DNA from: Thermodesulfobacteriota bacterium | GTDB taxonomy: Bacteria; Desulfobacterota_D; UBA1144; Nemesobacterales; UBA2774 | DNA: 64,000 nucleotides | Direction of reading: 5' to 3' | Assembly: GCA_963422265.1 (NCBI GenBank) | Contig: OY729416.1 | Span: 277,681 to 341,680 of the forward strand | Shown: piece by piece, positions 1 through 64,000 of the stretch | Layout of the letters: each line of letters starts with the position of its first letter | Numbering within the stretch: position 1 is the stretch's first letter | Position numbers and translations under genes: made by a program | The notes under the pieces: model-generated | Databases searched by the model: none | What the model was told of the DNA's origin: nothing | The model's input: the letters and a program-made list of their open reading frames with translations, nothing else

Positions 1-120
1 TTCTTTCTGTACCATCTATACTAGTGATTGTAACTGACTGAAGCCTGCCAAACAATTTCTGTTTTGCTATTCATAACAAGAAGCAAATGTTTCGCAGGAT
101 AGCCTTTCAAGGTAAACCTA

Positions 121-149
121 AGCGCCTCCCAGCGGGGCGCTTTTTTTTT
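121..149 (+). terminator. Intrinsic terminator hairpin (GCGCC/GGCGC stem) followed by T9. Possibly bidirectional; it lies just past the 3' end of hisS.
   Basis: Read directly: agcgcctcccagcggggcgc then ttttttttt. Confidence 0.5.
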
Positions 150-294
150 ATAATGTGGTGGTTTTGCCCTTTGAAAATGGTGAGGTGGCGCTATTTAGCT
201 AGAAACGGTGAGAGGGGGGGTGTAGACAGGGTAGGGATGTATAAAGGTAGCCGTCATCCTTTTCCTATGGAATAAGTACCCGTAGCAAACCAGG

Positions 295-1557
295 TCAACT
301 TTTATACTTAACAGCCGACTTACAAATTTCCTCAATATCAACCTCTTCTTCAGAGCTTTTTCTCATATCTCGGACGGTTAGCTTGCCACGACTGAGTTCG
401 TCTTCTCCTATAATAAAAGCGTATTTAGCCCCTGATTTATCTGCTCGCCTAAGCTGGCTTTTGAGGCTTTTAGCGCCATAATCCATTTCTGTATGAACCC
501 CAATTCGCCTAAGTTCGTATGCCAATGAGAAGGATTTCTTCAGCGCTTCTTTGCCTAAGTGCGCGATGAATAAGTCAACCTCTTTTTCAAATCCGCTGGG
601 GGCGGTGAGCTTATGAAGGAGAATTATTCTATCAATACCCATAGCGAAGCCGACGGCTGGGGTCTTCGGTCCACCAAGCTCCTTTACAAGTCCGTCGTAT
701 CTTCCACCTGCGGCTACTGCGTTTTGCGCGCCTAGTCTATCCGTTGTGATCTCAAAAACCGTTCTATTGTAATAATCAAGACCCCTTACTATTCTGGGGT
801 TAATAGTGAATTGAACGCCTACCACGTTTAAGTTCTCCTTAACTGCTTCAAAGTGGTTTTTACATTCATCGCAAAGATTCTCTAGCATTGAAGGGGAATT
901 CCTAGCCATTGCCTCGCAACTGGGGTTTTTGCAGTCAAGTATTCTTAATGGGTTCGTCTTGAGCCTTCTTTGGCAGTCTTCGCATAAATCCCCTTTCAGT
1001 GGCGTGAAGTATTCTATTATCTTCTCTTTATGGCGGGGTTTGCAATTCTCATCTCCTAAAGAATTCAACTCAAGCGTAACGTATTGAGAGAGCCCTGTCG
1101 CTTCAAAAAAGCTCATTAGCATTGTGATTATCTCGGCGTCAGCGGTGGGATAGATTGATCCGAAAAGCTCAGCACCTATCTGATAGAATCCACGATACCG
1201 TCCCTTCTGGGGGCGTTCGTGCCTGAACATCATGCCTGAGTAGTAGAGCTTGGTTATGGACGACTTGGCGTGCATAGAGTGCTCTACGTAAGCTCTTACT
1301 ACTCCAGCGGTGCCTTCTGGGCGGAGGGTTATGGATGAATTGTCCCTGTCTGTAAAAGTGTACATCTCCTTTTCCACGACGTCGGTTGAGGTGCCTAGGC
1401 TTCGGACGAAAACTTCAGTAAACTCAACTATGGGAATCCTTATTTCAGAAAATCCGTAAGGTTCAAATGTAGCCTTTGCCTTTTCCTCTACATAGCACCA
1501 TCTAGTGGTATCCTCAGGCAGTATGTCGTTGAACCCTCTGATTGATTTTGCTTTCAT
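295..1557 (-). CDS. hisS: Histidine--tRNA ligase (class II aaRS)
   Basis: 420-aa ORF. N-terminus MKAKSIRGFNDILPED..W and class II HisRS motifs throughout (RPEGT, GGRYD, FAMGIDR). Confidence 0.93.
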   Translation of the reverse strand: MKAKSIRGFNDILPEDTTRWCYVEEKAKATFEPYGFSEIRIPIVEFTEVFVRSLGTSTDVVEKEMYTFTDRDNSSITLRPEGTAGVVRAYVEHSMHAKSSITKLYYSGMMFRHERPQKGRYRGFYQIGAELFGSIYPTADAEIITMLMSFFEATGLSQYVTLELNSLGDENCKPRHKEKIIEYFTPLKGDLCEDCQRRLKTNPLRILDCKNPSCEAMARNSPSMLENLCDECKNHFEAVKENLNVVGVQFTINPRIVRGLDYYNRTVFEITTDRLGAQNAVAAGGRYDGLVKELGGPKTPAVGFAMGIDRIILLHKLTAPSGFEKEVDLFIAHLGKEALKKSFSLAYELRRIGVHTEMDYGAKSLKSQLRRADKSGAKYAFIIGEDELSRGKLTVRDMRKSSEEEVDIEEICKSAVKYKS

Positions 1558-1804
1558 AAAGTTTGCTCGCTTATCGTAAATTCAATATGTTTGCTTGTGG
1601 AAGGCTGGAGTCTTGAAAACTCCACATGGATAAACACTTATCATATCTTACAATATAGCCGATTTCTATTCTACGGGAGAGTTTAGAGTGTGTGGTCGCC
1701 GCTCTATAAGGTTGCTTTGCCGTCGCGGAGTCTTTACTTTAGCATAATCCACGTGTATTTTGTCTCACCTTAAATTCCTCCTGATTTTACTTAGCGCTTC
1801 TATT

Positions 1805-3331
1805 ATGAAAAGAGAAATAATCAAGAGAGTTTTAACTCTGAGCCTAGTTCTATTGCTCCTGACGGCTTTCACTAAGCAGTCATTTGGTGATGACAAACTG
1901 GAGTTTCAGGATGTACCCATACAAATTGATGGAGATGGTATTCATAGTCGAAATGGGCAGACGTTTCTTGATGATGACAATAGCCGGAGATGGAACGGTG
2001 CCCCTGGTCTAGGAGTGAAGGAGTTTGCTAGAGATACCGGAATAGCCTACGCCTCGGTATGGACGGCGAGGTGGTTCTACGTGAGAAACAAGAACAGTAG
2101 AATGTTTGATACCTCTCTTTCCGACTGGTGGAATAATATCTCACAGTTGCCAGAGGAGGATGACGGCGATGAGTTTTTCACAAACTTCATAGTTCATCCA
2201 GTTGTAGGTTCTCAATACTACCTTTACTACCGTGCTATGGGTCATAGTTTTTGGGCATCGGCATTAGGGTCGTTCATTCAGAGCACGCTATTTGAATATA
2301 CAGTTGAGGGTCTTGTGGAGACCCCGTCTCTTCCTGACCTGGTCATTACCCCTCTTTTAGGGGTTCCACTAGGTTTCGGATTAGAAGAGACGTCTGACTT
2401 TCTTATAGAAACCGATTTTGTTCCTGCCAAAGTCCTCGCGCACGTGCTAAACCCTATGAGAAATTTAATCCATGACAGGCAGATAGGGGTTTATAACCCT
2501 TTTACAAAACAATTTATGTCCGTAGGGGGTCCCCTTACCTTTAACGCGAGTAGCGACGAATCTATAAAGCTCGCTTATCCGTTTTTTATTGAGTCTCCAC
2601 TTCCTATTGGGAGGTTTATGACGAGTATTGAATTTGTAAGTTTAGAGAAAAATCTGGGTGGCGAGTTTATCTTCTACTCTGCGAGGGTTGACATTCCATC
2701 AAGAAATGATATCTGGGAAGTTTACGTGCAGATTGCTCAGTCGGGCGTTAACGAGGTGGTCGTAAATGGAACCGATGTGAGTGATGGATTTGAGTTTGCC
2801 AATCTGTTAGTCGGCGGAAAACACCTGCTTTTCAGGTCTAGTAATTCTGCACTTTCTGCTGGACTCGATTTGCACCTCCCTACATCGTATAAAGATAATG
2901 TTAAGAGGCTTAGAACTTTGTTGCTTTATAGAAAACATTTTCCTATGAACCTTCAGAGAGCCTGGACGGTTACGCCTTATCTAACGGGCGCATACTGGCA
3001 AGGAGTTTTTAGCATTCAGGCAATGGCTGGAACCGATTGGGTATTGAACGCTGGCAGGCTAGAGGGGAACAGCGTTGAGTTCATGCTGAACTACGCTGCA
3101 TCCTTGGGGGCAAATATACCGACAACAATCTCCCCTGTCCTATTTGCGGAATTTAATGGTTACTCACTATTAACGGCTGATAATTATGAGAAGACGGACT
3201 TATTTGCGTCAACGGGAGTCAGGTTTGGTAGAAAGTTTAGTCCAGGTTTTGCAATGCAGTTCCCTCTCAGCGGTAGTGGTAAAGACGTGGCTAAATTGAG
3301 TTTCTTAATTGATTTTCAGGTTAGGCTTTAA
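1805..3331 (+). CDS. Secreted hypothetical protein of about 508 aa, possibly DUF3943-like. Start assigned to the internal MKREII Met, which is followed by a signal peptide.
   Basis: Long ORF transcribed divergently from hisS. Signal peptide LTLSLVLLLLTAFTKQSFG. The HPVVGSQYY..WAS..GS..EYT.E motif recalls DUF3943 from memory only. Confidence 0.6.
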   Translation: MKREIIKRVLTLSLVLLLLTAFTKQSFGDDKLEFQDVPIQIDGDGIHSRNGQTFLDDDNSRRWNGAPGLGVKEFARDTGIAYASVWTARWFYVRNKNSRMFDTSLSDWWNNISQLPEEDDGDEFFTNFIVHPVVGSQYYLYYRAMGHSFWASALGSFIQSTLFEYTVEGLVETPSLPDLVITPLLGVPLGFGLEETSDFLIETDFVPAKVLAHVLNPMRNLIHDRQIGVYNPFTKQFMSVGGPLTFNASSDESIKLAYPFFIESPLPIGRFMTSIEFVSLEKNLGGEFIFYSARVDIPSRNDIWEVYVQIAQSGVNEVVVNGTDVSDGFEFANLLVGGKHLLFRSSNSALSAGLDLHLPTSYKDNVKRLRTLLLYRKHFPMNLQRAWTVTPYLTGAYWQGVFSIQAMAGTDWVLNAGRLEGNSVEFMLNYAASLGANIPTTISPVLFAEFNGYSLLTADNYEKTDLFASTGVRFGRKFSPGFAMQFPLSGSGKDVAKLSFLIDFQVRL

Positions 3332-3357
3332 GCTTCTCGCGTTTTAATATGACAAAA

Positions 3358-3657
3358 TCACTTCTTCAAGCCTTTCTTGAGATTCTTCTCAAATTCGTCA
3401 ATGGGTATTGCAGCGAGGGTTGTCAGATGAACAGTTCCCCTGGCGCCTAGCTCGGTGGATACCTTTGTAATAGTTTCATTATCTGGGGCTTCCACTATGT
3501 TTATGAAGTCGTAGGGTCCAAGAACGGCGTATTGGGTTATTACCTTTACTCCCATTTTCTCCATTTCTTTGTTGACTTCAACAATCCTCTCGGGTCTCAT
3601 CTTAACCGTTTTTCTTCCTTCATCCGTTAGCACGCTCATCATTATATAAATTCCCAT
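3358..3657 (-). CDS. GYD domain-containing protein
   Basis: 99 aa. MGIYIMMSVLTDEG...GPYDFINIVEAPD pattern is typical of the GYD family. Confidence 0.65.
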   Translation of the reverse strand: MGIYIMMSVLTDEGRKTVKMRPERIVEVNKEMEKMGVKVITQYAVLGPYDFINIVEAPDNETITKVSTELGARGTVHLTTLAAIPIDEFEKNLKKGLKK

Positions 3658-3731
3658 GAGGTTCCTCCCGGTGTTTTAATAGAGAAGGTATAGTTTTTTG
3701 AATTAAGCATACTTTTATAGTCCCGACTTGC

Positions 3732-4031
3732 TCATTTAGTCTGAAGGGTAGCGTATTCTTCCACGTCGGCAGCGTATTTATCCTTTTCCCTCTGGCATCT
3801 GGATTCATCTCCTGAGTTGTCTGTTAAGCAATTATCTAGTTCTCTTCTTGATTTCTGAACTGCCTGTCTCGCCTCGTTAAGGGATAGCTTTTTTCTTGAT
3901 ACCCCTATAGGATTTTCGATTCCAACGTCCTTTCCACTTTCAATGAATTCTTTTCCCGTTCTGCTTATTGTGCTGCACCCTACAACGGGATAAGCCATCA
4001 GCAGAGTGGCTAGGATTAATAGACACCGCAT
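3732..4031 (-). CDS. Small lipoprotein; lipobox VVGC after a signal peptide
   Basis: MRCLLILATLLMAYPVVGCST at the internal Met. Charged Lys/Glu-rich mature region. Confidence 0.5.
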   Translation of the reverse strand: MRCLLILATLLMAYPVVGCSTISRTGKEFIESGKDVGIENPIGVSRKKLSLNEARQAVQKSRRELDNCLTDNSGDESRCQREKDKYAADVEEYATLQTK

Positions 4032-4161
4032 TAGATACACCCTCCTAGTTAATTTAGGCATGTTACCCATGGGTTAAGAAATAACGATAATTATCATACC
4101 TAAACGATTGGAAAGCTAAACACAAAAAGAGGGATTGACTCTACAACTTTTTATAAATTTC

Positions 4162-4190
4162 TTGACTAGAAAACGACGGTTGCTTATAGT
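4162..4190 (+). promoter_or_regulatory. Sigma70-type promoter TTGACT-17nt-TATAGT upstream of the small RHH gene
   Basis: ttgact at 4162-4167 and tatagt at 4185-4190 with an exact 17-nt spacer, read directly. Confidence 0.45.
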
Positions 4191-4267
4191 TGGAACTGAG
4201 AGTCAAGTATTATTATAATATTTATTTAGGTATAGGACAATTTGGGTTTTCCTAAGGAGATTAGAGA

Positions 4268-4474
4268 ATGCCTGACTATTCAATATATCTACCAGAGAAA
4301 ATAAATGATCGTCTTGCGGCAATTGCTGACCAAGAACAGATCAGTAAATCGGATGCGCTAGCGAGGGCTTTCGCATTGCTTGACATTGTATATGAGGCAA
4401 AACGAGGAGGCCACGTCATTGTCAAAATTGTAAACGATAATGATGATGTAATTTCACGTATAACTGATATATAA
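4268..4474 (+). CDS. Small ribbon-helix-helix (CopG/Arc-like) DNA-binding protein, 68 aa
   Basis: YSIYLPEKINDRLAAIADQEQISKSDALARAFALL fits a beta-strand plus two helices as in RHH proteins. SD-like ggaga lies upstream. The stop overlaps the next start (ATAATG). Confidence 0.45.
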   Translation: MPDYSIYLPEKINDRLAAIADQEQISKSDALARAFALLDIVYEAKRGGHVIVKIVNDNDDVISRITDI

Positions 4475-4617
4475 TGAAGCAGATAACAGAATCTGATAAA
4501 CGTATCCGTGATTATTATAGCGATATTGACGAATCAATTGCCCTAGATAATGAAGCTAAAAGACAAAAACAAAGTTTACGCAAGGACTGGACTACGCAAG
4601 TTGGGCAAAATGGGTAG
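4474..4617 (+). CDS. Translationally coupled 47-aa ORF (MKQITESDKRIRDYYSDIDE...). A 2-TM peptide is readable in a neighbouring frame at about 4620-4790.
   Basis: ATG overlaps the stop of the RHH gene. No homology recognised. Below the size threshold of the ORF track. Confidence 0.25.
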   Translation: MKQITESDKRIRDYYSDIDESIALDNEAKRQKQSLRKDWTTQVGQNG

Positions 4618-4924
4618 TTACCTTGTGGCTGATATTTATAGCGGTATATCTTGTAGTTATCACTGCATTGAAATTCTGTTATTCCGATAAAACAGTTGTT
4701 TCTGACAAGGTTTTAATGACGCTTTTAGCAACGACCACCGTCAATGTCATTGCACTGACCTTGGTTATTATAAAAGGACTTTTTAAGTCATAGACTAAAG
4801 CTTTTCATATTGCAATACGTCAACACCGCTAAACAACTTCTCCCCTTAAACCCCGATTAAACCAAATTTAACGACGCCATATTCATCATTCAAGAGAACC
4901 TAAATTACAACGACAAATTTCTCC

Positions 4925-5100
4925 CCATTCCTCAGTCTGGCTAGGGACATGCTTTCCACGTTAAAGAAAAGTGATAAAATGTATAGAAAAGTAAGGAGAA
5001 ATGACAGAAAAGTGCCGAAAACGTGCTGGAAAAGTGATAGAAAAGAGATGGCAAATGAAAGAGAATGGCTAGTTTTAGCAGTTTTCAACGTAACGCACTG
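4925..5100. repeat. About 170-bp dispersed repeat element, copy A, containing 5 GAAAAG(TG) iterons spaced 11-22 bp apart
   Basis: Aligns at about 75-80% identity, with indels, to the reverse complement of 45745-45925 (ccacgttaaagaaaag...atgaaagagaat(g/a)gctagtt). Confidence 0.65.
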
Positions 5101-5214
5101 TTAGTAGTGTCTCCCAATATTAGGAGGGCACCTCGCTTCATCTCACTGACGTAATAAGCAGATTTCAAGTAGCTAGCTCAATCTTTGGAACTAGTCAGGA
5201 TAGGCCTTAAAGCC

Positions 5215-5260
5215 GGGGAGGAGACGCTTTCCCCTCCCAGTTCTACTTTGTTTTTCTCGT
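5215..5260 (+). terminator. Weak hairpin gggagg/cctccc followed by a T-rich run
   Basis: ccggggaggagacgctttcccctcccagttctactttgtttttctc. Confidence 0.3.
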
Positions 5261-5272
5261 ATCTTAAAGGGC

Positions 5273-5707
5273 TTAGTTTACCTTAAAAAGGTCTAGGTAA
5301 TCACCGAAAAGACCAAAAGTTTTTTCAACGTTCCCATGGGTGACTGTATGAGCGTCTTTGGTCAATTTTTCAGATATGCTCCGCGTAGATTTGATTTGCT
5401 CTTTTTGGATGTCGATATATTTATTGAATTGACCCGCTACTTTTTTTGTGTTTCCATTTGCGAGTGGAATGTCTTTATAGAACTCGCTTACATTAGTTAC
5501 ACACTCCTTTTCGAGGTCAAACATCTTATCTACTTGTGTATTAAAGACCTTCATCCCCTGTTCTAAAATAGAGAAAGAAAAGTCCACGCCATTTAAGTAA
5601 TTTTCTTTAATTACACCTGAAAATTTCTTTGCAGGCTCTGTATATTCTTGATGTTCCTTACCTTTGGATGTGCTTTTTACCGCTGGGGTCGTTGTTGCTG
5701 CAGACAT
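5273..5707 (-). CDS. Hypothetical protein, possibly phasin-like. Start assigned to the Met preceded by a strong RBS (aggagga).
   Basis: ORF with gacaggaggaaattaaaATG. Lys/Glu-rich, predicted helical. The phasin resemblance is from memory only. Confidence 0.5.
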   Translation of the reverse strand: MSAATTTPAVKSTSKGKEHQEYTEPAKKFSGVIKENYLNGVDFSFSILEQGMKVFNTQVDKMFDLEKECVTNVSEFYKDIPLANGNTKKVAGQFNKYIDIQKEQIKSTRSISEKLTKDAHTVTHGNVEKTFGLFGDYLDLFKVN

Positions 5708-5929
5708 TTTAATTTCCTCCTGTCTAATTTTTTCTTGCTCATAATATAAACTTCTTTGAGGTATTGTCAAGGGTTTTTGTTCGCATCTGCACAATTCAAT
5801 TGTATAATAATTTAAGTAAGTTATGAGATTTTATCAATTTTTCTAAATGCGTATGCTGATTAAAGGGATATCGGCTATAGAAATCCTTGATAAACATTCC
5901 GACTATATATTCACTCAACCGTAACTAGA

Positions 5930-6600
5930 AGATTAGAATCTGAAACAAGTTTAGAATGATGTAAGAGCTCAAATAGATATGAGACTGTGTGTGGTAGATG
6001 TCCTGCTGAGTGGTCAGTGAGTTATCCTGAGTTTGCTGAAGCGAGCGCAACCGACAAATCCCATCCTTTTCCTCTCTCCCTCTAGGAGAGGGTTGGGGTG
6101 AGGGTGCTTTTCCGTCATTCTCGCCTCCGCCTGTCCCCGCAGTCTTTTGAGCGGGGAACTGGGAATCCAGGAATGGTTCGGCAGGCTCACCAACCAGGGG
6201 GACGGGGAACGTGAACTCCTTCCTCACATAATCCCCCTTTAGAGAAAAGGGGGATACAGGGGGATTTGTTCCTTATCCTTTTAATCATGGCTCATCATTT
6301 AATCCCAAGAATCACAGTTCAGACATCTCTCCCCATCTAGATTCCTGCTTTCGCAGGAATGACAACTGCCACGCATCACTCCATCTTTTCTCCCTCTCCC
6401 TCTGGGAAAGAGCAGGGGTGAGGGTATTTTCGTCATTCCCGCCTCCGAGCGGGAATCCAGGAAGAGGGTTGGGGACATGCGTGGTTACCCTTGCCTTTGT
6501 CTTAGGGGGACTACCCTTCAAAAGGTTCAGGGCGTCGCTAGGGCTGTCCCTACAGGTAAAAAGAAAATCCATACTAACCCTCCTTTAGGAAAGGAGAGAA
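5930..6600. repeat. Mosaic of REP/NIME-like palindromic repeats
   Basis: About 80-bp direct repeats at ~6067-6140 and ~6386-6465. Palindromes gtcattcccgcctccgagcgggaatccagg, attcctgctttcgcaggaatgac, ccctctaggagaggg and cccccttttagagaaaaggggg. ORFs 5925..6227 and 6312..6572 lie inside the repeats. Confidence 0.55.
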
Positions 6601-6693
6601 AAAGCTAAAAAAGGTCGGAGAGTAGAAGAAGGGGGATCCTACTCCACGTTTCCATAAGTATGTCGGCAAATGACCCTCCAATCTAGCCAATTA

Positions 6694-8100
6694 TTAGCTT
6701 TTTATTCCGGGCTCGGTCATTGACCATGGGTCAAGGAGTTCATTTAATTTTGAAGCGGGTAGGACGTTTTTCTCAAGAGCGACTTCTCTTACGGTCTTTC
6801 CCGTAGCATAGGCTTCCTTGGCGATCTTCGCCGCGTTGTCGTAACCGATAACTGGGGCGAGGCTCGTGCACATAGCTAGGCTTTTCTCAATCATTTCCTC
6901 ACAGCGCTTTTTATCCGCTTTTATCCCTTTTATACATTTGTCCGCGAATACGTCAGAAGCCCTTGCTAGAAGCCCAATTGACTGGAGGAGGTTATGACCT
7001 TTGACGGGCATCATTACGTTCAGCTCAAAGTTTCCGAATTGTCCGCCAATTGTAATAGTAAGATCGTTTCCCATGACTTGCGCCGCCACTTGGCACACAG
7101 CTTCTGGAATAACGGGATTTACTTTGCCGGGCATAATAGATGATCCGGGCTGAACGGGGGGTATGTGTATTTCTCCTATACCGCAGCGCGGGCCACTGCC
7201 GAGCCATCTTATATCGTTAGCTATTTTCATTAGGCTCACGGCAAGAGTTTTAAGAGCACCGCTCGCTTCAACTACTGCGTCCTTGGATCCTTGCGCTTCA
7301 AAGTGATTGTCTGCTTCTCTGAGTTTAGCCCTTGTCATCTTACTCAATCGTCTGGCTACTAGCTTTGCAAATCTCGGATGGGTGTTTATACCAGTTCCCA
7401 CTGCGGTTCCGCCGATAGCAAGCTCGCATAGCTCTTCTTTTACGCGCTGCACCCTTCCTGCTCCGTGATCAATCATGCTTGCGTAACCACCAAATTCCTG
7501 ACCTAGCCTTATAGGCGTCGCGTCTTGCAAGTGAGTGCGTCCAATTTTTACTATTTTATCGAACTGGCGCGCTTTTGAGGCAAGGGCTTTTTGCAATTTC
7601 TTAAGCGATGGTATTAGGTGCTTATCTATTGCTAGGATGGCTGATACGTGTATGGCAGTTGGATAAACGTCGTTACTTGATTGTCCCATGTTGACGTGGT
7701 CATTCGGGTGCACGCTAGATTTATCACCTCTTTTAGCTCCAAGTATTTCGTTAGCCCTGTTTGCAATTACTTCATTCGTATTCATGTTTGTCGACGTGCC
7801 TGAGCCCGTCTGAAATACGTCAAGAACAAAGTGACCGTCAAGGTTTCCATCTACTACCTCCTGAGAGGCTTTTACAATTGCCTTGCCGAGTTTTTCGTTC
7901 AGTAGTCCGAGTTCCATATTAGACTCAGCCGCTGACTGTTTAATCATTCCCAAAGCCTTCACTAAGAGGCTATGCTTACGGATTCCACTTATAGGAAAAT
8001 TTTCTATCGCCCTGGCCGTTTGGGCTCCATAGTAAGCGTCAGCAGGGACAGTCATTTCCCCCATTGAATCGCTTTCAACTCTAAAATCTTTGCCGTCCAT
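6694..8100 (-). CDS. fumC: Class II fumarate hydratase / aspartate ammonia-lyase family enzyme (fumarase-like)
   Basis: GSSIMPGKVNP signature; KIGRTHLQDATP; IANDIRWLGSGPRCGIGEI. Start set at the ATG 13 nt after a gaggtg RBS. The PADAYYG N-terminus is aspartase-like, so assignment within the family is uncertain. Confidence 0.85.
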   Translation of the reverse strand: MDGKDFRVESDSMGEMTVPADAYYGAQTARAIENFPISGIRKHSLLVKALGMIKQSAAESNMELGLLNEKLGKAIVKASQEVVDGNLDGHFVLDVFQTGSGTSTNMNTNEVIANRANEILGAKRGDKSSVHPNDHVNMGQSSNDVYPTAIHVSAILAIDKHLIPSLKKLQKALASKARQFDKIVKIGRTHLQDATPIRLGQEFGGYASMIDHGAGRVQRVKEELCELAIGGTAVGTGINTHPRFAKLVARRLSKMTRAKLREADNHFEAQGSKDAVVEASGALKTLAVSLMKIANDIRWLGSGPRCGIGEIHIPPVQPGSSIMPGKVNPVIPEAVCQVAAQVMGNDLTITIGGQFGNFELNVMMPVKGHNLLQSIGLLARASDVFADKCIKGIKADKKRCEEMIEKSLAMCTSLAPVIGYDNAAKIAKEAYATGKTVREVALEKNVLPASKLNELLDPWSMTEPGIKS

Positions 8101-8578
8101 AATTGTGTTACACCTCGCTTGCAATTGAATTTAGAAGTTTTAATTATGCCACAGGGAAGATTTTTTTCTATTTTGTGCTAATATATAATAGCTGTCCAAG
8201 AGTATTGGTTTCTCCAGACCTTAAAGTCTTATAAGAGGATCATTTTAATGGTTGTTGGCGCTGCGGCAGGGACCTTCCCGTTCGGGTGGATAAGGGGTTT
8301 TAGGGAGGACAATTGGCAAATTATCTGGGATCCTAGCAGTAAAGCAGTTTTTGCAAAAGCTGCTGTCTCAAAAGAGGTTGTTCCATTGGGCGAGTGCTCG
8401 ACTTGGCAAGAGGCAAAGGTTTTTGCCGATTCTGCCATAGATGATATTAACGTATTAATAAAAGCTATTTAATCTCCTTGTTGTAGCTTTGAAATCTGTC
8501 GCGGCTTGCCTTTGAGTCTTATGCTTCTCTTTGTAGTTCAATTGTAAAATTTCTATATCAAGTTAGCTTTATCTGCTC

Positions 8579-9511
8579 GTGATGCCTAACCTGAGTCAGG
8601 ATGTAACTATGAGTTACATGGAGCAGGAATTAGTATCTATTTCGTTCGGGAAAAGCAAGATAGACGGGCTTTATTATAATAGCACTGTTGGATGTGGTGA
8701 AGCGCCCAAGAGTAGAACTATCGTAATTCACGTCCATGGATTTTTGGGCAATTTTCTTGACGGTAGCCAACGTTTTCTTCCCCCTATTCTTGCAGGAAGC
8801 GGTTACTCTTCACTCGCGGTTAATACGCGTATGGCCAACTTCGGTCTCTTTTTTGGATACGGCATCTTGAACGATACGATTCCCCAAATGGACCGCGTGA
8901 TGGAATACGCTTATGAGCTAGGATACGAGAATATAGTATTATCAGGCTACAGTCTCGGCTCGAGCATCGTCTTGAGGTACGCTTCTTTGAGAAATGATCT
9001 GAGAAAAAATTCGCGCTTAAAAGGGGTGGTAACTTTAGCCTCCCCCTACTCTATGCCTGATTCCATACGCAGAAGATGGGACTATTTTCAGAGTGAGCCT
9101 AGCTATGAAGAGGTTTATGAAGAAGCTAAGGAGATCATAAAACCCGGCAAAGAGGGGACTGGGCAGGATCGGACGGTTCTCATACACAAAGCGCGGGGCA
9201 ATTCTTATCGCCCTGAGCATACGGAGATATATACGTATAGGACGTGGTGGCACCTTGCTGGTCCAGAGGCAAAGTATGCGATGGGTTATAAGAAGATCGG
9301 CAAGATAAATGTTCCTATTCTTCTGATTCAGGGTTGGCATGACGAAGTAGTTAAACCCGAAGAAGCGCATGGTTTGGCACAGATTGCAATCAAAGCAGGC
9401 AACCAAGACGTCTCGGCAATTTACGTTAACGCTGGGCACGCCTTTAAGGGAAAAGAGGAAGAGCTTGGGGATATCATTGCAGGGTGGCTCGATAGAAGGT
9501 TCAAGGGCTAA
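8579..9511 (+). CDS. Alpha/beta hydrolase (GYSLG nucleophile elbow)
   Basis: HGFLGNF...GYSLGSS...GWHDEVV pattern of HGG / GxSxG / acid-His. Confidence 0.75.
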   Translation: MMPNLSQDVTMSYMEQELVSISFGKSKIDGLYYNSTVGCGEAPKSRTIVIHVHGFLGNFLDGSQRFLPPILAGSGYSSLAVNTRMANFGLFFGYGILNDTIPQMDRVMEYAYELGYENIVLSGYSLGSSIVLRYASLRNDLRKNSRLKGVVTLASPYSMPDSIRRRWDYFQSEPSYEEVYEEAKEIIKPGKEGTGQDRTVLIHKARGNSYRPEHTEIYTYRTWWHLAGPEAKYAMGYKKIGKINVPILLIQGWHDEVVKPEEAHGLAQIAIKAGNQDVSAIYVNAGHAFKGKEEELGDIIAGWLDRRFKG

Positions 9512-9519
9512 AGACGTAA

Positions 9520-10410
9520 ATGGTTTCCAGACAGAGAAGACTTTTAACGTTTCCCGCAGAGGATGGATTCTCTATAAACGGTCTGCTGGTTTGCGGAGAA
9601 TTTGAGAAGGCAAGAGATTTATACGACGCTCCAATAGTGCTTCTTATACATGGAGTGCTTGGGCACTTTCTTGCAAGGGGAACCCCCAGGCTGCTGCCCA
9701 ACGCGCTTGTAGAGAGGGGTTTCAACTCGCTATCAATAAATACAAGAATGGCGTTTACGGGTCAGATTTTCGGTGGTGGCATACTAGACGAAGCGGTAAT
9801 GGACGTAGATGCGGCGGTTAAAGAGCTGATTAAAGAGGGATTTAATAAAATCATAATTCTGGGTTGGAGCCTGGGTGCCAATCTCTCGATTTATTACTCC
9901 GTTGATAGGATTCACCCTAACGTCAAGGGCTTTATACTAGAAGGGTGCTCATATTCCCTTCCTGAATCAAATAGGAAGAGACTTGAAAAATGGGACAGCA
10001 TTCCCTCTTACGATCATGTTTACGATGTAGCGAAAAAAGTTCTTCATCCCGATCCTCGCGATCCTAAGAATGATAGAATATTCATAGTCTATAGGGCTTG
10101 GGGACCTACATTTGAGCCTTCTGACGCTGAGCTCTTTACTTATAGGACTTGGTGGTTTATGAGGGGTCCCGAAGCTCATAACGCTAAGACGAACGAAATT
10201 ATTAAAGGGGTGAAAGCACCTGTTCTCTTTATACACGGCGAGGAAGATTACATTGTTGGTGCTGAAGAGCCTAGGGGACTAATCTCAATCTTAAATGAGT
10301 CGGGGAATGATAACGTGGATATTAGATTCATACCAGAGGCAAGACACGACTGTATGGAAAATCCGGACTTTACAGTGGATGTTCTGGTTGATTGGCTTTC
10401 CCAGTTTTAA
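9520..10410 (+). CDS. Alpha/beta hydrolase, tandem paralog of the preceding gene (GWSLG)
   Basis: Same architecture as the upstream gene: HGVLGHF, GWSLGAN, TYRTWW conserved in both. Confidence 0.75.
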   Translation: MVSRQRRLLTFPAEDGFSINGLLVCGEFEKARDLYDAPIVLLIHGVLGHFLARGTPRLLPNALVERGFNSLSINTRMAFTGQIFGGGILDEAVMDVDAAVKELIKEGFNKIIILGWSLGANLSIYYSVDRIHPNVKGFILEGCSYSLPESNRKRLEKWDSIPSYDHVYDVAKKVLHPDPRDPKNDRIFIVYRAWGPTFEPSDAELFTYRTWWFMRGPEAHNAKTNEIIKGVKAPVLFIHGEEDYIVGAEEPRGLISILNESGNDNVDIRFIPEARHDCMENPDFTVDVLVDWLSQF

Positions 10411-10495
10411 CATTATTTTTGATTTCGCTTGCCAACGCTTCTAAACCCTATTATAAAATTACCTTTGATTAAATACTTGCCCGCCGAGGAATTGA

Positions 10496-11785
10496 ATGCC
10501 TGAGCTCAAGATAATTCGTAATTATTCTGGAGTAGCCGATTCGCACACTATTGACTCATATATGTCCAGAGGGGGCTATATGGCTCTTCCTAAGGTGCTT
10601 AAGAATGACCCCGAAGAGGTGATTGAAGAAATAAGAAAGTCAGAGCTAAGGGGGCGGGGTGGGGCGGGTTTTCCTACTGGGATGAAGTGGGGATTTATAC
10701 AGCGAGACTCGAAGAAACCCATATACCTTTGCTGCAATGCGGATGAAAGCGAGCCGGGAAGTTTTAAGGATAGAGAGATAATTGAGCAGGATCCACATCA
10801 GTTATTAGAGGGAATTATTATTGCCTGCTATGCTATAAACTCACGTAAATCTTATATATACATCAGGGGAGAGATGCCTTATGGAGCGTCTATTATTGAG
10901 AATGCTATCAGCGAGGCTTATAACAAAGGTTATCTAGGCAATAATATACTCAACTCGGGGTTCAACCTGGACGTGTCTTTATTCAGAGGCGCAGGGGCAT
11001 ATATATGCGGAGAAGAGACCGGTCTTCTAGAATCTATAGAGGGTAAAAACGGAGAACCTAGACCTAAACCCCCATTCCCCGCGCAGATCGGACTTTTCGG
11101 ATGTCCGACGATTGTTAATAACGTGGAAACTCTTGCCTGCGTTCCTCATGTTATGAATAGGGGGGCGGATTGGTTTTTGGGTATAGGCATGCCTAAGAAT
11201 ACCGGGACTAAAATATACGGCTTGTGCGGGAACGTTCGCAAGCCTGGGCTTTACGAGCTACCTTTAGGAATATCTCTTCGTCGGTTAATTGATGAGTACG
11301 GAGAGGGCGTGCCAAACGGCAGGAAGATCAAAGCGATCTCTCCTGGCGGTTCTTCAGCACCTCTTCTGACTGCCGAGGAGATTGGTATAAGGATGGATTT
11401 TGATTCTCTATCAAAAGTAGGTTCAATGCTCGGAACGGCGGGAGTAACCGTGATGGACGATACTGCCTGCATGGTAAGGGTCGCTCAGAATCTGGCGCAC
11501 TTTTATAGAGACGAGTCTTGCGGTCAGTGCGTTCAGTGTAGAGAGGGAACGTGGTGGCTTGAAAAGATGCTTACGATGATTGAGCAGGGAAAGGGTAGGA
11601 TGGAGTATATAGATACTTTGCTTGATGCCTGCTCTCAAATGAGGGGAACGACTATATGCGCCCTTGCAGATGGTTGCGCTATGCCAGTTGAGTCTATTGT
11701 GAAAAAATTCCGGGGTGAGTTTGAAGATCACGTAAAGCTTGGCAAATGTCCTTTTGAAAGGGCTTCTATGGGTAGCTGGTCTTGA
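10496..11785 (+). CDS. nuoF: NADH dehydrogenase flavoprotein subunit, NuoF/HoxF-like (51-kDa family)
   Basis: GRGGAGFPTGMKW NADH/FMN motif and ESCGQCVQCREGT 4Fe-4S motif. Stands alone, not in a nuo operon. Confidence 0.8.
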   Translation: MPELKIIRNYSGVADSHTIDSYMSRGGYMALPKVLKNDPEEVIEEIRKSELRGRGGAGFPTGMKWGFIQRDSKKPIYLCCNADESEPGSFKDREIIEQDPHQLLEGIIIACYAINSRKSYIYIRGEMPYGASIIENAISEAYNKGYLGNNILNSGFNLDVSLFRGAGAYICGEETGLLESIEGKNGEPRPKPPFPAQIGLFGCPTIVNNVETLACVPHVMNRGADWFLGIGMPKNTGTKIYGLCGNVRKPGLYELPLGISLRRLIDEYGEGVPNGRKIKAISPGGSSAPLLTAEEIGIRMDFDSLSKVGSMLGTAGVTVMDDTACMVRVAQNLAHFYRDESCGQCVQCREGTWWLEKMLTMIEQGKGRMEYIDTLLDACSQMRGTTICALADGCAMPVESIVKKFRGEFEDHVKLGKCPFERASMGSWS

Positions 11786-11839
11786 GTGAACTATTTGTCA
11801 ATTTTGAGTTGTTAAATACTAACAACTGGAAACTATAAG

Positions 11840-12067
11840 CTATTGAGATTTTCCGTTTTTCCCAGAGCTAGCACTTGGGGGTTCGGCATCCTTATCCTGA
11901 ATAGACGTTTGGTCATCCTGGGGTTCATCGTCTTTAAGGGATTTTCTAAAGCCTTTTATCCCCTTTCCTAATGACGAACCTATGTCTCCTAGTCTGCTAG
12001 GCCCAAAAATCAAAAGTAGGATCACCAGTACAATTATAAGTTCCCAAATTCCGAAGCCGCCTATCAT
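11840..12067 (-). CDS. tatA: Twin-arginine translocase subunit TatA/E
   Basis: [42 protein letters not shown]. Confidence 0.85.
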
Positions 12068-12192
12068 TGTGAATACAACCTCATAATGATGTATATTAAC
12101 GATATGCTTAGTTAAAGTCAACTAGCCATATAGGATTCAATTGTGCAAGCTATGATATTACTTGTATAATGTTGTTAGGATGGAAGTGACTT

Positions 12193-12594
12193 ATGAGTCA
12201 AGATAGCTCTAATAGATCTGGGGAACGCGGAGTTGGAAAGCAAAGAGACATTTCGGACGTGGCGAGACAAGCGGGTCTGCTTATTCCCGTGTACGTTACT
12301 TCAACGGTGTGGGACAATTGGGTAACGCCTGACAGAAAGAGTATTGAGGATGGGGAAAATGAGGGAACGAGGGTAAGAAGCGTATTAGATAAACTCCTAT
12401 ACTATATCAGGGTACACCGCCAAACCAGCAGGTCAAACCTAATTTATTTTCCTGTCCCGCTAACAAAAGACGGGAAGTCAGAGAACGTGCAGTTGTTGTC
12501 CCATTTAGGTCCAGTGGATCAAGGTGATGATAGACCCTGTATCACTATAATGATGCCAGAAGACTATGATTCACTGCCAACGACTGCTCACTGA
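12193..12594 (+). CDS. Hypothetical protein, 133 aa
   Basis: ORF only; no recognised domain. Confidence 0.35.
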   Translation: MSQDSSNRSGERGVGKQRDISDVARQAGLLIPVYVTSTVWDNWVTPDRKSIEDGENEGTRVRSVLDKLLYYIRVHRQTSRSNLIYFPVPLTKDGKSENVQLLSHLGPVDQGDDRPCITIMMPEDYDSLPTTAH

Positions 12595-12924
12595 TTTACA
12601 ATCCCTTCACACTATTTTTACGAACAGGCTTAATTCCTTGCATGGGTTCTTGCTGAATTATTGAGGTTCAATTCATAACGGCTGCGGTAGCGAAAATGAG
12701 ACTTATGAGTATAAACAATGAGATTATGATAATCATAATAATTGGGAGATCAGAATTGTATCCCTTGTGCGCATTTGGAACGCTTGATTGCGCAAAACTC
12801 TGCCTTCTTTCCATTAGCCCTTTAGGAGCAATAGTGTTTTCTTTTGTTTTTATATCTTTTTTTGTTCCTTCGTTAGGCATCTTATCCTCACTTTATCACT
12901 TCTCCATTTATGAGCGGATTCAGT

Positions 12925-13377
12925 TCATGTCAGGGGTCCGAAAGCGTATTCCTGAGCTACCTTGAGCTGATATTCGAGCTCTTTAGTTAGCCTTCTTTGC
13001 AAGTCGCTCCATGCGATCATACCGTGGTAATCTCCATTTTTGTCCAGTATGAAAAGGTGTGATATGTTATGCGTGTTCATTAACCCAAGACATTCTACAA
13101 AGGTAGAATCAAGTCTAACGGTGTGCATTGTGGTGGTCATTATATCTTTTACCCTTATCTCGGATGGTTTTCGCCCCAGGGCTACTACCTTGGTTGAGAA
13201 ATCGGTGTGGCCTATGACACCTACCATTTTTCCATTACTGTTTACGCCCGTAGTCCTTATTTTGAAATTCCTTAGCTTGAGTGCTGCTACATCGGCAGTA
13301 TCTTCAGCATCCACGAAAAACAATTTGTCTCTAAGTCCTATTAGATCACGCACTTTCAAGTTTTCTAGCATTGACAC
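12925..13377 (-). CDS. CBS domain pair protein
   Basis: Two CBS-like units (VRDLI..FFVDAEDT; VKDIMTTTMHTV..). Confidence 0.75.
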   Translation of the reverse strand: MSMLENLKVRDLIGLRDKLFFVDAEDTADVAALKLRNFKIRTTGVNSNGKMVGVIGHTDFSTKVVALGRKPSEIRVKDIMTTTMHTVRLDSTFVECLGLMNTHNISHLFILDKNGDYHGMIAWSDLQRRLTKELEYQLKVAQEYAFGPLT

Positions 13378-13637
13378 TACCTCCTAATCAGTGGATTTGA
13401 TATACGAATAATTATATCCATTAAACTATATTTATTTATATCTAGCCATACTTAATCACTGATCTCACGAAACATTATAACAAAAAGTCTATAATTTTGC
13501 ACCCCTTTTTACAGAACTATTTCTTGAACTCTCCTAACGCACTGCTTGAGAAACTCAAGGCGATGGCTAGATAAGCTAGTCTGGGTACTAAGCTTCACAT
13601 TGATTTTAAATTTTTATTAGGTAACATTCTAATATGG

Positions 13638-13665
13638 AAAGCGGGCGCGTCCCGCTTTTTGATTT
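13638..13665 (+). terminator. Leader hairpin/attenuator upstream of rimP (aaagcgggcgcgtcccgcttt + T5)
   Basis: Read directly. Followed by 2 x 15-bp direct repeats aggtcgtgtaaaaat (13669-13683 and 13685-13699) that abut the rimP ATG. Confidence 0.45.
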
Positions 13666-13699
13666 TGTAGGTCGTGTAAAAATTAGGTCGTGTAAAAAT

Positions 13700-14167
13700 A
13701 TGAGTTCTGTTGGAGATATAATTTTTGACGTTAAGGAGCTTCTTGAGCCGCTTCTATTGGATAGAAGCCTAGAGCTTTGTGATATTGAGCTTAAAGGGCG
13801 AAATAAAAAGAAGCTCTTAAGAATATTTATAGATAAAGAAGGTGGCGTAACAATTGATGATTGTGCGGCTGTAAGTAGGGATCTTGGCACATTGCTTGAT
13901 GTGCATGATATAATGCCCGATTCTTCATATACTCTTGAGATTTCTTCTCCTGGGGTTACGAGAGCCCTTAAAAAACCTAGTGATTACGTAAGGTTCAGAG
14001 GTAAGAAAGTGAAGATAGAAACGGACACTCTTATAAAAGATAAAGGCGTGTTTGTTGGTATTCTGGGTGGGTTTAGTGATGACGTTGTGAGTGTCGAGAT
14101 TGAAGAAGTAACTTATTTAATACCCTATGATCAAATACGAAGGGCTAATCTGGAGTTGGATTTTTAG
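13700..14167 (+). CDS. rimP: Ribosome maturation factor RimP
   Basis: LELCDIELKG..LRIFIDKEGGVTIDDCAAVSRDL; conserved position upstream of nusA. Confidence 0.85.
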   Translation: MSSVGDIIFDVKELLEPLLLDRSLELCDIELKGRNKKKLLRIFIDKEGGVTIDDCAAVSRDLGTLLDVHDIMPDSSYTLEISSPGVTRALKKPSDYVRFRGKKVKIETDTLIKDKGVFVGILGGFSDDVVSVEIEEVTYLIPYDQIRRANLELDF

Positions 14168-14181
14168 AAGGAGACTGACAA

Positions 14182-15525
14182 ATGGTGCTAAGCACTGAGC
14201 TAACGCGTGTTATGGATTCTTTATGTAGGGATAAAGGCATAGATAGAGAGGAGATCGTTCTTGCGGTTGAGGATGCAGTGCTCTCTGCCGCGCAGAAACT
14301 CTTTCGTATGCGGGATAAAGATAAGGAGCTTGAAGTGCACTTTAATGGCGAGGAAGGTGACATTGAGCTCTTTGAGTTTAAGGTAGTCGTCAGTGATATA
14401 GAGGATCCTGACGTGGAGATAAGTATTGATGACGCTACTAGACTCGATCCCGAAGCGGAGATTGGCGATCAGATCGGCGTGAAAATCAATCCTGATTTCA
14501 CGAGAATTGCGATACAAAATGCGAAGCAAAGAATACTTCAGAGTATCAAAGAAATTGAGGGAAGGATTATCTCTGAGGAGTTTAAGAACAGAAAGGGAGA
14601 ACTTATTAGCGGTATTGTTAGAAGGATTGAAAGAAGGAATATTATTGTCGATCTGGGAAAGACGGAAGCCATTCTACTCCCTGAGCATCAGGTGCCAAGG
14701 GAATATTACAAACCTAAAGAGCGTCTAAGGGCTCTACTTGTTGACATTAAGGAAACAAAACGAGGTCCCCAGCTAATACTTTCCCGTTCGGATAAGGATT
14801 TTGTGAGAAAGCTCTTTGAATCTGAAGTTCCTGAGCTCGGAGAGCAGATCCTTCAGATTAAATCAATAGCAAGAGACCCCGGAGGTAGGACTAAAATTGC
14901 AGTTGCCTCAATAGATCAAGATGTGGATCCTGTGGGTGCTTGCGTAGGTATGCGTGGCGTTAGAGTTCAAAACGTTATACAAGAGTTAAGGGGCGAGAAG
15001 ATAGATATAATAGCTTGGTCTCCTGACCCTGCGAAGTTCGCGTGTAACGCCTTATCCCCTGCGCAGGTCAGTAAAGTGATTATAGACGATGGAAATAAAT
15101 CGCTCGAAGTTATAGTAGATGATGACCAGTTGTCATTGGCTATTGGCAGGAGGGGGCATAACGTCCGGCTTGCCTCTCAGTTGGCCGATTGGAAAATTGA
15201 TATTAAAACTGAATCCCAAATTAAACAAGAGCAGCATGATATTGTAGCTTTGTTCATGTCACTGCCCAACGTTAAAGAAGTTACGGCGAACTTGTTGTAT
15301 GGAGAGGGTTTTCAAAGCTTAGAGGACGTGGCTTTTTCAGATCCAGAGACACTAATACGCGCCGGGGGTTTAAAAGATCAAGATGGAGCAGAGGAGCTAC
15401 AGACAGCGGCACGACTGGCATTAAAAGATAGATTAGACCAGATATCCGTTGAGGAGACGGAGCAGTTAAGCCTAGGGGACGAATCAGAATCAGAACCTCA
15501 GGGAGAGGGACTTTCGGGACAGTAA
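14182..15525 (+). CDS. nusA: Transcription termination/antitermination factor NusA
   Basis: 447 aa; S1 and KH regions (GRRGHNVRLASQL); synteny with rimP and infB. Confidence 0.95.
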   Translation: MVLSTELTRVMDSLCRDKGIDREEIVLAVEDAVLSAAQKLFRMRDKDKELEVHFNGEEGDIELFEFKVVVSDIEDPDVEISIDDATRLDPEAEIGDQIGVKINPDFTRIAIQNAKQRILQSIKEIEGRIISEEFKNRKGELISGIVRRIERRNIIVDLGKTEAILLPEHQVPREYYKPKERLRALLVDIKETKRGPQLILSRSDKDFVRKLFESEVPELGEQILQIKSIARDPGGRTKIAVASIDQDVDPVGACVGMRGVRVQNVIQELRGEKIDIIAWSPDPAKFACNALSPAQVSKVIIDDGNKSLEVIVDDDQLSLAIGRRGHNVRLASQLADWKIDIKTESQIKQEQHDIVALFMSLPNVKEVTANLLYGEGFQSLEDVAFSDPETLIRAGGLKDQDGAEELQTAARLALKDRLDQISVEETEQLSLGDESESEPQGEGLSGQ

Positions 15526-15602
15526 TATGACGTTGTAGTATGTTTATGGTAACATCCTTCCACAGAGTAAGTTGAGAAATAGTTAAATTGGTGAATTCAA
15601 AT

Positions 15603-18284
15603 ATGGCAAACGTTAGAGTTTATGAGCTCGCTCGCAGATTATTGAACGAGTGGAAACAAGAGATAACCCAGAAAATCTTGAGAGAAACGAATAAAAGGGT
15701 ATTAGAAGTTGCGAGAGGGCTTGGGATTTCTGTAAAAGGTTCTACTAGTTCTGTTTCTTTGGATGAAGCGAAAAAGATAGAGAATAGAATCAATAACTCG
15801 CATAGTGCGAAAGCCCAATCGCAGGAGCCTATAGCCGAGCAAGAAGAGAAAGTGCGAGTTTTTAAGTCTGAGAGCGGCGCCGAGGTTGTTGAAAGACGCA
15901 AGGGTGGGAGGGTGATATTACGCAGAAAGAAAAAAGTGATAGAGGAGCCTGAGCAGGTTGATTTGGTAAAACAGAGAGTTGAACTGGAAGTGGGTTCTGA
16001 ACAAGAGGAAGGAGCTTCTGTAATAGTTAGAGAGGCTACTAGCGTTGGAGAGAAAATGGAAATGTCTGGGAGTCCCGTAATTGAGGTCGAGGCTGATAAT
16101 GCTCTAGTGGATGGGTCTAAGAGCAGTGACGTTATTGAGGAATCAGAACAAGGTAAGGGTTTAGAAGATGCCAGCGTAGGATCGTCTTTAGATGAGGAAA
16201 GGAATGAACGGTCTGCGAAAGAGGGTGTAGAGGATGCTGGTAAAAAGTCTAAGAAAAAAGGGAAAAAAGCTAAACCTGTAAGGGAAGAAATTATAGATGA
16301 AGACGCCCTGGAGGAGCTTAGAAAAGCCTTCAGAGCTAAATTGCCTGGTAGAAGAAGAGAGTATTTAGTTGAAGATAGACCTTCAAAGAATAGCCCTTCC
16401 GTTAGTCATGTTCGCAGCAGGGGGAGAGCTTTTAATAAAGATGTAAGAAAAGCGACTGGGGTAAGGAGATCCAATATAAAGGGTGCGGAATCCGCCGAGG
16501 TAATACCATTTCCTTCTGTTAAACCCGGGAAGAGAAACATTAGGATTGGCGAGTCAGTTCAAGTTGCTGAGCTCGCTAAGTTAATGGGAGTTAAAGCGGG
16601 AAAACTGATAAAGAGGCTAATTTCTCTGGGTGTCAAAGCTACTATTAATCAGGCTTTGGATCCCGAGACTGCTACAATAGTGGCAGAAGATTTCGGTTAT
16701 AATGTCCTAGTTGACGTCTTTAAGGAAGAGCATCATCTTTTAGAAGAAACTCGGGATTTGTCCGAACAGAATTTAACCCCTCGCCCACCAGTGGTTACTG
16801 TTATGGGGCACGTGGATCACGGTAAGACTACTCTTCTAGATTCTATTAGACAAACGAACGTCGTTGAGGGAGAAGCTGGTGGCATAACGCAGCACATTGG
16901 GGCGTATTCCGTGGATGTGGATGGGAGGAAGGTATCGTTTATAGATACGCCGGGTCACGAAGCTTTTACTGCTATGAGAGCACGCGGCGCCAAGGTTACG
17001 GACGTTGTAGTGCTGGTTGTAGCTGCTGATGACGGCGTAATGCCGCAGACAGTGGAAGCTGTGAACCATGCGAGGTCTGCCGACGTTCCTATCATAGTGG
17101 CTATAAATAAAATTGATAAACCTGAAGCCGACAAGGATAAGATCCTCAGGCAGTTGTCTGAGATAGGTCTGGTTTCAGAAGAGTGGGGGGGCGATGCTTT
17201 ATTTGCTGAGGTGTCAGCAAAGCGGAAGACAGGTATTAAAGAGTTATTAGATTTGATTTTACTGCAGGCGGATATTCTAGAGCTAAGGGCAGATAGTGCA
17301 ATTAGGGCAAATGGTTTTGTAGTTGAGGCGGTGCTTGATAAGGGCAGGGGTCCTATAGCCACCGTATTAGTAATTGAAGGGACGCTGAATATAGGGGATT
17401 ACCTCGTTGCAGGCACGACTTACGGAAAGGTGAGGGCGTTAATTAACGATAAGGGAGTTAGGGTAAATAGCTCTGGACCCTCAATGCCCGTTGAAATAAT
17501 GGGTCTTTCAGGAGTTCCTGAAGCTGGAGAGAGATTTTACGTTGTTAAAGATGAGAAGTCAGCCAAAGGAGTCGTTACTTACAGAGAGATGAAACAAAGG
17601 GAGAGGGCTGCGGCTAAAGAAAAGAAACCTTCACTTGAGAATTTGTTTGATTCGCTTGAGGGGGATGAAGCGAAAGAGCTTGCACTGATAATTAAGGCGG
17701 ATACTCAGGGATCCGTAGAAGCGATAGCTGAGTCGGTCAATAAGCTGAGCACGGAGAAATGTCAGGTAAAGATAATCCATACCGGGGTTGGGAGCGTGAG
17801 CGAAACGGACGTGAATCTCGCGAGCGCATCCTGCGCTGTAATTTTAGGGTTCAATATCAGACCTGATCATAAGGTCCTTGATGCCTCCGCTAGACAAGGC
17901 ATCTCACTTGAACTGCATACCATTATATATGAGGTCATAGATAGGGTAAGAAGCGCAATGGAAGGACTGCTTGATCCTATCTTAGAAGAAAAAATTACGG
18001 GTCACGCGGAAGTGAAGGATACTTTCAACATATCTAAAGTAGGCACCATAGCGGGATGTATGATTAGTGATGGAAAGGTAACAAGAGACAGTAAAATAAG
18101 GCTTTTGAGGGATGGCGTGATTGTTTTTGACGGGCAGATCGATTCGCTTAGGCGTTTTAAGGATGATGTAGGGGAGGTAGTAGCGGGTTTTGAATGCGGA
18201 ATTGGGATTAAAAGGTTTAATGACATAAAGGTTGGCGACACGCTTGAATTTCACACTGTTGAAGAGTTCAAGCAGGAACTCTGA
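15603..18284 (+). CDS. infB: Translation initiation factor IF-2
   Basis: GTPase motifs VMGHVDHGKTTLLD, DTPGHEAF, NKIDK. Long charged N-terminal region. Confidence 0.95.
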   Translation: MANVRVYELARRLLNEWKQEITQKILRETNKRVLEVARGLGISVKGSTSSVSLDEAKKIENRINNSHSAKAQSQEPIAEQEEKVRVFKSESGAEVVERRKGGRVILRRKKKVIEEPEQVDLVKQRVELEVGSEQEEGASVIVREATSVGEKMEMSGSPVIEVEADNALVDGSKSSDVIEESEQGKGLEDASVGSSLDEERNERSAKEGVEDAGKKSKKKGKKAKPVREEIIDEDALEELRKAFRAKLPGRRREYLVEDRPSKNSPSVSHVRSRGRAFNKDVRKATGVRRSNIKGAESAEVIPFPSVKPGKRNIRIGESVQVAELAKLMGVKAGKLIKRLISLGVKATINQALDPETATIVAEDFGYNVLVDVFKEEHHLLEETRDLSEQNLTPRPPVVTVMGHVDHGKTTLLDSIRQTNVVEGEAGGITQHIGAYSVDVDGRKVSFIDTPGHEAFTAMRARGAKVTDVVVLVVAADDGVMPQTVEAVNHARSADVPIIVAINKIDKPEADKDKILRQLSEIGLVSEEWGGDALFAEVSAKRKTGIKELLDLILLQADILELRADSAIRANGFVVEAVLDKGRGPIATVLVIEGTLNIGDYLVAGTTYGKVRALINDKGVRVNSSGPSMPVEIMGLSGVPEAGERFYVVKDEKSAKGVVTYREMKQRERAAAKEKKPSLENLFDSLEGDEAKELALIIKADTQGSVEAIAESVNKLSTEKCQVKIIHTGVGSVSETDVNLASASCAVILGFNIRPDHKVLDASARQGISLELHTIIYEVIDRVRSAMEGLLDPILEEKITGHAEVKDTFNISKVGTIAGCMISDGKVTRDSKIRLLRDGVIVFDGQIDSLRRFKDDVGEVVAGFECGIGIKRFNDIKVGDTLEFHTVEEFKQEL

Positions 18285-18295
18285 TAATCTGTTAA

Positions 18296-18589
18296 TTGAT
18301 GATAATTGGGGTGCTTAGAGTTGATTTATATATCGATGGGGCTAGATCCTTAAAAGATAAGCGTCGGATATTAAAGGGGCTTATTCAGAGAGTAAGATCC
18401 AAGTTCAACAACGTTTCAATATCTGAAGTAGGGTCAAACGATCTTTGGCAGAAAGCTACTATAGGTGTTTCGGTCGTGAGTAATGAAACTCGTTTTGTAA
18501 ATTCAGTTTTGGATAAGGCTACGGACTTTATAAATTCTACGGGATTGGTTCGGATAGGAAACCGCAAGTTAGAGATAATTCATTTTTAG
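18296..18589 (+). CDS. DUF503 (YlxP-like) protein
   Basis: 97 aa between infB and rbfA, the conserved position for DUF503. Confidence 0.7.
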   Translation: MMIIGVLRVDLYIDGARSLKDKRRILKGLIQRVRSKFNNVSISEVGSNDLWQKATIGVSVVSNETRFVNSVLDKATDFINSTGLVRIGNRKLEIIHF

Positions 18590-18599
18590 GAGAGCAGAC

Positions 18600-18980
18600 T
18601 TGGTAGTTTCCTTCAAGAGGTCAGAAAGGGTCTCAGATGAAATAATGAAAGAAGTCTCCGGTATGATAGTGAGGGGTGAGATTAGAGATCCGCGCGTGTG
18701 TTCCGTATATGTTACAGGGGCTAAGGTCTCCGATAATCTTAGCGTTGCGGATTTATATTTTACTGTTATAGACGAAGGTGATGCTGATAAACATATTCCT
18801 TCATCCAAGCGGAGAGAAGAGGCGCTTAGAGGACTAGAGAGGGCAAAAGGATTCATTAAAAGCAAGCTTGCCAAGAGATTAAGAATGCGAAAGATTCCTG
18901 ATTTAAGATTTGGATTTGATTCTGCCCTTGAGGAGGCTTATAAAGTGGATGAGGCATTAAGGGGAATTAGCAGTGAATAG
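18600..18980 (+). CDS. rbfA: Ribosome-binding factor A
   Basis: RSERVSDEIMKEVS...DPRV..VYVTGAKVSDNLSVADLYFTV; synteny. Confidence 0.85.
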   Translation: MVVSFKRSERVSDEIMKEVSGMIVRGEIRDPRVCSVYVTGAKVSDNLSVADLYFTVIDEGDADKHIPSSKRREEALRGLERAKGFIKSKLAKRLRMRKIPDLRFGFDSALEEAYKVDEALRGISSE

Positions 18981-19986
18981 CGATCTCGAAAAAATTTCCT
19001 CTCTGGTGAGGAAATCGCGCAAATTTCTTATTACTTCCCATAGAAATCCAGACGCCGATGCTATAGGCTCGATGCTTAGTTTAGGCTTGGGTCTCGAGCA
19101 AATGGGGAAAGATGTCCTGTTCTACAATAAAGATGGAGTTCCAGAGGCTCTCAGGTTTTTGCCTTGCTCTGAGCGAGTTGTTAGCTCTTTAGAAAGAATA
19201 GAAGGGGATTTCGACGTTGCCATTGCGGTTGATTCCGCTGGGCTAAACAGGGTCGGACGGGAATTTGTAGATTTTACTAGTAGAGGAAGGTGTAGATATG
19301 CGGTGATTATTGATCATCATCAAACAAGCCATTCCTCGGTGGACGTCTGCTTGCTTGATAAAGGAGCACCCTCAACTGGGGTGATTATTTACGATATTCT
19401 ACAGTACTTATCAATAAAAATAGATGGCAGGGTTGCTACCAATCTTTATGCTACCATACTTGGCGACACGGGATCTTTTAGATATTCAAATGCGACCCAT
19501 AAAGCGTTTGTCGTCGCGGCGGAGCTGGTTCGATCAGGTGCTAAACCCGATGAAATTTCTCAGGCGCTCTATGAAAACGAGCCTCTTCGTAAATTCAAGC
19601 TTCTCGGCTTTGCCTTGCCTACGCTGGACGTCTTGGACGACTATGCAGTTGCTTACATTATCGTTGATAAAGCGATGTTTCGTAACGCAAGAGCCGGTAG
19701 GGAGGATACGGAAGGTATGGTGAACTTTCCTAGAAGTATTACGGGGGTTGAGGTTGCGGTGCTTTTCAGGCAAGAGGGGGATGATGGTAACGGGAGAGTT
19801 GACTGGAAAATAAGCCTTAGATCTAAGGGCAATGTTGACGTATCAAGTATAGCTGAGGGCTTTGGCGGTGGTGGACATAAAAACGCCGCGGGATGTTCTA
19901 TTATAGGGGATATAAAAACTGTCAAGGGTAAGGTGTTTGATTCTATAAGGCATGCACTTGACTACAATCGGGATAAGGTTTTTTGA
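18973..19986 (+). CDS. nrnA: DHH/DHHA1 phosphoesterase (NrnA-like oligoribonuclease/pAp phosphatase)
   Basis: ITSHRNPDADAIGS, DHH, GGGH motifs. Confidence 0.8.
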   Translation: MNSDLEKISSLVRKSRKFLITSHRNPDADAIGSMLSLGLGLEQMGKDVLFYNKDGVPEALRFLPCSERVVSSLERIEGDFDVAIAVDSAGLNRVGREFVDFTSRGRCRYAVIIDHHQTSHSSVDVCLLDKGAPSTGVIIYDILQYLSIKIDGRVATNLYATILGDTGSFRYSNATHKAFVVAAELVRSGAKPDEISQALYENEPLRKFKLLGFALPTLDVLDDYAVAYIIVDKAMFRNARAGREDTEGMVNFPRSITGVEVAVLFRQEGDDGNGRVDWKISLRSKGNVDVSSIAEGFGGGGHKNAAGCSIIGDIKTVKGKVFDSIRHALDYNRDKVF

Positions 19987-20900
19987 TGAACGGGGTATTA
20001 GTTCTTGACAAGCCTAAGGGCATTACTTCGCGAAGCGCTCTAAATAGGGTCAATACGCTTCTTAGGGTGAAGAGAGCAGGCCACACTGGCACGCTGGATC
20101 CCTTTGCTACGGGGGTTTTACCGATCTGCATCAACAAGGCTACCAAGATCATACCCTTTCTAAAAAATACGTTTAAGAGATACGATGCCCTAATCAGGCT
20201 TGGAGTATTGACGGATACTCTGGATTCTACGGGTCGGCTTTTGCGGGAGCGCAAGGTAAAGCATCATATAGATAATAATACTATCTTGGGCGTTCTATCA
20301 AATTACGAGGGAGAAATTGAGCAGGTTCCCCCGATGTTTTCCGCAGTGAAAAAGCGAGGGGTTAGATTATATAAGCTCGCCAGAATGGGAATAGAAGTAA
20401 TCAGACCTGCTAGGTCGGTGTTTATTAATAGGATAGAACTTCTGGGGTTTGATCCACCTTTTGTAAGAATTATGGTAGAATGCTCGCGTGGCACCTATAT
20501 ACGGGCGCTAGCATTGGATATTGCGGAGGATTTAGGATGCGGCGGCCACCTATCTGAGCTTAGAAGGATTCAGAGCGACGGTTTTACGATAGACGACGCA
20601 GTAACTATGGAAGACGTAGAAAAAAGGCGTGTTGAATTAGCTGATCTTGGTGAAGTTCTTTCACATATAAAAGAGGTGAAAATCTCAGCGGAGGTTGCTT
20701 CTCGGGTTAGAGATGGCAAGCAGATAAAAAAATCAGATTTAAATTCTTTATCCCTTCCATATTTTCAATCTGGAGATAGGTTGAAAATATGTGAGAGATC
20801 GGCTTTGGTATCAATAGCCGAGGCTAAAGTAAATTCTTCGGATTTCGATGACTTGGATGAAGAAACTATTGTTTTAAGATTACTCAGGGTTATTAACTGA
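19983..20900 (+). CDS. truB: tRNA pseudouridine(55) synthase
   Basis: GVLVLDKPKGITS..GHTGTLDPFATGVL. Confidence 0.9.
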   Translation: MMNGVLVLDKPKGITSRSALNRVNTLLRVKRAGHTGTLDPFATGVLPICINKATKIIPFLKNTFKRYDALIRLGVLTDTLDSTGRLLRERKVKHHIDNNTILGVLSNYEGEIEQVPPMFSAVKKRGVRLYKLARMGIEVIRPARSVFINRIELLGFDPPFVRIMVECSRGTYIRALALDIAEDLGCGGHLSELRRIQSDGFTIDDAVTMEDVEKRRVELADLGEVLSHIKEVKISAEVASRVRDGKQIKKSDLNSLSLPYFQSGDRLKICERSALVSIAEAKVNSSDFDDLDEETIVLRLLRVIN

Positions 20901-20962
20901 TTAAATTGTTTAAAAGTTCCTGCCCACTAGTAGGTTGGCACAGGTAGAAAGGAGGAGATTTT

Positions 20963-21232
20963 ATGACTCTTGATAAAGAGGAAAAGGCTAAATTGATAGG
21001 GGAGTTTGCTATAAACGATAGGGATGTTGGCTCGCCTGAAGTGCAGGTCGGGATATTTTCTCGTAGGATTGAATATTTATCCGAGCATATGAAAAAAGCG
21101 CCTAAAGATTTTCATTCGCGTCGAGGGCTTGTTTCCTTAGTCGCCAAAAGGAGAAGGCTTCTTAATTATATAAAAAGGGAAAGACCGGACACGTATCCGG
21201 ATCTTATTCAAAGACTAGGACTGAGAAAATAG
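20963..21232 (+). CDS. rpsO: 30S ribosomal protein S15
   Basis: 89 aa; GSPEVQVGIFSRRIEYLSEHMKKAPKDFHSRRGL. Confidence 0.95.
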   Translation: MTLDKEEKAKLIGEFAINDRDVGSPEVQVGIFSRRIEYLSEHMKKAPKDFHSRRGLVSLVAKRRRLLNYIKRERPDTYPDLIQRLGLRK

Positions 21233-21252
21233 GATTATAAGGAGGAGAAATT

Positions 21253-23382
21253 TTGATTAATGAAACTAAAGAGGTTGAGGCACAAATCTTTTCTAAACGC
21301 TTTGCGCTTCAGACCGGGAAGCTCGCTAAACAATCTAGTGGAGCTGTATTGGCTAGCTATGAAGACACAGTAGTATTGGCTACCGTAGTTGCCTCAGAGG
21401 AAAAGGCGGAAGGGGAAGATTTTCTTCCGCTAACAGTAAATTATCAGGAAAAGTCCGCCGCCGCCGGAAAAATACCGGGGGGATTTTTTAAAAGGGAAGG
21501 CAGACCGAGCGAAAAAGAAGTATTAACGTCTAGGCTGATTGACAGGACCATAAGACCCTTAATCCCTAAGGATTTCACGTATCAAACCCAAATCATTGTA
21601 ACGGTGTTTTCAGCCGATCCGGATCACGATACCGATGTCCTGTCAGTAACCGCTGCTTCAGCCGCGCTTATGGTTTCTGATGTTCCTTTCGATGGACCTT
21701 TGGCTGCGGTGAGGGTAGGCAGGGCAGGGGGTGAATTTATATGTAATCCTATTAAGAGTGAGCTTGAAGGGAGTGATATGAATATTATAGTCGCCGGAAC
21801 GAGGGATGCTATAGTTATGGTGGAAGGCGGCGCCCAGGAGGTGAGCGAAGCTGATATGGTTGATGCTCTTATGTTCGCTCATGGGAGTATTCAGGAGTTT
21901 ATTAGGCGTCAAGAAGAATTAGTTTCCGGGATGAATATTCAGAAAAGGGTTTTGATTCCACCAGAAGAGGATCAGACGCTTAACGAACAGGTAGTTTCTT
22001 TTGCTGCGGATAAACTCAAGGACACTATCGGAGTATCATCTAAAATAGAAAGAAGAGAGCAGACGCAAAGAATACGTCAAGAGACTCAAGCGTATGCCTC
22101 TTCATTATATCCTGACAGGGAAGTCGATATCTCAAAGTCGTTTGATAAATTGTTAAAAGATTTGGTCAGAGGGATGATAATAAATGATAAGAGAAGAATT
22201 GATGATAGGGGCTACACGGATATAAGGTCTATTAGTGGGGAGGTTGGTTTCCTTCCTCGCGTTCATGGTTCTTCTATCTTTACCAGGGGAGAGACGCAGG
22301 CTGCGGTTACAGCTACGCTTGGCACTAAATTTGATGAGCAGAGAATAGACTCCCTTGAAGGAGATACTACCAAAACATTTATGCTTCATTATAATTTTCC
22401 GCCTTACTCCGTTGGAGAGGTTGGGCATAGATTAGGCCCCGGTCGAAGAGAAATAGGTCACGGGGCGCTTGCCGAGAGAGCGCTTCGGGCGGTTATTCCT
22501 CAGAAAGCGGATTTTCCATATACGATACGCGTAGTATCAGAAGTCTTGGAATCAAATGGATCCTCATCAATGGCTACTATATGCGGTGGCTCTCTTGCGC
22601 TCTTGGATGCTGGCGTGCCTATGTCATCACCGGTGGCTGGTATAGCTATGGGATTGATTAAGGAAGGGGATGATTTTGTAATATTGTCTGATATTCTGGG
22701 TGACGAGGATCATTTGGGTGACATGGATTTCAAGGTAGCCGGAACGAGGGGCGGAGTAACCGCCCTTCAGATGGATATCAAAGTTGCCGGAGTTACTAAA
22801 GAGATTCTTACTAAAGCCTTGGATCAGGCTAAGGGTGCTAGAATGCATGTGCTGGATAAAATGGGTGAGATAATATCGGAACCGAGAGAAGATTTATCGC
22901 AATATGCTCCCAGAATTATGACCGTTCAGGTTAATCAGAACAAGATAAAAGACGTAATTGGTAGTGGTGGTAAGACGATTAAGAAAATCGTCGAGCTTAC
23001 AGGGGCGCAAGTTGATATTGACGACTCTGGGGTTGTGAGCATTTCCTCTCCCGATTTGGAGGCTTGTGATAAGGCTGTGAAGCTTGTTAACGGTATAGTT
23101 GAGGAAATTGAAGTAGGAAAGATTTATCTAGGGACAGTCAAAAGGGTGCTTGATTTCGGTGCCATTGTGGAGTTGGGAAGTGGGCTGGGCGGGGGGAAAG
23201 ACGGCTTGGTGCACATATCCGAGCTTGCGCCGAATAGGGTCAATAAGGTTACCGATGTGCTAAATGAAAATGACGAAGTGCTTGTTAAATGTATAAGTAA
23301 AGAGAATGATGGAAAGATCAGATTAAGTAGAAAGCGGGCATTAGATGAAAACATCGATGATTACAGGGAAAGAGCATTGTAG
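21253..23382 (+). CDS. pnp: Polynucleotide phosphorylase
   Basis: 709 aa; two RNase PH domains, a KH domain and a C-terminal S1 domain. Confidence 0.95.
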   Translation: MINETKEVEAQIFSKRFALQTGKLAKQSSGAVLASYEDTVVLATVVASEEKAEGEDFLPLTVNYQEKSAAAGKIPGGFFKREGRPSEKEVLTSRLIDRTIRPLIPKDFTYQTQIIVTVFSADPDHDTDVLSVTAASAALMVSDVPFDGPLAAVRVGRAGGEFICNPIKSELEGSDMNIIVAGTRDAIVMVEGGAQEVSEADMVDALMFAHGSIQEFIRRQEELVSGMNIQKRVLIPPEEDQTLNEQVVSFAADKLKDTIGVSSKIERREQTQRIRQETQAYASSLYPDREVDISKSFDKLLKDLVRGMIINDKRRIDDRGYTDIRSISGEVGFLPRVHGSSIFTRGETQAAVTATLGTKFDEQRIDSLEGDTTKTFMLHYNFPPYSVGEVGHRLGPGRREIGHGALAERALRAVIPQKADFPYTIRVVSEVLESNGSSSMATICGGSLALLDAGVPMSSPVAGIAMGLIKEGDDFVILSDILGDEDHLGDMDFKVAGTRGGVTALQMDIKVAGVTKEILTKALDQAKGARMHVLDKMGEIISEPREDLSQYAPRIMTVQVNQNKIKDVIGSGGKTIKKIVELTGAQVDIDDSGVVSISSPDLEACDKAVKLVNGIVEEIEVGKIYLGTVKRVLDFGAIVELGSGLGGGKDGLVHISELAPNRVNKVTDVLNENDEVLVKCISKENDGKIRLSRKRALDENIDDYRERAL

Positions 23383-23660
23383 AGTTTGCATATCTCTCTA
23401 GTGCGCTGCTAGATATAGTGGGGTGGGAACGTTATTATTTGTAATTAGGGAGTAGTATAATAATATTGAGCGGTGGAGTAATCATAGTGTAGTAATAAGT
23501 GTAGTAATAAATGGGGTAAATCAAGAAGTCAGAAAGCGGTCTGATTATTCTCATGAACTCGTTTCGAAACCTTTCTTCTGTTATTTTGAGCGGGGAGTGG
23601 TGGAGTCAAGAAATCTAACTTTGATTTTACAGCTAATAATTTGTAATTGAGGAGCTAAGT

Positions 23661-24617
23661 ATGTCCCCGAGTCTCGTCGGGGAAGAGAAGCCCAAGTTAA
23701 TTGTCGTTTTAGGACCTACCGCATCTGGAAAGAGCGAGATTGGCGTTCACATTGCCGAGTCTCTTGGTGCGGATGTAATAAGTGCTGACTCCCTTCAGGT
23801 CTATAAATATCTGAGTATAGGGACGGCGAAACCGACCTTGCAAGAGCAGGAAAGCGTTGCTCACCATCTTCTGGACGTGGTTGATCCCGACGAGGAATTT
23901 AACGCGGGTTTGTTCAGAAGGCTAGCTTCCTCGAAGATTGCAGAATTGCATAAAAGAGATAAAAAGGTTGTCATAATTGGAGGCACGTATCTATATATCA
24001 AGGTTTTACTTTCAGGACTTATTGAAGTTGTTCCCTCACCCAAAAACCTCAGGGACGAGCTTAAGAAATTAAGGTCTATATTTGGAACTTCCTACTTGTA
24101 TGGCAGGTTAGAGGCTATTGATCCCGAAGCCGCCTTAAAAATTCACTTTAACGACTACGTAAGAATTGAGAGGGCACTTGAGGTCAATTATCTTACGGGG
24201 AGGAAAATATCAGAGATACACTCCCTCCACGATTTTGGCGAGAATAGTTACGACTACGTTAAAGTGGGAATATCTATAGACCGAGGGTCTTTGATGAACA
24301 GGATTAGTCTCCGTGTAGATAGTATGATGGAGCAGGGGTTTGTGGAAGAGGTTAAGAGGCTAAGGCGCATGGGTTATAGTCCTCAACTCAAGCCAATGAG
24401 GTCTATAGGTTATAAAGAGATCAATAGCTACATAGACGGGGAGGTCTCCCTTGATGAAGCAGTTGAGCTTATAAAATTGAATACCAAGCGCTTAGCAAAG
24501 CGGCAGATGACCTGGCTTAGAAAAGACAATGAGATTAGGTGGTTTGATGTGCCAAGAGAGAACGATAAATTAGCGGATTTAACGACAGGTTTTTTCAGAC
24601 GCGGTAATATAGGCTAA
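23661..24617 (+). CDS. miaA: tRNA dimethylallyltransferase
   Basis: LGPTASGKSEIGVHIAESLGADVISADSLQVYKYLSIGTAKPT. Confidence 0.9.
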   Translation: MSPSLVGEEKPKLIVVLGPTASGKSEIGVHIAESLGADVISADSLQVYKYLSIGTAKPTLQEQESVAHHLLDVVDPDEEFNAGLFRRLASSKIAELHKRDKKVVIIGGTYLYIKVLLSGLIEVVPSPKNLRDELKKLRSIFGTSYLYGRLEAIDPEAALKIHFNDYVRIERALEVNYLTGRKISEIHSLHDFGENSYDYVKVGISIDRGSLMNRISLRVDSMMEQGFVEEVKRLRRMGYSPQLKPMRSIGYKEINSYIDGEVSLDEAVELIKLNTKRLAKRQMTWLRKDNEIRWFDVPRENDKLADLTTGFFRRGNIG

Positions 24618-24619
24618 TG

Positions 24620-25153
24620 CTAATCCTCGCGTTTTTCAAGTTCTTCATCTATCTTTCTTAGATAGTCTTTATTTTCAACCGATCTTAGGGAAACATCCTT
24701 TTTAGTGGGCTGTTGAGATTTACGTAGGAATAATCCTATTCCTATGCCTCCTAATGCTATAGCAACAATGGGTAACAACCACAGTGCCCAGTTTATTCCT
24801 TTAACGGGTGGTGCTCCTAATATGGATTCACCATAGCGATCAGTGAAGTAGGATATAATCTCCTGCTCAGATTTACCCTCCCTAAGTTGTTTTTTAATTA
24901 TATCTCTCATATCGTTAGCCAAGTTTGAATTGGACTCAGCAACGCTCTGCCCCTGACAAACCGGGCACATAAGCTGATGAGAGATCTGTTTAACCTGATC
25001 GTCTATACCATTTTGCTGACTCCTAACTATGTCTCTGCCCCCGAGCGGGGAAGGGCTTTGCGTTATTGATAGTGAGGAGTGTGGCAAGAAAATAAAAAAG
25101 AGTACGAGTATTACAGGTTTTCCAAAGCCGTATATTAGGGAGGGGCTTATCAT
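24620..25153 (-). CDS. ccmH: Cytochrome c-type biogenesis protein CcmH/NrfF family
   Basis: LMCPVCQGQSVAESNSNLANDMR heme-handling motif; signal peptide; C-terminal TM segment. Confidence 0.75.
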   Translation of the reverse strand: MISPSLIYGFGKPVILVLFFIFLPHSSLSITQSPSPLGGRDIVRSQQNGIDDQVKQISHQLMCPVCQGQSVAESNSNLANDMRDIIKKQLREGKSEQEIISYFTDRYGESILGAPPVKGINWALWLLPIVAIALGGIGIGLFLRKSQQPTKKDVSLRSVENKDYLRKIDEELEKRED

Positions 25154-25172
25154 CCGTCTTAATGTCCTATCT

Positions 25173-25742
25173 TTATGAACTGTTTTTTGAACTAATCGCC
25201 CTTAGGAGATAATAATCTATTATTTCTTCCGTAAGCTGGCCAGTGAATTTACCCGTTATAAGACCGGATGAATCTATGAAATAGGTTTCGGGGATTCCAC
25301 CTAACCCATAATTAACCTGAATTTCTTTTTCGGGATCAAAGCCGTGCTCGTAGCTTCCTCCGTATTTGTCGAGATAAGATAGAGCGCTAGAGTCGTCATC
25401 CCAGACGTTGACACCGATAAATACCACGTCTTTGTCTTTGTATTTTTTCCATGATCTTTCAAGTGCTGGCGCCTCTTGCCTACAAGGCTTGCACCATGAT
25501 GCCCAGAAGTTTAGGATCACGGTCTTTCCCTTAAGCTCTGATAGGGAAACGTTCTCTCCGCTCTCAGCCAGTGAACCTCCAGAACTGTAAAGCGTTAGCG
25601 TAAAATCGGGCGCTTCTTTGCCTGTCAGTGGGGAAGTCTTTATAATAACCCTGTCGCCGAATATTGCGTAACCTAATATACTTAGGAATAGCAATATAAT
25701 CGTAAGCGCCGCAAGTTTGGATACTGTCTTGAATACGTTCAT
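25173..25742 (-). CDS. Thiol:disulfide oxidoreductase, TlpA/ResA/CcmG-like thioredoxin
   Basis: NFWASWCKPCRQEAP (WCxxC); N-terminal membrane anchor. Adjacent to ccmH. Confidence 0.8.
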   Translation of the reverse strand: MNVFKTVSKLAALTIILLFLSILGYAIFGDRVIIKTSPLTGKEAPDFTLTLYSSGGSLAESGENVSLSELKGKTVILNFWASWCKPCRQEAPALERSWKKYKDKDVVFIGVNVWDDDSSALSYLDKYGGSYEHGFDPEKEIQVNYGLGGIPETYFIDSSGLITGKFTGQLTEEIIDYYLLRAISSKNSS

Positions 25743-26220
25743 ATCGTCCCGCTAGTATTGTTTTCAGTAGAACATTATAACTAAGGCTGATGCTATTTTC
25801 ATGTCAGCAAGTGAGGAATTATAGCCAAAGGCTACTCTTACAGAAAGGGTTATTCTCGTAAAATTTAAAATAGAGGCATATAGAGGACTGTAACACAATA
25901 TAGCACCGTTTTTCTTACTTTGAGGATATTTTCAGTGAAAACGCGTTACTCTTAAACAACTGCTTGTGTAAGAAGTAGGATTTTCCTTTGGTTAAGATGA
26001 CAAAAGAGGAATCTAGTTTTTTGTTCTTTTATACATATTTGATTTTTATGGGAGATGTGTTGAATTTAGGGTGGAAGGATGGGGTATGATTTGCTCACTT
26101 TAGTGTGGTAAAACGATGAAAATGATAATGATATGGTGGTGGACCCTTAATGAATGTCAGTCCTTTTGACAAAGGCTTAGGAAGTTATTAAAGTAAAAGG
26201 TATTATGATTATAAAAGTTA

Positions 26221-26242
26221 CCCCCCCCCCCCCCCCCCCCCC
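26221..26242. repeat. Homopolymeric tract C22, 28 nt upstream of the TTG start of the giant adhesin gene
   Basis: 22 consecutive C read directly. A possible TTGACA-17-TAAAGT promoter at 26166-26194 would put the tract in the 5' leader. Confidence 0.9.
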
Positions 26243-26269
26243 GAAATTCCTGTCCGGCAGGACAACGCC

Positions 26270-28495
26270 TTGATACCTCGTCAACACCTGCGGCGCCTCG
26301 CCGCCACCCTCGGCCTGATCTTCTTTATCATCTGTGTCCTGCCGGGCACTGCACAGGCCGCCAAAGGCTTCACATTTTCCAAACACACGCTGACTCTGGC
26401 AGAACCTGGAGGACTCGGAGGACTGTCGAGCACAGACACCTACACCGTGAAACTGAGGGAACAACCGAGCGGGAACGTGACCGTAGCAATTAGGAGCGCA
26501 GATAGTACTCTAGTTACTGTGTCACTGGCCTCCATGACCTTTACCACCAGCAACTGGGACCAACCGCAGGAGGTAACCGTCACCGGTGTGGATGACCAAA
26601 TAGATTATGGCGATCAACAGTCCATTGTCATCCTGCATAGTCCGTCCGGTAGTGGCTACAGTTCCCAGCAGAACACTACTATAGCAGTGCGATATAACGA
26701 CAACGACACCGCCGGTATCACCATCACCGAGACCGGTGGCAGCACCGTCACCACCGAAGCCGGCGGCACCGACACCTTCACGGTCGTGCTGGACACCGAG
26801 CCGTTAGAGGATGTCAGCATCGCCGTATCCAGTTCCGACCCCAGTGAAGGTACGGTTGACAAGAGCAGCTTACGTATTCACCTTCGACAACTGGAATACC
26901 CCGCAGACCGTCACCGTCACCGGTCAGGATGACAACCTGGCCGACGGGGATCAATCCTATAACATCGTACTGGACAAGGTCGTCAGTTTAGATCCTCCCT
27001 ACGGCGGCGATACCCCAGCGAACGCCATAGACCCACCGGACGTGTCGGTGACCAACACCGATGATGACCCCGGCGTCACCTTATCCAAGAGAAGTGTCAC
27101 CGTCACCGAAGCCAGTGGCCGGGCGCACCACCACCTACACCGTAGTGCTCAACACCCGGCCGAGTAGTAGCGTCACCGTCACCCCCACCAGCAGCGATAC
27201 CAGCGTGGCCAGAGTCTCCCCGGGACCCCTGACGTTTACTTCATCCGACTGGAATACCCCACAGAGGGTCACCGTCACCGGTATCGATGACAGCACCGTT
27301 GCGGATAGAAGCACCACCATCACCCATGCAGCCTCTGGCGGCGGCTACAACGCAGTGAGCATCGCCGACGTGTCGGTAAAGCTGACCGATGACGACACCA
27401 GCTTCACATTTTCCACATCCAGTCTGTCTCTGGCAGAAACTGCTGGACTCGGAGGACTGTCGAACACAGGCAGCTACACCGTGAAACTGAATGGAGCACC
27501 AAATGCGGACGTGACCGTAACAGTCCGTAATAATTTCCCTGATGAAATCACCGTCTCCCCGGCCTCCCTGACCTTTACCACCAGCGACTGGAATACCGCC
27601 GCAAGGGTCACCGTCACCGTCTTGGATAACCAGGTCGATAATGGCGATCAACGTACCATTCTTGTCTGGCATTTGCCGTCCGGTGGTGGCTACGGTTCTC
27701 AGCAGAACACTAATATAACAGTGCTATATAACGACAACGACACCGCCGGCGTCACCGTCACCGAGACCGGTGGCAGCACTGCCACCACCGAAGCCGGCGG
27801 CACCGACACCTTCACGGTCGTGCTGAACACCAAGCCGTTAGAGGGTGTCAGAATCGCCGTATCCAGTTCCGACATCAGTGAAGGTACGGTTGACAAGAGC
27901 AGCCTGGTCTTCACCGATTCCAACTGGGATACGGTACAGACCGTCACCGTCACCGGTCAGGATGACAGCCTGGTTGACGGGGATCGAGCCTATAACATCG
28001 TACTGGCCAAGGTCGTCAGCACTGATACCAACTACCACGGCATTGACCCAGCGGACGTATCGGTGACCAACACCGATGATGACGCCGGCGTCACCGTTAT
28101 CCAAGATGCAGTGTCACCGTCACCGAAGCCAGTGGCAACAGTAATACCACCACCTACACTGTCGTACTGGACGCCCAACCCTCGGGCGAAGTCACCGTCA
28201 CCCTCACCAGCGGCGATACCAGCGTGGCCAGAGTCTCCCCGGCCTCCCTGACCTTTACCACCAGCGACTGGAATACCGCACAGCAAGTCACCGTCACCGG
28301 TATCGATGACAGCACCGTTGCGGATAGAAGCACCACCATCACCCATGCAGCCTCTGGCGGCAGCTACAACGCAGTGGTCATTCCCAGTGTCGTGTCACCC
28401 TGACCGATGACGACACCAGCTTCACATTTTCCACATCCAGTCTGTCTCTGGCAGAAGGTGGACTCGGAGGACGGCCGAACACAGGCAGCTACACC
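26270..28495 (+). pseudogene. 5' portion of the giant adhesin gene (signal peptide plus Ig/Calx-like beta-sandwich domains), split across three overlapping ORFs by frameshifts
   Basis: ORFs 26270..26932, 26811..27167 and 27061..28251 encode contiguous homologous domains in different frames. Signal peptide MIPRQHLRRLAATLGLIFFIICVLPGTAQA. 27400-28410 is near-identical to the in-frame copy at 28410-29420 apart from indels such as the one at ~28105. Confidence 0.55.
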
Positions 28496-31400
28496 GTGAA
28501 ACTGAATGGAGCACCAAATGCGGACGTGACCGTAACAGTCCGTAATAATTTCCCTGATGAAATCACCGTCTCCCCGGCCTCCCTGACCTTTACCACCAGC
28601 GACTGGAATACCCCGCAGAGGGTCACCGTCACCGTCTTGGATAACCAGGTCGATAATGGCGATCAACGTACCATTCTTGTCTGGCATTTGCCGACCGGTG
28701 GTGGCTACGGTTCTCAGCAGAACACTAATATAACAGTGCAATATAACGACAACGACACCGCCGGCGTCACCGTCACCGAGACCGGTGACAGCACTGCCAC
28801 CACCGAAGCCGGCGGCACCGACACCTTCACGGTCGTGCTGAACACCGAGCCGTTAGAGGGTGTCAGAATCGCCGTATCCAGTTCCGACATCAGTGAAGGT
28901 ACGGTTGACAAGAGCAGCCTGACCTTCACCGCAGCCAACTGGGATACGGTACAGACCGTCACCGTCACCGGTCAGGATGACAGCCTGGTTGACGGGGATC
29001 GAGCCTATAACATCGTACTGGCCAAGGTCGTCAGCACTGATACCAACTACCACGGCATTGACCCAGCGGACGTATCGGTGACCAACACCGATGATGACGC
29101 CGGCGTTACGTTATCCAAGAGCAGTGTCACCGTCACCGAAGCCAGTGGCAACAGTAATACCAACACCTACACTGTAGTACTGGACGCCCAACCCTCGGGC
29201 ACCGTCACCGTCACCCTCACCAGCGGCGATACCAGCGTGGCCAGAGTCTCCCCGGCCTCCCTGACCTTTACCACCAGCGACTGGAATACCGCACAGCAAG
29301 TCACCGTCACTGGGGTGGACGACAGCACCGATGAGGACCGCAGCACCACCATCACCCATACAATCAGTGGTGGGGGATACGGCTCAGTGAGCATAGCCGA
29401 CGTCGCCGTCACCCTGACCGATGACGATACCGCCCGCGTCACGCCGCCGAGCAAGCCCACCGGACTCGAGGCAGTGGGGGGCGACAGTCAGGTGACGTTG
29501 ACCTGGAATAATCCGAATAACGCCGCCATCACCGGGTATCAGATCAGGCAGCGGAGTTATGTCAACGGGGCATGGACTAAATTTCCTAAATTTTCTAACA
29601 TAATACCGGGCAGTGATGCCAGCACCACTAGCCACGTGGTGAGTGGTCTGACCAACGGCGTGAGGTATAGTTTCCAAATCCGTGAGATGGTGGGCAAAAA
29701 GGGAGGGAAACCGTCTGAGGCCAAAGCGACACCGGCGGCCCCGCCACCGCCGAAACCGAGCAAGCCCACCGGCCTCAGGACAGTAGCAGGGAACAATCAG
29801 GCGACGTTGATCTGGAATAATCCGAATAACGCCGCCATCACCAAGTATCAGTATAAGCAGTGGAATTCATCGTCTACCGAGAGCGGCGCGAAGTGGGCTG
29901 ACATACCGGGCAGTGATGCGAACACCACCAGCTACGTGGTGAGTGGTCTGACCAACACCTCTGTTATCTATAGATTCCGCATCCGTGCGGTGGCAGGCCC
30001 CTCTGTCGGGCTTCAGTCCAGCTCTGCCGGTGCGATCATTGCGGTACCGCCTGCTGCGCCTGTCGTGACGGCGACGCCGGGCGACGCTCAGGTGAGGTTA
30101 AGTTGGTCGGGGAGCATAGGCTATTATATCACCAGGTATCAGATCAAGCAGTGGACGGGCAGTAGCGAGCCGGCCAATGGCTGGAAGGACATTCCCGGGA
30201 GTCGATCGAGCACCACCAGCCACGTGGTTAGGGGTCTGACCAGCGGCGTGAGTTACAGTTTCCGCATCCGTGCGGTGGCAACATGTAGTTTTAATTCTGG
30301 GAGATTCATAGCTTCTGATTGCAGCGTTGCGGGGACGCCGTCCACTCCCGTCAGTCCGACGCTTGTGCCGGGCAAGCCTGTCGTGGCGCCAATGCCGGGC
30401 GACGCTCAGGTGACGTTGAGTTGGAGTAATCCGAATGATGTTGCCATCACCAAGTATCAGATCAAGCAGTGGACTGGCAGTAGCGAGAGTGGGAGCTGGA
30501 CTGACATATCGGGGAGTGGATCGAGCACCACCAGCCATGTGGTGAGTGGCCTGACCAGCGGCGTGAGGTATAGTTTCCGTATTCGTGCGGTGGCAGGTAC
30601 CAATGTTGCAGGGACGCCGTCCGATCCCGTCAGGGCAGTACTCCTGGACAAGCCTGTCGTCAGTGCCAGTGCGGGCGACACTCTGGTGACGTTGAGTTGG
30701 AGTGATCCGAATGACGATTCCATCACCAGGTATCAGATCAAGCAGTGGACTGGCAGTAGCGAGAGAGGGCGTTGGACTGACATATCGGGGAGTGGATCGA
30801 GCACCACCAGCCTCGTGGTGGGGCGCCTGACCAACGGCGTGAGGTATAGTTTCCGTATCCGTGCAATGGTGGGTCTTTTCCCGGGGGTGGAGTCAGCTTC
30901 CGTCAGTTCGACGCCTGTGCCGGGCAAGCCTGCCGTGACGGCGACGCCGGGCACCGCTCAGGTGACGTTAAGCTGGAGTAATCCGAATGATGCTTCCATC
31001 GCCAGGTATCAGATCAAGCAGTGGACTGGCAGTAGCGAGAGTGGGAGTTGGACTGACATATCGGGGAGTGGGGAGGACACCACCAGCCACGTGGTGAGGG
31101 GTCTGACCAACGGCGTTGAGTATAGTTTCCGTATCCGTGCGGTGACAGGTACCAACGCTTCAGGGACGCCGTCCGATCCCGTCAGTGAGACGCCAGCGGT
31201 ACAGCCGGACAAGCCTGCTGTTACAGCGGCGCCGGCGGGCGACAGTCTGGTGAGGTTGAGTTGGAGTAATCCGAATGACGCTTCCATCACCGGGTATCAG
31301 ATCAAGCGGTGGACTGGCAGTAGCGAGAGTGGGAGTTGGACTGACATATCGGGGAGTGGGAAGGACACGATCACATACACGGTACCGGGTCTGACCAACG

Positions 31401-34400
31401 GCGTTGAGTATAGTTTCCGTATCCGTGCGATGGCAGGTCGTGTTCCAGGGATGGAGTCGGATGTCGCCAGCGCGACGCCTGTGGCAGACAAGCCTATCGT
31501 TACGGCGACGCCGGGCAACGCTCTGGTGACGTTAAGCTGGAGTAATCCGAATGACGCTTCTATCACCGGGTATCAGATCAAGCAGTGGACTGGCAGTAGC
31601 GAGAGTGGGAGTTGGACTGACATATCGGGGAGTGGGGAGGACACCATCAGCCACGTGGTGAGTGGTCTGACCAACGGCGCCAGGTATGGTTTCCGTATCC
31701 GTGCGATGGTAGGCGCTGTTACAAGGACGCCGTCCGATCCCGTCAGTGCGACGCCTGTGTCGCCGCCTGTCGGACTCACGGCGACGCCGGGAGACTCTCA
31801 GGTGACGTTGACCTGGAATAATCCGAACAATCCCACCATCACCGGGTATCAGCTCAAAAAGTATCGTTTCACGATTGAGACCGGTTTTAACGAGGGTTCT
31901 TGGACTGACATACCAGGGAGTGGAAAGGACACCACCAGCTACGTGGTAACGAGTCTGACCAACGGCGCCAGGTATGGTTTCGAGATTCGTGCGGTGGTAG
32001 GCAGTGTTACAGGAGAGGAGTCCGAGTTCGTGCCCGTCACCCTGAGCAGCATCTTCACCATTACCGGGACGGTGACCCAGGGAGAGACACTGACCGCGGA
32101 TACCAGCACGATCTCCGACCCCGACGGCCCGAAGAGTCTGACGTTCACCTACCAATGGAAGCGCGGCGGGACTGCCATAGGCGGTGCCACCGGCCGCACC
32201 TACGTTCTGACGCAGGCCGACGTCGGGAAGGCTATCACCGTCATCGTGAGCTGGACCAATGCTCGTGGGACATTAAAGTCTCTCACCTCGACTGCGACTG
32301 CGAACGTGGCGAACGTGAATGAATCACCAACCGGGGCCGTTACCATCACCGGCACCGCCACCAGGGGACAGACGTTGACTGCGGATACCAGCACGATCGT
32401 CGACCCGGACGGCCCTGCCCGTCTGACGTTCACCTATCAATGGAATCGCGGCGGGACTGCCATAGGCGGTGCCACCGGCCGCACCTACGTTCTGACGCCG
32501 GCCGACGTCGGGAAGGCCATCAGCGTCACCGTGAGCTGGACCGATGCTGGCAGCACCGCGGAGTCATTCATCTCTGCTGCTACCACGAGTGTAACAAACA
32601 CCAACCAATCACCGACCGGGGCCGTCGCCATCACCGGCACCGCCACCCAGAAGCAGACACTGACCGCGGTTACCAGCACGATCGTCGACCCGGACGGCCC
32701 CAGCAGTCTAACGTTCAGCTACCAGTGGAACCGCGATGGGTCTGCCATCAGCAGTGCCACCGGCAGCACCTACGTGCTGACGCAAGCCGACGTCGGGGCC
32801 AAGATCACCGTCACCGTGAGCTGGACCGATGCTGGCAGCACCGCGGAGTCGTTCAACTCTGCTGCGACGGCGAAGGTGGCGAACGTGAATGACCTGCCGA
32901 CCGGGGCCGTCACCATCACCGGCACCGTCACCCAGAAGCAGACGTTGACCGCGGTGACCAGCACGATCTCCGACCCGGACGGCCCGAGTAATTTGGTTTT
33001 TAGCTATCAATGGAAGCGAGATGGGAATAACATCAGCAGCGCCACCGGCCGCACCTACGTTCTGACGCAGGCTGACGTCGGGAAGGCCATCATCGTCACC
33101 GTGAGCTGGACCGATGCTTATGGGGCATCAGAGTCTCTCACCTCTGCTGCGACAGCGAAGGTGGTGAACGTGAACGACCGGCCGACCGGGGCCGTCACCA
33201 TCACCGGCACCCCCATCCAGGGACAGATACTGACCGCGGACACCTCCGGCATTTCCGACCCGGACGTCCCTGACACTGACAGTCTGACCTTTACCTACCA
33301 GTGGACGCGTGGCCCGGATACTGTCAGCCGCACCAGCACTTACACCCTGACGCAGGCTGACGTCGGGGAGATCATCACCGTAGTCGTGGCTTATCAAGAT
33401 GGTGGGCGTAGGCAGCTTTTCCTTGCTAGAACTCCAAAGGTAGCGAACCTAAACGACGCACCGACCGGGGCCGTTACCATCACCGGCACCCCCACCCAGG
33501 GAGAGACACTGACCGCGGTGACCAGCACGATCTCCGACCCGGATGGCCCGAGTGATTTGGTGTTCAGCTACCAGTGGAAGCGCGATAGGATTGCCATCAG
33601 CAGCGCCACCGGCAGCACCTACACCCTGACGCAAGCCGACGTCGGGAAGGCCATCAGCGTCATTGTGAGCTGGACCGATGCTGGCAGCACCGCGGAGACC
33701 CTCACCTCTGTTGCTACCGCGAGTGTAACCAACATAAACGACTCACCGACCGGCAGCGTCACCATCACCGGCACCGTGACCCAGGGCCAGACACTGACCG
33801 CAGACACCTCCGGCATCTCCGACCCCGACGGCCCCGCCAGTCTGACCTTCAGCTACCAATGGAAACGCGATGGGTCTGACATCAGCAGTGCCACCAGTAG
33901 AACCTACATTCTGACGCAAGCCGACGTCGGGAAGGCCATCAGCGTCACCGTCAGCTGGACCGATGCCGGCAGCATCGTGGAGACCCTCACCTCTGCTGCG
34001 ACAGCGAACGTAGCGAACCTAAACGACTCGCCGACCGGTAGCGTCACCATCAGCGGCACGGTGACCCAGGGCCAGACCCTGACCGCAGTGACCAGCACGA
34101 TCGTCGACCCGGACGGCCCGGCCAGTCTGACCTTCAGCTACCAATGGAAACGCGATAGCACTGACATCAGCAGTGCCACCAGTAGAACCTACATTCTGAC
34201 GCAAGCCGACGTCGGGAAGGCCATCACCGTCATCGTGAGTTGGACCGATGCCGGCAGCATCGTGGAGACCCTTACCTCGACTGCGACAGCGAAGGTGGCG
34301 AACATGAATGACCCGCCGACCGGGGCTGTCACCATCAGCGGCACCGTGACCCAGGGCCAGACCCTGACCGCGGTGACCAGCACGATCGTCGACCCCGACG

Positions 34401-37400
34401 GCCCCAGCAGTCTAACCTTCACCTACCAATGGAACCGTGGCGGGAATCCCATCAGCAGCGCCACCGGCAGCACCTACACCCTGACACAAGCCGACGTCGG
34501 TAAGGCCATCAGCGTCATTGTGAGCTGGACCGATGCTGGCAGCACCGCGGAGACCCTCACCTCGGCGGCGACAGCGAACGTAACCAACGCGAACGATCCG
34601 CCGACCGGGGCTGTCACCATCAGCGGCACCGTGACCCAGGGCCAGACACTGACCGCAGACACCTCCGGCATCTCCGACCCCGACGGCCCCAGCAATCTGA
34701 CGTTCACCTACCAATGGAAGCGCGATGGGTCTGACATCAGCAGTGCCACCAGTAGAACCTACATTCTGACGCAAGCCGACGTCGGGAAGGCTATCACCGT
34801 CATCGTGAGTTGGACCGATGCCGGCAGCATCGTGGAGACCCTCACCTCTGCTGCGACAGCGAACGTAGCGAACCTAAACGACTCGCCGACCGGTAGCGTC
34901 ACCATCAGCGGCACGGTGACCCAGGGCCAGACCCTGACCGCAGTGACCAGCACGATCGTCGACCCGGACGGCCCGGCCAGTCTGACCTTCAGCTACCAAT
35001 GGAAACGCGATAGCACTGACATCAGCAGTGCCACCAGTAGAACCTACATTCTGACGCAAGCCGACGTCGGGAAGGCTATCACCGTCATCGTGAGTTGGAC
35101 CGATGCCGGCAGCATCGTGGAGACCCTTACCTCGACTGCGACAGCGAAGGTGGCGAACATGAATGACCCGCCGACCGGGGCTGTCACCATCAGCGGCACC
35201 GTGACCCAGGGCCAGACCCTGACCGCGGTGACCAGCACGATCGTCGACCCCGACGGCCCCAGCAGTCTAACCTTCACCTACCAATGGAACCGTGGCGGGA
35301 ATCCCATCAGCAGCGCCACCGGCAGCACCTACACCCTGACACAAGCCGACGTCGGTAAGGCCATCAGCGTCACCGTGAGTTGGACCGATGCCGGCAGCAT
35401 CGTGGAGACCCTCACCTCGGCGGCGACAGCGAACGTAACCAACGCGAACGATCCGCCGACCGGGGCGGTCACCATCACCGGCACCGTGACCCAGGGCCAG
35501 ACACTGACCGCGGATACCAGCACGATAGTTGACCCGGACGGCCCGGCCAGTCTGACCTTCAGCTACCAATGGAAACGCGATAGCACTGACATCAGCAGTG
35601 CCACCAGTAGAACCTACATTCTGACGCAAGCCGACGTCGGGAAGGCTATCACCGTCATCGTGAGTTGGACCGATGCCGGCAGCATCGTGGAGACCCTCAC
35701 CTCTGCTGCGACAGCGAACGTAGCGAACCTAAACGACTCGCCGACCGGTAGCGTCACCATCAGCGGCACGGTGACCCAGGGCCAGACCCTGACCGCAGTG
35801 ACCAGCACGATCGTCGACCCGGACGGCCCGGCCAGTCTGACCTTCAGCTACCAATGGAAACGCGATAGCACTGACATCAGCAGTGCCACCAGTAGAACCT
35901 ACATTCTGACGCAAGCCGACGTCGGGAAGGCTATCACCGTCATCGTGAGTTGGACCGATGCCGGCAGCATCGTGGAGACCCTTACCTCGACTGCGACAGC
36001 GAAGGTGGCGAACATGAATGACCCGCCGACCGGGGCTGTCACCATCAGCGGCACCGTGACCCAGGGCCAGACCCTGACCGCGGTGACCAGCACGATCGTC
36101 GACCCCGACGGCCCCAGCAGTCTAACCTTCACCTACCAATGGAACCGTGGCGGGAATCCCATCAGCAGCGCCACCGGCAGCACCTACACCCTGACACAAG
36201 CCGACGTCGGTAAGGCCATCAGCGTCACCGTGAGTTGGACCGATGCCGGCAGCATCGTGGAGACCCTCACCTCGGCGGCGACAGCGAACGTAACCAACGC
36301 GAACGATCCGCCGACCGGGGCGGTCACCATCACCGGCACCGTGACCCAGGGCCAGACACTGACCGCGGATACCAGCACGATAGTTGACCCGGACGGCCCG
36401 GCCAGTCTGACCTTCAGCTACCAATGGAAACGCGATAGCACTGACATCAGCAGTGCCACCAGTAGAACCTACATTCTGACGCAAGCCGACGTCGGGAAGG
36501 CTATCACCGTCATCGTGAGTTGGACCGATGCCGGCAGCATCGTGGAGACCCTTACCTCGACTGCGACAGCGAAGGTGGCGAACATGAATGACCCGCCGAC
36601 CGGGGCTGTCACCATCAGCGGCACCGTGACCCAGGGCCAGACCCTGACCGCAGACACCTCCGGCATCTCCGACCCCGACGGCCCCAGCAATCTGACGTTC
36701 ACCTACCAATGGAACCGTGGCGGGAATCCCATCAGCAGCGCCACCGGCAGCACCTACACCCTGACACAAGCCGACGTCGGTAAGGCCATCAGCGTCACCG
36801 TGAGTTGGACCGATGCCGGCAGCATCGTGGAGACCCTCACCTCGGCGGCGACAGCGAACGTAACCAACGCGAACGATCCGCCGACCGGGGCGGTCACCAT
36901 CACCGGCACCGTGACCCAGGGCCAGACACTGACCGCGGATACCAGCACGATAGTTGACCCGGACGGCCCGGCCAGTCTGACCTTCAGCTACCAATGGAAA
37001 CGCGATAGCACTGACATCAGCAGTGCCACCAGTAGAACCTACATTCTGACGCAAGCCGACGTCGGGGCGGCCATCAGCGTCGCCGTCAGCTGGACCGATG
37101 CCGGCAGCATCGTGGAGACCCTCACCTCTGATGCGACAGCGAACGTAGCGAACCTAAACGACTCGCCGACCGGTAGCGTCACCATCAGCGGCACGGTGAC
37201 CCAGGGCCAGACCCTGACCGCAGTGACCAGCACGATCGTCGACCCGGACGGCCCGGCCAGTCTGACCTTCAGCTACCAATGGAAACGCGATAGCACTGAC
37301 ATCAGCAGTGCCACCAGTAGAACCTACATTCTGACGCAAGCCGACGTCGGGGCGGCCATCAGCGTCGCCGTCAGCTGGACCGATGCCGGCAGCATCGTGG

Positions 37401-39310
37401 AGACCCTTACCTCGACTGCGACAGCGAAGGTGGCGAACATGAATGACCCGCCGACCGGGGCTGTCACCATCAGCGGCACCGTGACCCAGGGCCAGACCCT
37501 GACCGCGGTGACCAGCACGATCGTCGACCCCGACGGCCCCAGCAGTCTAACCTTCACCTACCAATGGAACCGTGGCGGGAATCCCATCAGCAGCGCCACC
37601 GGCAGCACCTACACCCTGACACAAGCCGACGTCGGTAAGGCCATCAGCGTCACCGTGAGTTGGACCGATGCCGGCAGCATCGTGGAGACCCTCACCTCGG
37701 CGGCGACAGCGAACGTAACCAACGCGAACGATCCGCCGACCGGGGCGGTCACCATCACCGGCACCGTGACCCAGGGCCAGACACTGACCGCAGACACCTC
37801 CGGCATCTCCGACCCCGACGGCCCCAGCAATCTGACGTTCACCTACCAATGGAAGCGCGATGGGTCTGACATCAGCAGTGCCACCAGTAGAACCTACGTT
37901 CTGACGCAGGCCGACGTCGGGAAGGCCATCAGCGTCATTGTGAGCTGGACCGATGCTGGCAGCACCGCGGAGACCCTCACCTCTGCTGCGACAGCGAACG
38001 TAACCAACGCGAACGATCCGCCGACCGGGGCTGTCACCATCACCGGCACCGTGACCCAGGGCCAGACACTGACCGCGGATACCAGCACGATAGTTGACCC
38101 CGACGGCCCCGCCAATCTGACGTTCACCTACCAATGGAAGCGCGATGGGTCTGACATCAGCAGTGCCACCAGTAGAACCTACGTTCTGACGCAGGCCGAC
38201 GTCGGGAAGGCCATCAGCGTCATTGTGAGCTGGACCGATGCTGGCAGCACCGTGGAGACCCTCACCTCTGCTGCGACAGCGAACGTAACCAACGCGAACG
38301 ATCCGCCGACCGGCAGCGTCACCATCAGCGGCACCGTGACCCAGGGCCAGACCCTGACCGCGGATACCAGCACGATAGTTGACCCCGACGGCCCCGCCAG
38401 TCTGACGTTCACCTACCAATGGAAGCGCGATGGGTCTGACATCAGCAGTGCCACCAGTAGAACCTACATTCTGACGCAAGCCGACGTCGGGAAGGCTATC
38501 ACCGTCATCGTGAGCTGGACCGATGCCGGCAGCATCGTGGAGACCCTTACCTCGGCGGCGACAGCGAAGGTGGTGAACGTGAACGACCCGCCGACCGGCA
38601 GCGTCACCATCACCGGCACCGTGACCCAGGGCCAGACACTGACCGCGGATACCAGCACGATAGTTGACCCCGACGGCCCCGCCAGTCTGACGTTCACCTA
38701 CCAATGGAAGCGCGATGGGTCTGACATCAGCAGTGCCACCAGTAGAACCTACGTTCTGACGCAGGCCGACGTCGGGAAGGCCATCAGCGTCATTGTGAGC
38801 TGGACCGATGCTGGCAGCACCGTGGAGACCCTCACCTCTGCTGCGACAGCGAACGTAACCAACGCGAACGATCCGCCGACCGGCAGCGTCACCATCAGCG
38901 GCACCGTGACCCAGGGCCAGACCCTGACCGCGGATACCAGCACGATAGTTGACCCCGACGGCCCCGCCAATCTGACGTTCACCTACCAATGGAAGCGCGA
39001 TGGGTCTGACATCAGCAGTGCCACCAGTAGAACCTACGTTCTGACGCAGGCCGACGTCGGGAAGGCCATCAGCGTCATTGTGAGCTGGACCGATGCTGGC
39101 AGCACCGTGGAGACCCTCACCTCTGCTGCGACAGCGAACGTAACCAACGCGAACGATCCGCCGACCGGCAGCGTCACCATCAGCGGCACCGTGACCCAGG
39201 GCCAGACCCTGACCGCGGATACCAGCACGATAGTTGACCCCGACGGCCCCGCCAGTCTGACGACCTACCAATGGAAGCGCGATGGGTCTGACATCAGCTG
39301 CCACCAGTAG
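28496..39310 (+). CDS. Giant repetitive surface adhesin-like protein, main 3604-aa ORF: beta-sandwich domains, 11 fibronectin type III domains, then about 25 tandem 95-aa repeats
   Basis: Continuous 10.8-kb ORF. FN3 consensus P..L.A..GD.QVTLSW..PND..ITGYQIKQW......W.DI.GS...TTS..V.GLTNGV.YSFRIRAV. 95-aa unit PTGAVTITGTVTQGQTLTADTS.I.DPDGP..LTF.YQWKR.G..ISSAT..TY.LTQADVGK.I.V.VSWTD.GS..E.L.S.AT..V.N.ND. Confidence 0.8.
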   Translation: MKLNGAPNADVTVTVRNNFPDEITVSPASLTFTTSDWNTPQRVTVTVLDNQVDNGDQRTILVWHLPTGGGYGSQQNTNITVQYNDNDTAGVTVTETGDSTATTEAGGTDTFTVVLNTEPLEGVRIAVSSSDISEGTVDKSSLTFTAANWDTVQTVTVTGQDDSLVDGDRAYNIVLAKVVSTDTNYHGIDPADVSVTNTDDDAGVTLSKSSVTVTEASGNSNTNTYTVVLDAQPSGTVTVTLTSGDTSVARVSPASLTFTTSDWNTAQQVTVTGVDDSTDEDRSTTITHTISGGGYGSVSIADVAVTLTDDDTARVTPPSKPTGLEAVGGDSQVTLTWNNPNNAAITGYQIRQRSYVNGAWTKFPKFSNIIPGSDASTTSHVVSGLTNGVRYSFQIREMVGKKGGKPSEAKATPAAPPPPKPSKPTGLRTVAGNNQATLIWNNPNNAAITKYQYKQWNSSSTESGAKWADIPGSDANTTSYVVSGLTNTSVIYRFRIRAVAGPSVGLQSSSAGAIIAVPPAAPVVTATPGDAQVRLSWSGSIGYYITRYQIKQWTGSSEPANGWKDIPGSRSSTTSHVVRGLTSGVSYSFRIRAVATCSFNSGRFIASDCSVAGTPSTPVSPTLVPGKPVVAPMPGDAQVTLSWSNPNDVAITKYQIKQWTGSSESGSWTDISGSGSSTTSHVVSGLTSGVRYSFRIRAVAGTNVAGTPSDPVRAVLLDKPVVSASAGDTLVTLSWSDPNDDSITRYQIKQWTGSSERGRWTDISGSGSSTTSLVVGRLTNGVRYSFRIRAMVGLFPGVESASVSSTPVPGKPAVTATPGTAQVTLSWSNPNDASIARYQIKQWTGSSESGSWTDISGSGEDTTSHVVRGLTNGVEYSFRIRAVTGTNASGTPSDPVSETPAVQPDKPAVTAAPAGDSLVRLSWSNPNDASITGYQIKRWTGSSESGSWTDISGSGKDTITYTVPGLTNGVEYSFRIRAMAGRVPGMESDVASATPVADKPIVTATPGNALVTLSWSNPNDASITGYQIKQWTGSSESGSWTDISGSGEDTISHVVSGLTNGARYGFRIRAMVGAVTRTPSDPVSATPVSPPVGLTATPGDSQVTLTWNNPNNPTITGYQLKKYRFTIETGFNEGSWTDIPGSGKDTTSYVVTSLTNGARYGFEIRAVVGSVTGEESEFVPVTLSSIFTITGTVTQGETLTADTSTISDPDGPKSLTFTYQWKRGGTAIGGATGRTYVLTQADVGKAITVIVSWTNARGTLKSLTSTATANVANVNESPTGAVTITGTATRGQTLTADTSTIVDPDGPARLTFTYQWNRGGTAIGGATGRTYVLTPADVGKAISVTVSWTDAGSTAESFISAATTSVTNTNQSPTGAVAITGTATQKQTLTAVTSTIVDPDGPSSLTFSYQWNRDGSAISSATGSTYVLTQADVGAKITVTVSWTDAGSTAESFNSAATAKVANVNDLPTGAVTITGTVTQKQTLTAVTSTISDPDGPSNLVFSYQWKRDGNNISSATGRTYVLTQADVGKAIIVTVSWTDAYGASESLTSAATAKVVNVNDRPTGAVTITGTPIQGQILTADTSGISDPDVPDTDSLTFTYQWTRGPDTVSRTSTYTLTQADVGEIITVVVAYQDGGRRQLFLARTPKVANLNDAPTGAVTITGTPTQGETLTAVTSTISDPDGPSDLVFSYQWKRDRIAISSATGSTYTLTQADVGKAISVIVSWTDAGSTAETLTSVATASVTNINDSPTGSVTITGTVTQGQTLTADTSGISDPDGPASLTFSYQWKRDGSDISSATSRTYILTQADVGKAISVTVSWTDAGSIVETLTSAATANVANLNDSPTGSVTISGTVTQGQTLTAVTSTIVDPDGPASLTFSYQWKRDSTDISSATSRTYILTQADVGKAITVIVSWTDAGSIVETLTSTATAKVANMNDPPTGAVTISGTVTQGQTLTAVTSTIVDPDGPSSLTFTYQWNRGGNPISSATGSTYTLTQADVGKAISVIVSWTDAGSTAETLTSAATANVTNANDPPTGAVTISGTVTQGQTLTADTSGISDPDGPSNLTFTYQWKRDGSDISSATSRTYILTQADVGKAITVIVSWTDAGSIVETLTSAATANVANLNDSPTGSVTISGTVTQGQTLTAVTSTIVDPDGPASLTFSYQWKRDSTDISSATSRTYILTQADVGKAITVIVSWTDAGSIVETLTSTATAKVANMNDPPTGAVTISGTVTQGQTLTAVTSTIVDPDGPSSLTFTYQWNRGGNPISSATGSTYTLTQADVGKAISVTVSWTDAGSIVETLTSAATANVTNANDPPTGAVTITGTVTQGQTLTADTSTIVDPDGPASLTFSYQWKRDSTDISSATSRTYILTQADVGKAITVIVSWTDAGSIVETLTSAATANVANLNDSPTGSVTISGTVTQGQTLTAVTSTIVDPDGPASLTFSYQWKRDSTDISSATSRTYILTQADVGKAITVIVSWTDAGSIVETLTSTATAKVANMNDPPTGAVTISGTVTQGQTLTAVTSTIVDPDGPSSLTFTYQWNRGGNPISSATGSTYTLTQADVGKAISVTVSWTDAGSIVETLTSAATANVTNANDPPTGAVTITGTVTQGQTLTADTSTIVDPDGPASLTFSYQWKRDSTDISSATSRTYILTQADVGKAITVIVSWTDAGSIVETLTSTATAKVANMNDPPTGAVTISGTVTQGQTLTADTSGISDPDGPSNLTFTYQWNRGGNPISSATGSTYTLTQADVGKAISVTVSWTDAGSIVETLTSAATANVTNANDPPTGAVTITGTVTQGQTLTADTSTIVDPDGPASLTFSYQWKRDSTDISSATSRTYILTQADVGAAISVAVSWTDAGSIVETLTSDATANVANLNDSPTGSVTISGTVTQGQTLTAVTSTIVDPDGPASLTFSYQWKRDSTDISSATSRTYILTQADVGAAISVAVSWTDAGSIVETLTSTATAKVANMNDPPTGAVTISGTVTQGQTLTAVTSTIVDPDGPSSLTFTYQWNRGGNPISSATGSTYTLTQADVGKAISVTVSWTDAGSIVETLTSAATANVTNANDPPTGAVTITGTVTQGQTLTADTSGISDPDGPSNLTFTYQWKRDGSDISSATSRTYVLTQADVGKAISVIVSWTDAGSTAETLTSAATANVTNANDPPTGAVTITGTVTQGQTLTADTSTIVDPDGPANLTFTYQWKRDGSDISSATSRTYVLTQADVGKAISVIVSWTDAGSTVETLTSAATANVTNANDPPTGSVTISGTVTQGQTLTADTSTIVDPDGPASLTFTYQWKRDGSDISSATSRTYILTQADVGKAITVIVSWTDAGSIVETLTSAATAKVVNVNDPPTGSVTITGTVTQGQTLTADTSTIVDPDGPASLTFTYQWKRDGSDISSATSRTYVLTQADVGKAISVIVSWTDAGSTVETLTSAATANVTNANDPPTGSVTISGTVTQGQTLTADTSTIVDPDGPANLTFTYQWKRDGSDISSATSRTYVLTQADVGKAISVIVSWTDAGSTVETLTSAATANVTNANDPPTGSVTISGTVTQGQTLTADTSTIVDPDGPASLTTYQWKRDGSDISCHQ
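29440..32040 (+). repeat. Array of 11 FN3-domain-coding repeats, about 270-290 bp each, moderately diverged
   Basis: Periodic protein motif in the 28496..39310 ORF. Confidence 0.75.
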
Positions 39311-40140
39311 AACCTACATTCTGACGCAAGCCGACGTCGGGAAGGCTATCACCGTCATCGTGAGCCGCATCGTGGAGACCCTTACCTCGGCGGCGACCGA
39401 AGGTGGTGAACGGAACGACCCGCGACCGGCAGCGTCACCATCACCGGGTGACCCAGGGCCAGACACTGACGGATACCAGCACGATAGTTGACCCCGACGG
39501 CCCCGCCAGTCTGACGTTCACCTACCAATGGAAGCGCGATGGGTCTGACATCAGCAGTGCCACCAGTAGAACCTACGTTCTGACGCAGGCCGACGTCGGG
39601 AAGGCCATCAGCGTCATTGTGAGCTGGACCGATGCTGGCAGCACCGCGGAGACCCTCACCTCTGCTGCGACAGCGAACGTAACCAACGCGAACGATCCGC
39701 CGACCGGGGCTGTCACCATCACCGGCACCGTGACCCAGCAATCTGACGTTCAGCTACCAATGGAAGCGCGATGGGTCTGACATCAGCAGTGCCACCAGTA
39801 GAACCTACGTTCTGACGCAGGCCGACGTCGGGAAGGCCATCAGCGTCATTGTGAGCTGGACCGATGACCGCGGAGACCCTCACCTCTGATGCGACAGCGA
39901 ACGTAACCAACGCGATCCGCCGACCGGGGCGGTCACCATCACCGGCACCGTGACCCAGGGCCAGACACTGACACCTCCGGCATCTCCGACCCCGACGGCC
40001 CCAGCAATCTGACGTTCAGCTACCAATGGAAGCGCGATGGGTCTGACATCAGCAGTGCCACCAGTAGAACCTACGTTCTGACGCAGGCCGACGTCGGGAA
40101 GGCCATCACCGTCACCGTCAGCTGGACCGACAGCGGCGGT
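32040..40140 (+). repeat. Tandem 285-bp (95-aa) repeat array A, about 28 units including 855-bp higher-order repeats that are near-identical at the DNA level
   Basis: Antisense ORFs recur at exact 285- and 855-bp spacing (e.g. 33904, 34759, 35614). Long stretches (33961-34250 versus 34816-35105) are identical. Confidence 0.85.
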
Positions 40141-40254
40141 ACCGCGGAGACCCTCACCTCTGCGGCTACTTCGGTCGCCGGCGTCACGTTATCCACGAGA
40201 GCGGTCACCGTCACCGAAGCCAGTGGCAGCAGTAATACCAACACCTACACCGTA
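39230..40254 (+). pseudogene. Degenerate or collapsed segment of repeat array A: several short ORFs in different frames. Relative to neighbouring copies it differs by many 1-17 nt deletions and almost no substitutions.
   Basis: E.g. cagacactgacacctccggc versus canonical cagacactgaccgcagacacctccggc; tgagccgcatcgtggagaccc versus tgagctggaccgatgccggcagcatcgtggagaccc. Confidence 0.5.
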
Positions 40255-43200
40255 GTGCTCGACACCCAACCCTCGGGCAACGTCACCGTCACGCCCACCA
40301 GCGGCGATAGCGACGTGGCGACCGTATCCCCGGTCTCCCTGACGTTTACCACGAGCAACTGGAGTACGGCACAGATCGTCACCGTCACCGGTGTGGACGA
40401 CAGCAGCGATGGTGATAGAAGTACCACCATCACCCATGCAGCCTCTGGTGGTGGCTACGACTCAGTGGTCATTGCCAGCGTCAGTGTAACGCTGACCGAT
40501 GACGACACCGCCGGTGTCACCGTGTCCGAGAGCGGTGTCACGGTAACCGAAGCCAGTGGCAGCAGTAATACCAACACCTACACCGTAGTACTCAACACCC
40601 GGCCGAGTGGCAACGTCACCGTCACGCCGACCAGCGGCGATACCAATGTGGCGACCGTATCTGGGGCCCTGACCTTTACCACCAGCAACTGGAGTACGGC
40701 ACAGTCCATCACCGTCACCGGTGTGGACGACAGCAGCGATGGTGATAGAAGCACCACCATCACCCATGCAGCCTCTGGCGGCGGCTACAACGCAGTGGTC
40801 ATCTCCGACGTAGCGGTAACGCTGACCGATGACGACACCGCCGGTGTCACCGTGTCCGAGAGCAGCGTCACGGTAACCGAAGCCAGTGGCAGCAGTAATA
40901 CCAACACCTACACCGTAAAACTTAACACCCGGCCGAGTGGCACCGTCACCGTCACGCCCACCAGCGGCGATAGCGACGTGGCGACCGTATCCCCGGTCTC
41001 CCTGACGTTTACCACGAGCAACTGGGGTACGGCACAGTCCATCACCGTCACCGGTGTGGACGACAGCAGCGATGGGGATAGAAGCACCACCATCACCCAT
41101 GCAGCCTCTGGCGGCGGCTACAACGCAGTGGTCATCTCCGACGTAGCGGTAACGCTGACCGATGACGATAACAACTCGCCGACGGGTTCGGTAACCATTA
41201 CTGGGGCGGCGACGCAGGGGCAGAGGCTTACGGCAGATACCAGCACGATCGTTGATCCAGACGGTCCGAGTAATCTGACGTTCAGCTATCAATGGAAGCG
41301 GGGCGGGACTGACATCAGCGGGGCGACCAGTAGCACCTACGTTCTAACACAGGCGGACGTCGGTTCTATGATCACAGTAGTAGTGAGTTGGACGGACAGC
41401 GGTAGTACAGTGGAATCTCTGACCTCTGCTGCTACAGCAAGTGTAGCGAACTTAAACGACTTGCCGACTGGTGCAGTAACCATTACGGGGACGGTGACGC
41501 AGGGGCAGACACTGACCGCGGATACCGGCACGATTGTTGACCCAGACGGTCCGAGTAATCTGACGTTCAGCTATCAATGGAAGCGGGGTGGGACTGATAT
41601 CAACGGGGCGACCAGTAGCACCTACGTTCTGACACAGGCGGACGTAGGTTCTGTGATCACAGTAGTAGTGAGTTGGACGGACGCTGGTGGGGCATCGGAA
41701 TCCCTCACCTCTGCTGCTACAGCAAGTGTGGCAAACACCAACAACTTGCCGACTGGTGCAGTAACCATTACTGGGACGGTGACGCAGGGGCAGACGCTTA
41801 CGGCGGATACCGGCACGATCGTTGATCCAGACGGTCCGAGTAGTCTGACGTTCAGCTATCAGTGGAAGCGAGGTGGGACTGATATCAGCGGGGCGACCAG
41901 TAGCACCTACGTTCTGACACAGGCGGACGTCGGTTCTGTGATCACAGTAGTAGTGAGTTGGACGGACAGCGGTAGTACAGTGGAGACTCTTACCTCTGCT
42001 GCTACAGCAAGTGTAGCGAACGTAAACGACTTGCCGACTGGTGCGGTAACCATCACCGGGACGGCGACCCAGGGCCAGACACTGACCGCGGATACCAGCA
42101 CGATTGTTGACCCAGACGGTCCGAGTAATCTGACGTTCAGCTATCAGTGGAAGCGAGGTGGGACTGACATCAGCGGGGCGACCAGTAGCACCTACGTTCT
42201 GACACAGGCGGACGTCGGTTCTGTGATCACAGTAGTAGTGAGTTGGACGGACAGCGGTAGTACAGTGGAGACTCTTACCTCTGCTGCTACAGCAAGTGTA
42301 GCGAACGTAAACGACTCGCCGACTGGTGCAGTCACCATCACCGGCACGGCGACCCAGGGCCAGACACTGACCGCGGATACCAGCACGATCGTTGATCCAG
42401 ACGGCCCGAGTAATCTGACGTTCAGCTATCAATGGAAGCGAGGTGGGACTGACATCAGCGGCGGCGCCAGTAGCACCTACGTTCTGACACAGGCGGACGT
42501 CGGGGCGGCAATCACCGTCACTGTGAGCTGGACTGACGCTGGTGGGGCATCGGAATCTCTTACCTCTGCTGCTACAGCAAGTGTAGCGAACGTAAACGAC
42601 TTGCCGACTGGTGCGGTAACCATTACGGGGACGGCAACCCAGGGGCAGACACTGACCGCGGATACCAGCACGATTGTTGACCCAGACGGTCCGAGTAATC
42701 TGACGTTCAGCTATCAATGGAAGCGGGGTGGGACTGACATCAGCGGGGCGACCAGTAGCACCTACATTCTGACACAGGCGGACGTCGGTTCTGTGATCAC
42801 AGTAGTAGTGAGTTGGACGGACGCTGGTGGGACATCGGAATCCCTCACCTCTGCTGCTACAGCAAGTGTAGCGAACGTAAACGACTTGCCGACTGGTGCG
42901 GTAACCATTACGGGGACGGCAACCCAGGGGCAGACGCTTACAGCGGATACCGGCACGATCGTTGATCCAGACGGTCCGAGCAGTCTGACGTTCAGCTATC
43001 AATGGAAGCGAGGCGGGACTGATATCAACGGGGCGACCAGTAGCACCTACATTATGACACAGGCGGACGTCGGTTCTGTGATCACAGTAGTAGTGAGTTG
43101 GACGGACAGCGGTAGTACAGTGGAATCTCTGACCTCTGCTGCTACAGCAAGTGTAGCGAACGTAAACGACTCGCCGACTGGTGCGGTAACCATTACGGGG

Positions 43201-45618
43201 ACGGCGACCCAGGGCCAGACACTGACCGCGGATACCGGCACGATTGTTGACCCAGACGGTCCGAGTAATCTGACGTTCAGCTATCAATGGAAGCGAGGCG
43301 GGACTGACATCAGCGGCGCCACTACTAGCACCTACGTTCTGACACAGGCGGACGTAGGTTCTGTGATCACAGTAGTAGTGAGTTGGACGGACGCTGGTGG
43401 GGCATCGGAATCTCTTACCTCGACTGCCACTGCGAAGGTGATTAACATCAGCGGTGCTGACTCTGGCACGATTATTGATGTAGTAGAGGACGGTGGTCGC
43501 AGCATCATCACGGCAACGGTTGACGAGACGGCTGTGAAGCTGACGCTGCCATCTGGACACGGCGTGACGGAGATTGAGTTTTCACCGGCGGCGCCCACTG
43601 TTACTGAGCCGTCGGGCGTGAGCTTTGGGGGTAAACCGTCTTACGTGGATATAGATCTGGACGTGGAGCTCTCGTCATCATCAAGTGCCATCGTCTGTCT
43701 GGAGGAGCCCGAAGAGCTGTCAGGTAATCTATCGGTATATCATCTTGCCGATGTAGAAGGTGCGGGGTGGAGGAAGCTGCCGTCGCCTGCATCGGTGCCC
43801 AGCGGTTATGTATGCGGTAAAACGAGTAGTTTTTCTACTTTTGTATTGGGTTCGCCAAAGCCGACTTTCGGTTCAGAATCCATTGGGGACTATGTCTGGA
43901 CGGTTGGTGTGGAAGTTGTTGATGTTGTTCTACCTGAGGCTACTGGTGGTGACGGTGTTATTACCTACAGTCTGAGACCGTCTCTACCATTGGATCTTAA
44001 GTTTAATGATGATTCTCCTCGCGCTATCACTGGCAAGCCGACTGAGGCGTTAGCTAAGACGAAGTTCACCTACAAGGCTGAGGACGTAGATGGCGATACA
44101 AGTGAGTTGTCATTTAGCATAACGGTTCGTGCAGCCGAGGAAAAGGAGCGAGCGCGTGTTCTTTCTGTAGTGTTAGCTTCTTTTGGACGGGCAGCTGCAA
44201 CCGGAGCGGTGGACGTAATAGGTGAACGTTTTGTTTCTTCTTCTTCTCTGGCAGGTAGTCCTAAATTGACATTGGGTGGTGTTTCTATGACATCGTTTGA
44301 CACTCGTTCTGTGGCAGGAGCTGTGGATGGGGTGTTGGGTCTGAGTGGTGGTTCAGATATTGAATTGTTGGAGGGTTTAGATCGAGAGCCTGTTGAGTTA
44401 CGGCGTGTTTCTGGGAGGGATTTGTTTGCGCAGAGCGAATTTTCTATTCCTTTGAGTAGTAGTGGTGATATGGGAGGAGTGATGCGAGGTTGGACGTTAT
44501 GGGGCAGTGGTGCGGGTAGTGGATTTTCTGGTAGTAATTTGGATGGAGATATAGATACAGAGGGTGAGTTGTATACGGGCTACATGGGATTGGACTATAG
44601 GTTTGGTAATAGGGGTTTGGCGGGAGTAGCGATATCTCGTAGTGTTGGAGAGGTGGACTATGAGGTGGATGGTAGCTTTCATCTTATGGGTGGAGAGACA
44701 GGTAGTATCCGAGGGGAGGTAGATTTGGAGTTGACGAGCGTTCTTCCATATGCGCACTACACTATTCGTCCTGGTCTTAGTATATGGGGTTTGTTTGGAG
44801 CGGGTATAGGCGATATTGAGTTGGAGGATGGGGCAGGAGAAGTAGAGGCGGACGTAAATATGCTGATGGTAGCGTTGGGAGTGCGTCAGGAGTTGGCTAG
44901 ATGGGGAGATATAGATTTTGGGTTAAAGAGTGATGGTTTTGCAGTGCAGTTAAAGACAGAGGGGGTGGAAGGTCTTTCTGGTGTTAGTGGAGTAGCGCGT
45001 CGTTTGCGATTAGGTTTAGAGATGAGCCGTGACGTGTATGTGACAGGAGATTCTTTGTTGCTACCAAGTGTGGAGATAGGGGGGCGATGGGACGGCGGAG
45101 ATGCGGATAGTGGAGTAGGTATGGAGGTAGGCGGAGGTATAGAGTATGTTCATAGAGGTTTGGGTTTGAGCGTGGAGGTTCGAGGGAGGTATTTGTTGTT
45201 TCATGAGGAGTCTGAGTTTGAGGATTGGGGAGGTAGTTTTTCATTGCGGATGGGTGATGGAGTTCGGGGGCGTGGATTGTGGTTGAAGTTTGAGCCTGAG
45301 TGGGGTGAGGTAGCGAGTGGAGTAGAGCGAATGTGGCGAGGTGAGGTTGATAGTGGGTTAGGAGTAGGGAAGCGGGGTTTATCTCCTGGGCGTGTGAAGT
45401 TTGACGTTGGATATGGTATGGAGACGCGAGGTAGTGGGTGGCTTGTAACGCCGTATAGTGGCGTATCTATTATGAGGGAGGGGGAGCGCGAGTATAGGTT
45501 GGGTGGCAAGGTAGGTGTAGGGGAGTGGATGGATATAAGTTTGGAGGGGGAGCGTCGAGAGGTTTCTAATGGAGTTGTGGATCACGGAATACTATTATGG
45601 TGGAAGCTGTTATTGTAG
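40255..45618 (+). CDS. C-terminal 1787-aa ORF of the giant adhesin: 3 beta-sandwich domains, 8 more 95-aa repeats (array B), a cadherin-like domain and a C-terminal autotransporter-like beta-barrel
   Basis: Frame is open from 39891; the first start codon is a GTG at 40255, inside a domain. The tail GWTLWGSGAGSGFSGSNLDGDIDTEGELYTGYMGLDYRFGNRGLAGVAISRS has a type Va beta-domain-like pattern. YSLRPSLPLDLKFNDDSPRAITGKPTE..FTYKAEDVDGDTS resembles He_PIG/dystroglycan-type cadherin domains. Confidence 0.75.
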   Translation: MLDTQPSGNVTVTPTSGDSDVATVSPVSLTFTTSNWSTAQIVTVTGVDDSSDGDRSTTITHAASGGGYDSVVIASVSVTLTDDDTAGVTVSESGVTVTEASGSSNTNTYTVVLNTRPSGNVTVTPTSGDTNVATVSGALTFTTSNWSTAQSITVTGVDDSSDGDRSTTITHAASGGGYNAVVISDVAVTLTDDDTAGVTVSESSVTVTEASGSSNTNTYTVKLNTRPSGTVTVTPTSGDSDVATVSPVSLTFTTSNWGTAQSITVTGVDDSSDGDRSTTITHAASGGGYNAVVISDVAVTLTDDDNNSPTGSVTITGAATQGQRLTADTSTIVDPDGPSNLTFSYQWKRGGTDISGATSSTYVLTQADVGSMITVVVSWTDSGSTVESLTSAATASVANLNDLPTGAVTITGTVTQGQTLTADTGTIVDPDGPSNLTFSYQWKRGGTDINGATSSTYVLTQADVGSVITVVVSWTDAGGASESLTSAATASVANTNNLPTGAVTITGTVTQGQTLTADTGTIVDPDGPSSLTFSYQWKRGGTDISGATSSTYVLTQADVGSVITVVVSWTDSGSTVETLTSAATASVANVNDLPTGAVTITGTATQGQTLTADTSTIVDPDGPSNLTFSYQWKRGGTDISGATSSTYVLTQADVGSVITVVVSWTDSGSTVETLTSAATASVANVNDSPTGAVTITGTATQGQTLTADTSTIVDPDGPSNLTFSYQWKRGGTDISGGASSTYVLTQADVGAAITVTVSWTDAGGASESLTSAATASVANVNDLPTGAVTITGTATQGQTLTADTSTIVDPDGPSNLTFSYQWKRGGTDISGATSSTYILTQADVGSVITVVVSWTDAGGTSESLTSAATASVANVNDLPTGAVTITGTATQGQTLTADTGTIVDPDGPSSLTFSYQWKRGGTDINGATSSTYIMTQADVGSVITVVVSWTDSGSTVESLTSAATASVANVNDSPTGAVTITGTATQGQTLTADTGTIVDPDGPSNLTFSYQWKRGGTDISGATTSTYVLTQADVGSVITVVVSWTDAGGASESLTSTATAKVINISGADSGTIIDVVEDGGRSIITATVDETAVKLTLPSGHGVTEIEFSPAAPTVTEPSGVSFGGKPSYVDIDLDVELSSSSSAIVCLEEPEELSGNLSVYHLADVEGAGWRKLPSPASVPSGYVCGKTSSFSTFVLGSPKPTFGSESIGDYVWTVGVEVVDVVLPEATGGDGVITYSLRPSLPLDLKFNDDSPRAITGKPTEALAKTKFTYKAEDVDGDTSELSFSITVRAAEEKERARVLSVVLASFGRAAATGAVDVIGERFVSSSSLAGSPKLTLGGVSMTSFDTRSVAGAVDGVLGLSGGSDIELLEGLDREPVELRRVSGRDLFAQSEFSIPLSSSGDMGGVMRGWTLWGSGAGSGFSGSNLDGDIDTEGELYTGYMGLDYRFGNRGLAGVAISRSVGEVDYEVDGSFHLMGGETGSIRGEVDLELTSVLPYAHYTIRPGLSIWGLFGAGIGDIELEDGAGEVEADVNMLMVALGVRQELARWGDIDFGLKSDGFAVQLKTEGVEGLSGVSGVARRLRLGLEMSRDVYVTGDSLLLPSVEIGGRWDGGDADSGVGMEVGGGIEYVHRGLGLSVEVRGRYLLFHEESEFEDWGGSFSLRMGDGVRGRGLWLKFEPEWGEVASGVERMWRGEVDSGLGVGKRGLSPGRVKFDVGYGMETRGSGWLVTPYSGVSIMREGEREYRLGGKVGVGEWMDISLEGERREVSNGVVDHGILLWWKLLL
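41160..43440 (+). repeat. Tandem 285-bp repeat array B (8 units). Same protein repeat as array A but with a different synonymous codon set.
   Basis: E.g. ccgaccggggccgtcaccatcaccggcacc (A) versus ccgactggtgcggtaaccattacggggacg (B); both encode PTGAVTITGT. Confidence 0.8.
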
Positions 45619-45633
45619 AAAGAATAAAGATTA

Positions 45634-45668
45634 AATCCCCCCCCCTTCCCTTTACAAAAGGGGGGATT
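45634..45668 (+). terminator. GC hairpin aatccccccccc...ggggggatt just after the giant gene stop. The loop is long and no U-tract follows.
   Basis: C9 at 45637-45645 and G6 at 45660-45665. Confidence 0.3.
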
Positions 45669-45744
45669 GTATAGGGAATGAACTCTCGTCCCCCGATGCT
45701 CTATCTGGATTCCTAGTCGAGCTGGTAATGATGGGCAAGTTGGT

Positions 45745-45925
45745 AATGACGGGTTGTTAAAAGCTGTTAGAACTAGCTATTCTCTTTCATTTTCCATCTT
45801 TTTTCTGTTACTTTCTCGGCACTTTTCTTTAACTTTTCTATTCATTTTCTATCCTTTTTATCTCTTTTCTTTAACGTGGTAAGCACGTCTCTATGAGGCA
45901 TGTCCTCATAATAATTTAAGCTCTC
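45745..45925. repeat. About 170-bp dispersed repeat element, copy B, inverted relative to copy A at 4925-5100
   Basis: The reverse complement aligns with 4925-5100, including the ccacgttaaagaaaag and atgaaagagaatagctagtt ends. Confidence 0.65.
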
Positions 45926-46042
45926 TTGGGTGGCAAATATGACGTCGCTAATTGAGGCCTAATTAAGGCGGCAGACGCTTTCCTTTCAACTCCCACTAGG
46001 TTAAACTTGCTTATCAATAGGATATAAAAATTGAGGAGGTAA

Positions 46043-46810
46043 ATGGAGATGAGGCTTACAGGCAAGATCGCCTTGATCACGGGTGGGGGTGAAGGCATAG
46101 GCAGGGCTACGGCTCTGTTATTTTCCGAGTCGGGGGTGGATGTTGGTATAATGGGTAGAACCGAGTCTAAACTTGATGGTGTAGTGCAGGAAGCCCAGGG
46201 TCCGGGGGAAATTACGGCTTATCAGGGAGACGTTTCGGTTGAGGGAGACGTAAAGAGGGTAGTCAATAGCTTTTATGATAAACACGGAAAGATAGACATA
46301 CTTTTTAATAATGCGGGAATTCTCGAAGGTGGGACGGTAGTTACGACTTCCGTGGATACGTGGGATCGGACAATGAATATAAATGTAAAGGGAATATTTC
46401 TGATGAGTAAACACGTTCTACCTCTTATGGTAAAGCACGGCGGGGGCGCTGTCATAAATAATTCTTCCGTTCTGGGAATGGTAGGAATGGAAGGATGTGT
46501 AGCTTATAATGCCTCTAAAGGGGCAGTGAGGCAGATAACGAGAAGTATGGCGATTGATCACGCTGGTGATAATATACGCGTGAATTCAGTTTGTCCGGGG
46601 TATATCAAGACCAAGATGGATCCAGAGTTTATGGGCAATCCTCCTGATGCTGAAGAGCAGCTTGACAAGATCGCTGCGGATATGATTCCCTTGGTTAGAA
46701 GAGCGGAAGCCGTTGAAGTGGGTCACGCCGTGTTATATCTGGCAAGTGACGAGGCAAGATACGTAACGGGTTCCGATTTGGTCATTGATGGAGGATGGAC
46801 AGCCGTCTAA
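46043..46810 (+). CDS. SDR-family oxidoreductase (classical short-chain dehydrogenase)
   Basis: TGGGEGIGRA Rossmann motif, NNAG, and the YNASK catalytic YxxxK. Confidence 0.85.
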   Translation: MEMRLTGKIALITGGGEGIGRATALLFSESGVDVGIMGRTESKLDGVVQEAQGPGEITAYQGDVSVEGDVKRVVNSFYDKHGKIDILFNNAGILEGGTVVTTSVDTWDRTMNINVKGIFLMSKHVLPLMVKHGGGAVINNSSVLGMVGMEGCVAYNASKGAVRQITRSMAIDHAGDNIRVNSVCPGYIKTKMDPEFMGNPPDAEEQLDKIAADMIPLVRRAEAVEVGHAVLYLASDEARYVTGSDLVIDGGWTAV

Positions 46811-46912
46811 ATTTCGTTGCTACTCAACTGATGTTCGCGTAGAAATTACGTAAGCGCATCCTCAACTCCGATTGGGGAACGATGACGGAATTAGGTGTAA
46901 TCTTAACTTTGC

Positions 46913-47980
46913 CTATAGTTTCTCAACGGTATCAAGTACCTTCTCGGCAATTTTCGTAAAAGACTTAGCTGCTGTGCTCTCGGGATAAGACTCTACTATT
47001 GGCACTCCCGAATCTCCGCCCTTTCTGATCTTTGGGTCTATAGGTATCTCGCCTAGGAACGGCACGCCGAATTTTTCAGCCATTTTTCTCCCTCCGCCTC
47101 TACCAAAGATATCTATCGGCTCACCCCCACCGGCGTTTTCAAGGTAGCTCATGTTTTCTACTATACCGATTATGGGAACGTTTAATTTTCTGAACATCTG
47201 CACGCCACGCTTAACGTCTATAAGCGCTACGTCTTGAGGAGTGGTTATGATTAACCCCCCGCTTATAGGCACGGTTTGCGCTAGGGACAGTTGGGCGTCA
47301 CCCGTTCCAGGAGGAAGGTCTATTACAAGGTGCTCCGTATCGCCCCACCTAACGTCTTCTATAAACTGCTTAATCGCCCCGTGAACCATAGGACCACGCC
47401 ATATTACCGTTTCATCTTCATTGATCAGGAAGCCGATTGACATAAGTTTAAGGCCGAATTTGGAGAGCGGTATTATTTTGTTGTCTTCGGTTGCTCTGGG
47501 TCTTTCTTTTACACCTAGCATTATAGGCGTGCTCGGACCCCAGATGTCCGCGTCCATAAGTCCTACTCTATCTCTCATCTGAGCAAGCGCTACGGCTACG
47601 TTCACCGCGACGGTGGATTTGCCCACCCCGCCTTTGCCGCTCGCAACAGCAATGTAGTATTTAACGTCCGGCAGCTTCCCCGCTTGTGGCTTGGCTTGCC
47701 CACGTTCCCGTCCTTGTACAGGAGGGCTTTTAGGTTGTCTTGCCGATATGTGAATTGCTACATCGGAAACCCCCGATATGCTCGTAACGACGGATCTTAT
47801 GGATTTCTCAATCTCAGTCCCAATACGTTTATCAGACTTCGGTAGCACAAGAGACAACTCTACTTTATTGCCTTGTATGTTTATATCTTTTACGATACCA
47901 AACGATACGATGTCTCTTGTAAATCCGGGATATTTTACGTTTTTAAGGACTCTGCGGATTTCGTCAACGTTAAGCTCCAT
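46913..47980 (-). CDS. Mrp/NBP35 (ApbC) iron-sulfur cluster carrier ATPase with an N-terminal DUF59 domain
   Basis: SGKGGVGKST deviant Walker A; CxxC near the C-terminus. Confidence 0.9.
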   Translation of the reverse strand: MELNVDEIRRVLKNVKYPGFTRDIVSFGIVKDINIQGNKVELSLVLPKSDKRIGTEIEKSIRSVVTSISGVSDVAIHISARQPKSPPVQGRERGQAKPQAGKLPDVKYYIAVASGKGGVGKSTVAVNVAVALAQMRDRVGLMDADIWGPSTPIMLGVKERPRATEDNKIIPLSKFGLKLMSIGFLINEDETVIWRGPMVHGAIKQFIEDVRWGDTEHLVIDLPPGTGDAQLSLAQTVPISGGLIITTPQDVALIDVKRGVQMFRKLNVPIIGIVENMSYLENAGGGEPIDIFGRGGGRKMAEKFGVPFLGEIPIDPKIRKGGDSGVPIVESYPESTAAKSFTKIAEKVLDTVEKL

Positions 47981-48001
47981 TATATTCTTGTTGCGCTCCT
48001 T

Positions 48002-48418
48002 TTAAGCTATGCCCAGCTTTTGTTTAGCTTCCTCTGTCATCATGTCAGGATTCCAAGGTGGATCCCATACTACTTCAACGAGCACGTTCTTGGCTCCCGC
48101 TTCCTTTATCGCCTCTTCGGCCTGACTGGCTATCATAGCCCCCATACCACATCCCGGGGTAGTCAAGGTCATTTTAAGGTTGACGTTCTTACCCGAAGAG
48201 ATAGCTACGTTATAGATAAGCCCTAAGTCAACTATACTTACAGGGATCTCTGGATCATATACTTTCCCAAGCGCTTCATATACGCGGTTCTCAGTTAATG
48301 GATGCTGGGTCTCGCTTTTTTCAGGCTTTTCAAACTTCTTAAAGGTTACGCCCTTTTCCGAAGGGACCGCAGGCGGGTCTTTCTTTATACTTATTATTTT
48401 CCTCATTCCCATTTTCAA
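48002..48418 (-). CDS. DUF59 (MIP18/SufT-like) Fe-S cluster assembly protein
   Basis: VYDPEIPVSIVDLGLIY...TTPGCG motif. Confidence 0.7.
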   Translation of the reverse strand: MKMGMRKIISIKKDPPAVPSEKGVTFKKFEKPEKSETQHPLTENRVYEALGKVYDPEIPVSIVDLGLIYNVAISSGKNVNLKMTLTTPGCGMGAMIASQAEEAIKEAGAKNVLVEVVWDPPWNPDMMTEEAKQKLGIA

Positions 48419-48522
48419 TACCCTCCTATTCCTAAAATATCATATCACTTCTAAGGTTACCTGCTTTATCTAAAGATAGTTAGCTCCATGCGTTAGATAT
48501 AATACATGTCTAATTATATGTT

Positions 48523-49722
48523 ATGCTACATAAAATGGAACTGCTAAAATTACGTGATTCAGAGCAGGTCAAACTTTTATCAAACGTTCAGTTTCTCTAC
48601 GAATTACACCTTGCATCCTTAGAATTATCGTCTTTTTGTTCCCAATGGGAATTTCTTTCCGACTTCCGTTCTTTTGCAGTCAAAGATCCTGAGATTGATA
48701 ATATCCTCACGCGTTCTGCTTACATATCAGGAGCGAACGGGGTTTCCTCTGACTATGCGAAGCTCACGAATTACAATATAACGCGATCTTTCAATCAATA
48801 TATAACGCACTGGTTTTATCCATACAAAGGTAAATACCATCCTCAGATGGTTCGCTCTCTTGCAAATATAATAGGATTGAAATCGGGAGATACTCTGCTT
48901 GATCCCTTTATAGGGAGTGGTACAACTGCACTAGAAGGGGCTTTGCTCAATTTGAGAGTAGTAGGGTTTGATATATCCCCCTTATGCGTCTTAATTAGCA
49001 AAGTCAAAACCAATGCCGTTCATCATCTCCCCGAAATTAGTCAATACTATCCTAATGACCTTGAGAAAGGTAGCCGTATAAGAATGGGCGATATGGTTGA
49101 GTGTATGAGTGACCACGTCAAGAGTTTTGGTTTGTTAGCAAAGATGATTGCAACCAGTGATAACGCCAGGCGTAATCGTGATTTTACCGAAATGCTTATT
49201 CATAATGAGAATAAAATGATTAAAAGCATACAGCTAATGAAAAACGCCTGTGCAGAAATACAAATTTCGCCAACACTGGCGGACATAAGGATAGGAGATG
49301 CTCGTTGCTTGCCTTTACCTGATAATAGCGTGGATGGAATAATAACCTCTCCACCTTACTCGTTAGCCCTGGACTATGTTGCTAATGATTCTCATTCACT
49401 AGAAGCACTTGGATATGACTTGAGTACAATCAGGGAGAATTTTATAGGTGTTAGAGGCAAAGGAAAGAAGCGAATTGAATTTTATGAGCGGGATATGCTC
49501 CGTGCTTACAGTGAGATGGGTAGGGTGTTAAAACCATCGGGCAAAGCTGTCATCGTCATCGGTGATGCTACCGTTAATGGAAATAAGGTACATACAACGG
49601 AAAAGTGTATTGAGACCTTTGCTAAACTCGGATTCAAGCTCATTCATACTGTGGATAAGCTAATTTATGGTCTATACAATGTAATGCAAAGAGAGTTTAT
49701 ACTTATTTTTGAAAGATATTAG
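48523..49722 (+). CDS. Putative N6-adenine/N4-cytosine DNA methyltransferase, alpha-like motif order (I then IV)
   Basis: Motif I LLDPFIGSGTTALEG (~aa 116) and motif IV IITSPPY (~aa 275). Lower GC than flanking genes. Adjacent to a PD-(D/E)XK ORF. Confidence 0.6.
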   Translation: MLHKMELLKLRDSEQVKLLSNVQFLYELHLASLELSSFCSQWEFLSDFRSFAVKDPEIDNILTRSAYISGANGVSSDYAKLTNYNITRSFNQYITHWFYPYKGKYHPQMVRSLANIIGLKSGDTLLDPFIGSGTTALEGALLNLRVVGFDISPLCVLISKVKTNAVHHLPEISQYYPNDLEKGSRIRMGDMVECMSDHVKSFGLLAKMIATSDNARRNRDFTEMLIHNENKMIKSIQLMKNACAEIQISPTLADIRIGDARCLPLPDNSVDGIITSPPYSLALDYVANDSHSLEALGYDLSTIRENFIGVRGKGKKRIEFYERDMLRAYSEMGRVLKPSGKAVIVIGDATVNGNKVHTTEKCIETFAKLGFKLIHTVDKLIYGLYNVMQREFILIFERY

Positions 49723-49731
49723 GGATTACCG

Positions 49732-50362
49732 ATGAAGCGAGAGCAAATAGAAGGAAAGCAACTTGAGCAGCTTAAAGAAGCGGCAAAGATTTTTATAAAA
49801 CCGATGGAAAAGCTTCCTTTTCCTGTTGTGATAGAGGCGATGACTGGTTACCAACTGATTCCGTACATTGAAGAAGATGACAAAGGATTAATAGATGCCC
49901 TTTCCAAATGTTGTATCAAGACAGTGGACGATTCTGAAAGACACCCGATAACTGCCAATCGTCCAAATGATGTTAAGCACTCAAGTAGAAAAGATGATTC
50001 AAAAAAATCTAAATGCCGGTGGGATCACTTCTGAGAAACCAAAATCGCAAGTGAAGGGATCCGCTTTCCCGCAAGGCTATCCTGATTTGTTACTTTGGGA
50101 GGGGGTGAGGCCAACCTACTTAGAAGTAAAGGTCTCTAGGGTGGAAAATATTTCTAGGGGTTCTGCGAGAAATTTTTTCTATCAGCCAACGCGGAATTCA
50201 AAAATTGCGTATAGTGCTAGACATATTTTATGCGGCTTTTCAATCTCTGAACAAAGCGAGAAAAAATGGGTATTAAAGAGATGGAAAATTACGGACTTAT
50301 GGTTTCTCAGGGTTAAGCTCAAACCTGAATACAATGCAGACAATCTTGGCAGACAATCTTGA
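49732..50362 (+). pseudogene. Candidate Type II restriction endonuclease (PD-(D/E)XK), split into two overlapping ORFs by a frameshift at an A7 tract (50001-50007)
   Basis: ORFs 49732..50034 and 49967..50362 fuse into a ~209-aa protein if the A7 tract were A6. GYPDLLLWEGVRPTYLEVKV fits PD-x(n)-E-x-K. Confidence 0.4.
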
Positions 50363-50649
50363 AATTTATAGACAGGAAGCAATTATATTGGAAGGGGACG
50401 GGAAGAAAATTACGAGTTGATTTTGATAAATGCTTATATGAGGTATCACCCGACATGGTGCTAGGTTCCATAAGATACTATTCAGAGGGCAAAAGTCATT
50501 TATTAAAAATGTCTGATTAGACCATGTTGGGCAAGAACGTCATATAATTCCCAAATTACACCTGCATCCTTGAAACGACAACGCCTTAGAGTATATTTAC
50601 ACCCCGAATGTCTCTAATGATTTATTTTCCTTTGAGGAATGCATCTTAA

Positions 50650-52167
50650 ATGGATTTGCTTTTAAGTGGTAACCTGTCGTTAATAATTTTCTTTCCCCTA
50701 GTGGGAATACCACTCATTATTTTTGTCTCTTATTTATACAATAACGATGAAGAGTCCATAAAGAGAAGCGCTTTGGTAGTAACTCTTATTGAGTTCTTAT
50801 TGTCAATCCCTCTATTTACGGCTTTTGAAACGGGGGATGCTGATATGCAGTTTGTAACCAAAATCCCGTGGATTGAAAGTCTTGGCGTCAGCTACCACGT
50901 CGGCGTTGACGGTATCAGCCTTCTATTAGTTCTTCTTACGACCTTTATTATGCCCATTACTATCCTGAGTTCATGGCGGGCTATCAATAAGGGTATGCGT
51001 GAATTCTTGATACTTACGCTATTACTTGAGTCAGCCCTGATAGGCACATTCGCGGCGCTGGATATGATCCTGTTTTTCGTATTTTGGGAAGCCGTGCTTA
51101 TACCGATGTACTTTATAATAGGTATATGGGGTACTGAGCGGAGAGTTTACGCCGCAATCAAGTTTTTTATCTATACGGCGTTCGGAAGCGCCCTTATGCT
51201 CATAGCTATTTTTTACCTTTTCTTCGCTCACTTAAATCAGTTCGGCTTCTCTTCAATGAACGTGCTTGATTTTTATAGAGTGTCTCTCCCCTATTACGGC
51301 GTAATTAGCCCGCAGGGGCTAGCGTTTCTAGCGTTTTTACTCGCTTTCGCGATCAAGGTGCCAATGTTTCCATTTCATACTTGGCTTCCTGACGCGCACG
51401 TTGAAGCCCCCACGGCTGGAAGCGTAATACTCGCAGCCGTGCTTCTTAAGATGGGAACCTACGGTTTTTTAAGGTTCTTGCTGCCATTTTTTCCTGAGGC
51501 GACGGTAGCTTATCTACCCCTTCTCCTCACTATTGCGATAGTGGGGATAATCTATGGTGCTATGGTCGCGTTTGCTCAGAAGGACCTTAAAAAGCTAGTG
51601 GCTTACTCTAGCGTGAGTCACCTAGGTATGGTTATGCTTGGGATTCTTGTTCTTAACTTTCATGGTATTCAGGGTGGAATTTATCATATGGTAAATCACG
51701 GGCTTTCTACGGGCGCGCTCTTTTTAATGGTTGGAATGATTTACGAAAGGCGACACACTAAGAAAATCGCTGATTTTGGGGGTATTGCTAAAGTAATGCC
51801 GATATTCGCAGCGTTTTTCATGCTTGCTACGCTTTCATCCATAGGACTTCCCCTCTTAAATGGCTTTGTAGGTGAGTTCCTGATACTTCTTGGGGCATTT
51901 GAGTTTAACTACGTGTGCGCCATACTAGGCGCAACCGGCGTGGTGCTAGGAGCGGTTTACATGCTCTGGGCATATCAAAAGGTTATGTTTGGATCTCTAT
52001 CTAGTCCAGCTAATAAAGTTCTTATGGATGTAAATATAAGGGAAATTTTGGTTCTTCTTCCGCTTGCCGTTATGATGTTTGTAATGGGGGTTTATCCTGC
52101 ACCGTTTCTATCTAGGATTGAGCCTTCGGTTCGGGCTTTGTTGGATAGTAAACTATTACTCTATTGA
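50650..52167 (+). CDS. nuoM: NuoM/ND4-family proton-pumping subunit, standalone (complex I subunit M or MrpD-like)
   Basis: 505 aa, about 14 TM helices; WLPDAHVEAPTAGSVILAAVLLKMGTYG signature. Confidence 0.75.
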   Translation: MDLLLSGNLSLIIFFPLVGIPLIIFVSYLYNNDEESIKRSALVVTLIEFLLSIPLFTAFETGDADMQFVTKIPWIESLGVSYHVGVDGISLLLVLLTTFIMPITILSSWRAINKGMREFLILTLLLESALIGTFAALDMILFFVFWEAVLIPMYFIIGIWGTERRVYAAIKFFIYTAFGSALMLIAIFYLFFAHLNQFGFSSMNVLDFYRVSLPYYGVISPQGLAFLAFLLAFAIKVPMFPFHTWLPDAHVEAPTAGSVILAAVLLKMGTYGFLRFLLPFFPEATVAYLPLLLTIAIVGIIYGAMVAFAQKDLKKLVAYSSVSHLGMVMLGILVLNFHGIQGGIYHMVNHGLSTGALFLMVGMIYERRHTKKIADFGGIAKVMPIFAAFFMLATLSSIGLPLLNGFVGEFLILLGAFEFNYVCAILGATGVVLGAVYMLWAYQKVMFGSLSSPANKVLMDVNIREILVLLPLAVMMFVMGVYPAPFLSRIEPSVRALLDSKLLLY

Positions 52168-52212
52168 TTCCACTGATTCCACAGTTGCGGAAATGGTGTT
52201 TGGATACTGTAA

Positions 52213-52635
52213 ATGGCGTCAAGAAAACTTCTTACTAAAAAGATGGAATTCTCGGCTTCGCACAGCTACTGGCGTCCTGAATGGAACGAGGAGAGAAATA
52301 AAGATATGTTTGGCAAGTTCGCGAGTCCCCATGGACACGGACACAACTACAGCCTTGAAGTTACAGTAGAGGGGGAGATTGATACGGAGACAGGCATGAT
52401 AGTTAACCTGTATGACCTAAAAACATTAATGAAAGAGGTGTTAATTGACTTTGACCATAAGCACTTGAATAAGGATAATCCGAGATTCGAGAAACTAATT
52501 CCTACTACTGAAAACGTGGCTAAGGTGCTGTGGGAGATTTTTCAGGAAAAACTTTCCGACAATGGACAGTGTAGTCTTTACAGGATAAGGCTTTACGAGA
52601 CACCGGACCTATACGTTGATTACTGGAGGAGCTAA
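52213..52635 (+). CDS. 6-pyruvoyl-tetrahydropterin synthase family protein (PTPS-like; no Cx5HGH cysteine)
   Basis: FSASHSY...SPHGHGHNYSLEV; EVLIDFDHKHLN. Confidence 0.75.
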   Translation: MASRKLLTKKMEFSASHSYWRPEWNEERNKDMFGKFASPHGHGHNYSLEVTVEGEIDTETGMIVNLYDLKTLMKEVLIDFDHKHLNKDNPRFEKLIPTTENVAKVLWEIFQEKLSDNGQCSLYRIRLYETPDLYVDYWRS

Positions 52636-52637
52636 CC

Positions 52638-53069
52638 TTGAGGGAAGTCATTTGCGTTACGAAGAGGTACCGTTTTTCAGCCGCGCATAGGCTATACGTT
52701 AAGGGGTTTTCTGATGAAGAGAACGCAAGGATTTTTGACGCTTGCTCTAATCCAAACGGGCACGGGCACGATTACTACCTAGAGTGTAGAATATCGGGAG
52801 ATATAAACCCGGAGACGGGTATGCTAATGAATCCTGAGGAGCTTGACCGTATAGTAGATCCGGTGATCGGGGAACTCGACAACAAACGACTTGATGTGGA
52901 GGTGGCATATTTTAGGGAGTATCAGCCAACGGGCGAGAACATTTTAAGATATTTATGGGAGCGGTTGCGCGGGCAGCTTGGAGATAGGCAGATTCATTTG
53001 AGGCTTAGTGAGACGTCTAGTAGTTATTTTGAATATTTTGAGGAGAGTAATTATCCCTATGAGTGTTAA
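52638..53069 (+). CDS. queD: 6-carboxy-5,6,7,8-tetrahydropterin synthase, QueD-like (Cx5HGH present)
   Basis: FSAAHRL...CSNPNGHGHDYYLE. Confidence 0.7.
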   Translation: MREVICVTKRYRFSAAHRLYVKGFSDEENARIFDACSNPNGHGHDYYLECRISGDINPETGMLMNPEELDRIVDPVIGELDNKRLDVEVAYFREYQPTGENILRYLWERLRGQLGDRQIHLRLSETSSSYFEYFEESNYPYEC

Positions 53070-53622
53070 GAAAGCCATCAGGCAAATTCTAGTTGATATA
53101 GGTGAAGATCCAAACAGGGAAGGGCTAAAGGACACGCCGGATAGGATGTCTAGGATGTTCAAAGAACTCACGTGGGGCTACGACGCTTCCCCCCAAGACA
53201 TTATAAATGAGGCTTTGTTCAACATAGATTTTGACGAGATGGTTGTGGTTAAAGACATAGAATTCTATAGCCTTTGCGAACACCACATGCTTCCTTTTTT
53301 CGGGACGTGCAACGTGGCTTATATTCCTAACGGAAAGATAATTGGGCTTAGTAAAATCCCGCGAATCGTAGAAGTCTTTTCAAGAAGGCTTCAGGTTCAG
53401 GAAAGGATGACAACGCAGATCGCCGACTTTATAGATAACGCTCTTGATCCCATTGGGGTCGCCGTAGTAGCCGAAGCCCGGCACCTGTGCATGGCTATGA
53501 GGGGAATAATGAAAGCTGACGCGAGTATGCTGACAAGCTCAATGAGGGGGGCTTTTAAGACCGATAAGAAAACCAGAGGTGAGTTCCTTAGTTTTCTAGG
53601 TAAGCGTTACCATAATACTTAA
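53059..53622 (+). CDS. folE: GTP cyclohydrolase I
   Basis: EDPNREGLKDTPDRM...YSLCEHHMLPFFG...ARHLCMAMRG. Start at MSVKKAIRQIL, overlapping the queD end by 11 nt. Confidence 0.9.
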   Translation: MSVKKAIRQILVDIGEDPNREGLKDTPDRMSRMFKELTWGYDASPQDIINEALFNIDFDEMVVVKDIEFYSLCEHHMLPFFGTCNVAYIPNGKIIGLSKIPRIVEVFSRRLQVQERMTTQIADFIDNALDPIGVAVVAEARHLCMAMRGIMKADASMLTSSMRGAFKTDKKTRGEFLSFLGKRYHNT

Positions 53623-53801
53623 ATCTTTGTTGTTTTCTATACAGGTTATATTTTTCAGCTCAGCCACCCTGAACTTATGTTATCTGCGTCCATCTTTGTC
53701 TTTAGGCATCGCCCATAGGCTTTCTACTATAGAAATAGCTTGTAGATAGTATATAATTCACGTGTTGAATTTATAGTTGGAACCGAAAGAGGAATGGTTC
53801 T

Positions 53802-55124
53802 ATGTTGCAAGTAGTCGTCGTCGGGTTAAGTTACAGGACGGCGCCAGTAGAATTGAGAGAGCGTTTTAGCGTTGCTCAGGACGAGCTTGAATCAAAGCTT
53901 GTCAACCTGAGCGATGAGGGCAAAGTTGAAGAGTGCTTGATACTTTCTACCTGCAACAGGATAGAGGTGTACGCAGTATCCAAGGACGTATATTCCTCCG
54001 TTGAAGAAATTAACGGTTTTCTCGCAGAATCCGCTGGGGTTCCTACGAAGAGCTTGTCTCAGTGCGTGTATGTGTCGGTCGGAGGTATGGCTGTGAAGCA
54101 TTTATATAGGGTCGCATCCGGTATAGATTCCATGGTCATTGGGGAACCACAAATATTGGGGCAGGTAAAGCAAGCCTATAAAACCTCTGTCCTGAGGGGG
54201 ACTGCGGGGCTTATTCTTAACAGGCTCTGCCATTCTGCGTTCTTCGTGGCAAAAAAAGTGCGTTCCGAGACTGGTATAGGTTCAAGGGCAGTTTCAGTGA
54301 GTTATGTTGCGGTAGAACTGGCGAAGAGAATCTTTGACGACTTGTCTAAAAGAGCCGTTATGCTTATAGGTTCGGGTGACATGGCTGAACTTGCGGCGAA
54401 AAATCTTCTTAGATCGGGTGTGGGCGAGTTGTTGATAGCGAGTAGAAATTTTGATCACTCGTCTTCGCTGTCTCGTAAGCTCAACGGCAAGCCAATTAAG
54501 TATGACGAGCGTCTTTATTTCTTAAAGGATGTAGATATAGTGATCACGGCTACGGGCTCTCCAGATTTCATTATCAAGCCCAGTCACGTTCGGCAGGCGC
54601 TCAAGTTAAGAAGAAACGAGCCTATATTTATGATAGATATAGCCGTCCCTCGGAATATAGATCCCAGGGTAGAGGAGCTTTCTGATATCTATTTATACGA
54701 TATAGATGACTTAAAAAACGTTCTGGATAAGAACGTAAAGACAAGGCGTGCAGACGCTGAGAAGGCTGAGGAGATCGTGTCTGACGCGGAAAAAGCCTTT
54801 GGAGCGTGGATCAATAGTCTCAAGGTCGTCCCAACTATTATAGATCTTAAAAATAGATTTGAGTCTATCAAAAAAACTGAGGTTGAACGGACGCTTGTAA
54901 AACTAGGCAGTTTTACCGATAGGGATAAAGATGCCGTTAATCTCATGGCTTCCAGAATCATAGATAAAATCCTACATAACCCTCTGACCAATCTGAAAAA
55001 AGAGGCTTCTACCTCTTTAGGAGCCTTATACGTAGATTCAGTGAAAAGGCTATTTGAGCTTGAGAGCAAAATTCTCGTGGTTGAGGAAGAGGAAGATGAA
55101 TTGGCCATTCAGAATTGGAACTAG
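53802..55124 (+). CDS. hemA: Glutamyl-tRNA reductase
   Basis: VVGLSYRTAPVELRE, ILSTCNRIEVY, GEPQILGQVK. Confidence 0.9.
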   Translation: MLQVVVVGLSYRTAPVELRERFSVAQDELESKLVNLSDEGKVEECLILSTCNRIEVYAVSKDVYSSVEEINGFLAESAGVPTKSLSQCVYVSVGGMAVKHLYRVASGIDSMVIGEPQILGQVKQAYKTSVLRGTAGLILNRLCHSAFFVAKKVRSETGIGSRAVSVSYVAVELAKRIFDDLSKRAVMLIGSGDMAELAAKNLLRSGVGELLIASRNFDHSSSLSRKLNGKPIKYDERLYFLKDVDIVITATGSPDFIIKPSHVRQALKLRRNEPIFMIDIAVPRNIDPRVEELSDIYLYDIDDLKNVLDKNVKTRRADAEKAEEIVSDAEKAFGAWINSLKVVPTIIDLKNRFESIKKTEVERTLVKLGSFTDRDKDAVNLMASRIIDKILHNPLTNLKKEASTSLGALYVDSVKRLFELESKILVVEEEEDELAIQNWN

Positions 55125-56022
55125 AGGGAGCAGTCTAGCTTTATGGCAGGCTAGTTTCATAGAGCATTTACTATTAAAAGAATTTCCAAACCTTAAATCC
55201 GAAATAATAGCCATAAAAACGACAGGCGATAAAATGAGCGCCTCTCCTCTTTCAAAGATTGGGGGGAAAGGCGTTTTTGTTAAAGAGATAGAAGAAGCTC
55301 TTATTTCTAAGAGTATAGATATAGCTGTTCATAGTATGAAGGACTTGCCTACTTTACTTCCGACGAACCTCGCGATCGGTGGTGTGGCTAAAAGGTATGA
55401 GCCAAGGGACGCGTTGATTTCAGCGAACGGGTTTAAGCTTGCCGAACTCCCTCAGGGGGCGAGGGTAGGTACGGGAAGTTTAAGGCGTGCCTCACAATTG
55501 ATTTATAGCTTTCCCGGGCTCAGGATTGTTCCTATAAGGGGTAACGTGGATACCAGAATCAGAAGGTTGAAAGAATCTGGTGAGTTTGACGCGATAATTC
55601 TGGCGATGGCGGGTCTTGAACGTATGGGGTTGAGTAGTGAGGCGAGCGAAGTAGTATCGGCAGATTTGCTTTTACCTGCACCTGGACAGGGGGCGATCGC
55701 CGTTGAATGCAGAAAAGGGGATGAGCGGGTTTTTGAGATGCTTTTACGAATTAGCCACGAGGAGACTAGAATTGAGGTAGCGGCTGAGAGGGCTTTCCTT
55801 AGAGAGCTTTCGGCAGATTGCAACGTTCCAGTGGGAGCTTACGCTTCAATTGATAAGGATTCGTTAAGTATTACAGGGCTAGTTGCCTCTCCTGATGGTA
55901 AGGAGATTATTAGAAAAGAAAAAAGGGGTTCTAGGGAAGAAGCTGAGGCTCTCGGTCAGGGGTTAGCGGGGCTTATATTAAGTGACGGTGGAGATAAGAT
56001 ACTAGCGAAACTTAGATTGTAA
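55096..56022 (+). CDS. hemC: Hydroxymethylbilane synthase (porphobilinogen deaminase)
   Basis: IGTRGSSLALWQA...AVHSMKDLPT...GQGAIAVECR. Overlaps the hemA end. Confidence 0.9.
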   Translation: MNWPFRIGTRGSSLALWQASFIEHLLLKEFPNLKSEIIAIKTTGDKMSASPLSKIGGKGVFVKEIEEALISKSIDIAVHSMKDLPTLLPTNLAIGGVAKRYEPRDALISANGFKLAELPQGARVGTGSLRRASQLIYSFPGLRIVPIRGNVDTRIRRLKESGEFDAIILAMAGLERMGLSSEASEVVSADLLLPAPGQGAIAVECRKGDERVFEMLLRISHEETRIEVAAERAFLRELSADCNVPVGAYASIDKDSLSITGLVASPDGKEIIRKEKRGSREEAEALGQGLAGLILSDGGDKILAKLRL

Positions 56023-56064
56023 TAGTCTCTCCATCTGTTATTATCTGTATAAGGGAGATGTTGG

Positions 56065-56916
56065 ATGTATTCTCAAAATCCTTCGGAGGTCTGTTTTTCT
56101 TTTCTGGACGTTGAGACGACTGGACTCGATCCTTATTCGGGCGATAAAATCTGTGAAATAGCGATACTGAAAACGATAGATGAAAAGGTTATAGACGATT
56201 ACGTTACGCTTGTTAATCCCGGGAAATCCATTTCTACAGGGGCGAGTGCAGTTAATGGTATAACTGATGATATGATTAGAGGAGCACCGTTCTTTAGAGA
56301 TATTGCCGAGGACGTTGTATCTTTTCTAAACAACACCGTGATTGTCGCTCATAATGCGAAGTTTGATATGCACTTTTTAAGTATGGAGCTAGGCGCACTT
56401 AGGCTTTCCTCGCCTGAATTTCACGTTATAGATACCCTGCGAATAGCAAGAAGATATTACAAGTTTTATAGTAATAGCCTCGGACAGATAGCACGGTGTA
56501 TAGGGCTTCCCGCTCGTTATGAACATCGTGCGCTTGCGGACGTGCAGACTACCAAGAAAGTTTTTGAATACTTTCTCATGGATTTAGGTAAAAGAAGAGG
56601 AATAAGGTTAAACAAGTTAAAAGACGTGCTAAAGTTACAAGGGGTGGACTTTGAGTCTCAAGAGGAACCAAACAGGCTAGCAATTCCCCCCGAGATAACG
56701 ATTCCCTCTGAGATAGAGAATGCTCTTAGGACTAAGGGTAAACTCCAAATCACGTATGTTTCGGCTTGTGAAGAAAAGACTACGAGAGTGATAGAACCCC
56801 TTGGTATAAGCGTGGATATGGAGAATGTTTGCCTACACGCCTTTTGTCCTCTGAGAAAGAAGAAACGCACTTTCAGGCTAGACAGAATATTGGAAATTAA
56901 GCCCTTAAGCGCATAG
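56065..56916 (+). CDS. DnaQ/epsilon-like DEDD 3'-5' exonuclease fused to a C-terminal WYL-like domain
   Basis: FLDVETTGLDP (Exo I) and HNAKFDMHFL (Exo II). The C-terminus LQITYVSACEEKTTRVIEPLGI...RTFRLDRILEIKPL matches the WYL-domain pattern. Confidence 0.7.
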   Translation: MYSQNPSEVCFSFLDVETTGLDPYSGDKICEIAILKTIDEKVIDDYVTLVNPGKSISTGASAVNGITDDMIRGAPFFRDIAEDVVSFLNNTVIVAHNAKFDMHFLSMELGALRLSSPEFHVIDTLRIARRYYKFYSNSLGQIARCIGLPARYEHRALADVQTTKKVFEYFLMDLGKRRGIRLNKLKDVLKLQGVDFESQEEPNRLAIPPEITIPSEIENALRTKGKLQITYVSACEEKTTRVIEPLGISVDMENVCLHAFCPLRKKKRTFRLDRILEIKPLSA

Positions 56917-56967
56917 TGGCTTGAGATACTGCATCTATTCTGAGTATCGAGATAAATACGGAAAGAC

Positions 56968-56996
56968 TTGACAGTAATTATTATTTCTAATAATAT
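56968..56996 (+). promoter_or_regulatory. Sigma70 promoter TTGACA-17-TAATAT, about 18 nt upstream of tRNA-Met
   Basis: ttgaca 56968-56973; 17-nt spacer; taatat 56991-56996. Confidence 0.5.
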
Positions 56997-57013
56997 ATAT
57001 TTTCCTATTCAGA

Positions 57014-57090
<77 letters not shown>

Positions 57091-57135
57091 ATACTATCAG
57101 TATTATTCCTCTTTTTGGATTAAAGGAGGGTATGA

Positions 57136-58803
57136 TTGAACGCTGCTGTTTTAGCCGTCTTCGTAATTATTTTATATTTCCTAGGTTACCGCTACTATTC
57201 TAAGTTCATTGCTACAAAGGTTTTTCAACTTTCGGATGATGAGGTTACCCCAGCCCACAAAGTAAACGACGGGGTTGACTTTGTCCCTACTAATAAACAC
57301 GTGCTATTCGGACACCATTTTGCGTCCATTGCTGGGGCAGCACCGATAATAGGTCCCGCAATCGCCGTATTCTGGGGGTGGCTTCCCGCCATAGTCTGGG
57401 TTGTTTTGGGCACCATTTTTATGGGAGCGGTGCACGATTTCAGTACCCTCGTAATATCTGCAAGAAAAGGAGGAGGATCAATAGGAAGCCTTGCCGGAAC
57501 TTTAGTAAACCACAGGGCTAGGACTCTCTTTTTACTAATCGTATATTTTCTGGTTTTTTTTGTTATAGCAGTATTCGCTTATGCAATAGCGTCTTTGTTT
57601 GTTAGCTTTCCCACCAGCGTTTTGCCTGTTAATTTCCAGATTTTAGTAGCTGTTATCATCGGTTTTTTATTTCATAAAAGAGGGATGCCTATTTTGTATC
57701 CGTCAATCTTTGCGCTGATAAGTCTCTACATTATGATATGGGTAGGCGCTAGACTACCTATTGAAATACCATCTTTAATGGGAAGTCAGGTTGTAACTTG
57801 GTTATTACTTCTTATGGTTTACTCGTTTATAGCTTCGGTACTTCCCGTATGGACGTTGCTTCAGCCACGGGACTATATAAATGGTCATCAACTTTTTTTA
57901 GGCCTCGGACTTTTGCTTGTAGGTCTTCTGGTAGCGCAGCCCGAAATGCAGGCTCCTGCTTTTAATAGGAATGCTGAAGGGGGGATTCCTATTTTTCCAT
58001 TCATATTCGTCACTATAGCGTGCGGGGCTATAAGTGGCTTCCACGGGCTTGTATCTAGTGGCACTACTTCAAAGCAGCTTAACCGTATTGGTGATTCAAG
58101 GATAATAGGTTACGGTGGGATGTTAGGTGAGGGGACGCTTGCGATGATAGCGACGCTTGCCGTTGCGGCTGGCATCGCCAAAGGGGATTGGCTCAATCAC
58201 TATAAAAGCTGGGAAATCGCCGCTAAAGGTGGCATCAGTAATTTTGTAGAAGGCGCGTCTACTTTCTTGCGCGCTCTAAGCTTGCCAGAGACTTTTTCTC
58301 AAACCCTAATGAGCGTTATAGTCATAAGCTTTGCTGCAACCTCGCTTGACACAGCGACCCGAATTCAAAGATTGATATTGGGAGAGCTTGGAACCGCATA
58401 CAAGATAGAGCCCCTTAAAAACCGCTACGTCGGTTCTCTGCTTGCGGTTGTTCCTGCTCTGATACTTGCTCTGATGGCTCAGGCTCCTGGCAAAGGGCTG
58501 GGGTCAGGTGGTTTTTTACTATGGCCACTTTTTGGCGCTACTAACCAATTAGTGGCTGGGCTCTCCTTAATGGTAGTAACGATTTATCTCTGGAGATCTG
58601 GACGCTCAGTTCTCTATACTCTAATACCTATGGTTTTTCTAGTACTAGTGACTGTAGCTTCTATGGTTTGGAACTTTAAGGCTTTCTCAAATACCCCCCT
58701 TTTGCTAGTTCTATCCGCTATTGTGCTCGCTCTTTCCCTCTGGATCGTGCTGGAAGCATTTTTGGTTTATAAAGAACAGAGAAACCAGTTTACAGACCCG
58801 TAA
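57136..58803 (+). CDS. cstA: Carbon starvation protein A (CstA) family transporter
   Basis: TTG start after an aaaggaggg RBS. FGHHFASIAGAAPIIGPAIAVFWGWLPA signature. Confidence 0.85.
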   Translation: MNAAVLAVFVIILYFLGYRYYSKFIATKVFQLSDDEVTPAHKVNDGVDFVPTNKHVLFGHHFASIAGAAPIIGPAIAVFWGWLPAIVWVVLGTIFMGAVHDFSTLVISARKGGGSIGSLAGTLVNHRARTLFLLIVYFLVFFVIAVFAYAIASLFVSFPTSVLPVNFQILVAVIIGFLFHKRGMPILYPSIFALISLYIMIWVGARLPIEIPSLMGSQVVTWLLLLMVYSFIASVLPVWTLLQPRDYINGHQLFLGLGLLLVGLLVAQPEMQAPAFNRNAEGGIPIFPFIFVTIACGAISGFHGLVSSGTTSKQLNRIGDSRIIGYGGMLGEGTLAMIATLAVAAGIAKGDWLNHYKSWEIAAKGGISNFVEGASTFLRALSLPETFSQTLMSVIVISFAATSLDTATRIQRLILGELGTAYKIEPLKNRYVGSLLAVVPALILALMAQAPGKGLGSGGFLLWPLFGATNQLVAGLSLMVVTIYLWRSGRSVLYTLIPMVFLVLVTVASMVWNFKAFSNTPLLLVLSAIVLALSLWIVLEAFLVYKEQRNQFTDP

Positions 58804-58927
58804 GAACAAAGCTAGGTTGATTTGTCAGTAAGTCGTAGGTCTTTCCTTTCAGTGGCTACGAGCCTTACTTTAGCAGACTCAAGATACCAAGTTGACCCCA
58901 ATGTGGAGTCTTGCTATCATTTTCTAA

Positions 58928-59998
58928 ATGCGCACCGGATATGCCCAGCTTTCACTTCACGGGGGAAAAGCTCCCAAGTGGCTCTTTAACCGTATGATTA
59001 GACTCTCAAGAGAGATTGTTTGCCATATAGTGTCTGAATACGGTGCGAATGAAGTTCTCGTCCGTCTTTCAGATCCGCACTGGTTTCAGGCTTTGGGGTG
59101 CGTTTTAGGTTTTGACTGGCATTCAAGCGGCGTCACTACGACCACGTGCGGAGCTATAAAGGAGGGCATAAAAGGACTTGAGGAAGAACTCGGTCTATTC
59201 GCGGCGGGTGGTAAGGGTAAAGCATCGCGCAGGACGCCCGATGAAATAGCCCAGGCCTCTGATAAGTTGTCCAGCAAGTCAGATAACCTTGTGTATGCAA
59301 GCAGTTTATCCGCTAAAGTTGATAGCTCAGCCGTTCAGGACGGTTATCAACTCTATCATCATAGCTTCTTTTTTTCGAGCAGTGGCGAGTGGTGCGTTGT
59401 TCAGCAGGGTTTTAACGATGCCGCTCGGTCGGCAAGAAGATACCATTGGCTCAGCAGTAGGCTGGACAGCTTCGTCAATGAGCCTCACGCTGCTATATGC
59501 AGCAATTATCGATCAAAGACCCTTGACCTTGTATCCCAAGAGAGTTTGGAAACCAGAAAGGCAGTTACGGAGATTGCACGGCAGCCTGATAAGGGGGTGC
59601 TCAAGGACGTTGGGCATTTACCAGAGCTTATAATGCCAAGCTATCACGGGATTAACTTAACTGACATTAACCCCAAGTATCTTAATAAGGTTTTGTTAAA
59701 GACTTACGAGAAAAAGCCAGAGAATTTTGAAGGGCTTCTTAGCATAAATGGGGTTGGACCCAAGACGCTTCGCGCGCTTACTCTTACATCAGAGCTTATA
59801 TACGGTACGAAAGCAAGCGTTAATGACCCTGCAAGATTTTCATTCGCTCATGGTGGCAAGGACGGTACTCCTTTCCCCGTAAATAGGGAAACTTACGAGA
59901 TTAGCATATCAGTGCTTCACGATGCCCTTAGAAGAGCTAAAATAGGCAGAAGTGAAAGGCTTGGAGCAATAAGAAGGTTGTCCAAACTGCAAGTATGA
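58928..59998 (+). CDS. DUF763 family protein
   Basis: LHGGKAPKWLFNRM N-terminal signature. Confidence 0.7.
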   Translation: MRTGYAQLSLHGGKAPKWLFNRMIRLSREIVCHIVSEYGANEVLVRLSDPHWFQALGCVLGFDWHSSGVTTTTCGAIKEGIKGLEEELGLFAAGGKGKASRRTPDEIAQASDKLSSKSDNLVYASSLSAKVDSSAVQDGYQLYHHSFFFSSSGEWCVVQQGFNDAARSARRYHWLSSRLDSFVNEPHAAICSNYRSKTLDLVSQESLETRKAVTEIARQPDKGVLKDVGHLPELIMPSYHGINLTDINPKYLNKVLLKTYEKKPENFEGLLSINGVGPKTLRALTLTSELIYGTKASVNDPARFSFAHGGKDGTPFPVNRETYEISISVLHDALRRAKIGRSERLGAIRRLSKLQV

Positions 59999-60199
59999 TC
60001 TTGTTTTTATTATATAAGAAGGAAAGCCGAACTTGAAAGAATACTCCCTAGCCTTCCTTCACAAAAAAAAGGGGGGGGAACATCTCATCAATCACTAAGT
60101 TTTTCAAAGTGGTTGGGGAGGGTGTTTATCCATCTCTTAAATGTCCTTCGAAGTGAGTTTAGCCTCTTCTATACTCGTCCCATAATATATAACGTTGGC

Positions 60200-61195
60200 T
60201 TACTCTAGTTTACTAAAAACTTCGTTTATAGATGATGCGACGGAGTTGTGAAGAGTGCCGTTTGTTGCTAAGATCCCCGTATTGTTAAAGAGCGTCCTTC
60301 CTAAGGAAAAGTCCAAATCCTTGCCAAAAATGTCAGTTACCTTTCCCCCGGCTTCTTTAACTATTATACTACCTGCCGCATGATCCCAAATTTTCTCCTC
60401 GTAGTCTTTCTTTGTAGGCAGCCTGAGGTATATGGAAGCGTCCCCCCTTGCAATAACCGCGTATTTACATTGACTGTCAATTCTTATAAATTCTCTCTCA
60501 ACTCCAAGCATTTTGGCAATCCTTTCCGAGTCGCCGTGTGACGAGTGCTCTGATTCTACAGATTCACAAAAAAGGGCATCCTTTGCGTTGTTAGTAAAAG
60601 ATACTCTGACCTTGGTCGCATTACCTCCGTCAAGAAGTTCTAGTATAGAGCCTTGTCCTTTTACCGCGCTTATGACGCAGCCCCTTATGCTATTAGGATC
60701 GTGCACGTCCAGAGGTAGGCTAGGACATCCTAACACGCCTAAGACGACCTCTCCGTTTTCTATAAGGGCTAGTGCGACTGCATATTGGTCACCCCTCAAG
60801 AAACCTTTCGTTCCGTCTATTGGGTCAAGCGTCCAGAACCTCCCCCCTGTCCCTCCGCAGTGGTTACCACTATCTATTAGTTCCAGCATCTCTTCCTCGT
60901 CGATATCCGGCGTCACTGCGTTTACGTGTCTCAGTATTTCCGCTCTTAGTATTTTAGCTTTTTCCGTTCTTAGCTCTGACGAGTCTTCTTCTCCTACGAT
61001 AGGGTCTCTCGAGAAAGTCTTTTTAAGCTCGTGGCAAATCACGGCTTGCGCTCCAAAATCGGCAATCGTAACGGGGGAGTTATCCTTCTTTGTAATGATG
61101 TCTTGAGACTCCCTTTCCGATTGAAAGTCAATACAAATGCGACATGCTTTAATTACGGCGCCAATTGCCACTCTCCGCTCTACGTTGTATAGCAT
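60200..61195 (-). CDS. cysQ: 3'(2'),5'-bisphosphate nucleotidase / inositol monophosphatase family (HAL2/CysQ-like)
   Basis: WTLDPIDGTKGF and VLGVLGCPSL metal-binding motifs. Confidence 0.8.
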   Translation of the reverse strand: MLYNVERRVAIGAVIKACRICIDFQSERESQDIITKKDNSPVTIADFGAQAVICHELKKTFSRDPIVGEEDSSELRTEKAKILRAEILRHVNAVTPDIDEEEMLELIDSGNHCGGTGGRFWTLDPIDGTKGFLRGDQYAVALALIENGEVVLGVLGCPSLPLDVHDPNSIRGCVISAVKGQGSILELLDGGNATKVRVSFTNNAKDALFCESVESEHSSHGDSERIAKMLGVEREFIRIDSQCKYAVIARGDASIYLRLPTKKDYEEKIWDHAAGSIIVKEAGGKVTDIFGKDLDFSLGRTLFNNTGILATNGTLHNSVASSINEVFSKLE

Positions 61196-61227
61196 TTGAT
61201 TCTCCTATGACTGTTAACTTACGGCTC

Positions 61228-64000
61228 TTATTTGACTTTGGCTTTATATATCCACTGCGAGGCGCGTGTTTTCGCGTCTAAAACAAGACTGAACACGGAA
61301 GGAACCAAAATTAGAGTGAACATGGTCGATACGATGAGACCGCCTACGACAACGCTTCCAAGCCCCCTGTAGAACTCCGATCCCGATCCCGGCAGTAGTA
61401 TTAGGGGGATCATGCCAAACACGCTTGTAGTAGTACTCATGAATATGGGCCTTATACGTGTTTTTACCGACTCACTTATGGCTTCTTCGTATCCTACTCC
61501 ATGCTCTTTTACGTTGTTAAGAGCCTGATGAACTATAAGAATTGCATTATTAACGACGATCCCTATTAATATGATGAACCCAAGCATGGTTAGCACATTG
61601 AGCGGCATGTATGTGAAGAGGTTCAGTATAAGAAGTCCCAAGAATCCACCGAACGAAGCCAGTGGCACGCTGAGCATAATGACAAAGGGGTAAACAAAGC
61701 TTTCAAACAAAGATGCCATCAGGAGGAATGCGATCATAGCCGCCAGTAGAAAATTCCATTGAAGCGCCTGTCTAGTTACAGTGAGATCATCGGCTGACCC
61801 TGTGAGAATTGCGTTGTATGCCCTGCCTAAGTCCCCCTTTTCTCTGAGCGGGATCAGTATTTCATCGTTTATTAGCTCTATTGCACTTTCAAGTGCCATT
61901 TGCTCAGGGGGCACAACTGAGATAGCTATAGTTCTTTGACGCTCGTAGTGGTTTATCTGCTCGGGTCCGGTCGTAAAAATTACATCGGCTACCGAGCCTA
62001 GACTTACCATCTTGCCACTTTCCGTATTTATGACAAGGTCTTTAATCTCGTCCGTGCTGCTTGAGTACTTATCTTCTCCCCTTAGAGTAAGGTCTATCTC
62101 GTCGCCATCAATCTGGTAATTGCTTACTATCGTGCCATCTACAAGGACGTTCAGCAAAAAACCTAGCTCTTCATTTGTTATACCTAAATCAGCCGCGCGC
62201 TTTCCTTTAAGCTTTAGCTGCACCTCGGGATTGCCTAGATCGAGACTTGGGATCGGGCGAACCTGAGCCTCTGGTATTTTCTGCATAGCGGTAAAGAATA
62301 CGTTTTGGGCAATCCCCACGAGCTTTCCAAGCTCAGGTCCCGTTATCTGGACGTTTATGGCTCTTCCCTCACCTATCCCTCTTTGAAATATGCTTGACTG
62401 GGATACAATTGCTATCATACCCGGTATTTTACTAAGAGAACTCTGCATTACCGGTATTATCTCGCGTATTCTATCGGGCTCTTTTACCCGCGCCCCCATG
62501 AAAGCTTGACGTCCTGTCGCTACGTAAAAGAAGTTTTTAATCGGGGGTCCGTCGAGCCTTGCGGCTTCATCCGAACCGACTTCTGCTTCCCAATACTGCC
62601 GCAGATCTTCTTCTATTCCCTTGCCGATATTGGTAAATTCTTCAACGTTGTATCCCGGCGGCGGTATTAGTATTCCAAATACCAAATTCCTGTTGCCTTC
62701 AGGCAGATATTCCGCTTTGGGTATCATTACTAAACTCAAGATAATTGCCCCAAAGGTAAAACCGCACACCACAGCTATCTTGGTGAGCGTATTCGAGAGT
62801 ATGTGGCTTACTAGGCTTGAAATGCTATTCGCTAGCGCTTCTGCTTTCTGGGTTAAGCCCCATAGGTTTGAGAAGTTCCAGCCCGGTCTCCTTGTAGCTA
62901 CGTTAAGGATCTTAGCTGAGATAGAGGGTATTACAGTTATAGAGACTATGAGACTTAATACTACGGATACGCTGATGGCGATTGCAATGTCACGGAAAAG
63001 TTGTCCTGCCTGATCTTTTACGAATATCACTGGAATGAACACTGCGGCAGTGGTTAGCGTGCTAGCGAGTACCGCTCCCCATACCTCAGTTGTGCCATCA
63101 TAAGCCGCTTGAACTCGCGATTTACCCATCTGCATGTGTCGGTAAACGTTCTCAAGCACGACAATTGAGTTATCTATTATCATTCCGACGGCAAATGCCA
63201 TACCGGCTAAGCTGATCACGTTTATTGTTCTTCCGAGAAAAGCCATCATTACAAACGTTCCGATTATGCTTATCGGTATAGCGATAGCTACGGTAAGGGT
63301 GCTGCTTGCGCTTCTTAAGAATAGAAGGAGGACGGCTATGGCTAACAGCCCGCCTATAATAATGTTCTGCTGAACTAGGTCAATTGCATTTATTATGTAG
63401 CCTGTTTCCTCATAGACGTTAAATAGGGTGAGATTTCTTTCTTTCAATTCTCCTTCATTGAGTTCTTTCATCGCTTGCATGATGCTTGACATGACTTCAA
63501 TTGTATTTGCCCCGCTTTCCTTCACGACGTTTACCGCGATTGAAGGCTCACCGTTCTGTCTTACTGCATGCTCAGGGTCTTTATAGCCTAGCCTTACGCG
63601 GGCTACATCGCCTACGTAAACCGGGGAGCCGTTTCTGTTGGCAATAACGACCTTTTCAATATCTTTGGGTGATTGATATTCACCAACGGTCCTTACTATG
63701 TAACGTCTCTTACCCTCGTCGAACTTTCCAGCGCTGTAGTTATCGTTCTCGGCGTTGATTGCATGCGCCATTTGCTGAATGGTGATTCTTCTCGAAGCGA
63801 GCGCGTTCGAATCTACGATGACCTGCATTTCACGCTCATAACCGCCATAAACATTGGAAGAGCCGACCCCAGAAACGCGCTCGAATCTAGGTTTAATAAA
63901 ATCCTCGGCAAAGTCGCGAAACTGATAAATGTCAATATCCTGCTGCTCTTTATCGGGTTTTAGAATGAACCATGCCATAGCGCTTGACGTAACGTCCGTG
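61228..64000 (-). CDS. RND-family multidrug efflux transporter, AcrB-like. Truncated at the window edge: the N-terminal ~110 aa lie beyond 64000.
   Basis: 916-aa ORF. No in-frame stop upstream before the window end. Confidence 0.9.
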   Translation of the reverse strand, partial: TDVTSSAMAWFILKPDKEQQDIDIYQFRDFAEDFIKPRFERVSGVGSSNVYGGYEREMQVIVDSNALASRRITIQQMAHAINAENDNYSAGKFDEGKRRYIVRTVGEYQSPKDIEKVVIANRNGSPVYVGDVARVRLGYKDPEHAVRQNGEPSIAVNVVKESGANTIEVMSSIMQAMKELNEGELKERNLTLFNVYEETGYIINAIDLVQQNIIIGGLLAIAVLLLFLRSASSTLTVAIAIPISIIGTFVMMAFLGRTINVISLAGMAFAVGMIIDNSIVVLENVYRHMQMGKSRVQAAYDGTTEVWGAVLASTLTTAAVFIPVIFVKDQAGQLFRDIAIAISVSVVLSLIVSITVIPSISAKILNVATRRPGWNFSNLWGLTQKAEALANSISSLVSHILSNTLTKIAVVCGFTFGAIILSLVMIPKAEYLPEGNRNLVFGILIPPPGYNVEEFTNIGKGIEEDLRQYWEAEVGSDEAARLDGPPIKNFFYVATGRQAFMGARVKEPDRIREIIPVMQSSLSKIPGMIAIVSQSSIFQRGIGEGRAINVQITGPELGKLVGIAQNVFFTAMQKIPEAQVRPIPSLDLGNPEVQLKLKGKRAADLGITNEELGFLLNVLVDGTIVSNYQIDGDEIDLTLRGEDKYSSSTDEIKDLVINTESGKMVSLGSVADVIFTTGPEQINHYERQRTIAISVVPPEQMALESAIELINDEILIPLREKGDLGRAYNAILTGSADDLTVTRQALQWNFLLAAMIAFLLMASLFESFVYPFVIMLSVPLASFGGFLGLLILNLFTYMPLNVLTMLGFIILIGIVVNNAILIVHQALNNVKEHGVGYEEAISESVKTRIRPIFMSTTTSVFGMIPLILLPGSGSEFYRGLGSVVVGGLIVSTMFTLILVPSVFSLVLDAKTRASQWIYKAKVK

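Follow-up and report, generated by a model that had tools for sequence, protein, structure and literature searches.

What purpose, if any, does a run of 22 consecutive cytosines serve when it lies just ahead of the start codon of a giant surface-protein gene, and could its length switch that gene? The run discussed here, C22, lies in a stretch of 64,000 nucleotides (the window, to whose first letter all positions refer), upstream of a TTG start at 26270. Our analysis leads us to favour, although only tentatively, the answer that C22 is a slipped-strand contingency switch that belongs to the leader of a giant gene of autotransporter type and would act on translation. Three propositions that we infer underlie this answer, namely that an ATG at 26205 is used, that the length of the tract varies in vivo and that expression follows that length. 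Several other explanations of the tract have to be weighed against it, and they are considered below together with the evidence that bears on each.

The run comprises exactly 22 C, bounded by A at 26220 and G at 26243, and no other homopolymer in the 64-kb window reaches 10 bases, the runners-up being C9 at 45637, T9 at 141 and G8 at 60071. From the base composition of the window, about 3e-10 runs of C22 or longer would be expected, and a set of 84 other bacterial loci (1.42 Mb) contained one C/G run of at least 10 bases, a C10; C22 is therefore not explained by chance. The tract is far above the length from which G/C runs slip (about 8-9 or more), and 27 nt separate it from the TTG. A preliminary description of this DNA had reported such a run just upstream of a TTG start and likened it to the phase-variation tracts of surface proteins. 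Both statements are borne out, the first by the exact run 27 nt before the TTG and the second by a length that exceeds the slip length at a gene that encodes a signal peptide, repeats of the FN3/Ig type and a beta-barrel like that of autotransporters.

How far the tract can be trusted depends on the assembly. The DsbE protein encoded next to the giant gene (P0275) sits on a 1,783,595-nt NCBI/ENA contig, and because this 1.78-Mb contig resolves a 7.7-kb near-identical tandem array, it should derive from a long-read assembly; the source appears to be a long-read metagenome-assembled genome. Long-read consensus is weakest at long homopolymers, and the length of 22 is therefore uncertain by a base or more. 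It is, however, highly unlikely that the tract is a sequencing or assembly artefact, whether spurious, the scar of a chimeric join or in reality much shorter than 22. Such an origin would agree with the weakness of long-read consensus at homopolymers, with a jump in base composition at the tract, with the clustering of frame changes in the same gene and with the fact that the short-read (Logan) contig of a close strain stops before the tract; against it, both sides of the tract make sense, with an AT-rich intergenic region and a promoter-like site upstream and a Shine-Dalgarno sequence, TTG start and signal peptide downstream. Moreover, the far end of the gene returns to host-like composition within one open frame, with a hairpin and housekeeping genes beyond it, the adjacent housekeeping genes are intact, and the k-mers of final assemblies are typically longer than 22 nt, so that spanning reads would have been needed. 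A chimeric contig in particular was considered and judged unlikely, as the far composition change falls inside one continuous open frame and both flanks carry one host signature.

Other copies of the locus were sought in genome, metagenome and protein collections, and none of those searched contained an orthologous adhesin locus. The only near-identical contig found was that of the close strain (L081, from ERR11641160), which is 98.9% identical to window positions 24957-26135 and ends at 26135, 86 nt short of the tract. Exact protein look-ups for a second copy with DsbE, MiaA, the 220-aa N-terminal ORF and the SDR returned no match, a scan of genome contigs with PNPase returned only relatives at 57% identity or less, and a scan of JGI metagenomes for the exact flanks of the tract, with the C length left variable, gave 0 matches. 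The N-terminal 199 aa found four distant internal-domain matches in metagenomes, none spanning the signal peptide, and a protein search with the N-terminus gave only fragments resembling internal repeats, at no more than 53% identity. Homologues of the beta-domain reach at most 44% identity and come from genomes of 65-67% G+C; no homopolymer was present in their upstream regions that were inspected. The closest named relatives of DsbE, 57-60% identical, are labelled Thermodesulfobacteriota, Deltaproteobacteria or Candidatus Dadabacteria, and the lineage is poorly sampled. As a separate observation, the database relatives of the adhesin domains are all below 1,000 aa, even those from megabase contigs, and one member of the P0241 cluster has 1,537 aa; either the searchable set is limited in length or assemblies often break up giant genes, and this restricts what these searches can show.

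The gene behind the tract, whose parts are listed in Table 1, can fairly be labelled a giant surface or secreted adhesin-like autotransporter. By inspection, its signal peptide has a basic n-region, a hydrophobic core and an A-x-A motif. The gene's 5' end contains a roughly 1.05-kb unit in three copies, and the 285-bp units farther downstream encode 95-residue Ig-like domains of the AIR9 A9 type, with copies matching at 84-90%. The C-terminal 410 residues score 25.0 bits against PF03797, for which the cut-off is 26; this beta-domain is also 44% identical over its length to P0241, which itself carries PF03797 and is one of the 8 proteins with that domain among the 34 that match the beta-domain. 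An AlphaFold2 model of the beta-domain (pLDDT 73) is an all-beta barrel that gives target-normalised TM-scores of 0.49-0.64 with the beta-domains of BrkA, Hbp, EspP and NalP, and that also resembles larger barrels such as TonB-dependent receptors and LptD. The hairpin that follows the gene has no T tail, and its C9 is the second-longest C run in the window, so that the giant gene is flanked by C runs at either end (C22 and C9).

Table 1. Positions of the C22 tract, its leader elements and the parts of the downstream gene within the window.
Feature	Position	Strand	Remarks
Sigma-70-like promoter candidate, TTGACA-17-TAAAGT	26166-26194	+	10 of 12 consensus matches; implied transcription start near 26201
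Upstream ORF (uORF) at C22	26205-26273	+	ATG, 22 codons (MIIKVTPPPPPPPKFLSGRTTP), TGA stop; from the C17-C28 simulation and the sequence; putative translation
C22 homopolymer	26221-26242	+	Seven CCC proline codons in the uORF frame; point of the G+C jump
5' arm of leader stem	26251-26264	+	UGUCCGGCAGGACA; inverted repeat; holds Shine-Dalgarno AGGA (26259-26262), 7 nt before TTG
TTG start and 30-residue Sec-type signal peptide	26270-26359	+	MIPRQHLRRLAATLGLIFFIICVLPGTAQA; cleavage before AK; translation, judged by eye
Giant autotransporter-like repeat-protein gene	26270-45618	+	Would have about 6,450 codons after repair; in the assembly divided among frames
3' arm of leader stem	26335-26348	+	UGUCCUGCCGGGCA; inside signal-peptide codons 22-27
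First frame-change cluster	26868-28400	+	Positions relative to the intact paralogous copy at 28400-29430
FN3 tandem array	30332-31857	+	276-bp unit, 5.5 copies; within the giant gene
Tandem array, Ig-like	32055-39738	+	285-bp unit, 27 copies; about 7.7 kb
Second frame-change cluster	39294-39970	+	At least 4 frame changes and small deletions; end of the 285-bp tandem array
Further array, Ig-like	41170-43421	+	285-bp unit, 7.9 copies
C-terminal outer-membrane beta-barrel (autotransporter-like translocator)	44380-45618	+	Pfam near-match, homology and model; host-like codon usage
C9, 14 nt, G6 hairpin, probable terminator stem	45637-45665		19 nt after the stop codon

The giant adhesin had been taken for a single ORF, and this view has to be abandoned for the sequence as assembled, in which the ORF from the TTG closes after 220 codons and the gene is split among frames. 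The frame changes number at least eight, have no relation to the tract and fall into two clusters. The first consists of a +1 change near 26872, a -2 change near 27120, 1-base insertions at 28094 and 28107 and a 1-base deletion near 28392, so that open stretches follow one another in frames 0, 1, 0 and 2 up to 28400, and a stretch of 3,660 open codons then runs to 39307. After the second cluster, 1,903 codons are open to the stop at 45618, and opposite both long open stretches the remaining frames are rich in stops. As assembled, the signal peptide, passenger and barrel are thus not in one polypeptide. Typical homopolymer consensus errors can be dismissed as the source of the frame changes, none of which sits in a homopolymer; the clusters reflect either local decay or a locally poor long-read consensus. 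It may also be noted that the two clusters border repeat arrays and that 11 kb of intact frame lie between them. N-terminal and C-terminal queries of a collection of 15 billion proteins returned no self-match for the giant gene, and the neighbouring DsbE of the same genome is present in that collection. The simplest reading of the missing protein is that the source record treats the giant gene as a pseudogene, and the combination of at least eight frame changes outside homopolymers with the missing protein record is compatible with a pseudogene. Any switch at C22 would therefore govern either a recently inactivated pseudogene or a gene with imperfectly assembled repeats.

The composition of the locus points to a composite origin. 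From values of 0.34-0.45, G+C rises to 0.58 exactly at the tract and then stays at 0.58-0.64 for 17 kb, and the GC skew shifts at exactly the same point, being mostly negative over the signal peptide and passenger (26243 onwards). The passenger has a GC3 of 0.65-0.76, against 0.44-0.47 in its own beta-domain and 0.41-0.47 in host genes; the giant gene is therefore a mosaic, with a foreign-looking block that starts at the tract, which suggests that a foreign passenger cassette, bounded on its 5' side by the C tract, was fused to a resident translocator. In the beta-domain, over 44200-45600, C is extremely scarce on the coding strand, with a GC skew of +0.4 to +0.74, and the neighbouring plus-strand genes have values of about +0.2 to +0.35, well below it. 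To the left of the locus lie nusA-infB-rbfA-nrnA-truB-rpsO-pnp-miaA, followed by ccmH-dsbE on the opposite strand, and to the right lie an SDR gene and those for ApbC, a methyltransferase and NuoM. An ORF of 399 aa at 48523-49722, 3 kb downstream of the adhesin, matches N6-adenine and TIGR01177-type methyltransferase models weakly and possibly encodes a DNA or RNA methyltransferase. The closest relative that was compared, with a 78% identical PNPase (L082, GCA_975851855.1), has conserved the block from nusA to dsbE and carries next to dsbE (8085-10000) a GAF-GGDEF gene in place of the adhesin; the right-flank genes of the window were sought within 10 kb in this relative and were absent there. 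The adhesin locus thus sits at a break in conserved gene order (window 25743-46000 compared with L082).

These features raise the possibility, which we consider rather unlikely but not negligible, that C22 has no function and is a hypermutable remnant where native DNA meets a G+C-rich passenger gained by horizontal transfer, whose gene is now a decaying pseudogene. The shifts of G+C and GC skew right at the tract, the GC3 of the passenger compared with that of host genes and its own beta-domain, the GGDEF gene of the relative at the adhesin site, and the frame changes outside homopolymers in a gene that lacks a protein record would all be expected of such a remnant, and there is a precedent in meningococcal autA, a phase-variable autotransporter gene that is disrupted in 76% of genomes (PMC5472700). 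On the other hand, frames that stay open for 3,660 and 1,903 codons mean that any decay is recent or that the frame changes are consensus errors at repeat borders, and a well-formed Shine-Dalgarno sequence, a start codon and a signal peptide have all been retained. Long homopolymers, furthermore, shrink unless they are selected or young, which also counts against a functionless remnant.

If the tract does act on the gene, does it do so through transcription? A promoter scan identified TTGACA (26166-26171) and TAAAGT (26189-26194) at a 17-nt spacing, and C22 begins 27 nt past this site. Three such promoter-like sites occur in the 800-nt region, against 1.8 expected in shuffles, and the candidate is for this reason weak evidence. 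The tract falls outside the -35/-10 spacer of this, the only consensus-like promoter, and lies downstream of its -10; since it lies 27 nt past the -10, the classic mechanism based on spacer length is inapplicable to the TTGACA-17-TAAAGT promoter, and in relation to that promoter C22 is no switch of the Neisseria porA/opc or Bordetella fim promoter-spacer type.

A different transcriptional or leader-level effect can be envisaged, in which the tract, located in the 5' untranslated region or upstream of an unrecognised activator-dependent -10, tunes the amount of mRNA by its length as a rheostat, and no uORF is involved. We regard this as unlikely, although the G(n) tract of Moraxella uspA1 and the C-stretches of Bordetella fim function in this manner. 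Tracts of 21-80 nt form the class rated likeliest to overlap promoters (PMC1891110), and the mRNA of uspA1 differs about 21-fold between G10 and G12 (PMC7302503); the predicted promoter of the present locus would place the tract at about +20 to +41 of the transcript. These points are offset by the position of the tract outside the spacer of the only consensus-like promoter, by the poor quality of GAAATT (26243-26248), an example of an unrecognised -10 just downstream of the tract that matches the -10 consensus at 3 of 6 positions and has no -35, and by the predicted folds, in which the tract is unpaired and has no downstream partner.

The leader itself offers elements for control at the level of translation. 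Between the stop at 26189-26191 and the TTG, the frame of the latter contains no other start codon, and the host uses Shine-Dalgarno sequences and TTG starts elsewhere, as in pnp and the gene starting at 57136. The segments 26251-26264 and 26335-26348 are complementary at 13 of 14 positions and are predicted to form a 14-bp stem, which appears in both the minimum-energy and the centroid folds (z = -3.1; 0 of 200 shuffles as stable) and has a duplex energy of -27.6 kcal/mol; the Shine-Dalgarno sequence of the TTG has a predicted unpaired probability of 0.001 or less. With the Shine-Dalgarno sequence locked in the stem, the TTG should be a poor site for de novo initiation. In the same folds C22 is unpaired and does not interact with downstream sequence. 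Pairing of the tract with the G-rich segment 26069-26086 was considered and set aside, being possible but no better than in shuffles (z = +0.29). With E values up to 1 allowed, an Rfam scan of the 527-nt intergenic region gave no match, a scan of the whole window gave one tRNA only, and a scan of the leader for intrinsic terminators predicted none.

Upstream of the tract, the ATG at 26205 is preceded at a 4-nt spacing by AAAGG (26196-26200), a weak candidate Shine-Dalgarno sequence. To call this ATG out of frame with the adhesin at C22, as was done in the preliminary description, is correct yet incomplete, because the ATG opens a 22-codon uORF that ends over the TTG, its TGA (26271-26273) overlapping the start codon (26270-26272) as TTGA. 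The heptapeptide PPPPPPP in this uORF is encoded by the tract. A stop/start overlap such as TTGA is a typical arrangement for coupling of termination and reinitiation. When tract lengths from C17 to C28 were simulated, three frame outcomes were obtained, and the ATG was in frame with the TTG ORF at C17, C20, C23 and C26; the earlier frame arithmetic, which had listed C20, C23 and C26, was correct and is extended by C17. The transcriptional and translational routes that had been proposed side by side are, however, partly in tension: with a transcription start near 26201, the mRNA would begin about 4 nt before the ATG and would lose AAAGG, which makes use of the uORF from the named promoter doubtful.

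The translational switch that we favour would use these elements as follows. With the Shine-Dalgarno sequence of the TTG locked by a stem that includes signal-peptide codons 22-27, efficient initiation at the TTG would need ribosomes that come from the ATG at 26205, and these would translate the tract as poly-proline and open the stem. At tract lengths of 3n+1 (C19, C22, C25), they would stop at the TGA over the TTG and might re-initiate there, so that the adhesin would be translated in a coupled state; at 3n+2 (C20, C23, C26), they would read in frame into the adhesin and yield a fused product with an N-terminal extension; and at 3n (C21, C24), they would pass the start out of frame and continue for about 95 codons, leaving the gene off or low. 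It is a good deal to ask, and in our estimation improbable, that the locus exemplifies an undescribed three-state switch in this full sense, that is, a poly-proline leader tract whose length modulo 3 selects reinitiation, fusion or overrun, possibly with ribosome stalling and Rho added. RNA polymerase may slip on runs longer than the RNA-DNA hybrid, which would blur such three-state logic.

The same leader could also be seen as a physiological sensor, in which a shortage of EF-P or prolyl-tRNA would make ribosomes stall at the seven proline codons of the uORF, the C-rich RNA would load Rho, and the leader would gate the adhesin's transcription or translation. We think this very improbable. In the proline-sensing leaders that are known, the proline codons are few and mixed, and a perfect homopolymer mutates and is hence a poor code for a stable sensor. 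What speaks for a sensor is the PPPPPPP of the uORF together with the uORF stop over the main start, the predicted sequestration of the Shine-Dalgarno sequence, and the fact that uORF-dependent Rho attenuation is established, for example at mgtL/mgtA and tnaC (PMC12360218).

Should the tract vary and control the gene, slippage switching of giant adhesins would extend to a deep-branching, uncultured environmental lineage, away from the host-adapted pathogens that are the classic ground for slippage-based contingency switching; to our knowledge, contingency loci are hardly documented in uncultured, non-pathogenic lineages. If the reading that we favour is true, the locus would also provide a case of a homopolymer that acts via a leader ORF instead of via the main ORF or a promoter spacer. 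The locus carries three cautions as well for the annotation of metagenome-assembled genomes. In long-read assemblies, neither the lengths of long homopolymers nor giant genes rich in repeats are to be trusted at face value, a consensus alone cannot call the state of a switch on or off, and whether the controlled gene is intact or a pseudogene should be checked before a switch is invoked.

By analogy, the C22 locus plausibly resembles the C/G tracts of Bordetella fim and bapC, Neisseria nalP and ausI, and Moraxella uspA1. In Bordetella, the fim3 tract has 13 C/G in B. pertussis and 22 in B. bronchiseptica, and the corresponding lengths are 12 and 20 for fim2 and 14 and 35 for bapC, an autotransporter gene whose tract puts it out of frame in the reference genome; variation of length within cultures was shown for tcfA, bapC and BP3651, and for bapC within single colonies (PMC1891110). 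The likeness to fim2, fim3, fimX, fimN and bapC lies in long C/G runs of comparable lengths beside or inside envelope-protein genes, with the intergenic tracts, as with C22, some tens of nucleotides ahead of the start codon. The fim tracts, however, overlap a functional promoter, whereas C22 lies downstream of the only consensus-like one, and the bapC tract is inside the annotated ORF, whereas C22 precedes the TTG and would be coding only in the hypothetical uORF or N-terminal extension.

In Neisseria meningitidis, nalP and ausI (mspA) contain poly-C in the coding region, and autA and autB carry AAGC repeats just after the start codon (PMC5472700). As may be the case at C22, nalP, ausI, autA and autB are autotransporter genes in which a repeat close to the 5' end slips and thereby switches the reading frame, and autA is, like the giant gene, also broken by stops and indels in most genomes. 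In contrast, the Neisseria repeats lie inside the main ORF and act as simple on/off switches, whereas the length of C22 leaves the TTG ORF unaffected and would act via an upstream ATG with three states; moreover, unlike the Neisseria genes, the gene behind C22 encodes a passenger that is a repeat protein of roughly 6,000 residues in an uncultured, apparently non-pathogenic lineage. In Moraxella catarrhalis, the G(n) tract of uspA1 and the AGAT(n) tract of uspA2 lie upstream of the ORF and give graded expression (PMC7302503). There too the repeat is outside the coding sequence and before the ORF of an autotransporter-class adhesin, but UspA1 and UspA2 are trimeric autotransporters, the G tracts have 8-13 bases and the effect on mRNA has been measured. 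Judging from the leader, a translational route via the uORF and the sequestered Shine-Dalgarno sequence would be at least as likely at C22 as an mRNA effect of the uspA1 kind. Finally, leaders of the tnaC and mgtL type are similar to the leader proposed for C22 in that translation of a short leader ORF decides whether what lies downstream is usable, with proline codons and C-rich RNA being critical, and a study of MgtL proline codons regulating mgtA transcription is among those cited in a review (PMC12360218); the difference is that a physiological signal sets the outcome at tnaC and mgtL, whereas at C22 it would be set by the length of a mutable homopolymer.

Follow-up and report, generated by a model that had tools for sequence, protein, structure and literature searches.

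The DNA between positions 26270 and 45618 of the window, by which is meant the whole 64,000-nucleotide stretch analysed here, raises the question of whether this bacterium carries a single gene for a giant surface protein and, if so, how such a protein would be exported, whether the gene is still whole, and where its parts come from. The original prediction read the locus as a giant, multi-module surface adhesin, and this reading is supported by HMM matches, two structure models and intact relatives, which concur that the architecture is genuine. Judged from its sequence, the locus is probably a single gene whose product would be a giant adhesin of the cell surface, following the plan of the classical (type Va-like) autotransporters. 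Its proposed span holds, in that a TTG start codon at 26270 opens the open reading frame (ORF) of the signal peptide and the last ORF stops at 45618. These 19 kb contain a signal peptide, 58 beta-sandwich domains (12 Ig/Calx-like, nine fibronectin type III (FN3) and 37 Ig domains of the A9 type) and a C-terminal barrel; all features described below lie on the forward strand, apart from a hairpin to which no strand is assigned. Rfam and tRNA scans of the locus returned no non-coding RNA. Antisense ORFs of 207–702 aa that lie within the repeats lack support from any family and were taken as artefacts of stop-poor, GC-rich repeats.

The secreted part opens with a Sec-type signal peptide (26270–26359), which was part of the original prediction. 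Its TTG start has an AGGA 7 nt upstream, and the peptide reads M followed by IPRQHLRRLAATLGLIFFIICVLPGTAQA, with A as the first residue beyond the predicted cleavage site. Direct reading shows n-, h- and c-regions and places the cleavage between AQA and A; the called N-termini of two intact relatives, P0277 (MKPRQPLRHLAAALGLILYIICVLPVAAQ) and P0281 (encoded in contig L084), align at 26270–26359. Nine Ig/Calx-like beta-sandwich domains follow at 26366–29431, which form three X-Y-Z modules, each about 1 kb long, and repeat and homology searches place three more domains of the Z type, with a 330-bp period, at 40177–41169, so that the approximate count of 12 given earlier agrees with the domains found. 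Between these two groups lie FN3 domains and the first of two repeat arrays. The FN3 domains (29450–32029) number nine and not the 11 previously claimed: Pfam fn3 matches nine stretches (E 5.1e-75), nine phmmer matches tile the region, and TRF finds 5.5 copies of a 276-bp period. Array 1 (32033–40176) consists of 29 units of a 95-aa (285-bp) Ig repeat of the AIR9-A9/ZirU type, with a summed E of 6.8e-89 for Pfam IG_AIR9, 680 bits in 25 stretches for NCBIfam ZirU_fam, and 27.1 copies of 285 bp in TRF. Its units 8–25 form an 855-bp higher-order repeat, and some units are 100% identical. Array 2 (41170–43449) adds eight units that are 74–82% identical to array 1 and have a GC content at third codon positions (GC3) of 0.57–0.63. 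The existence of two arrays had thus been rightly seen, but the figure of about 36 copies becomes 37 (29 at 32033–40173 and eight at 41170–43449), a copy number that is unreliable without spanning reads.

After the repeats come, in order, a domain of about 140 aa with two Cys (43450–43863), which matches no Pfam family at E ≤ 0.01 and is conserved in alignments with the relatives P0001, P0275 and P0276; a He_PIG/cadherin-like beta-sandwich (43864–44130); a conserved 34-residue alpha-helix (EKERARVLSVVLASFGRAAATGAVDVIGERF, 44134–44235); a Gly/Ser-rich linker predicted to be disordered (44236–44436); and an outer-membrane beta-barrel of the autotransporter type, of about 390 aa plus the stop codon (44437–45618). 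In the AF2 model the helix occupies residues 91–124 with a pLDDT of about 80–87, while residues 125–186 have a pLDDT below 50; in the alignment of 16 relatives the helix columns are almost invariant. The cadherin-like (He_PIG) domain and the barrel expected at the C-terminus are thus confirmed. HMM searches lend support to the FN3 domains (Pfam fn3) and to the barrel, the latter barely above the cut-off: on the last 472 aa PF03797 (Autotransporter) scores 27.7 bits, the cut-off being 26, and the match spans no more than profile positions 1–103 of 255, and in relatives it reaches 38–51 bits and up to positions 1–209 of 255. It is the sole barrel family over its cut-off. Nineteen nucleotides past the stop codon a C9...G7 hairpin (45637–45666) is a probable terminator, and the barrel copy in L083, an independent contig, is also trailed by a hairpin (C9...G10).

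Classical (type Va) autotransporter adhesins, whose canonical barrel has 12 strands and the alpha-helical linker in its pore, include AIDA-I, Hbp, NalP and BrkA. Unlike theirs, the passenger encoded here would be made of beta-sandwich domains and not of a beta-helix; the conserved helix is split from the barrel by a disordered linker of about 60 residues, and the barrel is some 110 residues longer than the Pfam model, with 16–18 strands modelled at moderate confidence. The barrel of the window and those of its closest relatives end in ...GILLWWKLLL instead of the usual terminal F/W, and distant members of the family end in W or F. Two relatives carry the same plan intact: P0281 (3,586 aa, with TTG at the equivalent codon) has the same signal peptide, modules and barrel in one ORF, and P0277 (2,524 aa) has the same signal peptide and C-terminal barrel. 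The barrel family as a whole comprises 6,869 cluster representatives with members of up to 6,192 aa, so neither the size nor the domain combination is exceptional. Thus the claim that the protein would be among the largest made by bacteria does not stand, since the largest reported autotransporter, BigE, has 10,429 aa (Celik et al., PMC3419190). The combination of FN3 domains with a type V barrel, described earlier as unusual, is so only by comparison with experimentally characterised autotransporters; FN3/Ig passengers on the same barrel are common among metagenomic proteins.

As to export, knowledge of the family suggests that the signal peptide would take the chain through Sec, that BAM would assist the insertion of the C-terminal barrel into the outer membrane, and that the conserved helix and linker would thread the passenger outwards. 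The passenger may then form a flexible rod in which the 58 beta-sandwich domains, the unassigned domain of about 140 aa and the cadherin-like domain stand in tandem, and which the D-rich motifs between domains (NDNDT, NTDDD and LTDDD) probably stiffen by binding Ca2+. In the classical view, giant adhesins with Ig repeats are substrates of type I secretion systems (T1SS). This general knowledge, and the match of the repeats to ZirU_fam, speak for a different class, in which the locus would encode a giant RTX adhesin of the T1SS kind, a Zir-like inverse autotransporter (type Ve) or the substrate of a two-partner system. Such an assignment is highly unlikely in view of the Sec signal peptide, of a barrel that is C-terminal, not N-terminal, and fused to the passenger in intact relatives, and of PF03797 as the only barrel family above its cut-off. 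A T1SS RTX adhesin was rejected on the lack of a Pfam match to RTX/HemolysinCabind (PF00353) at E ≤ 0.01, together with the signal peptide and the C-terminal barrel; type Ve or ZirTSU on the position of the barrel, only the repeat unit resembling ZirU; and a type Vb two-partner system on the lack of Pfam matches to POTRA and TPS domains in the locus and on the fusion of the barrel in intact relatives.

Several known systems share parts of this plan. LapA (described in PMC7616799) and the SiiE-type T1SS adhesins are alike in having a long rod of Ig-like repeats of about 100 aa with Ca2+-type linkers that projects an adhesive tip, but no RTX repeats or T1SS signal are found here, and export and anchoring would rely on Sec and the C-terminal barrel. 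ZirU/ZirS of Salmonella and intimin/invasin (type Ve) have similar Ig-like extracellular modules; the topology is nevertheless opposite, the Zir system being formed by several proteins with a separate transporter whose barrel is N-terminal. The 95-aa unit also matches in sequence the AIR9 A9 domain (PF23197) and Ig-like domains of phage tails (9c2d_S and 9ncf_S, the latter with E 1.3e-10), which belong to a plant microtubule protein and to phage tails and not, as here, to a bacterial surface protein. The cadherin-like domain has its nearest known counterparts in He_PIG domains and in the cadherin-like modules of SraP (PDB 4m00–4m03), which differs in being a Gram-positive, serine-rich, sortase-anchored adhesin.

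The autotransporter reading places passenger and translocator in one polypeptide, and this is what is found in P0281 and P0277 but not in the window. The locus is divided into at least seven frame segments, with stop-free stretches at 26192–26932 (f1), 26808–27167 (f2), 27052–28251 (f0), 28083–28403 (f2), 28328–39310 (f1), 39364–39780 (f0) and 39907–45618 (f0), which puts the barrel (f0) and the signal peptide (f1) in different frames. No fewer than nine frame lesions lie between the two, so the protein of about 6,400 aa originally proposed is impossible from the sequence as assembled, and the gene in this form would give at best a secreted stub of 220 aa. Mapped against sibling repeats and the intact L084 gene, the lesions form two clusters. 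The first (26.87–28.39 kb) consists of changes at 26872 (+1), about 27116 (+1), 28096 (+1), 28108 (+1) and 28394 (−1). The second (39.15–40.0 kb) holds about a dozen deletions: units 26–29 of array 1 (39152–40176) show deletions only, of 3, 2, 15, 2 and 1 nt, of 1, 4 and 3 nt, of 53, 8 and 2 nt, and of 7 nt, respectively. The barrel is under purifying selection, with a dN/dS of 0.18 for the barrel itself and of 0.35 for the mid domain, He_PIG domain and barrel together. Because this selection is accompanied by almost no substitutions beside the deletions, the damage must be either very recent or an artefact of assembly, and the locus is accordingly either a pseudogene of recent origin or a place where the assembly is damaged.

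Taken further, the second of these options would mean that the gene is intact in the cell and the protein of about 6,400 aa is made, the frameshifts being consensus errors from mis-aligned reads of near-identical repeats. This is a serious though tentative possibility. Array 1 has 100% identical units at a spacing of 855 bp, which makes assembly difficult, and its copy number may be heterogeneous; the lesions are limited to two patches, separated by about 11 kb of clean repeats and followed by another 5.7 kb. The indels of the first cluster add up to no net change of frame, and units 26–28 differ from their intact neighbours nearly only by deletions of 1–53 nt, with very few substitutions, a pattern atypical of neutral decay; selection on the barrel likewise favours an intact gene. 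However, some 45 kb of flanking genes are free of frameshifts, which indicates a good overall consensus, and the modules of the first cluster are only about 89–95% identical, with substitutions local to the indels. In addition, P0001, P0275 and P0276, all three close relatives with the same barrel type, likewise start mid-domain and have no signal peptide, and copy 2 in L083 has a TAA substitution within its signal-peptide codons. Annotation pipelines will split the gene into several 'hypothetical proteins'.

The composition of the locus had been described as foreign to its neighbours and C-rich, which holds for about 26243–43450 (GC 0.55–0.64, against 0.41–0.47 in the flanks) but not for the last 2.2 kb. 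Passenger GC3 is 0.60–0.80 (0.65–0.80 in most of it and 0.60 in array 2), and C occupies the third codon position at a frequency (C3) of 0.28–0.56, mostly 0.52–0.56. The last 2.2 kb (mid domain, He_PIG and barrel) have a GC3 of 0.42–0.48 and a C3 of 0.06–0.18, like the neighbouring genes; the GC3 of the mid region is 0.48 and that of the barrel 0.42, within the 0.39–0.48 of those genes. The foreign codon usage is therefore confined to the passenger, a finding that is new here. The gene is a natural mosaic, in which a foreign, NNC-rich 5' part of 17 kb, beginning exactly at a poly-C tract, is joined to a 3' anchor of 2.2 kb with native composition. The passenger shares 83–90% nucleotide identity with that of the L084 paralog, which carries a different barrel, and the barrels only about 48–52% amino-acid identity.

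An extremely unlikely explanation for the same composition is that the GC-rich 17 kb was mis-joined during metagenome assembly from a high-GC organism into a low-GC contig. The 5' composition boundary is indeed abrupt and lies at a homopolymer, a contig of 70% GC (L082) contains A9-type repeats with up to 72% identity, and relatives of the barrel family are found in genomes of 67% GC. Yet the flanks are native on both sides, and the independent contigs L083 and L084, whose flanks have about 44–50% GC, share the GC-rich passenger modules and the poly-C junction. The same GC3 mosaic is repeated in L083 inside one open frame of 1,892 codons, which argues against a chimeric assembly, and in P0001 a single ORF combines FN3 domains, Y-type domains and a barrel that is 82% identical. 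The searches turned up no donor with more than 72% amino-acid identity; protein searches with the N-terminus and the A9 repeat returned only short fragments of at most 58–72% identity and no full-length ortholog.

A tract of 22 C at 26221–26242 marks where, on the 5' side, both the GC-rich module and the homology to related copies begin; it lies 28 nt upstream of the start codon, and no other homopolymer in the 64 kb exceeds 9 nt. In related copies the same C tract, at a conserved position and with conserved flanks, is followed by GAAATTCCTGTYCGGCA and counts 18 C in L083 (copy 2) and 27 C in L084. Upstream of it, a consensus scan alone gives a weak Sigma-70-like promoter candidate (TTGACA-17-TAAAGT, 26166–26194, 10/12 matches), and direct reading gives, at 26195–26220, AAAAGG and an ATG (26205) that is continued by five codons (MIIKVT) up to the tract. 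With 22 C the frame of this ATG differs from that of the signal-peptide ORF, and a length of 23 or 20 C would fuse the two. A surface-protein gene that has a long homopolymer at its 5' end, with a length that varies between copies (homopolymer assembly error being possible), is what is expected of a contingency locus, and the tract, a candidate for phase variation, would most likely turn expression on and off through slipped-strand mispairing. An Illumina poly-G artefact that joined two contigs was rejected as its source, the junction recurring in two independent contigs with different lengths. Exact-pattern scans of JGI metagenomes for the poly-C junction and a conserved 28-mer of the barrel gave no match. 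Since homopolymer lengths are unreliable in assemblies, ON and OFF states are not readable from the tract, and since the TTG start has its own AGGA downstream of it, the switch could be transcriptional, translational or absent.

Phase variation through homopolymeric tracts is established for NalP and MspA, autotransporters of Neisseria meningitidis (PMC3723659), which like the present gene have a long 5' simple-sequence tract, here polymorphic in length between copies. Lav of H. influenzae (PMC9022572), also phase-variable, has GCAA repeats instead. In contrast to all three, the tract described here (18–27 C) stands between a short upstream leader, with a Shine-Dalgarno sequence and ATG, and the called TTG, and the organism belongs to an uncultured, deep-branching environmental lineage and is not a known pathogen. 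A PNPase scan reached 57% identity at best, to MAGs of Binatia, Geobacteraceae and Nitrospiraceae, while exact look-ups of the MiaA and SDR proteins and a genome scan with the C-terminus gave no match. Passenger domain order also differs between close relatives whose barrels are 89–97% identical; this reordering, the poly-C tract and the passenger-only foreign codons are the three new points of the analysis.

In nearly all characterised classical autotransporters the passenger is a beta-helix, and secretion models draw on how the beta-helix folds; the one exception with a solved structure is EstA (PMC9289746). Passengers built solely from Ig-like domains, reaching about 6,000 aa and attached to a longer barrel, are encoded by the present locus and its thousands of relatives, and if the type Va route exports them, they test the generality of that mechanism. 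The locus is also an example of how giant adhesins evolve, with modules of foreign codon usage grafted on a native anchor, a hypermutable C tract at the graft point, repeat amplification recent enough to leave 100% identity, and a domain order reshuffled between strains. A wider reading, unlikely as a whole, would join these observations: the family would be a large, unstudied subclass of type V, with an expanded barrel (perhaps of 16–18 strands) and a detached helix specialised for exporting long Ig-like chains, and in this lineage the poly-C-bounded 5' cassette, made of signal peptide and passenger modules, would be swapped between paralogous anchors to give adhesin or antigen variation switched by the homopolymer. 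If true, this would mean that an uncultured environmental bacterium with a small genome possesses a contingency-locus system.

The gene at 26270-45618 (+ strand) is predicted to work like a classical autotransporter adhesin. Its full domain map, obtained by seed-based phmmer against all three frames, comprises, all on the + strand, a signal peptide (26270-26359), nine FN3 domains (29450-32029), 29 units of a 95-aa repeat (array 1, 32033-40176), eight more such units (array 2, 41170-43449), a ~140-aa domain without assignment (43450-43863), a He_PIG/cadherin-like domain (43864-44130), a conserved helix (44134-44235), a disordered linker (44236-44436) and a beta-barrel (44437-45615). The large fragment matched fn3 (E 5e-75, 9 stretches) and IG_AIR9 (E 7e-89) in Pfam and ZirU_fam in NCBIfam (680 bits, 25 stretches), and TRF, independently of the phmmer map, found repeat periods of 276, 285, 330 and 285 bp. 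The original prediction had counted the 12 Ig/Calx-like domains of this map correctly and was close with about 36 copies of the 95-aa repeat (actually 37); its 11 FN3 domains were an overcount, nine being present by both Pfam and phmmer. At 34022-38011, array 1 carries an 855-bp higher-order repeat of three units. Array 1 units 11 and 14 are 100% identical, as are units 12, 15 and 20; such identity suggests that unequal crossing-over happened very recently, and it leaves copy number uncertain in any assembly.

A single ORF is absent. The + strand at 26192-45618 is divided among seven stop-free segments that overlap and alternate in frame: f1 26192-26932, f2 26808-27167, f0 27052-28251, f2 28083-28403, f1 28328-39310 (3,660 codons), f0 39364-39780 and f0 39907-45618 (1,903 codons). 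Since their translations run on from each other with the same domain types, they are one gene carrying frame lesions rather than an operon. The flanking genes are intact, ordinary housekeeping genes: upstream infB, pnp, miaA and two cytochrome-c-maturation-type genes on the - strand; downstream SDR, apbC and nuoM. The PNPase (21253-23382) has a best match of just 57% identity across 185,579 species genomes (Binatia, Geobacteraceae and Nitrospiraceae MAGs), and the host is therefore a member of a poorly sampled deep lineage. Further upstream, the AT-rich interval 3330-6690 (GC 0.37), flanked by a 523-aa protein bearing a signal peptide and a 476-aa ORF of fumarase/aspartase type, has small ORFs only (56-173 aa) and may be an islet of small or accessory genes.

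The lesions form two clusters. The first, located by aligning three ~1-kb modules of Ig/Calx-like domains (X-Y-Z) and by comparison with an intact paralog (P0281) on the independent contig L084, contains five: +1 at 26872, near 27116, at 28096 and at 28108, and -1 at 28394. Together they leave the frame unchanged, and the 3,660-codon segment is therefore in f1 like the signal peptide. The second cluster, in repeat units 26-29 (39152-40176), consists of deletions only (3, 2, 15, 2, 1 / 1, 4, 3 / 53, 8, 2 / 7 nt) and shifts the frame to f0, so that barrel and signal peptide are in different frames. In this assembly, translation begun at 26270 stops at 26932 after 220 aa, and the protein of about 6,400 aa that had been proposed for a contiguous locus is not encoded as assembled. 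The lesions may be a real disruption of the gene: the flanking 45 kb holds no broken genes, local substitutions surround the first cluster, all three close relatives with the window's type of barrel (P0001, P0275, P0276) begin mid-domain without a signal peptide, and a TAA substitution lies in the signal-peptide region of P0276, the second copy on contig L083. On the other hand, they may be an artefact, as they sit in tight clusters, the second is made of deletions with almost no substitutions in units otherwise nearly identical to their intact neighbours, and array 1 units are 100% identical at 855-bp spacing. In either case, dN/dS against related copies (0.18 for the barrel; 0.35 for mid region, He_PIG and barrel together) indicates an anchor under purifying selection until recently.

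The last 584 aa, modelled with 15 homologs (pLDDT 69.7), comprise a 34-residue helix, a disordered linker and a barrel, in which DSSP on the predicted model assigns 16-18 strands. The window barrel passes the PF03797 sequence test at 27.7 bits (cut-off 26) over profile positions 1-103 of 255, and relatives reach 50.7 bits over positions 1-209; by sequence, the domain is of autotransporter type. Classical autotransporters are one polypeptide, which the window gene is not as assembled, and compared with characterised members its passenger is all beta-sandwich, its barrel longer (the segment exceeds the Pfam model by ~110 residues), its helix detached and its C-terminus non-aromatic. A T1SS RTX adhesin, an inverse autotransporter and a two-partner substrate were each rejected on Pfam and phmmer domain evidence. 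Past the stop codon by 19 nt, a C9...G7 hairpin built from two homopolymers (45637-45666) is a probable terminator; its counterpart is kept in L083 at 1339-1366 (G7-10 across copies).

An exhaustive HMMER search with helix and barrel matched 6,869 cluster representatives at E <= 1e-3, of which 2,293 pass E <= 1e-30; among the matches listed, the matched stretch finishes at or near the C-terminus. Of the best 150 of the 6,869, 45 have at least 2,000 aa and 12 at least 4,000 aa, the longest reaching 6,192 aa. With family members of ~6,200 aa and BigE at 10,429 aa (PMC3419190), the size is unexceptional, and the proposal of one of the largest bacterial proteins falls. Two intact relatives, P0281 (3,586 aa) and P0277 (2,524 aa), end in a barrel and start with MKPRQ(H/P)LRHLAA(T/A)LGLI..., almost identical to the window's signal peptide. 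P0281 adjoins mutS on L084, whose flanks have ~44% GC, and its start codon, also a TTG, corresponds to 26270; L084 also encodes Fae and H4MPT-pathway-like genes. By their sequences, the relatives show a design that is both genuine and widespread. They carry fn3, IG_AIR9, Calx-beta and He_PIG in varying order; passenger order differs in each of P0275, P0276 and P0001 despite barrel identities to the window of 97%, 94% and 89%, and passenger content has therefore changed far more quickly than the anchor. L083 (1-7823; ENA ERZ21742408 ctg3125l), from a related strain, holds two autotransporter genes in tandem: the first gene's end, together with the spacer after it, matches window 44302-46072 at 95-97% identity, the SDR gene breaks off ~30 nt past its start, and P0276 follows, its barrel 96% identical to the first copy's.

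A tract of 22 C (26221-26242), which formed no part of the original prediction, is the sole long homopolymer in the 64-kb window. It lies 3' of a sigma-70-like promoter match and a short SD+ATG leader, and 28 nt before the TTG start, with AGGA 7 nt upstream of the TTG. The tract measures 22 C here, 18 C in L083 copy 2 (2050-2067) and 27 C in L084 (9947-9973), assembly homopolymer lengths being unreliable; in all three loci it is immediately 5' of the signal-peptide ORF and is directly followed by GAAATTCCTGTYCGGCA. Homology of the window to the other two starts exactly at the tract, before which they share a conserved GGAGG-N6-ATG leader encoding MNQ(P/L)(Q/R)NFFN(P/T)LNHVPVLR.... Only in the 18-C copy does the upstream ATG share the reading frame of the start codon. 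The arrangement matches that of the phase-variable autotransporters NalP and MspA (PMC3723659), and any control through the tract may be translational (an N-terminal extension through poly-Pro), transcriptional, or by 5'-UTR structure. Just upstream of the intact paralog's promoter-like region, L084 has a tandem heptanucleotide repeat, (AATTCCC)3(AATTCCT)2 plus variants (9735-9790), a second simple-sequence repeat, potentially variable in length. The distant relative P0320 (6,192 aa, 44% barrel identity), alone among the 150 best matches, has PPPPPPPP near its called N-terminus (residues 38-45), and a poly-C tract may precede its gene too.

The tract is also the 5' boundary of foreign composition. 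GC3 and C at codon position 3 fall from 0.60 and 0.28 in array 2 to 0.48 and 0.18 in the mid region and 0.42 and 0.06 in the barrel, against 0.39-0.48 and 0.16-0.25 in neighbouring genes; the foreign composition earlier ascribed to the whole locus is thus a real signal that ends inside the gene. In the barrel C is almost nil at that position, neighbouring + strand genes being less extreme (0.16), and the G-over-C skew at 44001-46000 is very strong (+0.44). Chimeric misassembly, a possibility raised in the original prediction, is unlikely because the independent contig L083 has the same drop within a single 1,892-codon open frame and because in P0001 a single ORF combines FN3 and Y-type domains with an 82%-identical barrel. 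Over its full length, barrel included, the L084 paralog is GC-rich; its barrel differs from the window's (~48-52% amino-acid identity), and its passenger DNA is 83-90% identical to the window's across multi-kb stretches. In the simplest reading, a GC-rich autotransporter gene would have entered the lineage, and recombination would then have joined its 5' portion, starting at the C tract, to a resident anchor; alternatively, the repeats may have undergone GC-biased gene conversion. The giant-adhesin reading is sound, though ordinary for metagenomic data, and the value of following up this locus lies in its mosaic codon usage, its conserved variable C tract and its possibly non-canonical barrel.

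Follow-up and report, generated by a model that had tools for sequence, protein, structure and literature searches.

The analysis revealed that the region between 33700 and 37550 lies in the middle of a bacterial surface-protein gene of about 19 kb, which carries approximately 37 tandem copies of a 95-residue Ig-like domain, and that this region is very probably the homogenised core of an array of 285-bp units in a giant adhesin, with blocks of units turning over by recombination or slippage. Some of the three-copy blocks are letter-for-letter identical and were therefore duplicated very recently. All positions refer to the window, that is, the whole stretch of 64,000 nucleotides analysed, which falls in a single contig of 1.78 Mb.

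The adhesin-like gene was delimited at 26270–45618 on the plus strand, which also carries all of its parts described below, from the ORF lists, the sense-frame Pfam domains and the mapping of frameshifts, and it would encode 6450 aa over about 19.3 kb if read through. A signal peptide, Calx-like domains, nine FN3 domains, 29 and then eight Ig units, and a predicted outer-membrane β-barrel follow one another in this order. The Sec-type N-terminal signal peptide, MIPRQHLRRLAATLGLIFFIICVLPGTAQA followed by AKG (26270–26366), is putative, having been read by eye from the translation by its basic n-region, hydrophobic core and AQA. Many frameshifts were observed in the gene as assembled, standing between this peptide and the barrel, and they break it into ORFs at 26270–26932, 26811–27167, 27061–28251, 28496–39310 (3604 aa), 39403–39780 and 40255–45618 (1787 aa). 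These six sense fragments should be annotated as a single gene, with the unit count and the sequence of 39262–39972 marked as provisional. The product is probably a giant secreted protein with a predicted outer-membrane anchor and a role as an adhesin. Rfam and tRNA scans of the whole window returned only one match, a tRNA-Met at 57014–57090.

The 5′ part of the gene contains a higher-order repeat in three copies (26367–27400, 27401–28418 and 28419–29431), as established by blastn self-comparison and alignment. The original prediction of a 1010-bp higher-order repeat at 27400–29420 was right that the repeat exists, while the copies number three rather than two and the period is 1015–1034 bp; its framing as near-identical and recent did not hold, as the identity of 88% between adjacent copies and 80% for the outer pair marks it as old. 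Each copy accounts for three Calx-beta-like domains, every one of them some 110 aa long, and five frameshifting indels were located in these repeats, near 26873, 27120, 28095, 28108 and 28409. Downstream of them, about nine fibronectin type III domains with a 276-bp period and about 79% mutual identity occupy 29432–32046 (Pfam fn3, TRF, blastn), and PF00041 fn3 passed its cut-off of 25 bits with 260.4 bits (E = 7.7e-79) over nine stretches in 28496–32101. Three further repeats of 330 bp, about 90% identical, were detected by TRF and blastn at 40176–41168, between the two Ig arrays, and resemble the last of the three domains in the 5′ 1-kb repeat (78–85% identity in blastn). The domains of both the 5′ and the 330-bp repeats are called only Calx-like, because PF03160 Calx-beta missed its gathering cut-off of 27 bits with 17.4 bits (E = 0.0045).

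The first Ig array comprises 29 tandem units of 285 bp (95 aa) at 32047–40172 according to the nhmmer model, while TRF counted 27.1 copies of a 285-bp period between 32055 and 39738. The units belong to PF23197 IG_AIR9, an A9-type Ig-like family, which passed its cut-off of 27.5 bits with 98.3 bits (E = 2.2e-28) over 34601–36310, and a PDB sequence search also returned phage Ig-like domain proteins, namely 9ncf_S (2e-10) and Hoc 5vf3_Z. Units 1–6 (32047–33745) form an old edge with pairwise differences of 52–94 per 285 bp, one of them being 279 bp long. Units 7–20 (33746–37735) form the homogenised core, in which the series of types A B C appears three times and is followed by A C and another A B C, giving a higher-order repeat of 855 bp; units 21–25 (37736–39160), of types D′ D E D D, are 3–24 differences apart, with E D D as a second 855-bp block. 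Units 26–29 (39161–40172) follow, and 39161–39915 is a copy of 38306–39160. The 855-bp period that had been proposed for 33700–37550 was borne out by a self-identity of 0.934 at a shift of 855 against 0.860 at 285 and 0.876 at 570. Identity over more than 280 bp between 855-bp units, likewise proposed, was also found, and the exact tracts are even longer, with 34731–35697 matching 35586–36552 over 967 bp at shift 855 with no mismatch. Other exact tracts, 266–416 bp long, were found at shifts of 1, 2, 3, 5, 6, 8 and 11 units, and one of 339 bp pairs 38069–38407 with 38924–39262. Three units, at 35171, 36026 and 37451, are 100% identical, as are the two at 34886 and 35741. The breakpoints of the exact tracts fall within units, and the unit at 36596 is a mosaic of a 5′ cassette of type A and a 3′ cassette of type C. 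Such a patchwork of tracts and mosaic units is what repeated recombination, and not a single event, is expected to leave.

The second Ig array, of eight 285-bp units, was placed at 41170–43450 by TRF, nhmmer (41179–43450) and Pfam, with IG_AIR9 scoring 126.9 bits (E = 2.8e-37) over seven stretches. Its units are on average 89% identical among themselves and only 74% identical to those of the first array. No higher-order period was found in this array (41170–43421), where identity is 0.90 at shifts of 285, 570 and 855 alike.

At its 3′ end the first array is damaged. Compared with the preceding block, 39161–39915 is 99.2% identical, with six mismatches in 754 bp, about 13 deletions of 1–53 bp and one insertion, and an extra 7-bp deletion lies near 39972; over 39262–39972 there are thus about 14 deletions against six substitutions, the frame is broken by a stop at 39310, and the reading frame used by the 3′ ORF is open again from 39907. 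This pattern suggests that either the consensus is at fault or the sequence has decayed very recently. Together with the five 5′ frameshifts, it means that the array may lie in a dead gene, or that the consensus may fail at just these sites. The reading of a dead gene, a recently inactivated pseudogene whose repeats would truly turn over, though neutrally, and whose frameshifts and deletions would reflect genuine decay, is one that we regard as somewhat doubtful. At least 19 frame-breaking indels were counted overall, and among the 14 deletions of the damaged block only two have a length divisible by three, as expected without selection; against this, the 10.8-kb and 5.4-kb ORFs are fully open, pN/pS over unit pairs is 0.36 (1840 synonymous and 1998 non-synonymous differences in sum), and a single 0.8-kb block holds 14 deletions against six substitutions while the adjoining 5.4 kb of core units has none, which is not the usual way for decay to spread.

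The other reading, which we consider unlikely, accepts the array as real and attributes both the count of 855-bp blocks and the damage in the last one to the assembling and polishing of a near-identical repeat, possibly from a population of mixed copy number. It would account for a last block that is almost identical to the previous one and yet riddled with deletions, for damage that spans about one higher-order period at the 3′ end of the array and begins exactly where the 339-bp exact match stops, and for flanking housekeeping ORFs that appear intact. Simple mis-traversal of an assembly loop would not yield exact tracts at seven registers with internal breakpoints, however, and the deletions lie outside homopolymers, the five 5′ frameshifts sit in repeat copies with no more than 88% identity, unique sequence surrounds the 5′ point at which composition passes from native to foreign, and the independent assembly of a homologue has a similar array with a 284-bp exact tract. 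The claim that an assembler cannot resolve the array was overstated, since the longest exact repeat measures 967 bp and the whole array 8.1 kb, so that long reads can span it; the damaged block nevertheless hints at a local consensus problem.

The recent amplification and concerted evolution put forward in the original prediction were both upheld. The 967-bp tract is identical at synonymous sites too, whereas other unit pairs differ at many of these, and it is therefore recency, rather than constraint on the protein, that explains the identity. That protein-level selection kept the units alike without recent duplication is highly improbable, for although they encode a conserved Ig-like domain, such selection does not fix synonymous sites, and the tract carries no difference of any kind. 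The nearest neighbour of a unit lies in its own array for 19 of 19 core units and eight of eight units of the second array; five of the six edge units, by comparison, are closest not to any unit of the window but to those of L006 or L005, which represent the homologous gene in another genome. Core units reach 100% mutual identity, against about 81% to L006. The core and second-array units thus cluster by array while the edge units match the homologue, as concerted evolution predicts.

The antisense ORFs, which had been presented as features in themselves, turned out to be shadows of the sense gene. These minus-strand ORFs (34412–34774, 35267–35629, 36122–37054 and 37547–39304) lie in the antisense frame that is in register with the sense codons, where the only stops arise from the sense codons TTA, CTA and TCA, which are rare at the GC3 of 0.81 of the sense gene and place the antisense stops at unit offsets 96 and 273. 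The stops are spaced by 855, 855 and then 1425 bp (34412, 35267, 36122 and 37547; 34019, 34874, 35729 and 37154), so that, of the spacing of 855 and then 570 and 285 bp described before, the first value stands and the next spacing is 1425 bp, while exact DNA tracts at shifts of 570 and 285 do exist. That the antisense ORFs are real overlapping genes can practically be dismissed: the open frames are long (120–585 aa), but they are the reverse complement of sense codons in which the required stops are rare, they gave no Pfam family above threshold against 98–260 bits in the sense frame, and their translations are of low complexity and rich in Arg, Gly and Ala. They should not become gene calls.

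The array core is thus best read as the product of continuing block turnover. Adjacent units share hundreds of identical bases. Sister chromosomes could therefore pair out of register and undergo homologous recombination or gene conversion, or replication could slip, and blocks of 1 to 11 units would in this way be repeatedly duplicated, deleted and overwritten. The latest events would have copied a three-unit (855-bp) block, creating both the higher-order period and the difference-free 967-bp tract. Under such turnover the centre of the array would stay uniform while its edges drift, and the number of units would shift fast on an evolutionary scale. The repeat anatomy, the exact tracts, the grouping of units by array and the unequal unit numbers of a homologous gene were observed, whereas we infer the recombination mechanism, a putative function of the units as a stalk that sets length, and possible heterogeneity between present-day cells.

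Comparison with a related genome, which had been proposed as a check, was run with L006, a Nitrospirales MAG locus (OY729426.1). Positions 29697–32583 of the window, from the FN3 domains to the first two Ig units of the first array, are collinear with 1–2904 of L006 at 90.5% DNA identity (blastn), and the arrays of the positional homologue number two and 18 units, compared with 29 in the first array of the window and eight in the one next to the barrel. Paralogues in the Nitrospirales MAG carry 1, 2, 5 and 20 Ig units, and the exact tract of 284 bp noted above for L006, at a shift of 285, points to the same process there. Other comparisons were negative: the SDR-homologue loci L087 and L088 (83–87% identical) contain no giant gene and have no neighbours in common with the window, and synteny around the SDR homologues is uninformative on the array. 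No orthologues of the flank proteins were found in loci L002–L079, and no record exactly matched the SDR and ResA-like proteins of the flanks, P0001 or P0037. The metagenome protein scan gave no match, and the metagenome DNA scan with a repeat 20-mer gave seven single, unrelated matches.

Composition also varies along the gene. GC3 is 0.65–0.72 in the FN3 and 5′ domains, 0.65–0.84 over the passenger of about 15 kb, 0.57–0.64 in the second array and 0.35–0.51 in the C-terminal region, the last being like the host genome, and composition switches from 0.34 to 0.58 inside 26100–26300, in unique sequence at the start of the gene. We tentatively raise the possibility, doubtful at present, that the locus is a recent cross-phylum chimera, in which a Nitrospirales-like passenger of about 15 kb (82–90% DNA identity) was grafted onto a native Dadabacteria-type anchor and then expanded from few to 29 units, the damaged last block being the footprint of a polymorphism in 855-bp blocks. 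GC-biased gene conversion is unlikely to be the sole cause of the high GC3, as the second array is homogenised (89–95%) and yet has a GC3 of 0.6, and the FN3 and 5′ domains, which are not homogenised, are already at 0.65–0.72. Chimeric misassembly of two organisms is also unlikely, given that the 5′ composition switch lies in unique sequence.

The unique C-terminal region (43451–45618), characterised by Pfam, AlphaFold, Foldseek and GC3, consists of a He_PIG-like Ig domain followed by the predicted outer-membrane β-barrel of about 18 strands. In the final 738 aa, Pfam recovered only PF03797 Autotransporter (25.0 bits against a cut-off of 26, E = 1.9e-5) and He_PIG (23.2 bits against 24), and neither RTX nonapeptide repeats (HemolysinCabind) nor a T1SS signal was found there. 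The AlphaFold model of the barrel is all-β with a pLDDT of 78 and about 18 strands rather than 12, and in Foldseek TonB-dependent receptors, LptD and autotransporter β-domains rank alike, the matches including the β-domains of BrkA, Hbp and EspP at TM-scores of 0.54–0.61 (normalised by target length). Several relatives have a precomputed PF03797 match. Because the Autotransporter score is below its cut-off and the strands number about 18 rather than 12, autotransporter-type anchoring is only a candidate mode. The protein resembles type Va autotransporters in its putative signal peptide, long passenger and predicted C-terminal β-barrel, but differs from them in a passenger of Ig and FN3 beads instead of a β-helix and in its 18 or so modelled strands.

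Tandem-repeat surface proteins with recombination-driven variation in number include alpha C and Rib of group B Streptococcus, Bap and Esp. The window gene shares with them long, almost identical in-frame repeats and, probably, a unit number altered by homologous recombination or slippage; their variation has been measured within populations, whereas the window gene shows only differences between homologues of separate genomes. Higher-order repeats also occur in eukaryotic satellite DNA such as alpha satellite, which is likewise built of multi-unit blocks more similar than adjacent units, with a homogenised centre and divergent edges, but the window array is coding, in-frame, only 8 kb long and on a bacterial chromosome. 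Repeats in general have been reviewed (PMC3899988). Tandem β-sandwich repeats serve as extenders in giant adhesins, among them the RTX adhesins MpIBP, LapA and SiiE (PMC7493085). Like the predicted window product, these are huge secreted proteins composed mostly of tandem Ig-like or β-sandwich domains, each about 100 aa long and specified by DNA repeats that are nearly identical; the presumed role of such domains is to project a binding region off the cell. Unlike these adhesins, the window gene ends in a predicted barrel, no RTX or type I secretion C-terminus having been found, and it is built from AIR9 A9-type repeats instead of BIg. Recombination-driven behaviour is already well known for adhesin genes, and neither a new type of element nor a new principle is involved.

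The C-terminal domain family is common to MAGs of Nitrospirales, Binatia, Latescibacterota, Vicinamibacterales, Spirochaetia and Alpha- and Gammaproteobacteria and to a protein of 'Candidatus Spongiihabitans', and these taxa suggest that the organism of the window may be sponge-associated. FN3 and cadherin attachment proteins are reported to have been laterally transferred in sponge-associated bacteria (PMC8163846); the window protein is likewise an FN3-rich surface protein, and its composition steps and 90% cross-phylum DNA identity fit that report. Overall, the locus offers a clean bacterial case of a higher-order repeat that is coding, uniform at its centre and drifting at its edges. Relative to a homologue that is only about 10% diverged in the adjoining sequence, the number of Ig units, and hence how far the surface protein reaches, differs about ten-fold (29 against two, and eight against 18). 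If the chimera reading were true, the locus would show at once that symbionts living together exchange adhesin modules between phyla and that copy number is still varying today.

The stretch at 33700-37550 is internal to a long coding region on the plus strand, where six ORFs (26270-26932, 26811-27167, 27061-28251, 28496-39310, 39403-39780 and 40255-45618, the fourth and sixth encoding 3604 aa and 1787 aa) are pieces of one gene of ~19.3 kb, because their translations carry on each other's domain series. Tandem Repeats Finder detected two 285-bp arrays, one of 27.1 copies at 32055-39738 and the other of 7.9 copies at 41170-43421, together with a 276-bp array at 30332-31857 and a 330-bp array at 40196-41168; a nucleotide profile delimited the two 285-bp arrays as 29 units (array 1, 32047-40172) and eight units (array 2, 41179-43450). 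The 285-bp unit matches Pfam IG_AIR9 (PF23197, 98-127 bits; cut-off 27.5), the 276-bp unit matches fn3 (260 bits, nine stretches), the 5′ domains show a weak match to Calx-beta, and a plausible Sec signal peptide was read by eye at the start of the first ORF (26270). In the C-terminal 738 aa, He_PIG and Autotransporter each scored slightly under the Pfam cut-off. From a 23-sequence alignment, AlphaFold modelled the last 439 aa as an all-beta barrel of ~18 strands (pLDDT 78), for which Foldseek returned outer-membrane barrels, including the beta-domains of BrkA, Hbp and EspP. The barrel may be that of a classical autotransporter; some of these matches are like that class, its strand number and sub-threshold Autotransporter score unlike it. 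Based on the Pfam domains, signal peptide, barrel model and structural matches, the product is a giant adhesin-like protein that is probably anchored in the outer membrane, and the locus adds a further member to a known class, that of tandem-repeat adhesins. The closest solved structures by sequence to the three units at 34601-35455 were phage Ig-like tail and decoration proteins (9ncf_S, E = 2e-10; Hoc 5vf3_Z).

Self-identity within 33700-37550 was 0.934 at a shift of 855 bp, 0.911 at 1425 bp, 0.876 at 570 bp and 0.860 at 285 bp, indicating that the three-unit period is real. A unit-by-unit difference matrix gave the order of types as (A B C)x3, A C, A B C in units 7-20 and D' D E D D, a damaged E D D, and D' in units 21-29. 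Units 35171, 36026 and 37451 are identical, as are 34886 and 35741, with unit 34031 one base away from both. The longest exact repeat spans 967 bp (34731-35697 = 35586-36552, shift 855), and other exact tracts of 266-416 bp occur at shifts of 1, 2, 3, 5, 6, 8 and 11 units. The near-identical 855-bp higher-order repeat of the original prediction is therefore borne out; the 1010-bp repeat it placed at the 5′ end is also present, though in three copies (26367-27400, 27401-28418 and 28419-29431) that are only 88% and 80% identical and hence old.

The periodic antisense ORFs are shadow ORFs and were rejected as genes, since they occupy the frame codon-aligned to the sense frame and a Pfam scan of the minus-strand ORFs gave no family above threshold. 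A stop in that frame needs a sense codon TTA, CTA or TCA, and, because sense GC3 is 0.81, these are confined to unit offset 96 (type-C units) and offset 273, the last full codon of units directly before type-B units. This fixes the stops in two series (34412, 35267, 36122, 37547 and 34019, 34874, 35729, 37154), with none between 37547 and 39314. The predicted 855-bp spacing was recovered twice, but the next interval is 1425 bp rather than 570 and then 285 bp, and the spacing is a mere readout of unit-type order.

The 967-bp tract contains no differences, whereas all other unit pairs sum to 1840 synonymous and 1998 non-synonymous differences (pN/pS 0.36), so unit identity reflects recency or ongoing conversion; protein constraint is ruled out by the identity at synonymous sites. 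The units are mosaics drawn from a small set of alternative cassettes (AVTSTIVD, ADTSGISD or ADTSTIVD; KRDSTD, NRGGNP or KRDGSD), including recombinants such as unit 36596, which fits repeated exchanges with breakpoints within units. Joint alignment placed the nearest neighbour of each core unit and each array-2 unit within that unit's own array, and five of the six edge units (32047-33745) were closest to units of two homologous loci, L006 and L005. This homogenised centre with orthologous edges is a textbook signature of concerted evolution, and the predicted recent amplification is supported.

Scanning species-representative genomes for the conserved C-terminal domain yielded 78 loci, among which L006, from the Nitrospirales MAG OY729426.1, has the same architecture as the window gene. 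The FN3 region and first two Ig units (29697-32583) are collinear with L006 1-2904 at 90.5% DNA identity. The FN3-adjoining Ig array has two units in L006 against 29 in the window, and the barrel-adjoining array 18 against eight; paralogues within the OY729426.1 genome carry 1, 2 and 5 units. In L006, too, an exact tract of 284 bp recurs at shift 285, so the repeat-copying process is seen in an independent assembly. The L006 reading frame changes in the FN3 region (111-1142/1052-12181) and is otherwise open for 11 kb. The C-terminal domains of the two genes share only ~50% amino-acid identity; set beside the 2.9 kb at 90.5% DNA identity between this Dadabacteria-like genome and the Nitrospirales MAG, this points to a possible exchange of modules between phyla.

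The gene is flanked by housekeeping genes, with infB, pnp, miaA and ccm-type genes on one side and an SDR gene, apbC and nuoM on the other; the closest named PNPase relatives (~77% identity) are from Candidatus Dadabacteria and Thermodesulfobacteriota MAGs. The flanking genes have a GC3 of 0.41-0.48; along the giant gene GC3 steps from 0.65-0.84 (26.3-41.2 kb) through 0.57-0.64 (array 2) to 0.35-0.51 (C-terminal region), the 5′ switch lying at the gene start in unique sequence. By GC3 the passenger looks foreign and the anchor native; these steps, with 82-90% DNA identity to a gene of a different phylum, suggest that the passenger was acquired laterally and the anchor is resident. This agrees with reports that FN3 and cadherin attachment proteins have been transferred laterally among sponge-associated bacteria (PMC8163846). 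A tRNA-Met (CAT, 57014-57090) was the sole RNA gene found in the window. The barrel family (window 44299-45615; L002-L079) is multi-copy, with at least six copies in OY729426.1 and more than ten in OY282373.1, and is common to Nitrospirales, Binatia, Latescibacterota, Vicinamibacterales, Spirochaetia and Alpha/Gammaproteobacteria MAGs. The window's own C-terminal protein was absent from the protein-search results. A second family member, P0001, is 83-89% identical in the C-terminal region, carries FN3 and Calx-like domains immediately upstream where the window gene has Ig units, and lies on the same 1,783,595-bp contig as proteins P0037 and P0157; its gene apparently occupies another site in this genome.

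The block 39161-39915 duplicates 38306-39160, with six mismatches, ~13 deletions (1-53 bp) and one insertion, and is 99.2% identical apart from indels; a further 7-bp deletion lies near 39972. Only two of the ~14 deletions in 39262-39972 are multiples of three, none falls in homopolymers, and deletions outnumber substitutions in a way unlike normal decay. The damaged stretch is about one 855-bp period long, lies at the array's 3′ end, begins exactly where a 339-bp exact match ends, and disrupts the giant frame (stop at 39310). It is possibly a consensus artefact in which reads with n and n+3 units were piled up, in which case the block itself would point to copy-number heterogeneity; very recent decay in a dead gene is another possibility. 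Five frameshifting indels of 1-2 bp in the 5′ repeats (near 26873, 27120, 28095, 28108 and 28409) split the N-terminal part into three overlapping ORFs, and the flanking housekeeping genes appear intact.

We infer that exact tracts of 285-967 bp would offer ample substrate for misaligned homologous recombination between sister copies, gene conversion and replication slippage; the variety of registers points to copying of blocks of several sizes, the latest events probably involving three-unit blocks (A B C; E D D). The predicted inability of assemblers to resolve the array applies to short reads, given exact repeats of up to 967 bp, but not to reads that exceed the array's 8.1 kb; the PNPase and SDR of the window match proteins of the single 1,783,595-bp contig at 100% identity, suggesting a long-read assembly. 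Copy-number variation between cells or strains is an expectation. Tandem beta-sandwich domains act as extenders in other giant adhesins (PMC7493085); if the same applied here, the number of units would determine how far the distal FN3/Calx-like part reaches from the C-terminal anchor.

Follow-up and report, generated by a model that had tools for sequence, protein, structure and literature searches.

One 95-residue repeat in two codon dialects within a giant gene, probably a mosaic and phase-variable adhesin gene, of a Dadabacteria-like bacterium

The window, that is, the whole stretch of 64,000 nucleotides analysed here, carries on its forward strand a giant gene of 19 kb encoding a putative autotransporter-type adhesin (26270-45618), which contains both repeat arrays considered below and whose intact form would comprise about 6,450 codons. 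The gene is represented by ORF fragments that continue one protein in shifted frames (26270-26932, 26811-27167, 27061-28251, 28496-39310, and 40255-45618). The disruption consists of several 1-bp frameshifts near the 5′ end, at about 26.88, 27.12, 28.094, 28.107, and 28.393 kb, and of a cluster of deletions at 39.2-40.1 kb, the indels having been placed by comparison with an internal copy that is 95% identical. The genes flanking the giant gene are intact, and a general sequencing-error problem in the window was rejected on this basis. The frameshifts and the eroded repeat units may be assembly errors, in which case the exact copy number is uncertain, and such genes need read-level checks prior to annotation. 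The order of modules is putative signal peptide, Calx-like repeats, nine FN3 domains, A9/Ig array A, three Calx-like repeats, array B, and autotransporter barrel, all on the + strand.

The first segment (26270-29449) encodes the putative signal peptide followed by approximately nine Calx-beta-like repeats of about 110 aa, which form three super-repeats of about 1 kb. It is C-rich (GC3 0.63-0.71, C3 0.43-0.53, where GC3, C3, and G3 are third-codon-position fractions) and shows 72-80% nucleotide identity to homologous genes of L001, an independent assembly, and L082 (ENA ERZ21742360 contig_22). The FN3 array (29450-32041, TRF period 276) was identified by Pfam PF00041 above its curated threshold (260.7 bits, nine stretches) and has an intermediate composition (GC3 0.66, C3 0.29-0.32, G3 0.34-0.38). 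Array A follows, with 25 intact A9/Ig-like units (32042-39160) defined by TRF, in-frame extraction, and Pfam IG_AIR9, and with four eroded units, A26-A29 (39161-40165), recognized by alignment to the intact ones, so that the array as a whole spans 32042-40165. The eroded units carry many deletions of 2-50 bp, their anchor spacings being 282, 257, 232, and 266 bp instead of the 285 bp expected for an intact unit, and the first stop codon in this stretch lies at 39308-39310. Three 330-bp Calx-like repeats detected by TRF (40166-41178; GC3 0.75, C3 0.56) separate the arrays and are 85.8% identical at the nucleotide level to L082 over 993 bp. Array B, defined in the same way as array A, contains eight A9/Ig-like units (41179-43458). 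A linker and putative Ig region with a weak Pfam He_PIG match (43459-44400) opens a C-terminal cassette conserved in the lineage, with C3 drifting across it from 0.25 to below 0.1, and leads to the autotransporter beta-barrel or translocator (44401-45615). Directly past the stop codon there is a terminator-like hairpin, C9...G6 (45637-45666), and a similar C9/G10 pair follows the L001 homologue. The term Calx-like is used here as a label only, since the best PF03160 score of the N-terminal repeats was 17.4 bits against a cut-off of 27; no PF03160 match was obtained in the 40.1-41.2 kb block, fn3_6 matches to the N-terminal repeats were weak and below threshold, and PF03160 and PF17766 are annotated on some homologues.

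The leader of the gene contains a poly-C tract of 22 residues (26221-26242, + strand), read directly, located 27 nt upstream of the TTG start. Homologous genes carry tracts of C18 (L001) and C27 (L082), with the caveat that homopolymer lengths in assemblies are uncertain, and the same 17 bases, GAAATTCCTGTCCGGCA, lie 3′ of the tract in the window, L001, and L082. A sigma-70-like sequence, identified by consensus match only, is situated just 5′ of the tract (26166-26194). Judged from these sequence features, the tract, as part of the 5′ leader, probably serves phase variation by strand slippage. A motif joining the tract to the leader was found in none of the metagenome contigs scanned.

The protein begins with a putative signal peptide, MIPRQHLRRLAATLGLIFFIICVLPGTAQA, in which a basic n-region, a hydrophobic core, and an AQA site were recognized by eye, and its N-terminus is homologous to that of the L082 gene. 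At the other end, the 405 C-terminal residues scored 28.7 bits with PF03797, above its gathering cut-off of 26, while a 719-aa query scored slightly under it (25.1 bits). The AF2 model of the barrel is all-beta with low confidence (pLDDT 57), and its top Foldseek matches in the PDB were the barrels of Hbp, BrkA, AIDA-I, NalP, and EspP (E about 5e-6, TM about 0.5); a sequence search of the barrel against the PDB gave no match, and the fold comparison alone succeeded. The terminal aromatic residue of the beta-signal is absent, as the protein ends in HGILLWWKLLL with Leu as its last residue; in the relatives P0030 and P0001 the final residue is F. The gene resembles those of type Va autotransporters (AIDA-I, Ag43, and the BrkA, Hbp, and EspP barrels) in combining a putative signal peptide at the N-terminus with a long passenger and a C-terminal beta-barrel, and mosaic passengers and phase variation occur in that class. 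It differs from them in that the passenger is not a beta-helix but about 50 tandem beta-sandwich domains (Calx-like, FN3, and A9), in its length of about 6,450 residues, far above that of classical members, and in ending with Leu rather than the usual aromatic residue.

The first-pass annotation of this DNA had described two tandem arrays encoding the same 95-aa unit in different codon sets, and TRF together with in-frame extraction recovered both arrays, with a unit of 285 bp and 95 aa (one unit of array A being 279 bp). The protein identity between the arrays, put there at about 75%, had a median of 0.77, with 76 of 95 residues shared by the consensus units. Counting third positions gave a GC3 of 0.80 in array A (C 0.53, G 0.27, T 0.13, A 0.07) and 0.60 in array B (C 0.28, G 0.32, T 0.26, A 0.15), and the values of individual units do not overlap (0.70-0.86 in all A units, 0.57-0.63 in all B units). 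The contrast is also evident in single codons, with fractions in A and B, respectively, of 0.75 and 0.34 for ACC, 0.63 and 0.18 for GGC, 0.06 and 0.44 for GGT, 0.41 and 0.10 for GTC, 0.07 and 0.44 for GTA, 0.42 and 0.04 for GCC, 0.34 and 0 for CCC, and 0.94 and 0.50 for TAC. Across the 74 degenerate consensus codons that encode the same residue, C is present in A but not in B at 23 positions and the reverse holds at one (binomial p = 3e-6), so the codon contrast between the arrays exceeds chance. The observation of two codon sets was thus partly confirmed: the C-ending codons described as almost exclusive in array A amount to 53%, and of the codons regarded as typical of array B, GGT and GTA are indeed prominent, while ACT makes up only 16% of the Thr codons and GAT is not characteristic, with GAC dominating Asp in both arrays (0.63 in A, 0.72 in B).

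The nucleotide identity between the arrays is 0.74, and 46 of the 67 differences between the consensus sequences fall at the third position (NG86 dS 1.15, dN 0.125). Synonymous sites had been considered saturated, but identical codons at same-residue sites reach 0.53 against the 0.37 expected from independent draws, the longest exact match extends over 39 bp, and 22 30-mers are common to both arrays. The identity of 74% and the codon identity above saturation indicate that A and B share ancestry at the DNA level, which excludes the separate origins that had been offered as one option. Neither array is homogeneous, contrary to the same description, since the median dS is 0.29 within each. The mean divergence of units A01-A06 from the core A units is about 21% (identities 0.76-0.84, median 0.79), and the recently expanded core (A07-A25) is organized as a higher-order repeat of three units (855 bp) with three unit subtypes and includes exact duplicates (A11 = A14; A12 = A15 = A20). 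Array B units are 5-18% apart, with no identical copies among the eight. In the tree of units, all B units form one clade and A07-A25 another, and the divergent edge units A01-A06 branch basally together with units of related genes. Arrays A and B are two old paralogous unit lineages that expanded independently, and in this respect the option of ancient paralogs with independent expansion stands.

The direction of change was established by polarizing substitutions against A01-A06 and the L001 and L082 units, using a parsimony count on consensus sequences and not a model-based estimate. The B stem carries 28 third-position changes, the A stem 4. Losses of C account for 21 of the 28 on the B stem (C to T 8, C to G 8, C to A 5), and 18 changes were strong-to-weak against two weak-to-strong, that is, toward the composition of the host. 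Array B is therefore the derived array, descended by loss of third-position C from a C-rich ancestor resembling A. Unit B05, basal among B units, is intermediate, with a C3 of 0.37 and patches of retained A-state sites. Rare variants inside the arrays, counted as a measure of ongoing mutation bias, were too scarce in A and gave a mixed picture in B.

Codon dialects vary along the whole gene, and the contrast between A and B is only one instance of this. The host genome is 44% GC, with a GC3 of about 0.44; its genes range from 0.37 to 0.49 in GC3, and those on the + strand have G3 above C3, with a C3 of 0.13-0.23. Against this background the giant gene is atypical, its repeated modules having a GC3 of 0.60-0.81 compared with 0.36-0.50 in the unique C-terminal part, and array A (C3 0.53) opposes the host skew, whereas array B and the barrel follow it. 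C3 changes in steps that coincide exactly with module borders and are completed within about 60 bp, as at 41170, the start of array B, where it falls from 0.55 to 0.17-0.28. Overall, the dialects extend from a C3 of 0.55-0.70 in Calx-like modules to 0.00-0.07 in the highly C-depleted barrel (C forms 10.6% of bases over the wider interval 44101-45615), so that third-position C spans about 0.70 to 0.00 inside a single reading frame. Composition-based tools would assign a foreign origin to most of the gene and a native one to its 3′ end.

The modules of the gene recur in other genomes. The barrel of L001 is 93.6% identical at the nucleotide level to that of the window from 43546 onward, and L001 shows the same split, a C-rich passenger (C3 0.5-0.7) and a C-poor barrel (C3 0.04-0.07) fused in one ORF. 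Three paralogs (P0002-P0004) on one related contig of 1.78 Mb share the C-terminal cassette at 92-98% amino acid identity and differ in their passengers; the cassette of the window is a mosaic of theirs, and array B pairs nearly unit by unit with P0004. None of 80 relatives has the giant gene next to ApbC. L082 is a 2.1-Mb contig of a 57% GC genome, with flanking genes of GC3 0.63-0.68, which probably belongs to a gammaproteobacterium, judging from a single gene, FeoB, whose best match is in Gammaproteobacteria. In L082 the same cassette of poly-C tract, signal peptide, and Calx-like, A9, and FN3 modules is attached to another barrel; the cassette is 85% identical in nucleotides to L001 (over 2.4 kb) and 75-86% identical to the window. 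Modules of the giant gene are accordingly shared with a contig of different composition, as expected for horizontal acquisition. The modules are somewhat richer in C (C3 0.44-0.64) than the genes of L082 itself (0.24-0.43), so the L082 genome is not established as their source. The nearest known units to array A are about 80-82% identical in nucleotides, no donor above 90% was found, and a protein search with three A units returned no relative above 64% identity and hence no recent donor; the evidence for a recent import of array A is therefore compositional. Scans of genome contigs and metagenome contigs with the C-terminal cassette gave no match.

These observations are best explained, with a probability of about 0.65, by a patchwork gene whose modules have different histories, and thus different dialects, with the C-rich ancestral dialect of the unit kept in array A, ameliorated in the older resident array B, and modules exchanged between genomes. 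The product would be a single giant surface adhesin, exported through a Sec signal peptide and the C-terminal autotransporter barrel, with the poly-C tract probably switching its expression; the gene is thus probably a mosaic, phase-variable adhesin gene. The C-terminal cassette would be lineage-specific, with host-like, C-poor codons, and recombination would swap the Calx-like, FN3, and A9/Ig passenger modules between genomes as well as among paralogs. Ancestrally, the 95-aa unit would have been in a C-rich dialect, fitting a genome of higher GC, and this dialect would persist in array A, both Calx-like blocks, and the 5′ end. Array A would have grown recently through duplications of 855-bp blocks, whereas array B would be an older offshoot of the unit lineage in which, during a longer stay in a low-GC, C-poor mutational background, here or in a paralog, T, G, and A replaced about half of the third-position C before the array expanded alone. 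The interleaving of C-rich and intermediate modules (Calx-like, FN3, A, Calx-like, and B) requires several events. The earlier interpretation of the locus as a mosaic, module-shuffled gene is supported by the C3 jumps at module borders and by the recombined modules in paralogs and other genomes, with amendments concerning the origin of the arrays, the direction of change, and the gene-wide extent of the dialects. On this reading the two dialects would be a clear, though rather ordinary, example of horizontal transfer and the shuffling of modules.

An origin of the contrast in place, in which frequent unequal exchange and GC-biased gene conversion push the third positions of the large array A to G/C or hold them there while the less active array B relaxes to the genomic mean, and without any foreign contribution, would agree with the elevated GC3 of all repeated modules relative to the unique C-terminal part and with the identical copies in array A, which indicate that it is recombining now. 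It is nevertheless unlikely and was rejected, because the shift lies on the B branch, the four third-position changes on the A stem showing no weak-to-strong excess, and because single-copy sequences such as the non-repeated signal-peptide region (GC3 0.70) and the lone A9 unit of L001 (GC3 0.77) are equally C-rich. Moreover, according to TRF the FN3 array is less homogeneous than array B, yet its GC3 is higher, and the bias is specifically toward C and not G+C. Selection on codons is a less plausible account still, whether C-ending codons are taken as optimal for a huge protein rich in Thr, Gly, Val, and Ser, or array B as recoded against homologous recombination with A, which would delete the intervening Calx-like block. 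The low nucleotide identity of the arrays (74%) relative to their proteins (77-80%) and the concentration of consensus differences at third positions are in its favor. Translational selection was rejected on the grounds that normally highly expressed genes of the window avoid C-ending codons (C3 0.14 in IF-2, 0.15 in PNPase), and opposite choices cannot both be optimal in two halves of one protein. Recoding was likewise rejected, as the persisting exact matches of up to 39 bp and the shared 30-mers suffice for RecA-type exchange. The changes in B approach the composition that local mutation favors, and no selection is needed to explain this.

The frameshifts and the garbled 1-kb stretch in a gene with clean neighbors, together with the difficulty of assembling long near-identical repeats, could also suggest that the contig is a chimera, a low-GC chromosome into which reads from a higher-GC organism with a comparable repeat protein were assembled. 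Such a chimera is highly improbable, given that reading frames and domain phase are unbroken across every composition border and that both ends of the gene join low-GC flanks, and it was rejected because the same fusion exists in the independent assembly L001 and three paralogs of the same architecture lie on one related contig. Returning to the patchwork reading, it is possible, though doubtful, that the whole 5′ part (poly-C switch, leader, signal peptide, and C-rich Calx-like, A9, and FN3 modules) is a mobile passenger cassette grafted onto lineage-specific translocator barrels and moving between phyla and GC contents, here a Dadabacteria-like lineage and a probable gammaproteobacterium. 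The dialect of each module would then record its source and age, one reading frame would represent a datable series of transfers, and such genes could trace and roughly date the exchange of adhesion modules between co-living uncultured bacteria. Dadabacteria are known mainly from MAGs.

Very long genes with tens of near-identical beta-sandwich repeats of about 100 aa are known in SiiE, LapA/LapF, the Marinomonas protein MpIBP, and Ebh, whose repeats serve as adhesive stalks or extenders and are gained and lost through unequal recombination. The giant gene shares this long tandem Ig-like architecture but uses an autotransporter barrel, whereas those proteins are mostly secreted by type I systems or anchored by sortase. 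To our knowledge, each of them has one repeat type in one codon dialect, in contrast to the two arrays of one domain in different dialects described here. The amelioration of horizontally acquired DNA, whose atypical composition decays toward that of the host, was reportedly described by Lawrence and Ochman in 1997, and mosaic or contingency genes for surface proteins, carrying homopolymeric tracts, are known from Neisseria, Haemophilus, and Bordetella. Decaying atypical composition, module swaps between homologues, and a poly-C tract of variable length 5′ of a surface-protein gene are features in common with these systems. The present gene differs in holding several stages of compositional decay side by side in one reading frame, and in that the poly-C cassette, with its putative phase variation, is common to genomes of 44% and 57% GC that probably belong to different phyla. 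The locus is an unusually clear example of how a giant surface-protein gene is assembled, with composition steps exactly at domain borders and the same domain apparently present as a fresh (A) and an aged (B) copy adjacent in one gene. A literature search covering adhesins of Dadabacteria, A9 domains in bacteria, and mosaic autotransporters found nothing specific.

The 95-aa A9 domain is Ig-like and resembles the Ig-like domains of phage tail proteins. It exceeds the curated thresholds of both PF23197 (IG_AIR9; A units 36.5 bits and B units 40.9 bits, cut-off 27.5) and the NCBIfam ZirU family NF040485 (array B 106.9 bits, cut-off 100). PF23197 covers the A9 domain of plant and trypanosome AIR9, a eukaryotic microtubule-associated protein, and the likeness to the unit lies in the domain fold, not in function or context.

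Both 285-bp repeat arrays lie in one gene rather than in two, a giant autotransporter-type gene for a putative adhesin (26270-45618, + strand) that encodes a putative signal peptide from 26270 and whose protein runs on via shifted frames to a stop at 45618. In its module order, about nine Calx-like repeats precede nine FN3 domains and array A, three more Calx-like repeats stand between arrays A and B, and a putative Ig region leads from array B to an autotransporter barrel. The 95-aa unit of the arrays matched the A9/IG_AIR9 domain profile and also exceeded the ZirU-family threshold, the FN3 domains gave a clear profile match, and the Calx-beta matches stayed below threshold. The barrel alone passed the Pfam threshold, and a low-confidence model of its structure (pLDDT 57) had autotransporter barrels as best matches. 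Tandem Repeats Finder placed one array at 32055-39738 (27 copies) and the other at 41170-43421 (7.9 copies), with a 330-bp triple repeat as the spacer between them. In-frame extraction yielded 25 intact units for array A (32042-39160; unit A05 has 279 bp) and eight units for array B (41179-43458), while four further A units behind A25 (39161-40165) bear many deletions of 2-50 bp. These copy numbers are as assembled and need read-level confirmation.

Counting codons per array confirmed the contrast reported in the first-pass annotation, with a third-position GC content (GC3) of 0.80 in array A (C 0.53) vs 0.60 in array B (C 0.28, T 0.26), per-unit ranges that do not overlap, and equal GC at the first and second positions. 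Among the strongest contrasts between A and B were the fractions of ACC (0.75 and 0.34), GGC (0.63 and 0.18), GGT (0.06 and 0.44), GTC (0.41 and 0.10), GTA (0.07 and 0.44), GCC (0.42 and 0.04), and TAC (0.94 and 0.50); however, the GAT preference claimed for B was not found, as both arrays encode Asp mainly by GAC. The consensus units share 76 of 95 residues and 218 of 285 bases, 46 of the 67 base differences falling on position 3 (NG86 dS 1.15, dN 0.125), and among 74 conserved degenerate codons, 23 end in C only in A and one only in B (p = 3e-6). Synonymous sites had been described as saturated between the arrays and each array as homogeneous, but identical codons for the same residue reach 53% vs 37% expected from independent draws, the median dS inside each array is 0.29, and units A01-A06 are divergent. 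Exact stretches of up to 39 bp are shared between A and B.

In a neighbour-joining tree of the units, all B units grouped together and A07-A25 formed a second clade, which bears out the proposed independent expansion of the two arrays, with A01-A06 and units of related genes in basal position. With these basal units as the reference for the direction of change, the consensus differences gave 28 third-position changes on the B stem and four on the A stem; those of the B stem included eight C>T, eight C>G, and five C>A changes, with 18 strong-to-weak vs two weak-to-strong changes. Unit B05 is the first branch inside B, has an intermediate composition, and retains patches of A-state sites. Array B is therefore derived and shifted toward the local C-poor composition, having arisen from an A-like, C-rich ancestor through loss of third-position C. 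This loss would be explained most economically by B having stayed longer in a low-GC background; the contrast between the arrays is fitted less well by biased gene conversion, by codon selection, by recoding of an array against recombination, or by assembly chimerism. A search with A units found no close donor for array A. The core of this array comprises three subtypes that form an 855-bp (three-unit) higher-order repeat, and identical units occur in that region (34031-37735; A11=A14 and A12=A15=A20), so its latest expansions copied three-unit blocks; array B has no identical copies.

The idea of a module-shuffled gene held for the gene as a whole, since third-position C (C3) changes sharply at module borders. 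It is 0.43-0.56 in the Calx-like blocks, about 0.30 in FN3, 0.53 in array A, 0.28 in array B, and 0.06 in the barrel (0.00-0.07 across 44101-45615). At 41170, C3 drops from 0.55 to 0.17-0.28 inside about 60 bp, with comparable steps at about 29450 and at 32040; the change from B to the barrel is the one gradual transition. The barrel has no GTC, CTC, TCC, or CCC codons, and C makes up 10.6% of the coding strand of 44101-45615 (GC skew about +0.46). C depletion in the C-terminal cassette far exceeds that of neighbouring + strand genes (C3 0.13-0.23). The host genes have a GC3 of 0.37-0.49, with G3 > C3 and T3 > A3 on the + strand and the reverse on the - strand. Flanking housekeeping genes encode IF-2, PNPase, MiaA, ResA, NrfF/cytochrome c biogenesis-like proteins, ApbC, and NuoM; ApbC shares no more than 78% identity with proteins of MAGs labelled Candidatus Dadabacteria or Thermodesulfobacteriota, and the giant gene was present at none of 80 ApbC loci of relatives.

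Three paralogs on one related 1.78-Mb contig have the C-terminal cassette in common (92-98% aa) and differ in their passengers; one of them, P0004, has a counterpart of array B that corresponds to it almost unit by unit. The first 300 residues of the window cassette (43459-45615) are identical to paralog P0003, and alignment columns 421-480 are nearer to P0002, a patchwork that suggests gene conversion among paralogs. The 7.8-kb contig L001, from a close relative, contains two tandem paralogous giant autotransporter genes, and its barrel shows 93.6% nucleotide identity to that of the window and the same composition split. The same extreme C poverty was seen in L001 at 1-1320 and 6000-7667, and the intergenic region behind its first gene (within 1-2270) is 93% identical to sequence downstream of the window gene. 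Contig L082 (2.1 Mb; genes with GC3 0.63-0.68) has a FeoB whose best matches are Gammaproteobacteria (65-73% identity), its taxonomy resting on this one gene. Its giant autotransporter is homologous in the leader, the signal peptide, and the Calx-like/A9/FN3 modules, which show the C-rich synonymous codon preference. This cassette has 85% nucleotide identity to L001 across 2.4 kb and 86% to the window inter-array block across 993 bp, and it is joined to another barrel (34% aa). The C-rich modules form part of a cassette that higher-GC genomes also carry. The L082 gene is itself a compositional mosaic; along 10001-18877, it passes from a C3-rich preference, which covers roughly the first 1,400 codons, to a G3-rich one (GC3 about 0.9), and it is closely followed by a DDE transposase gene (19849-21264).

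Single-base indels were placed at 28094, 28107, and 28393 against a 95%-identical internal copy at 28400-29460, with more frame shifts near 26.88 and 27.12 kb. The three exactly placed indels lie outside homopolymers and the genes flanking the giant gene are intact; therefore, the gene is in decay or its sequence was poorly polished, and reads would be needed to confirm the frameshifts. Single-base frameshifts are limited to its 5' 2.2 kb. The N-terminal Calx-like region (26330-29460) consists of three super-repeats of about 1 kb, every one with three domains; the second and third copies are 95% identical. The stop at 39308 is made by the first of the deletions in the four units behind A25, which have either truly decayed or been garbled in the consensus. 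These units show deletions and zero insertions, while the reading frame is fully kept through the 7 kb of near-identical units that directly precede them.

A C22 run (26221-26242) lies 27 nt upstream of the start codon and looks like a putative slipped-strand phase-variation switch. The homologous genes have C18 in L001 (2050-2067) and C27 in L082 (9947-9973) at the same place, always followed by the same 17 bases, GAAATTCCTGTCCGGCA, and similarity of the window to both loci starts exactly at this tract. Judged by its sequence, the giant gene is organised like a phase-variable gene for a surface protein, with putative switching. Upstream of the tract in L082 (9855-9946) is a tandem 11-bp repeat, GCGCAGGGACG, in about six copies. 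Directly 3' of the stop of the window gene, a C9...G6 hairpin (45637-45666) was scanned as terminator-like on the opposite strand, and a similar C9/G10 pair is also located behind the homologous gene in L001.
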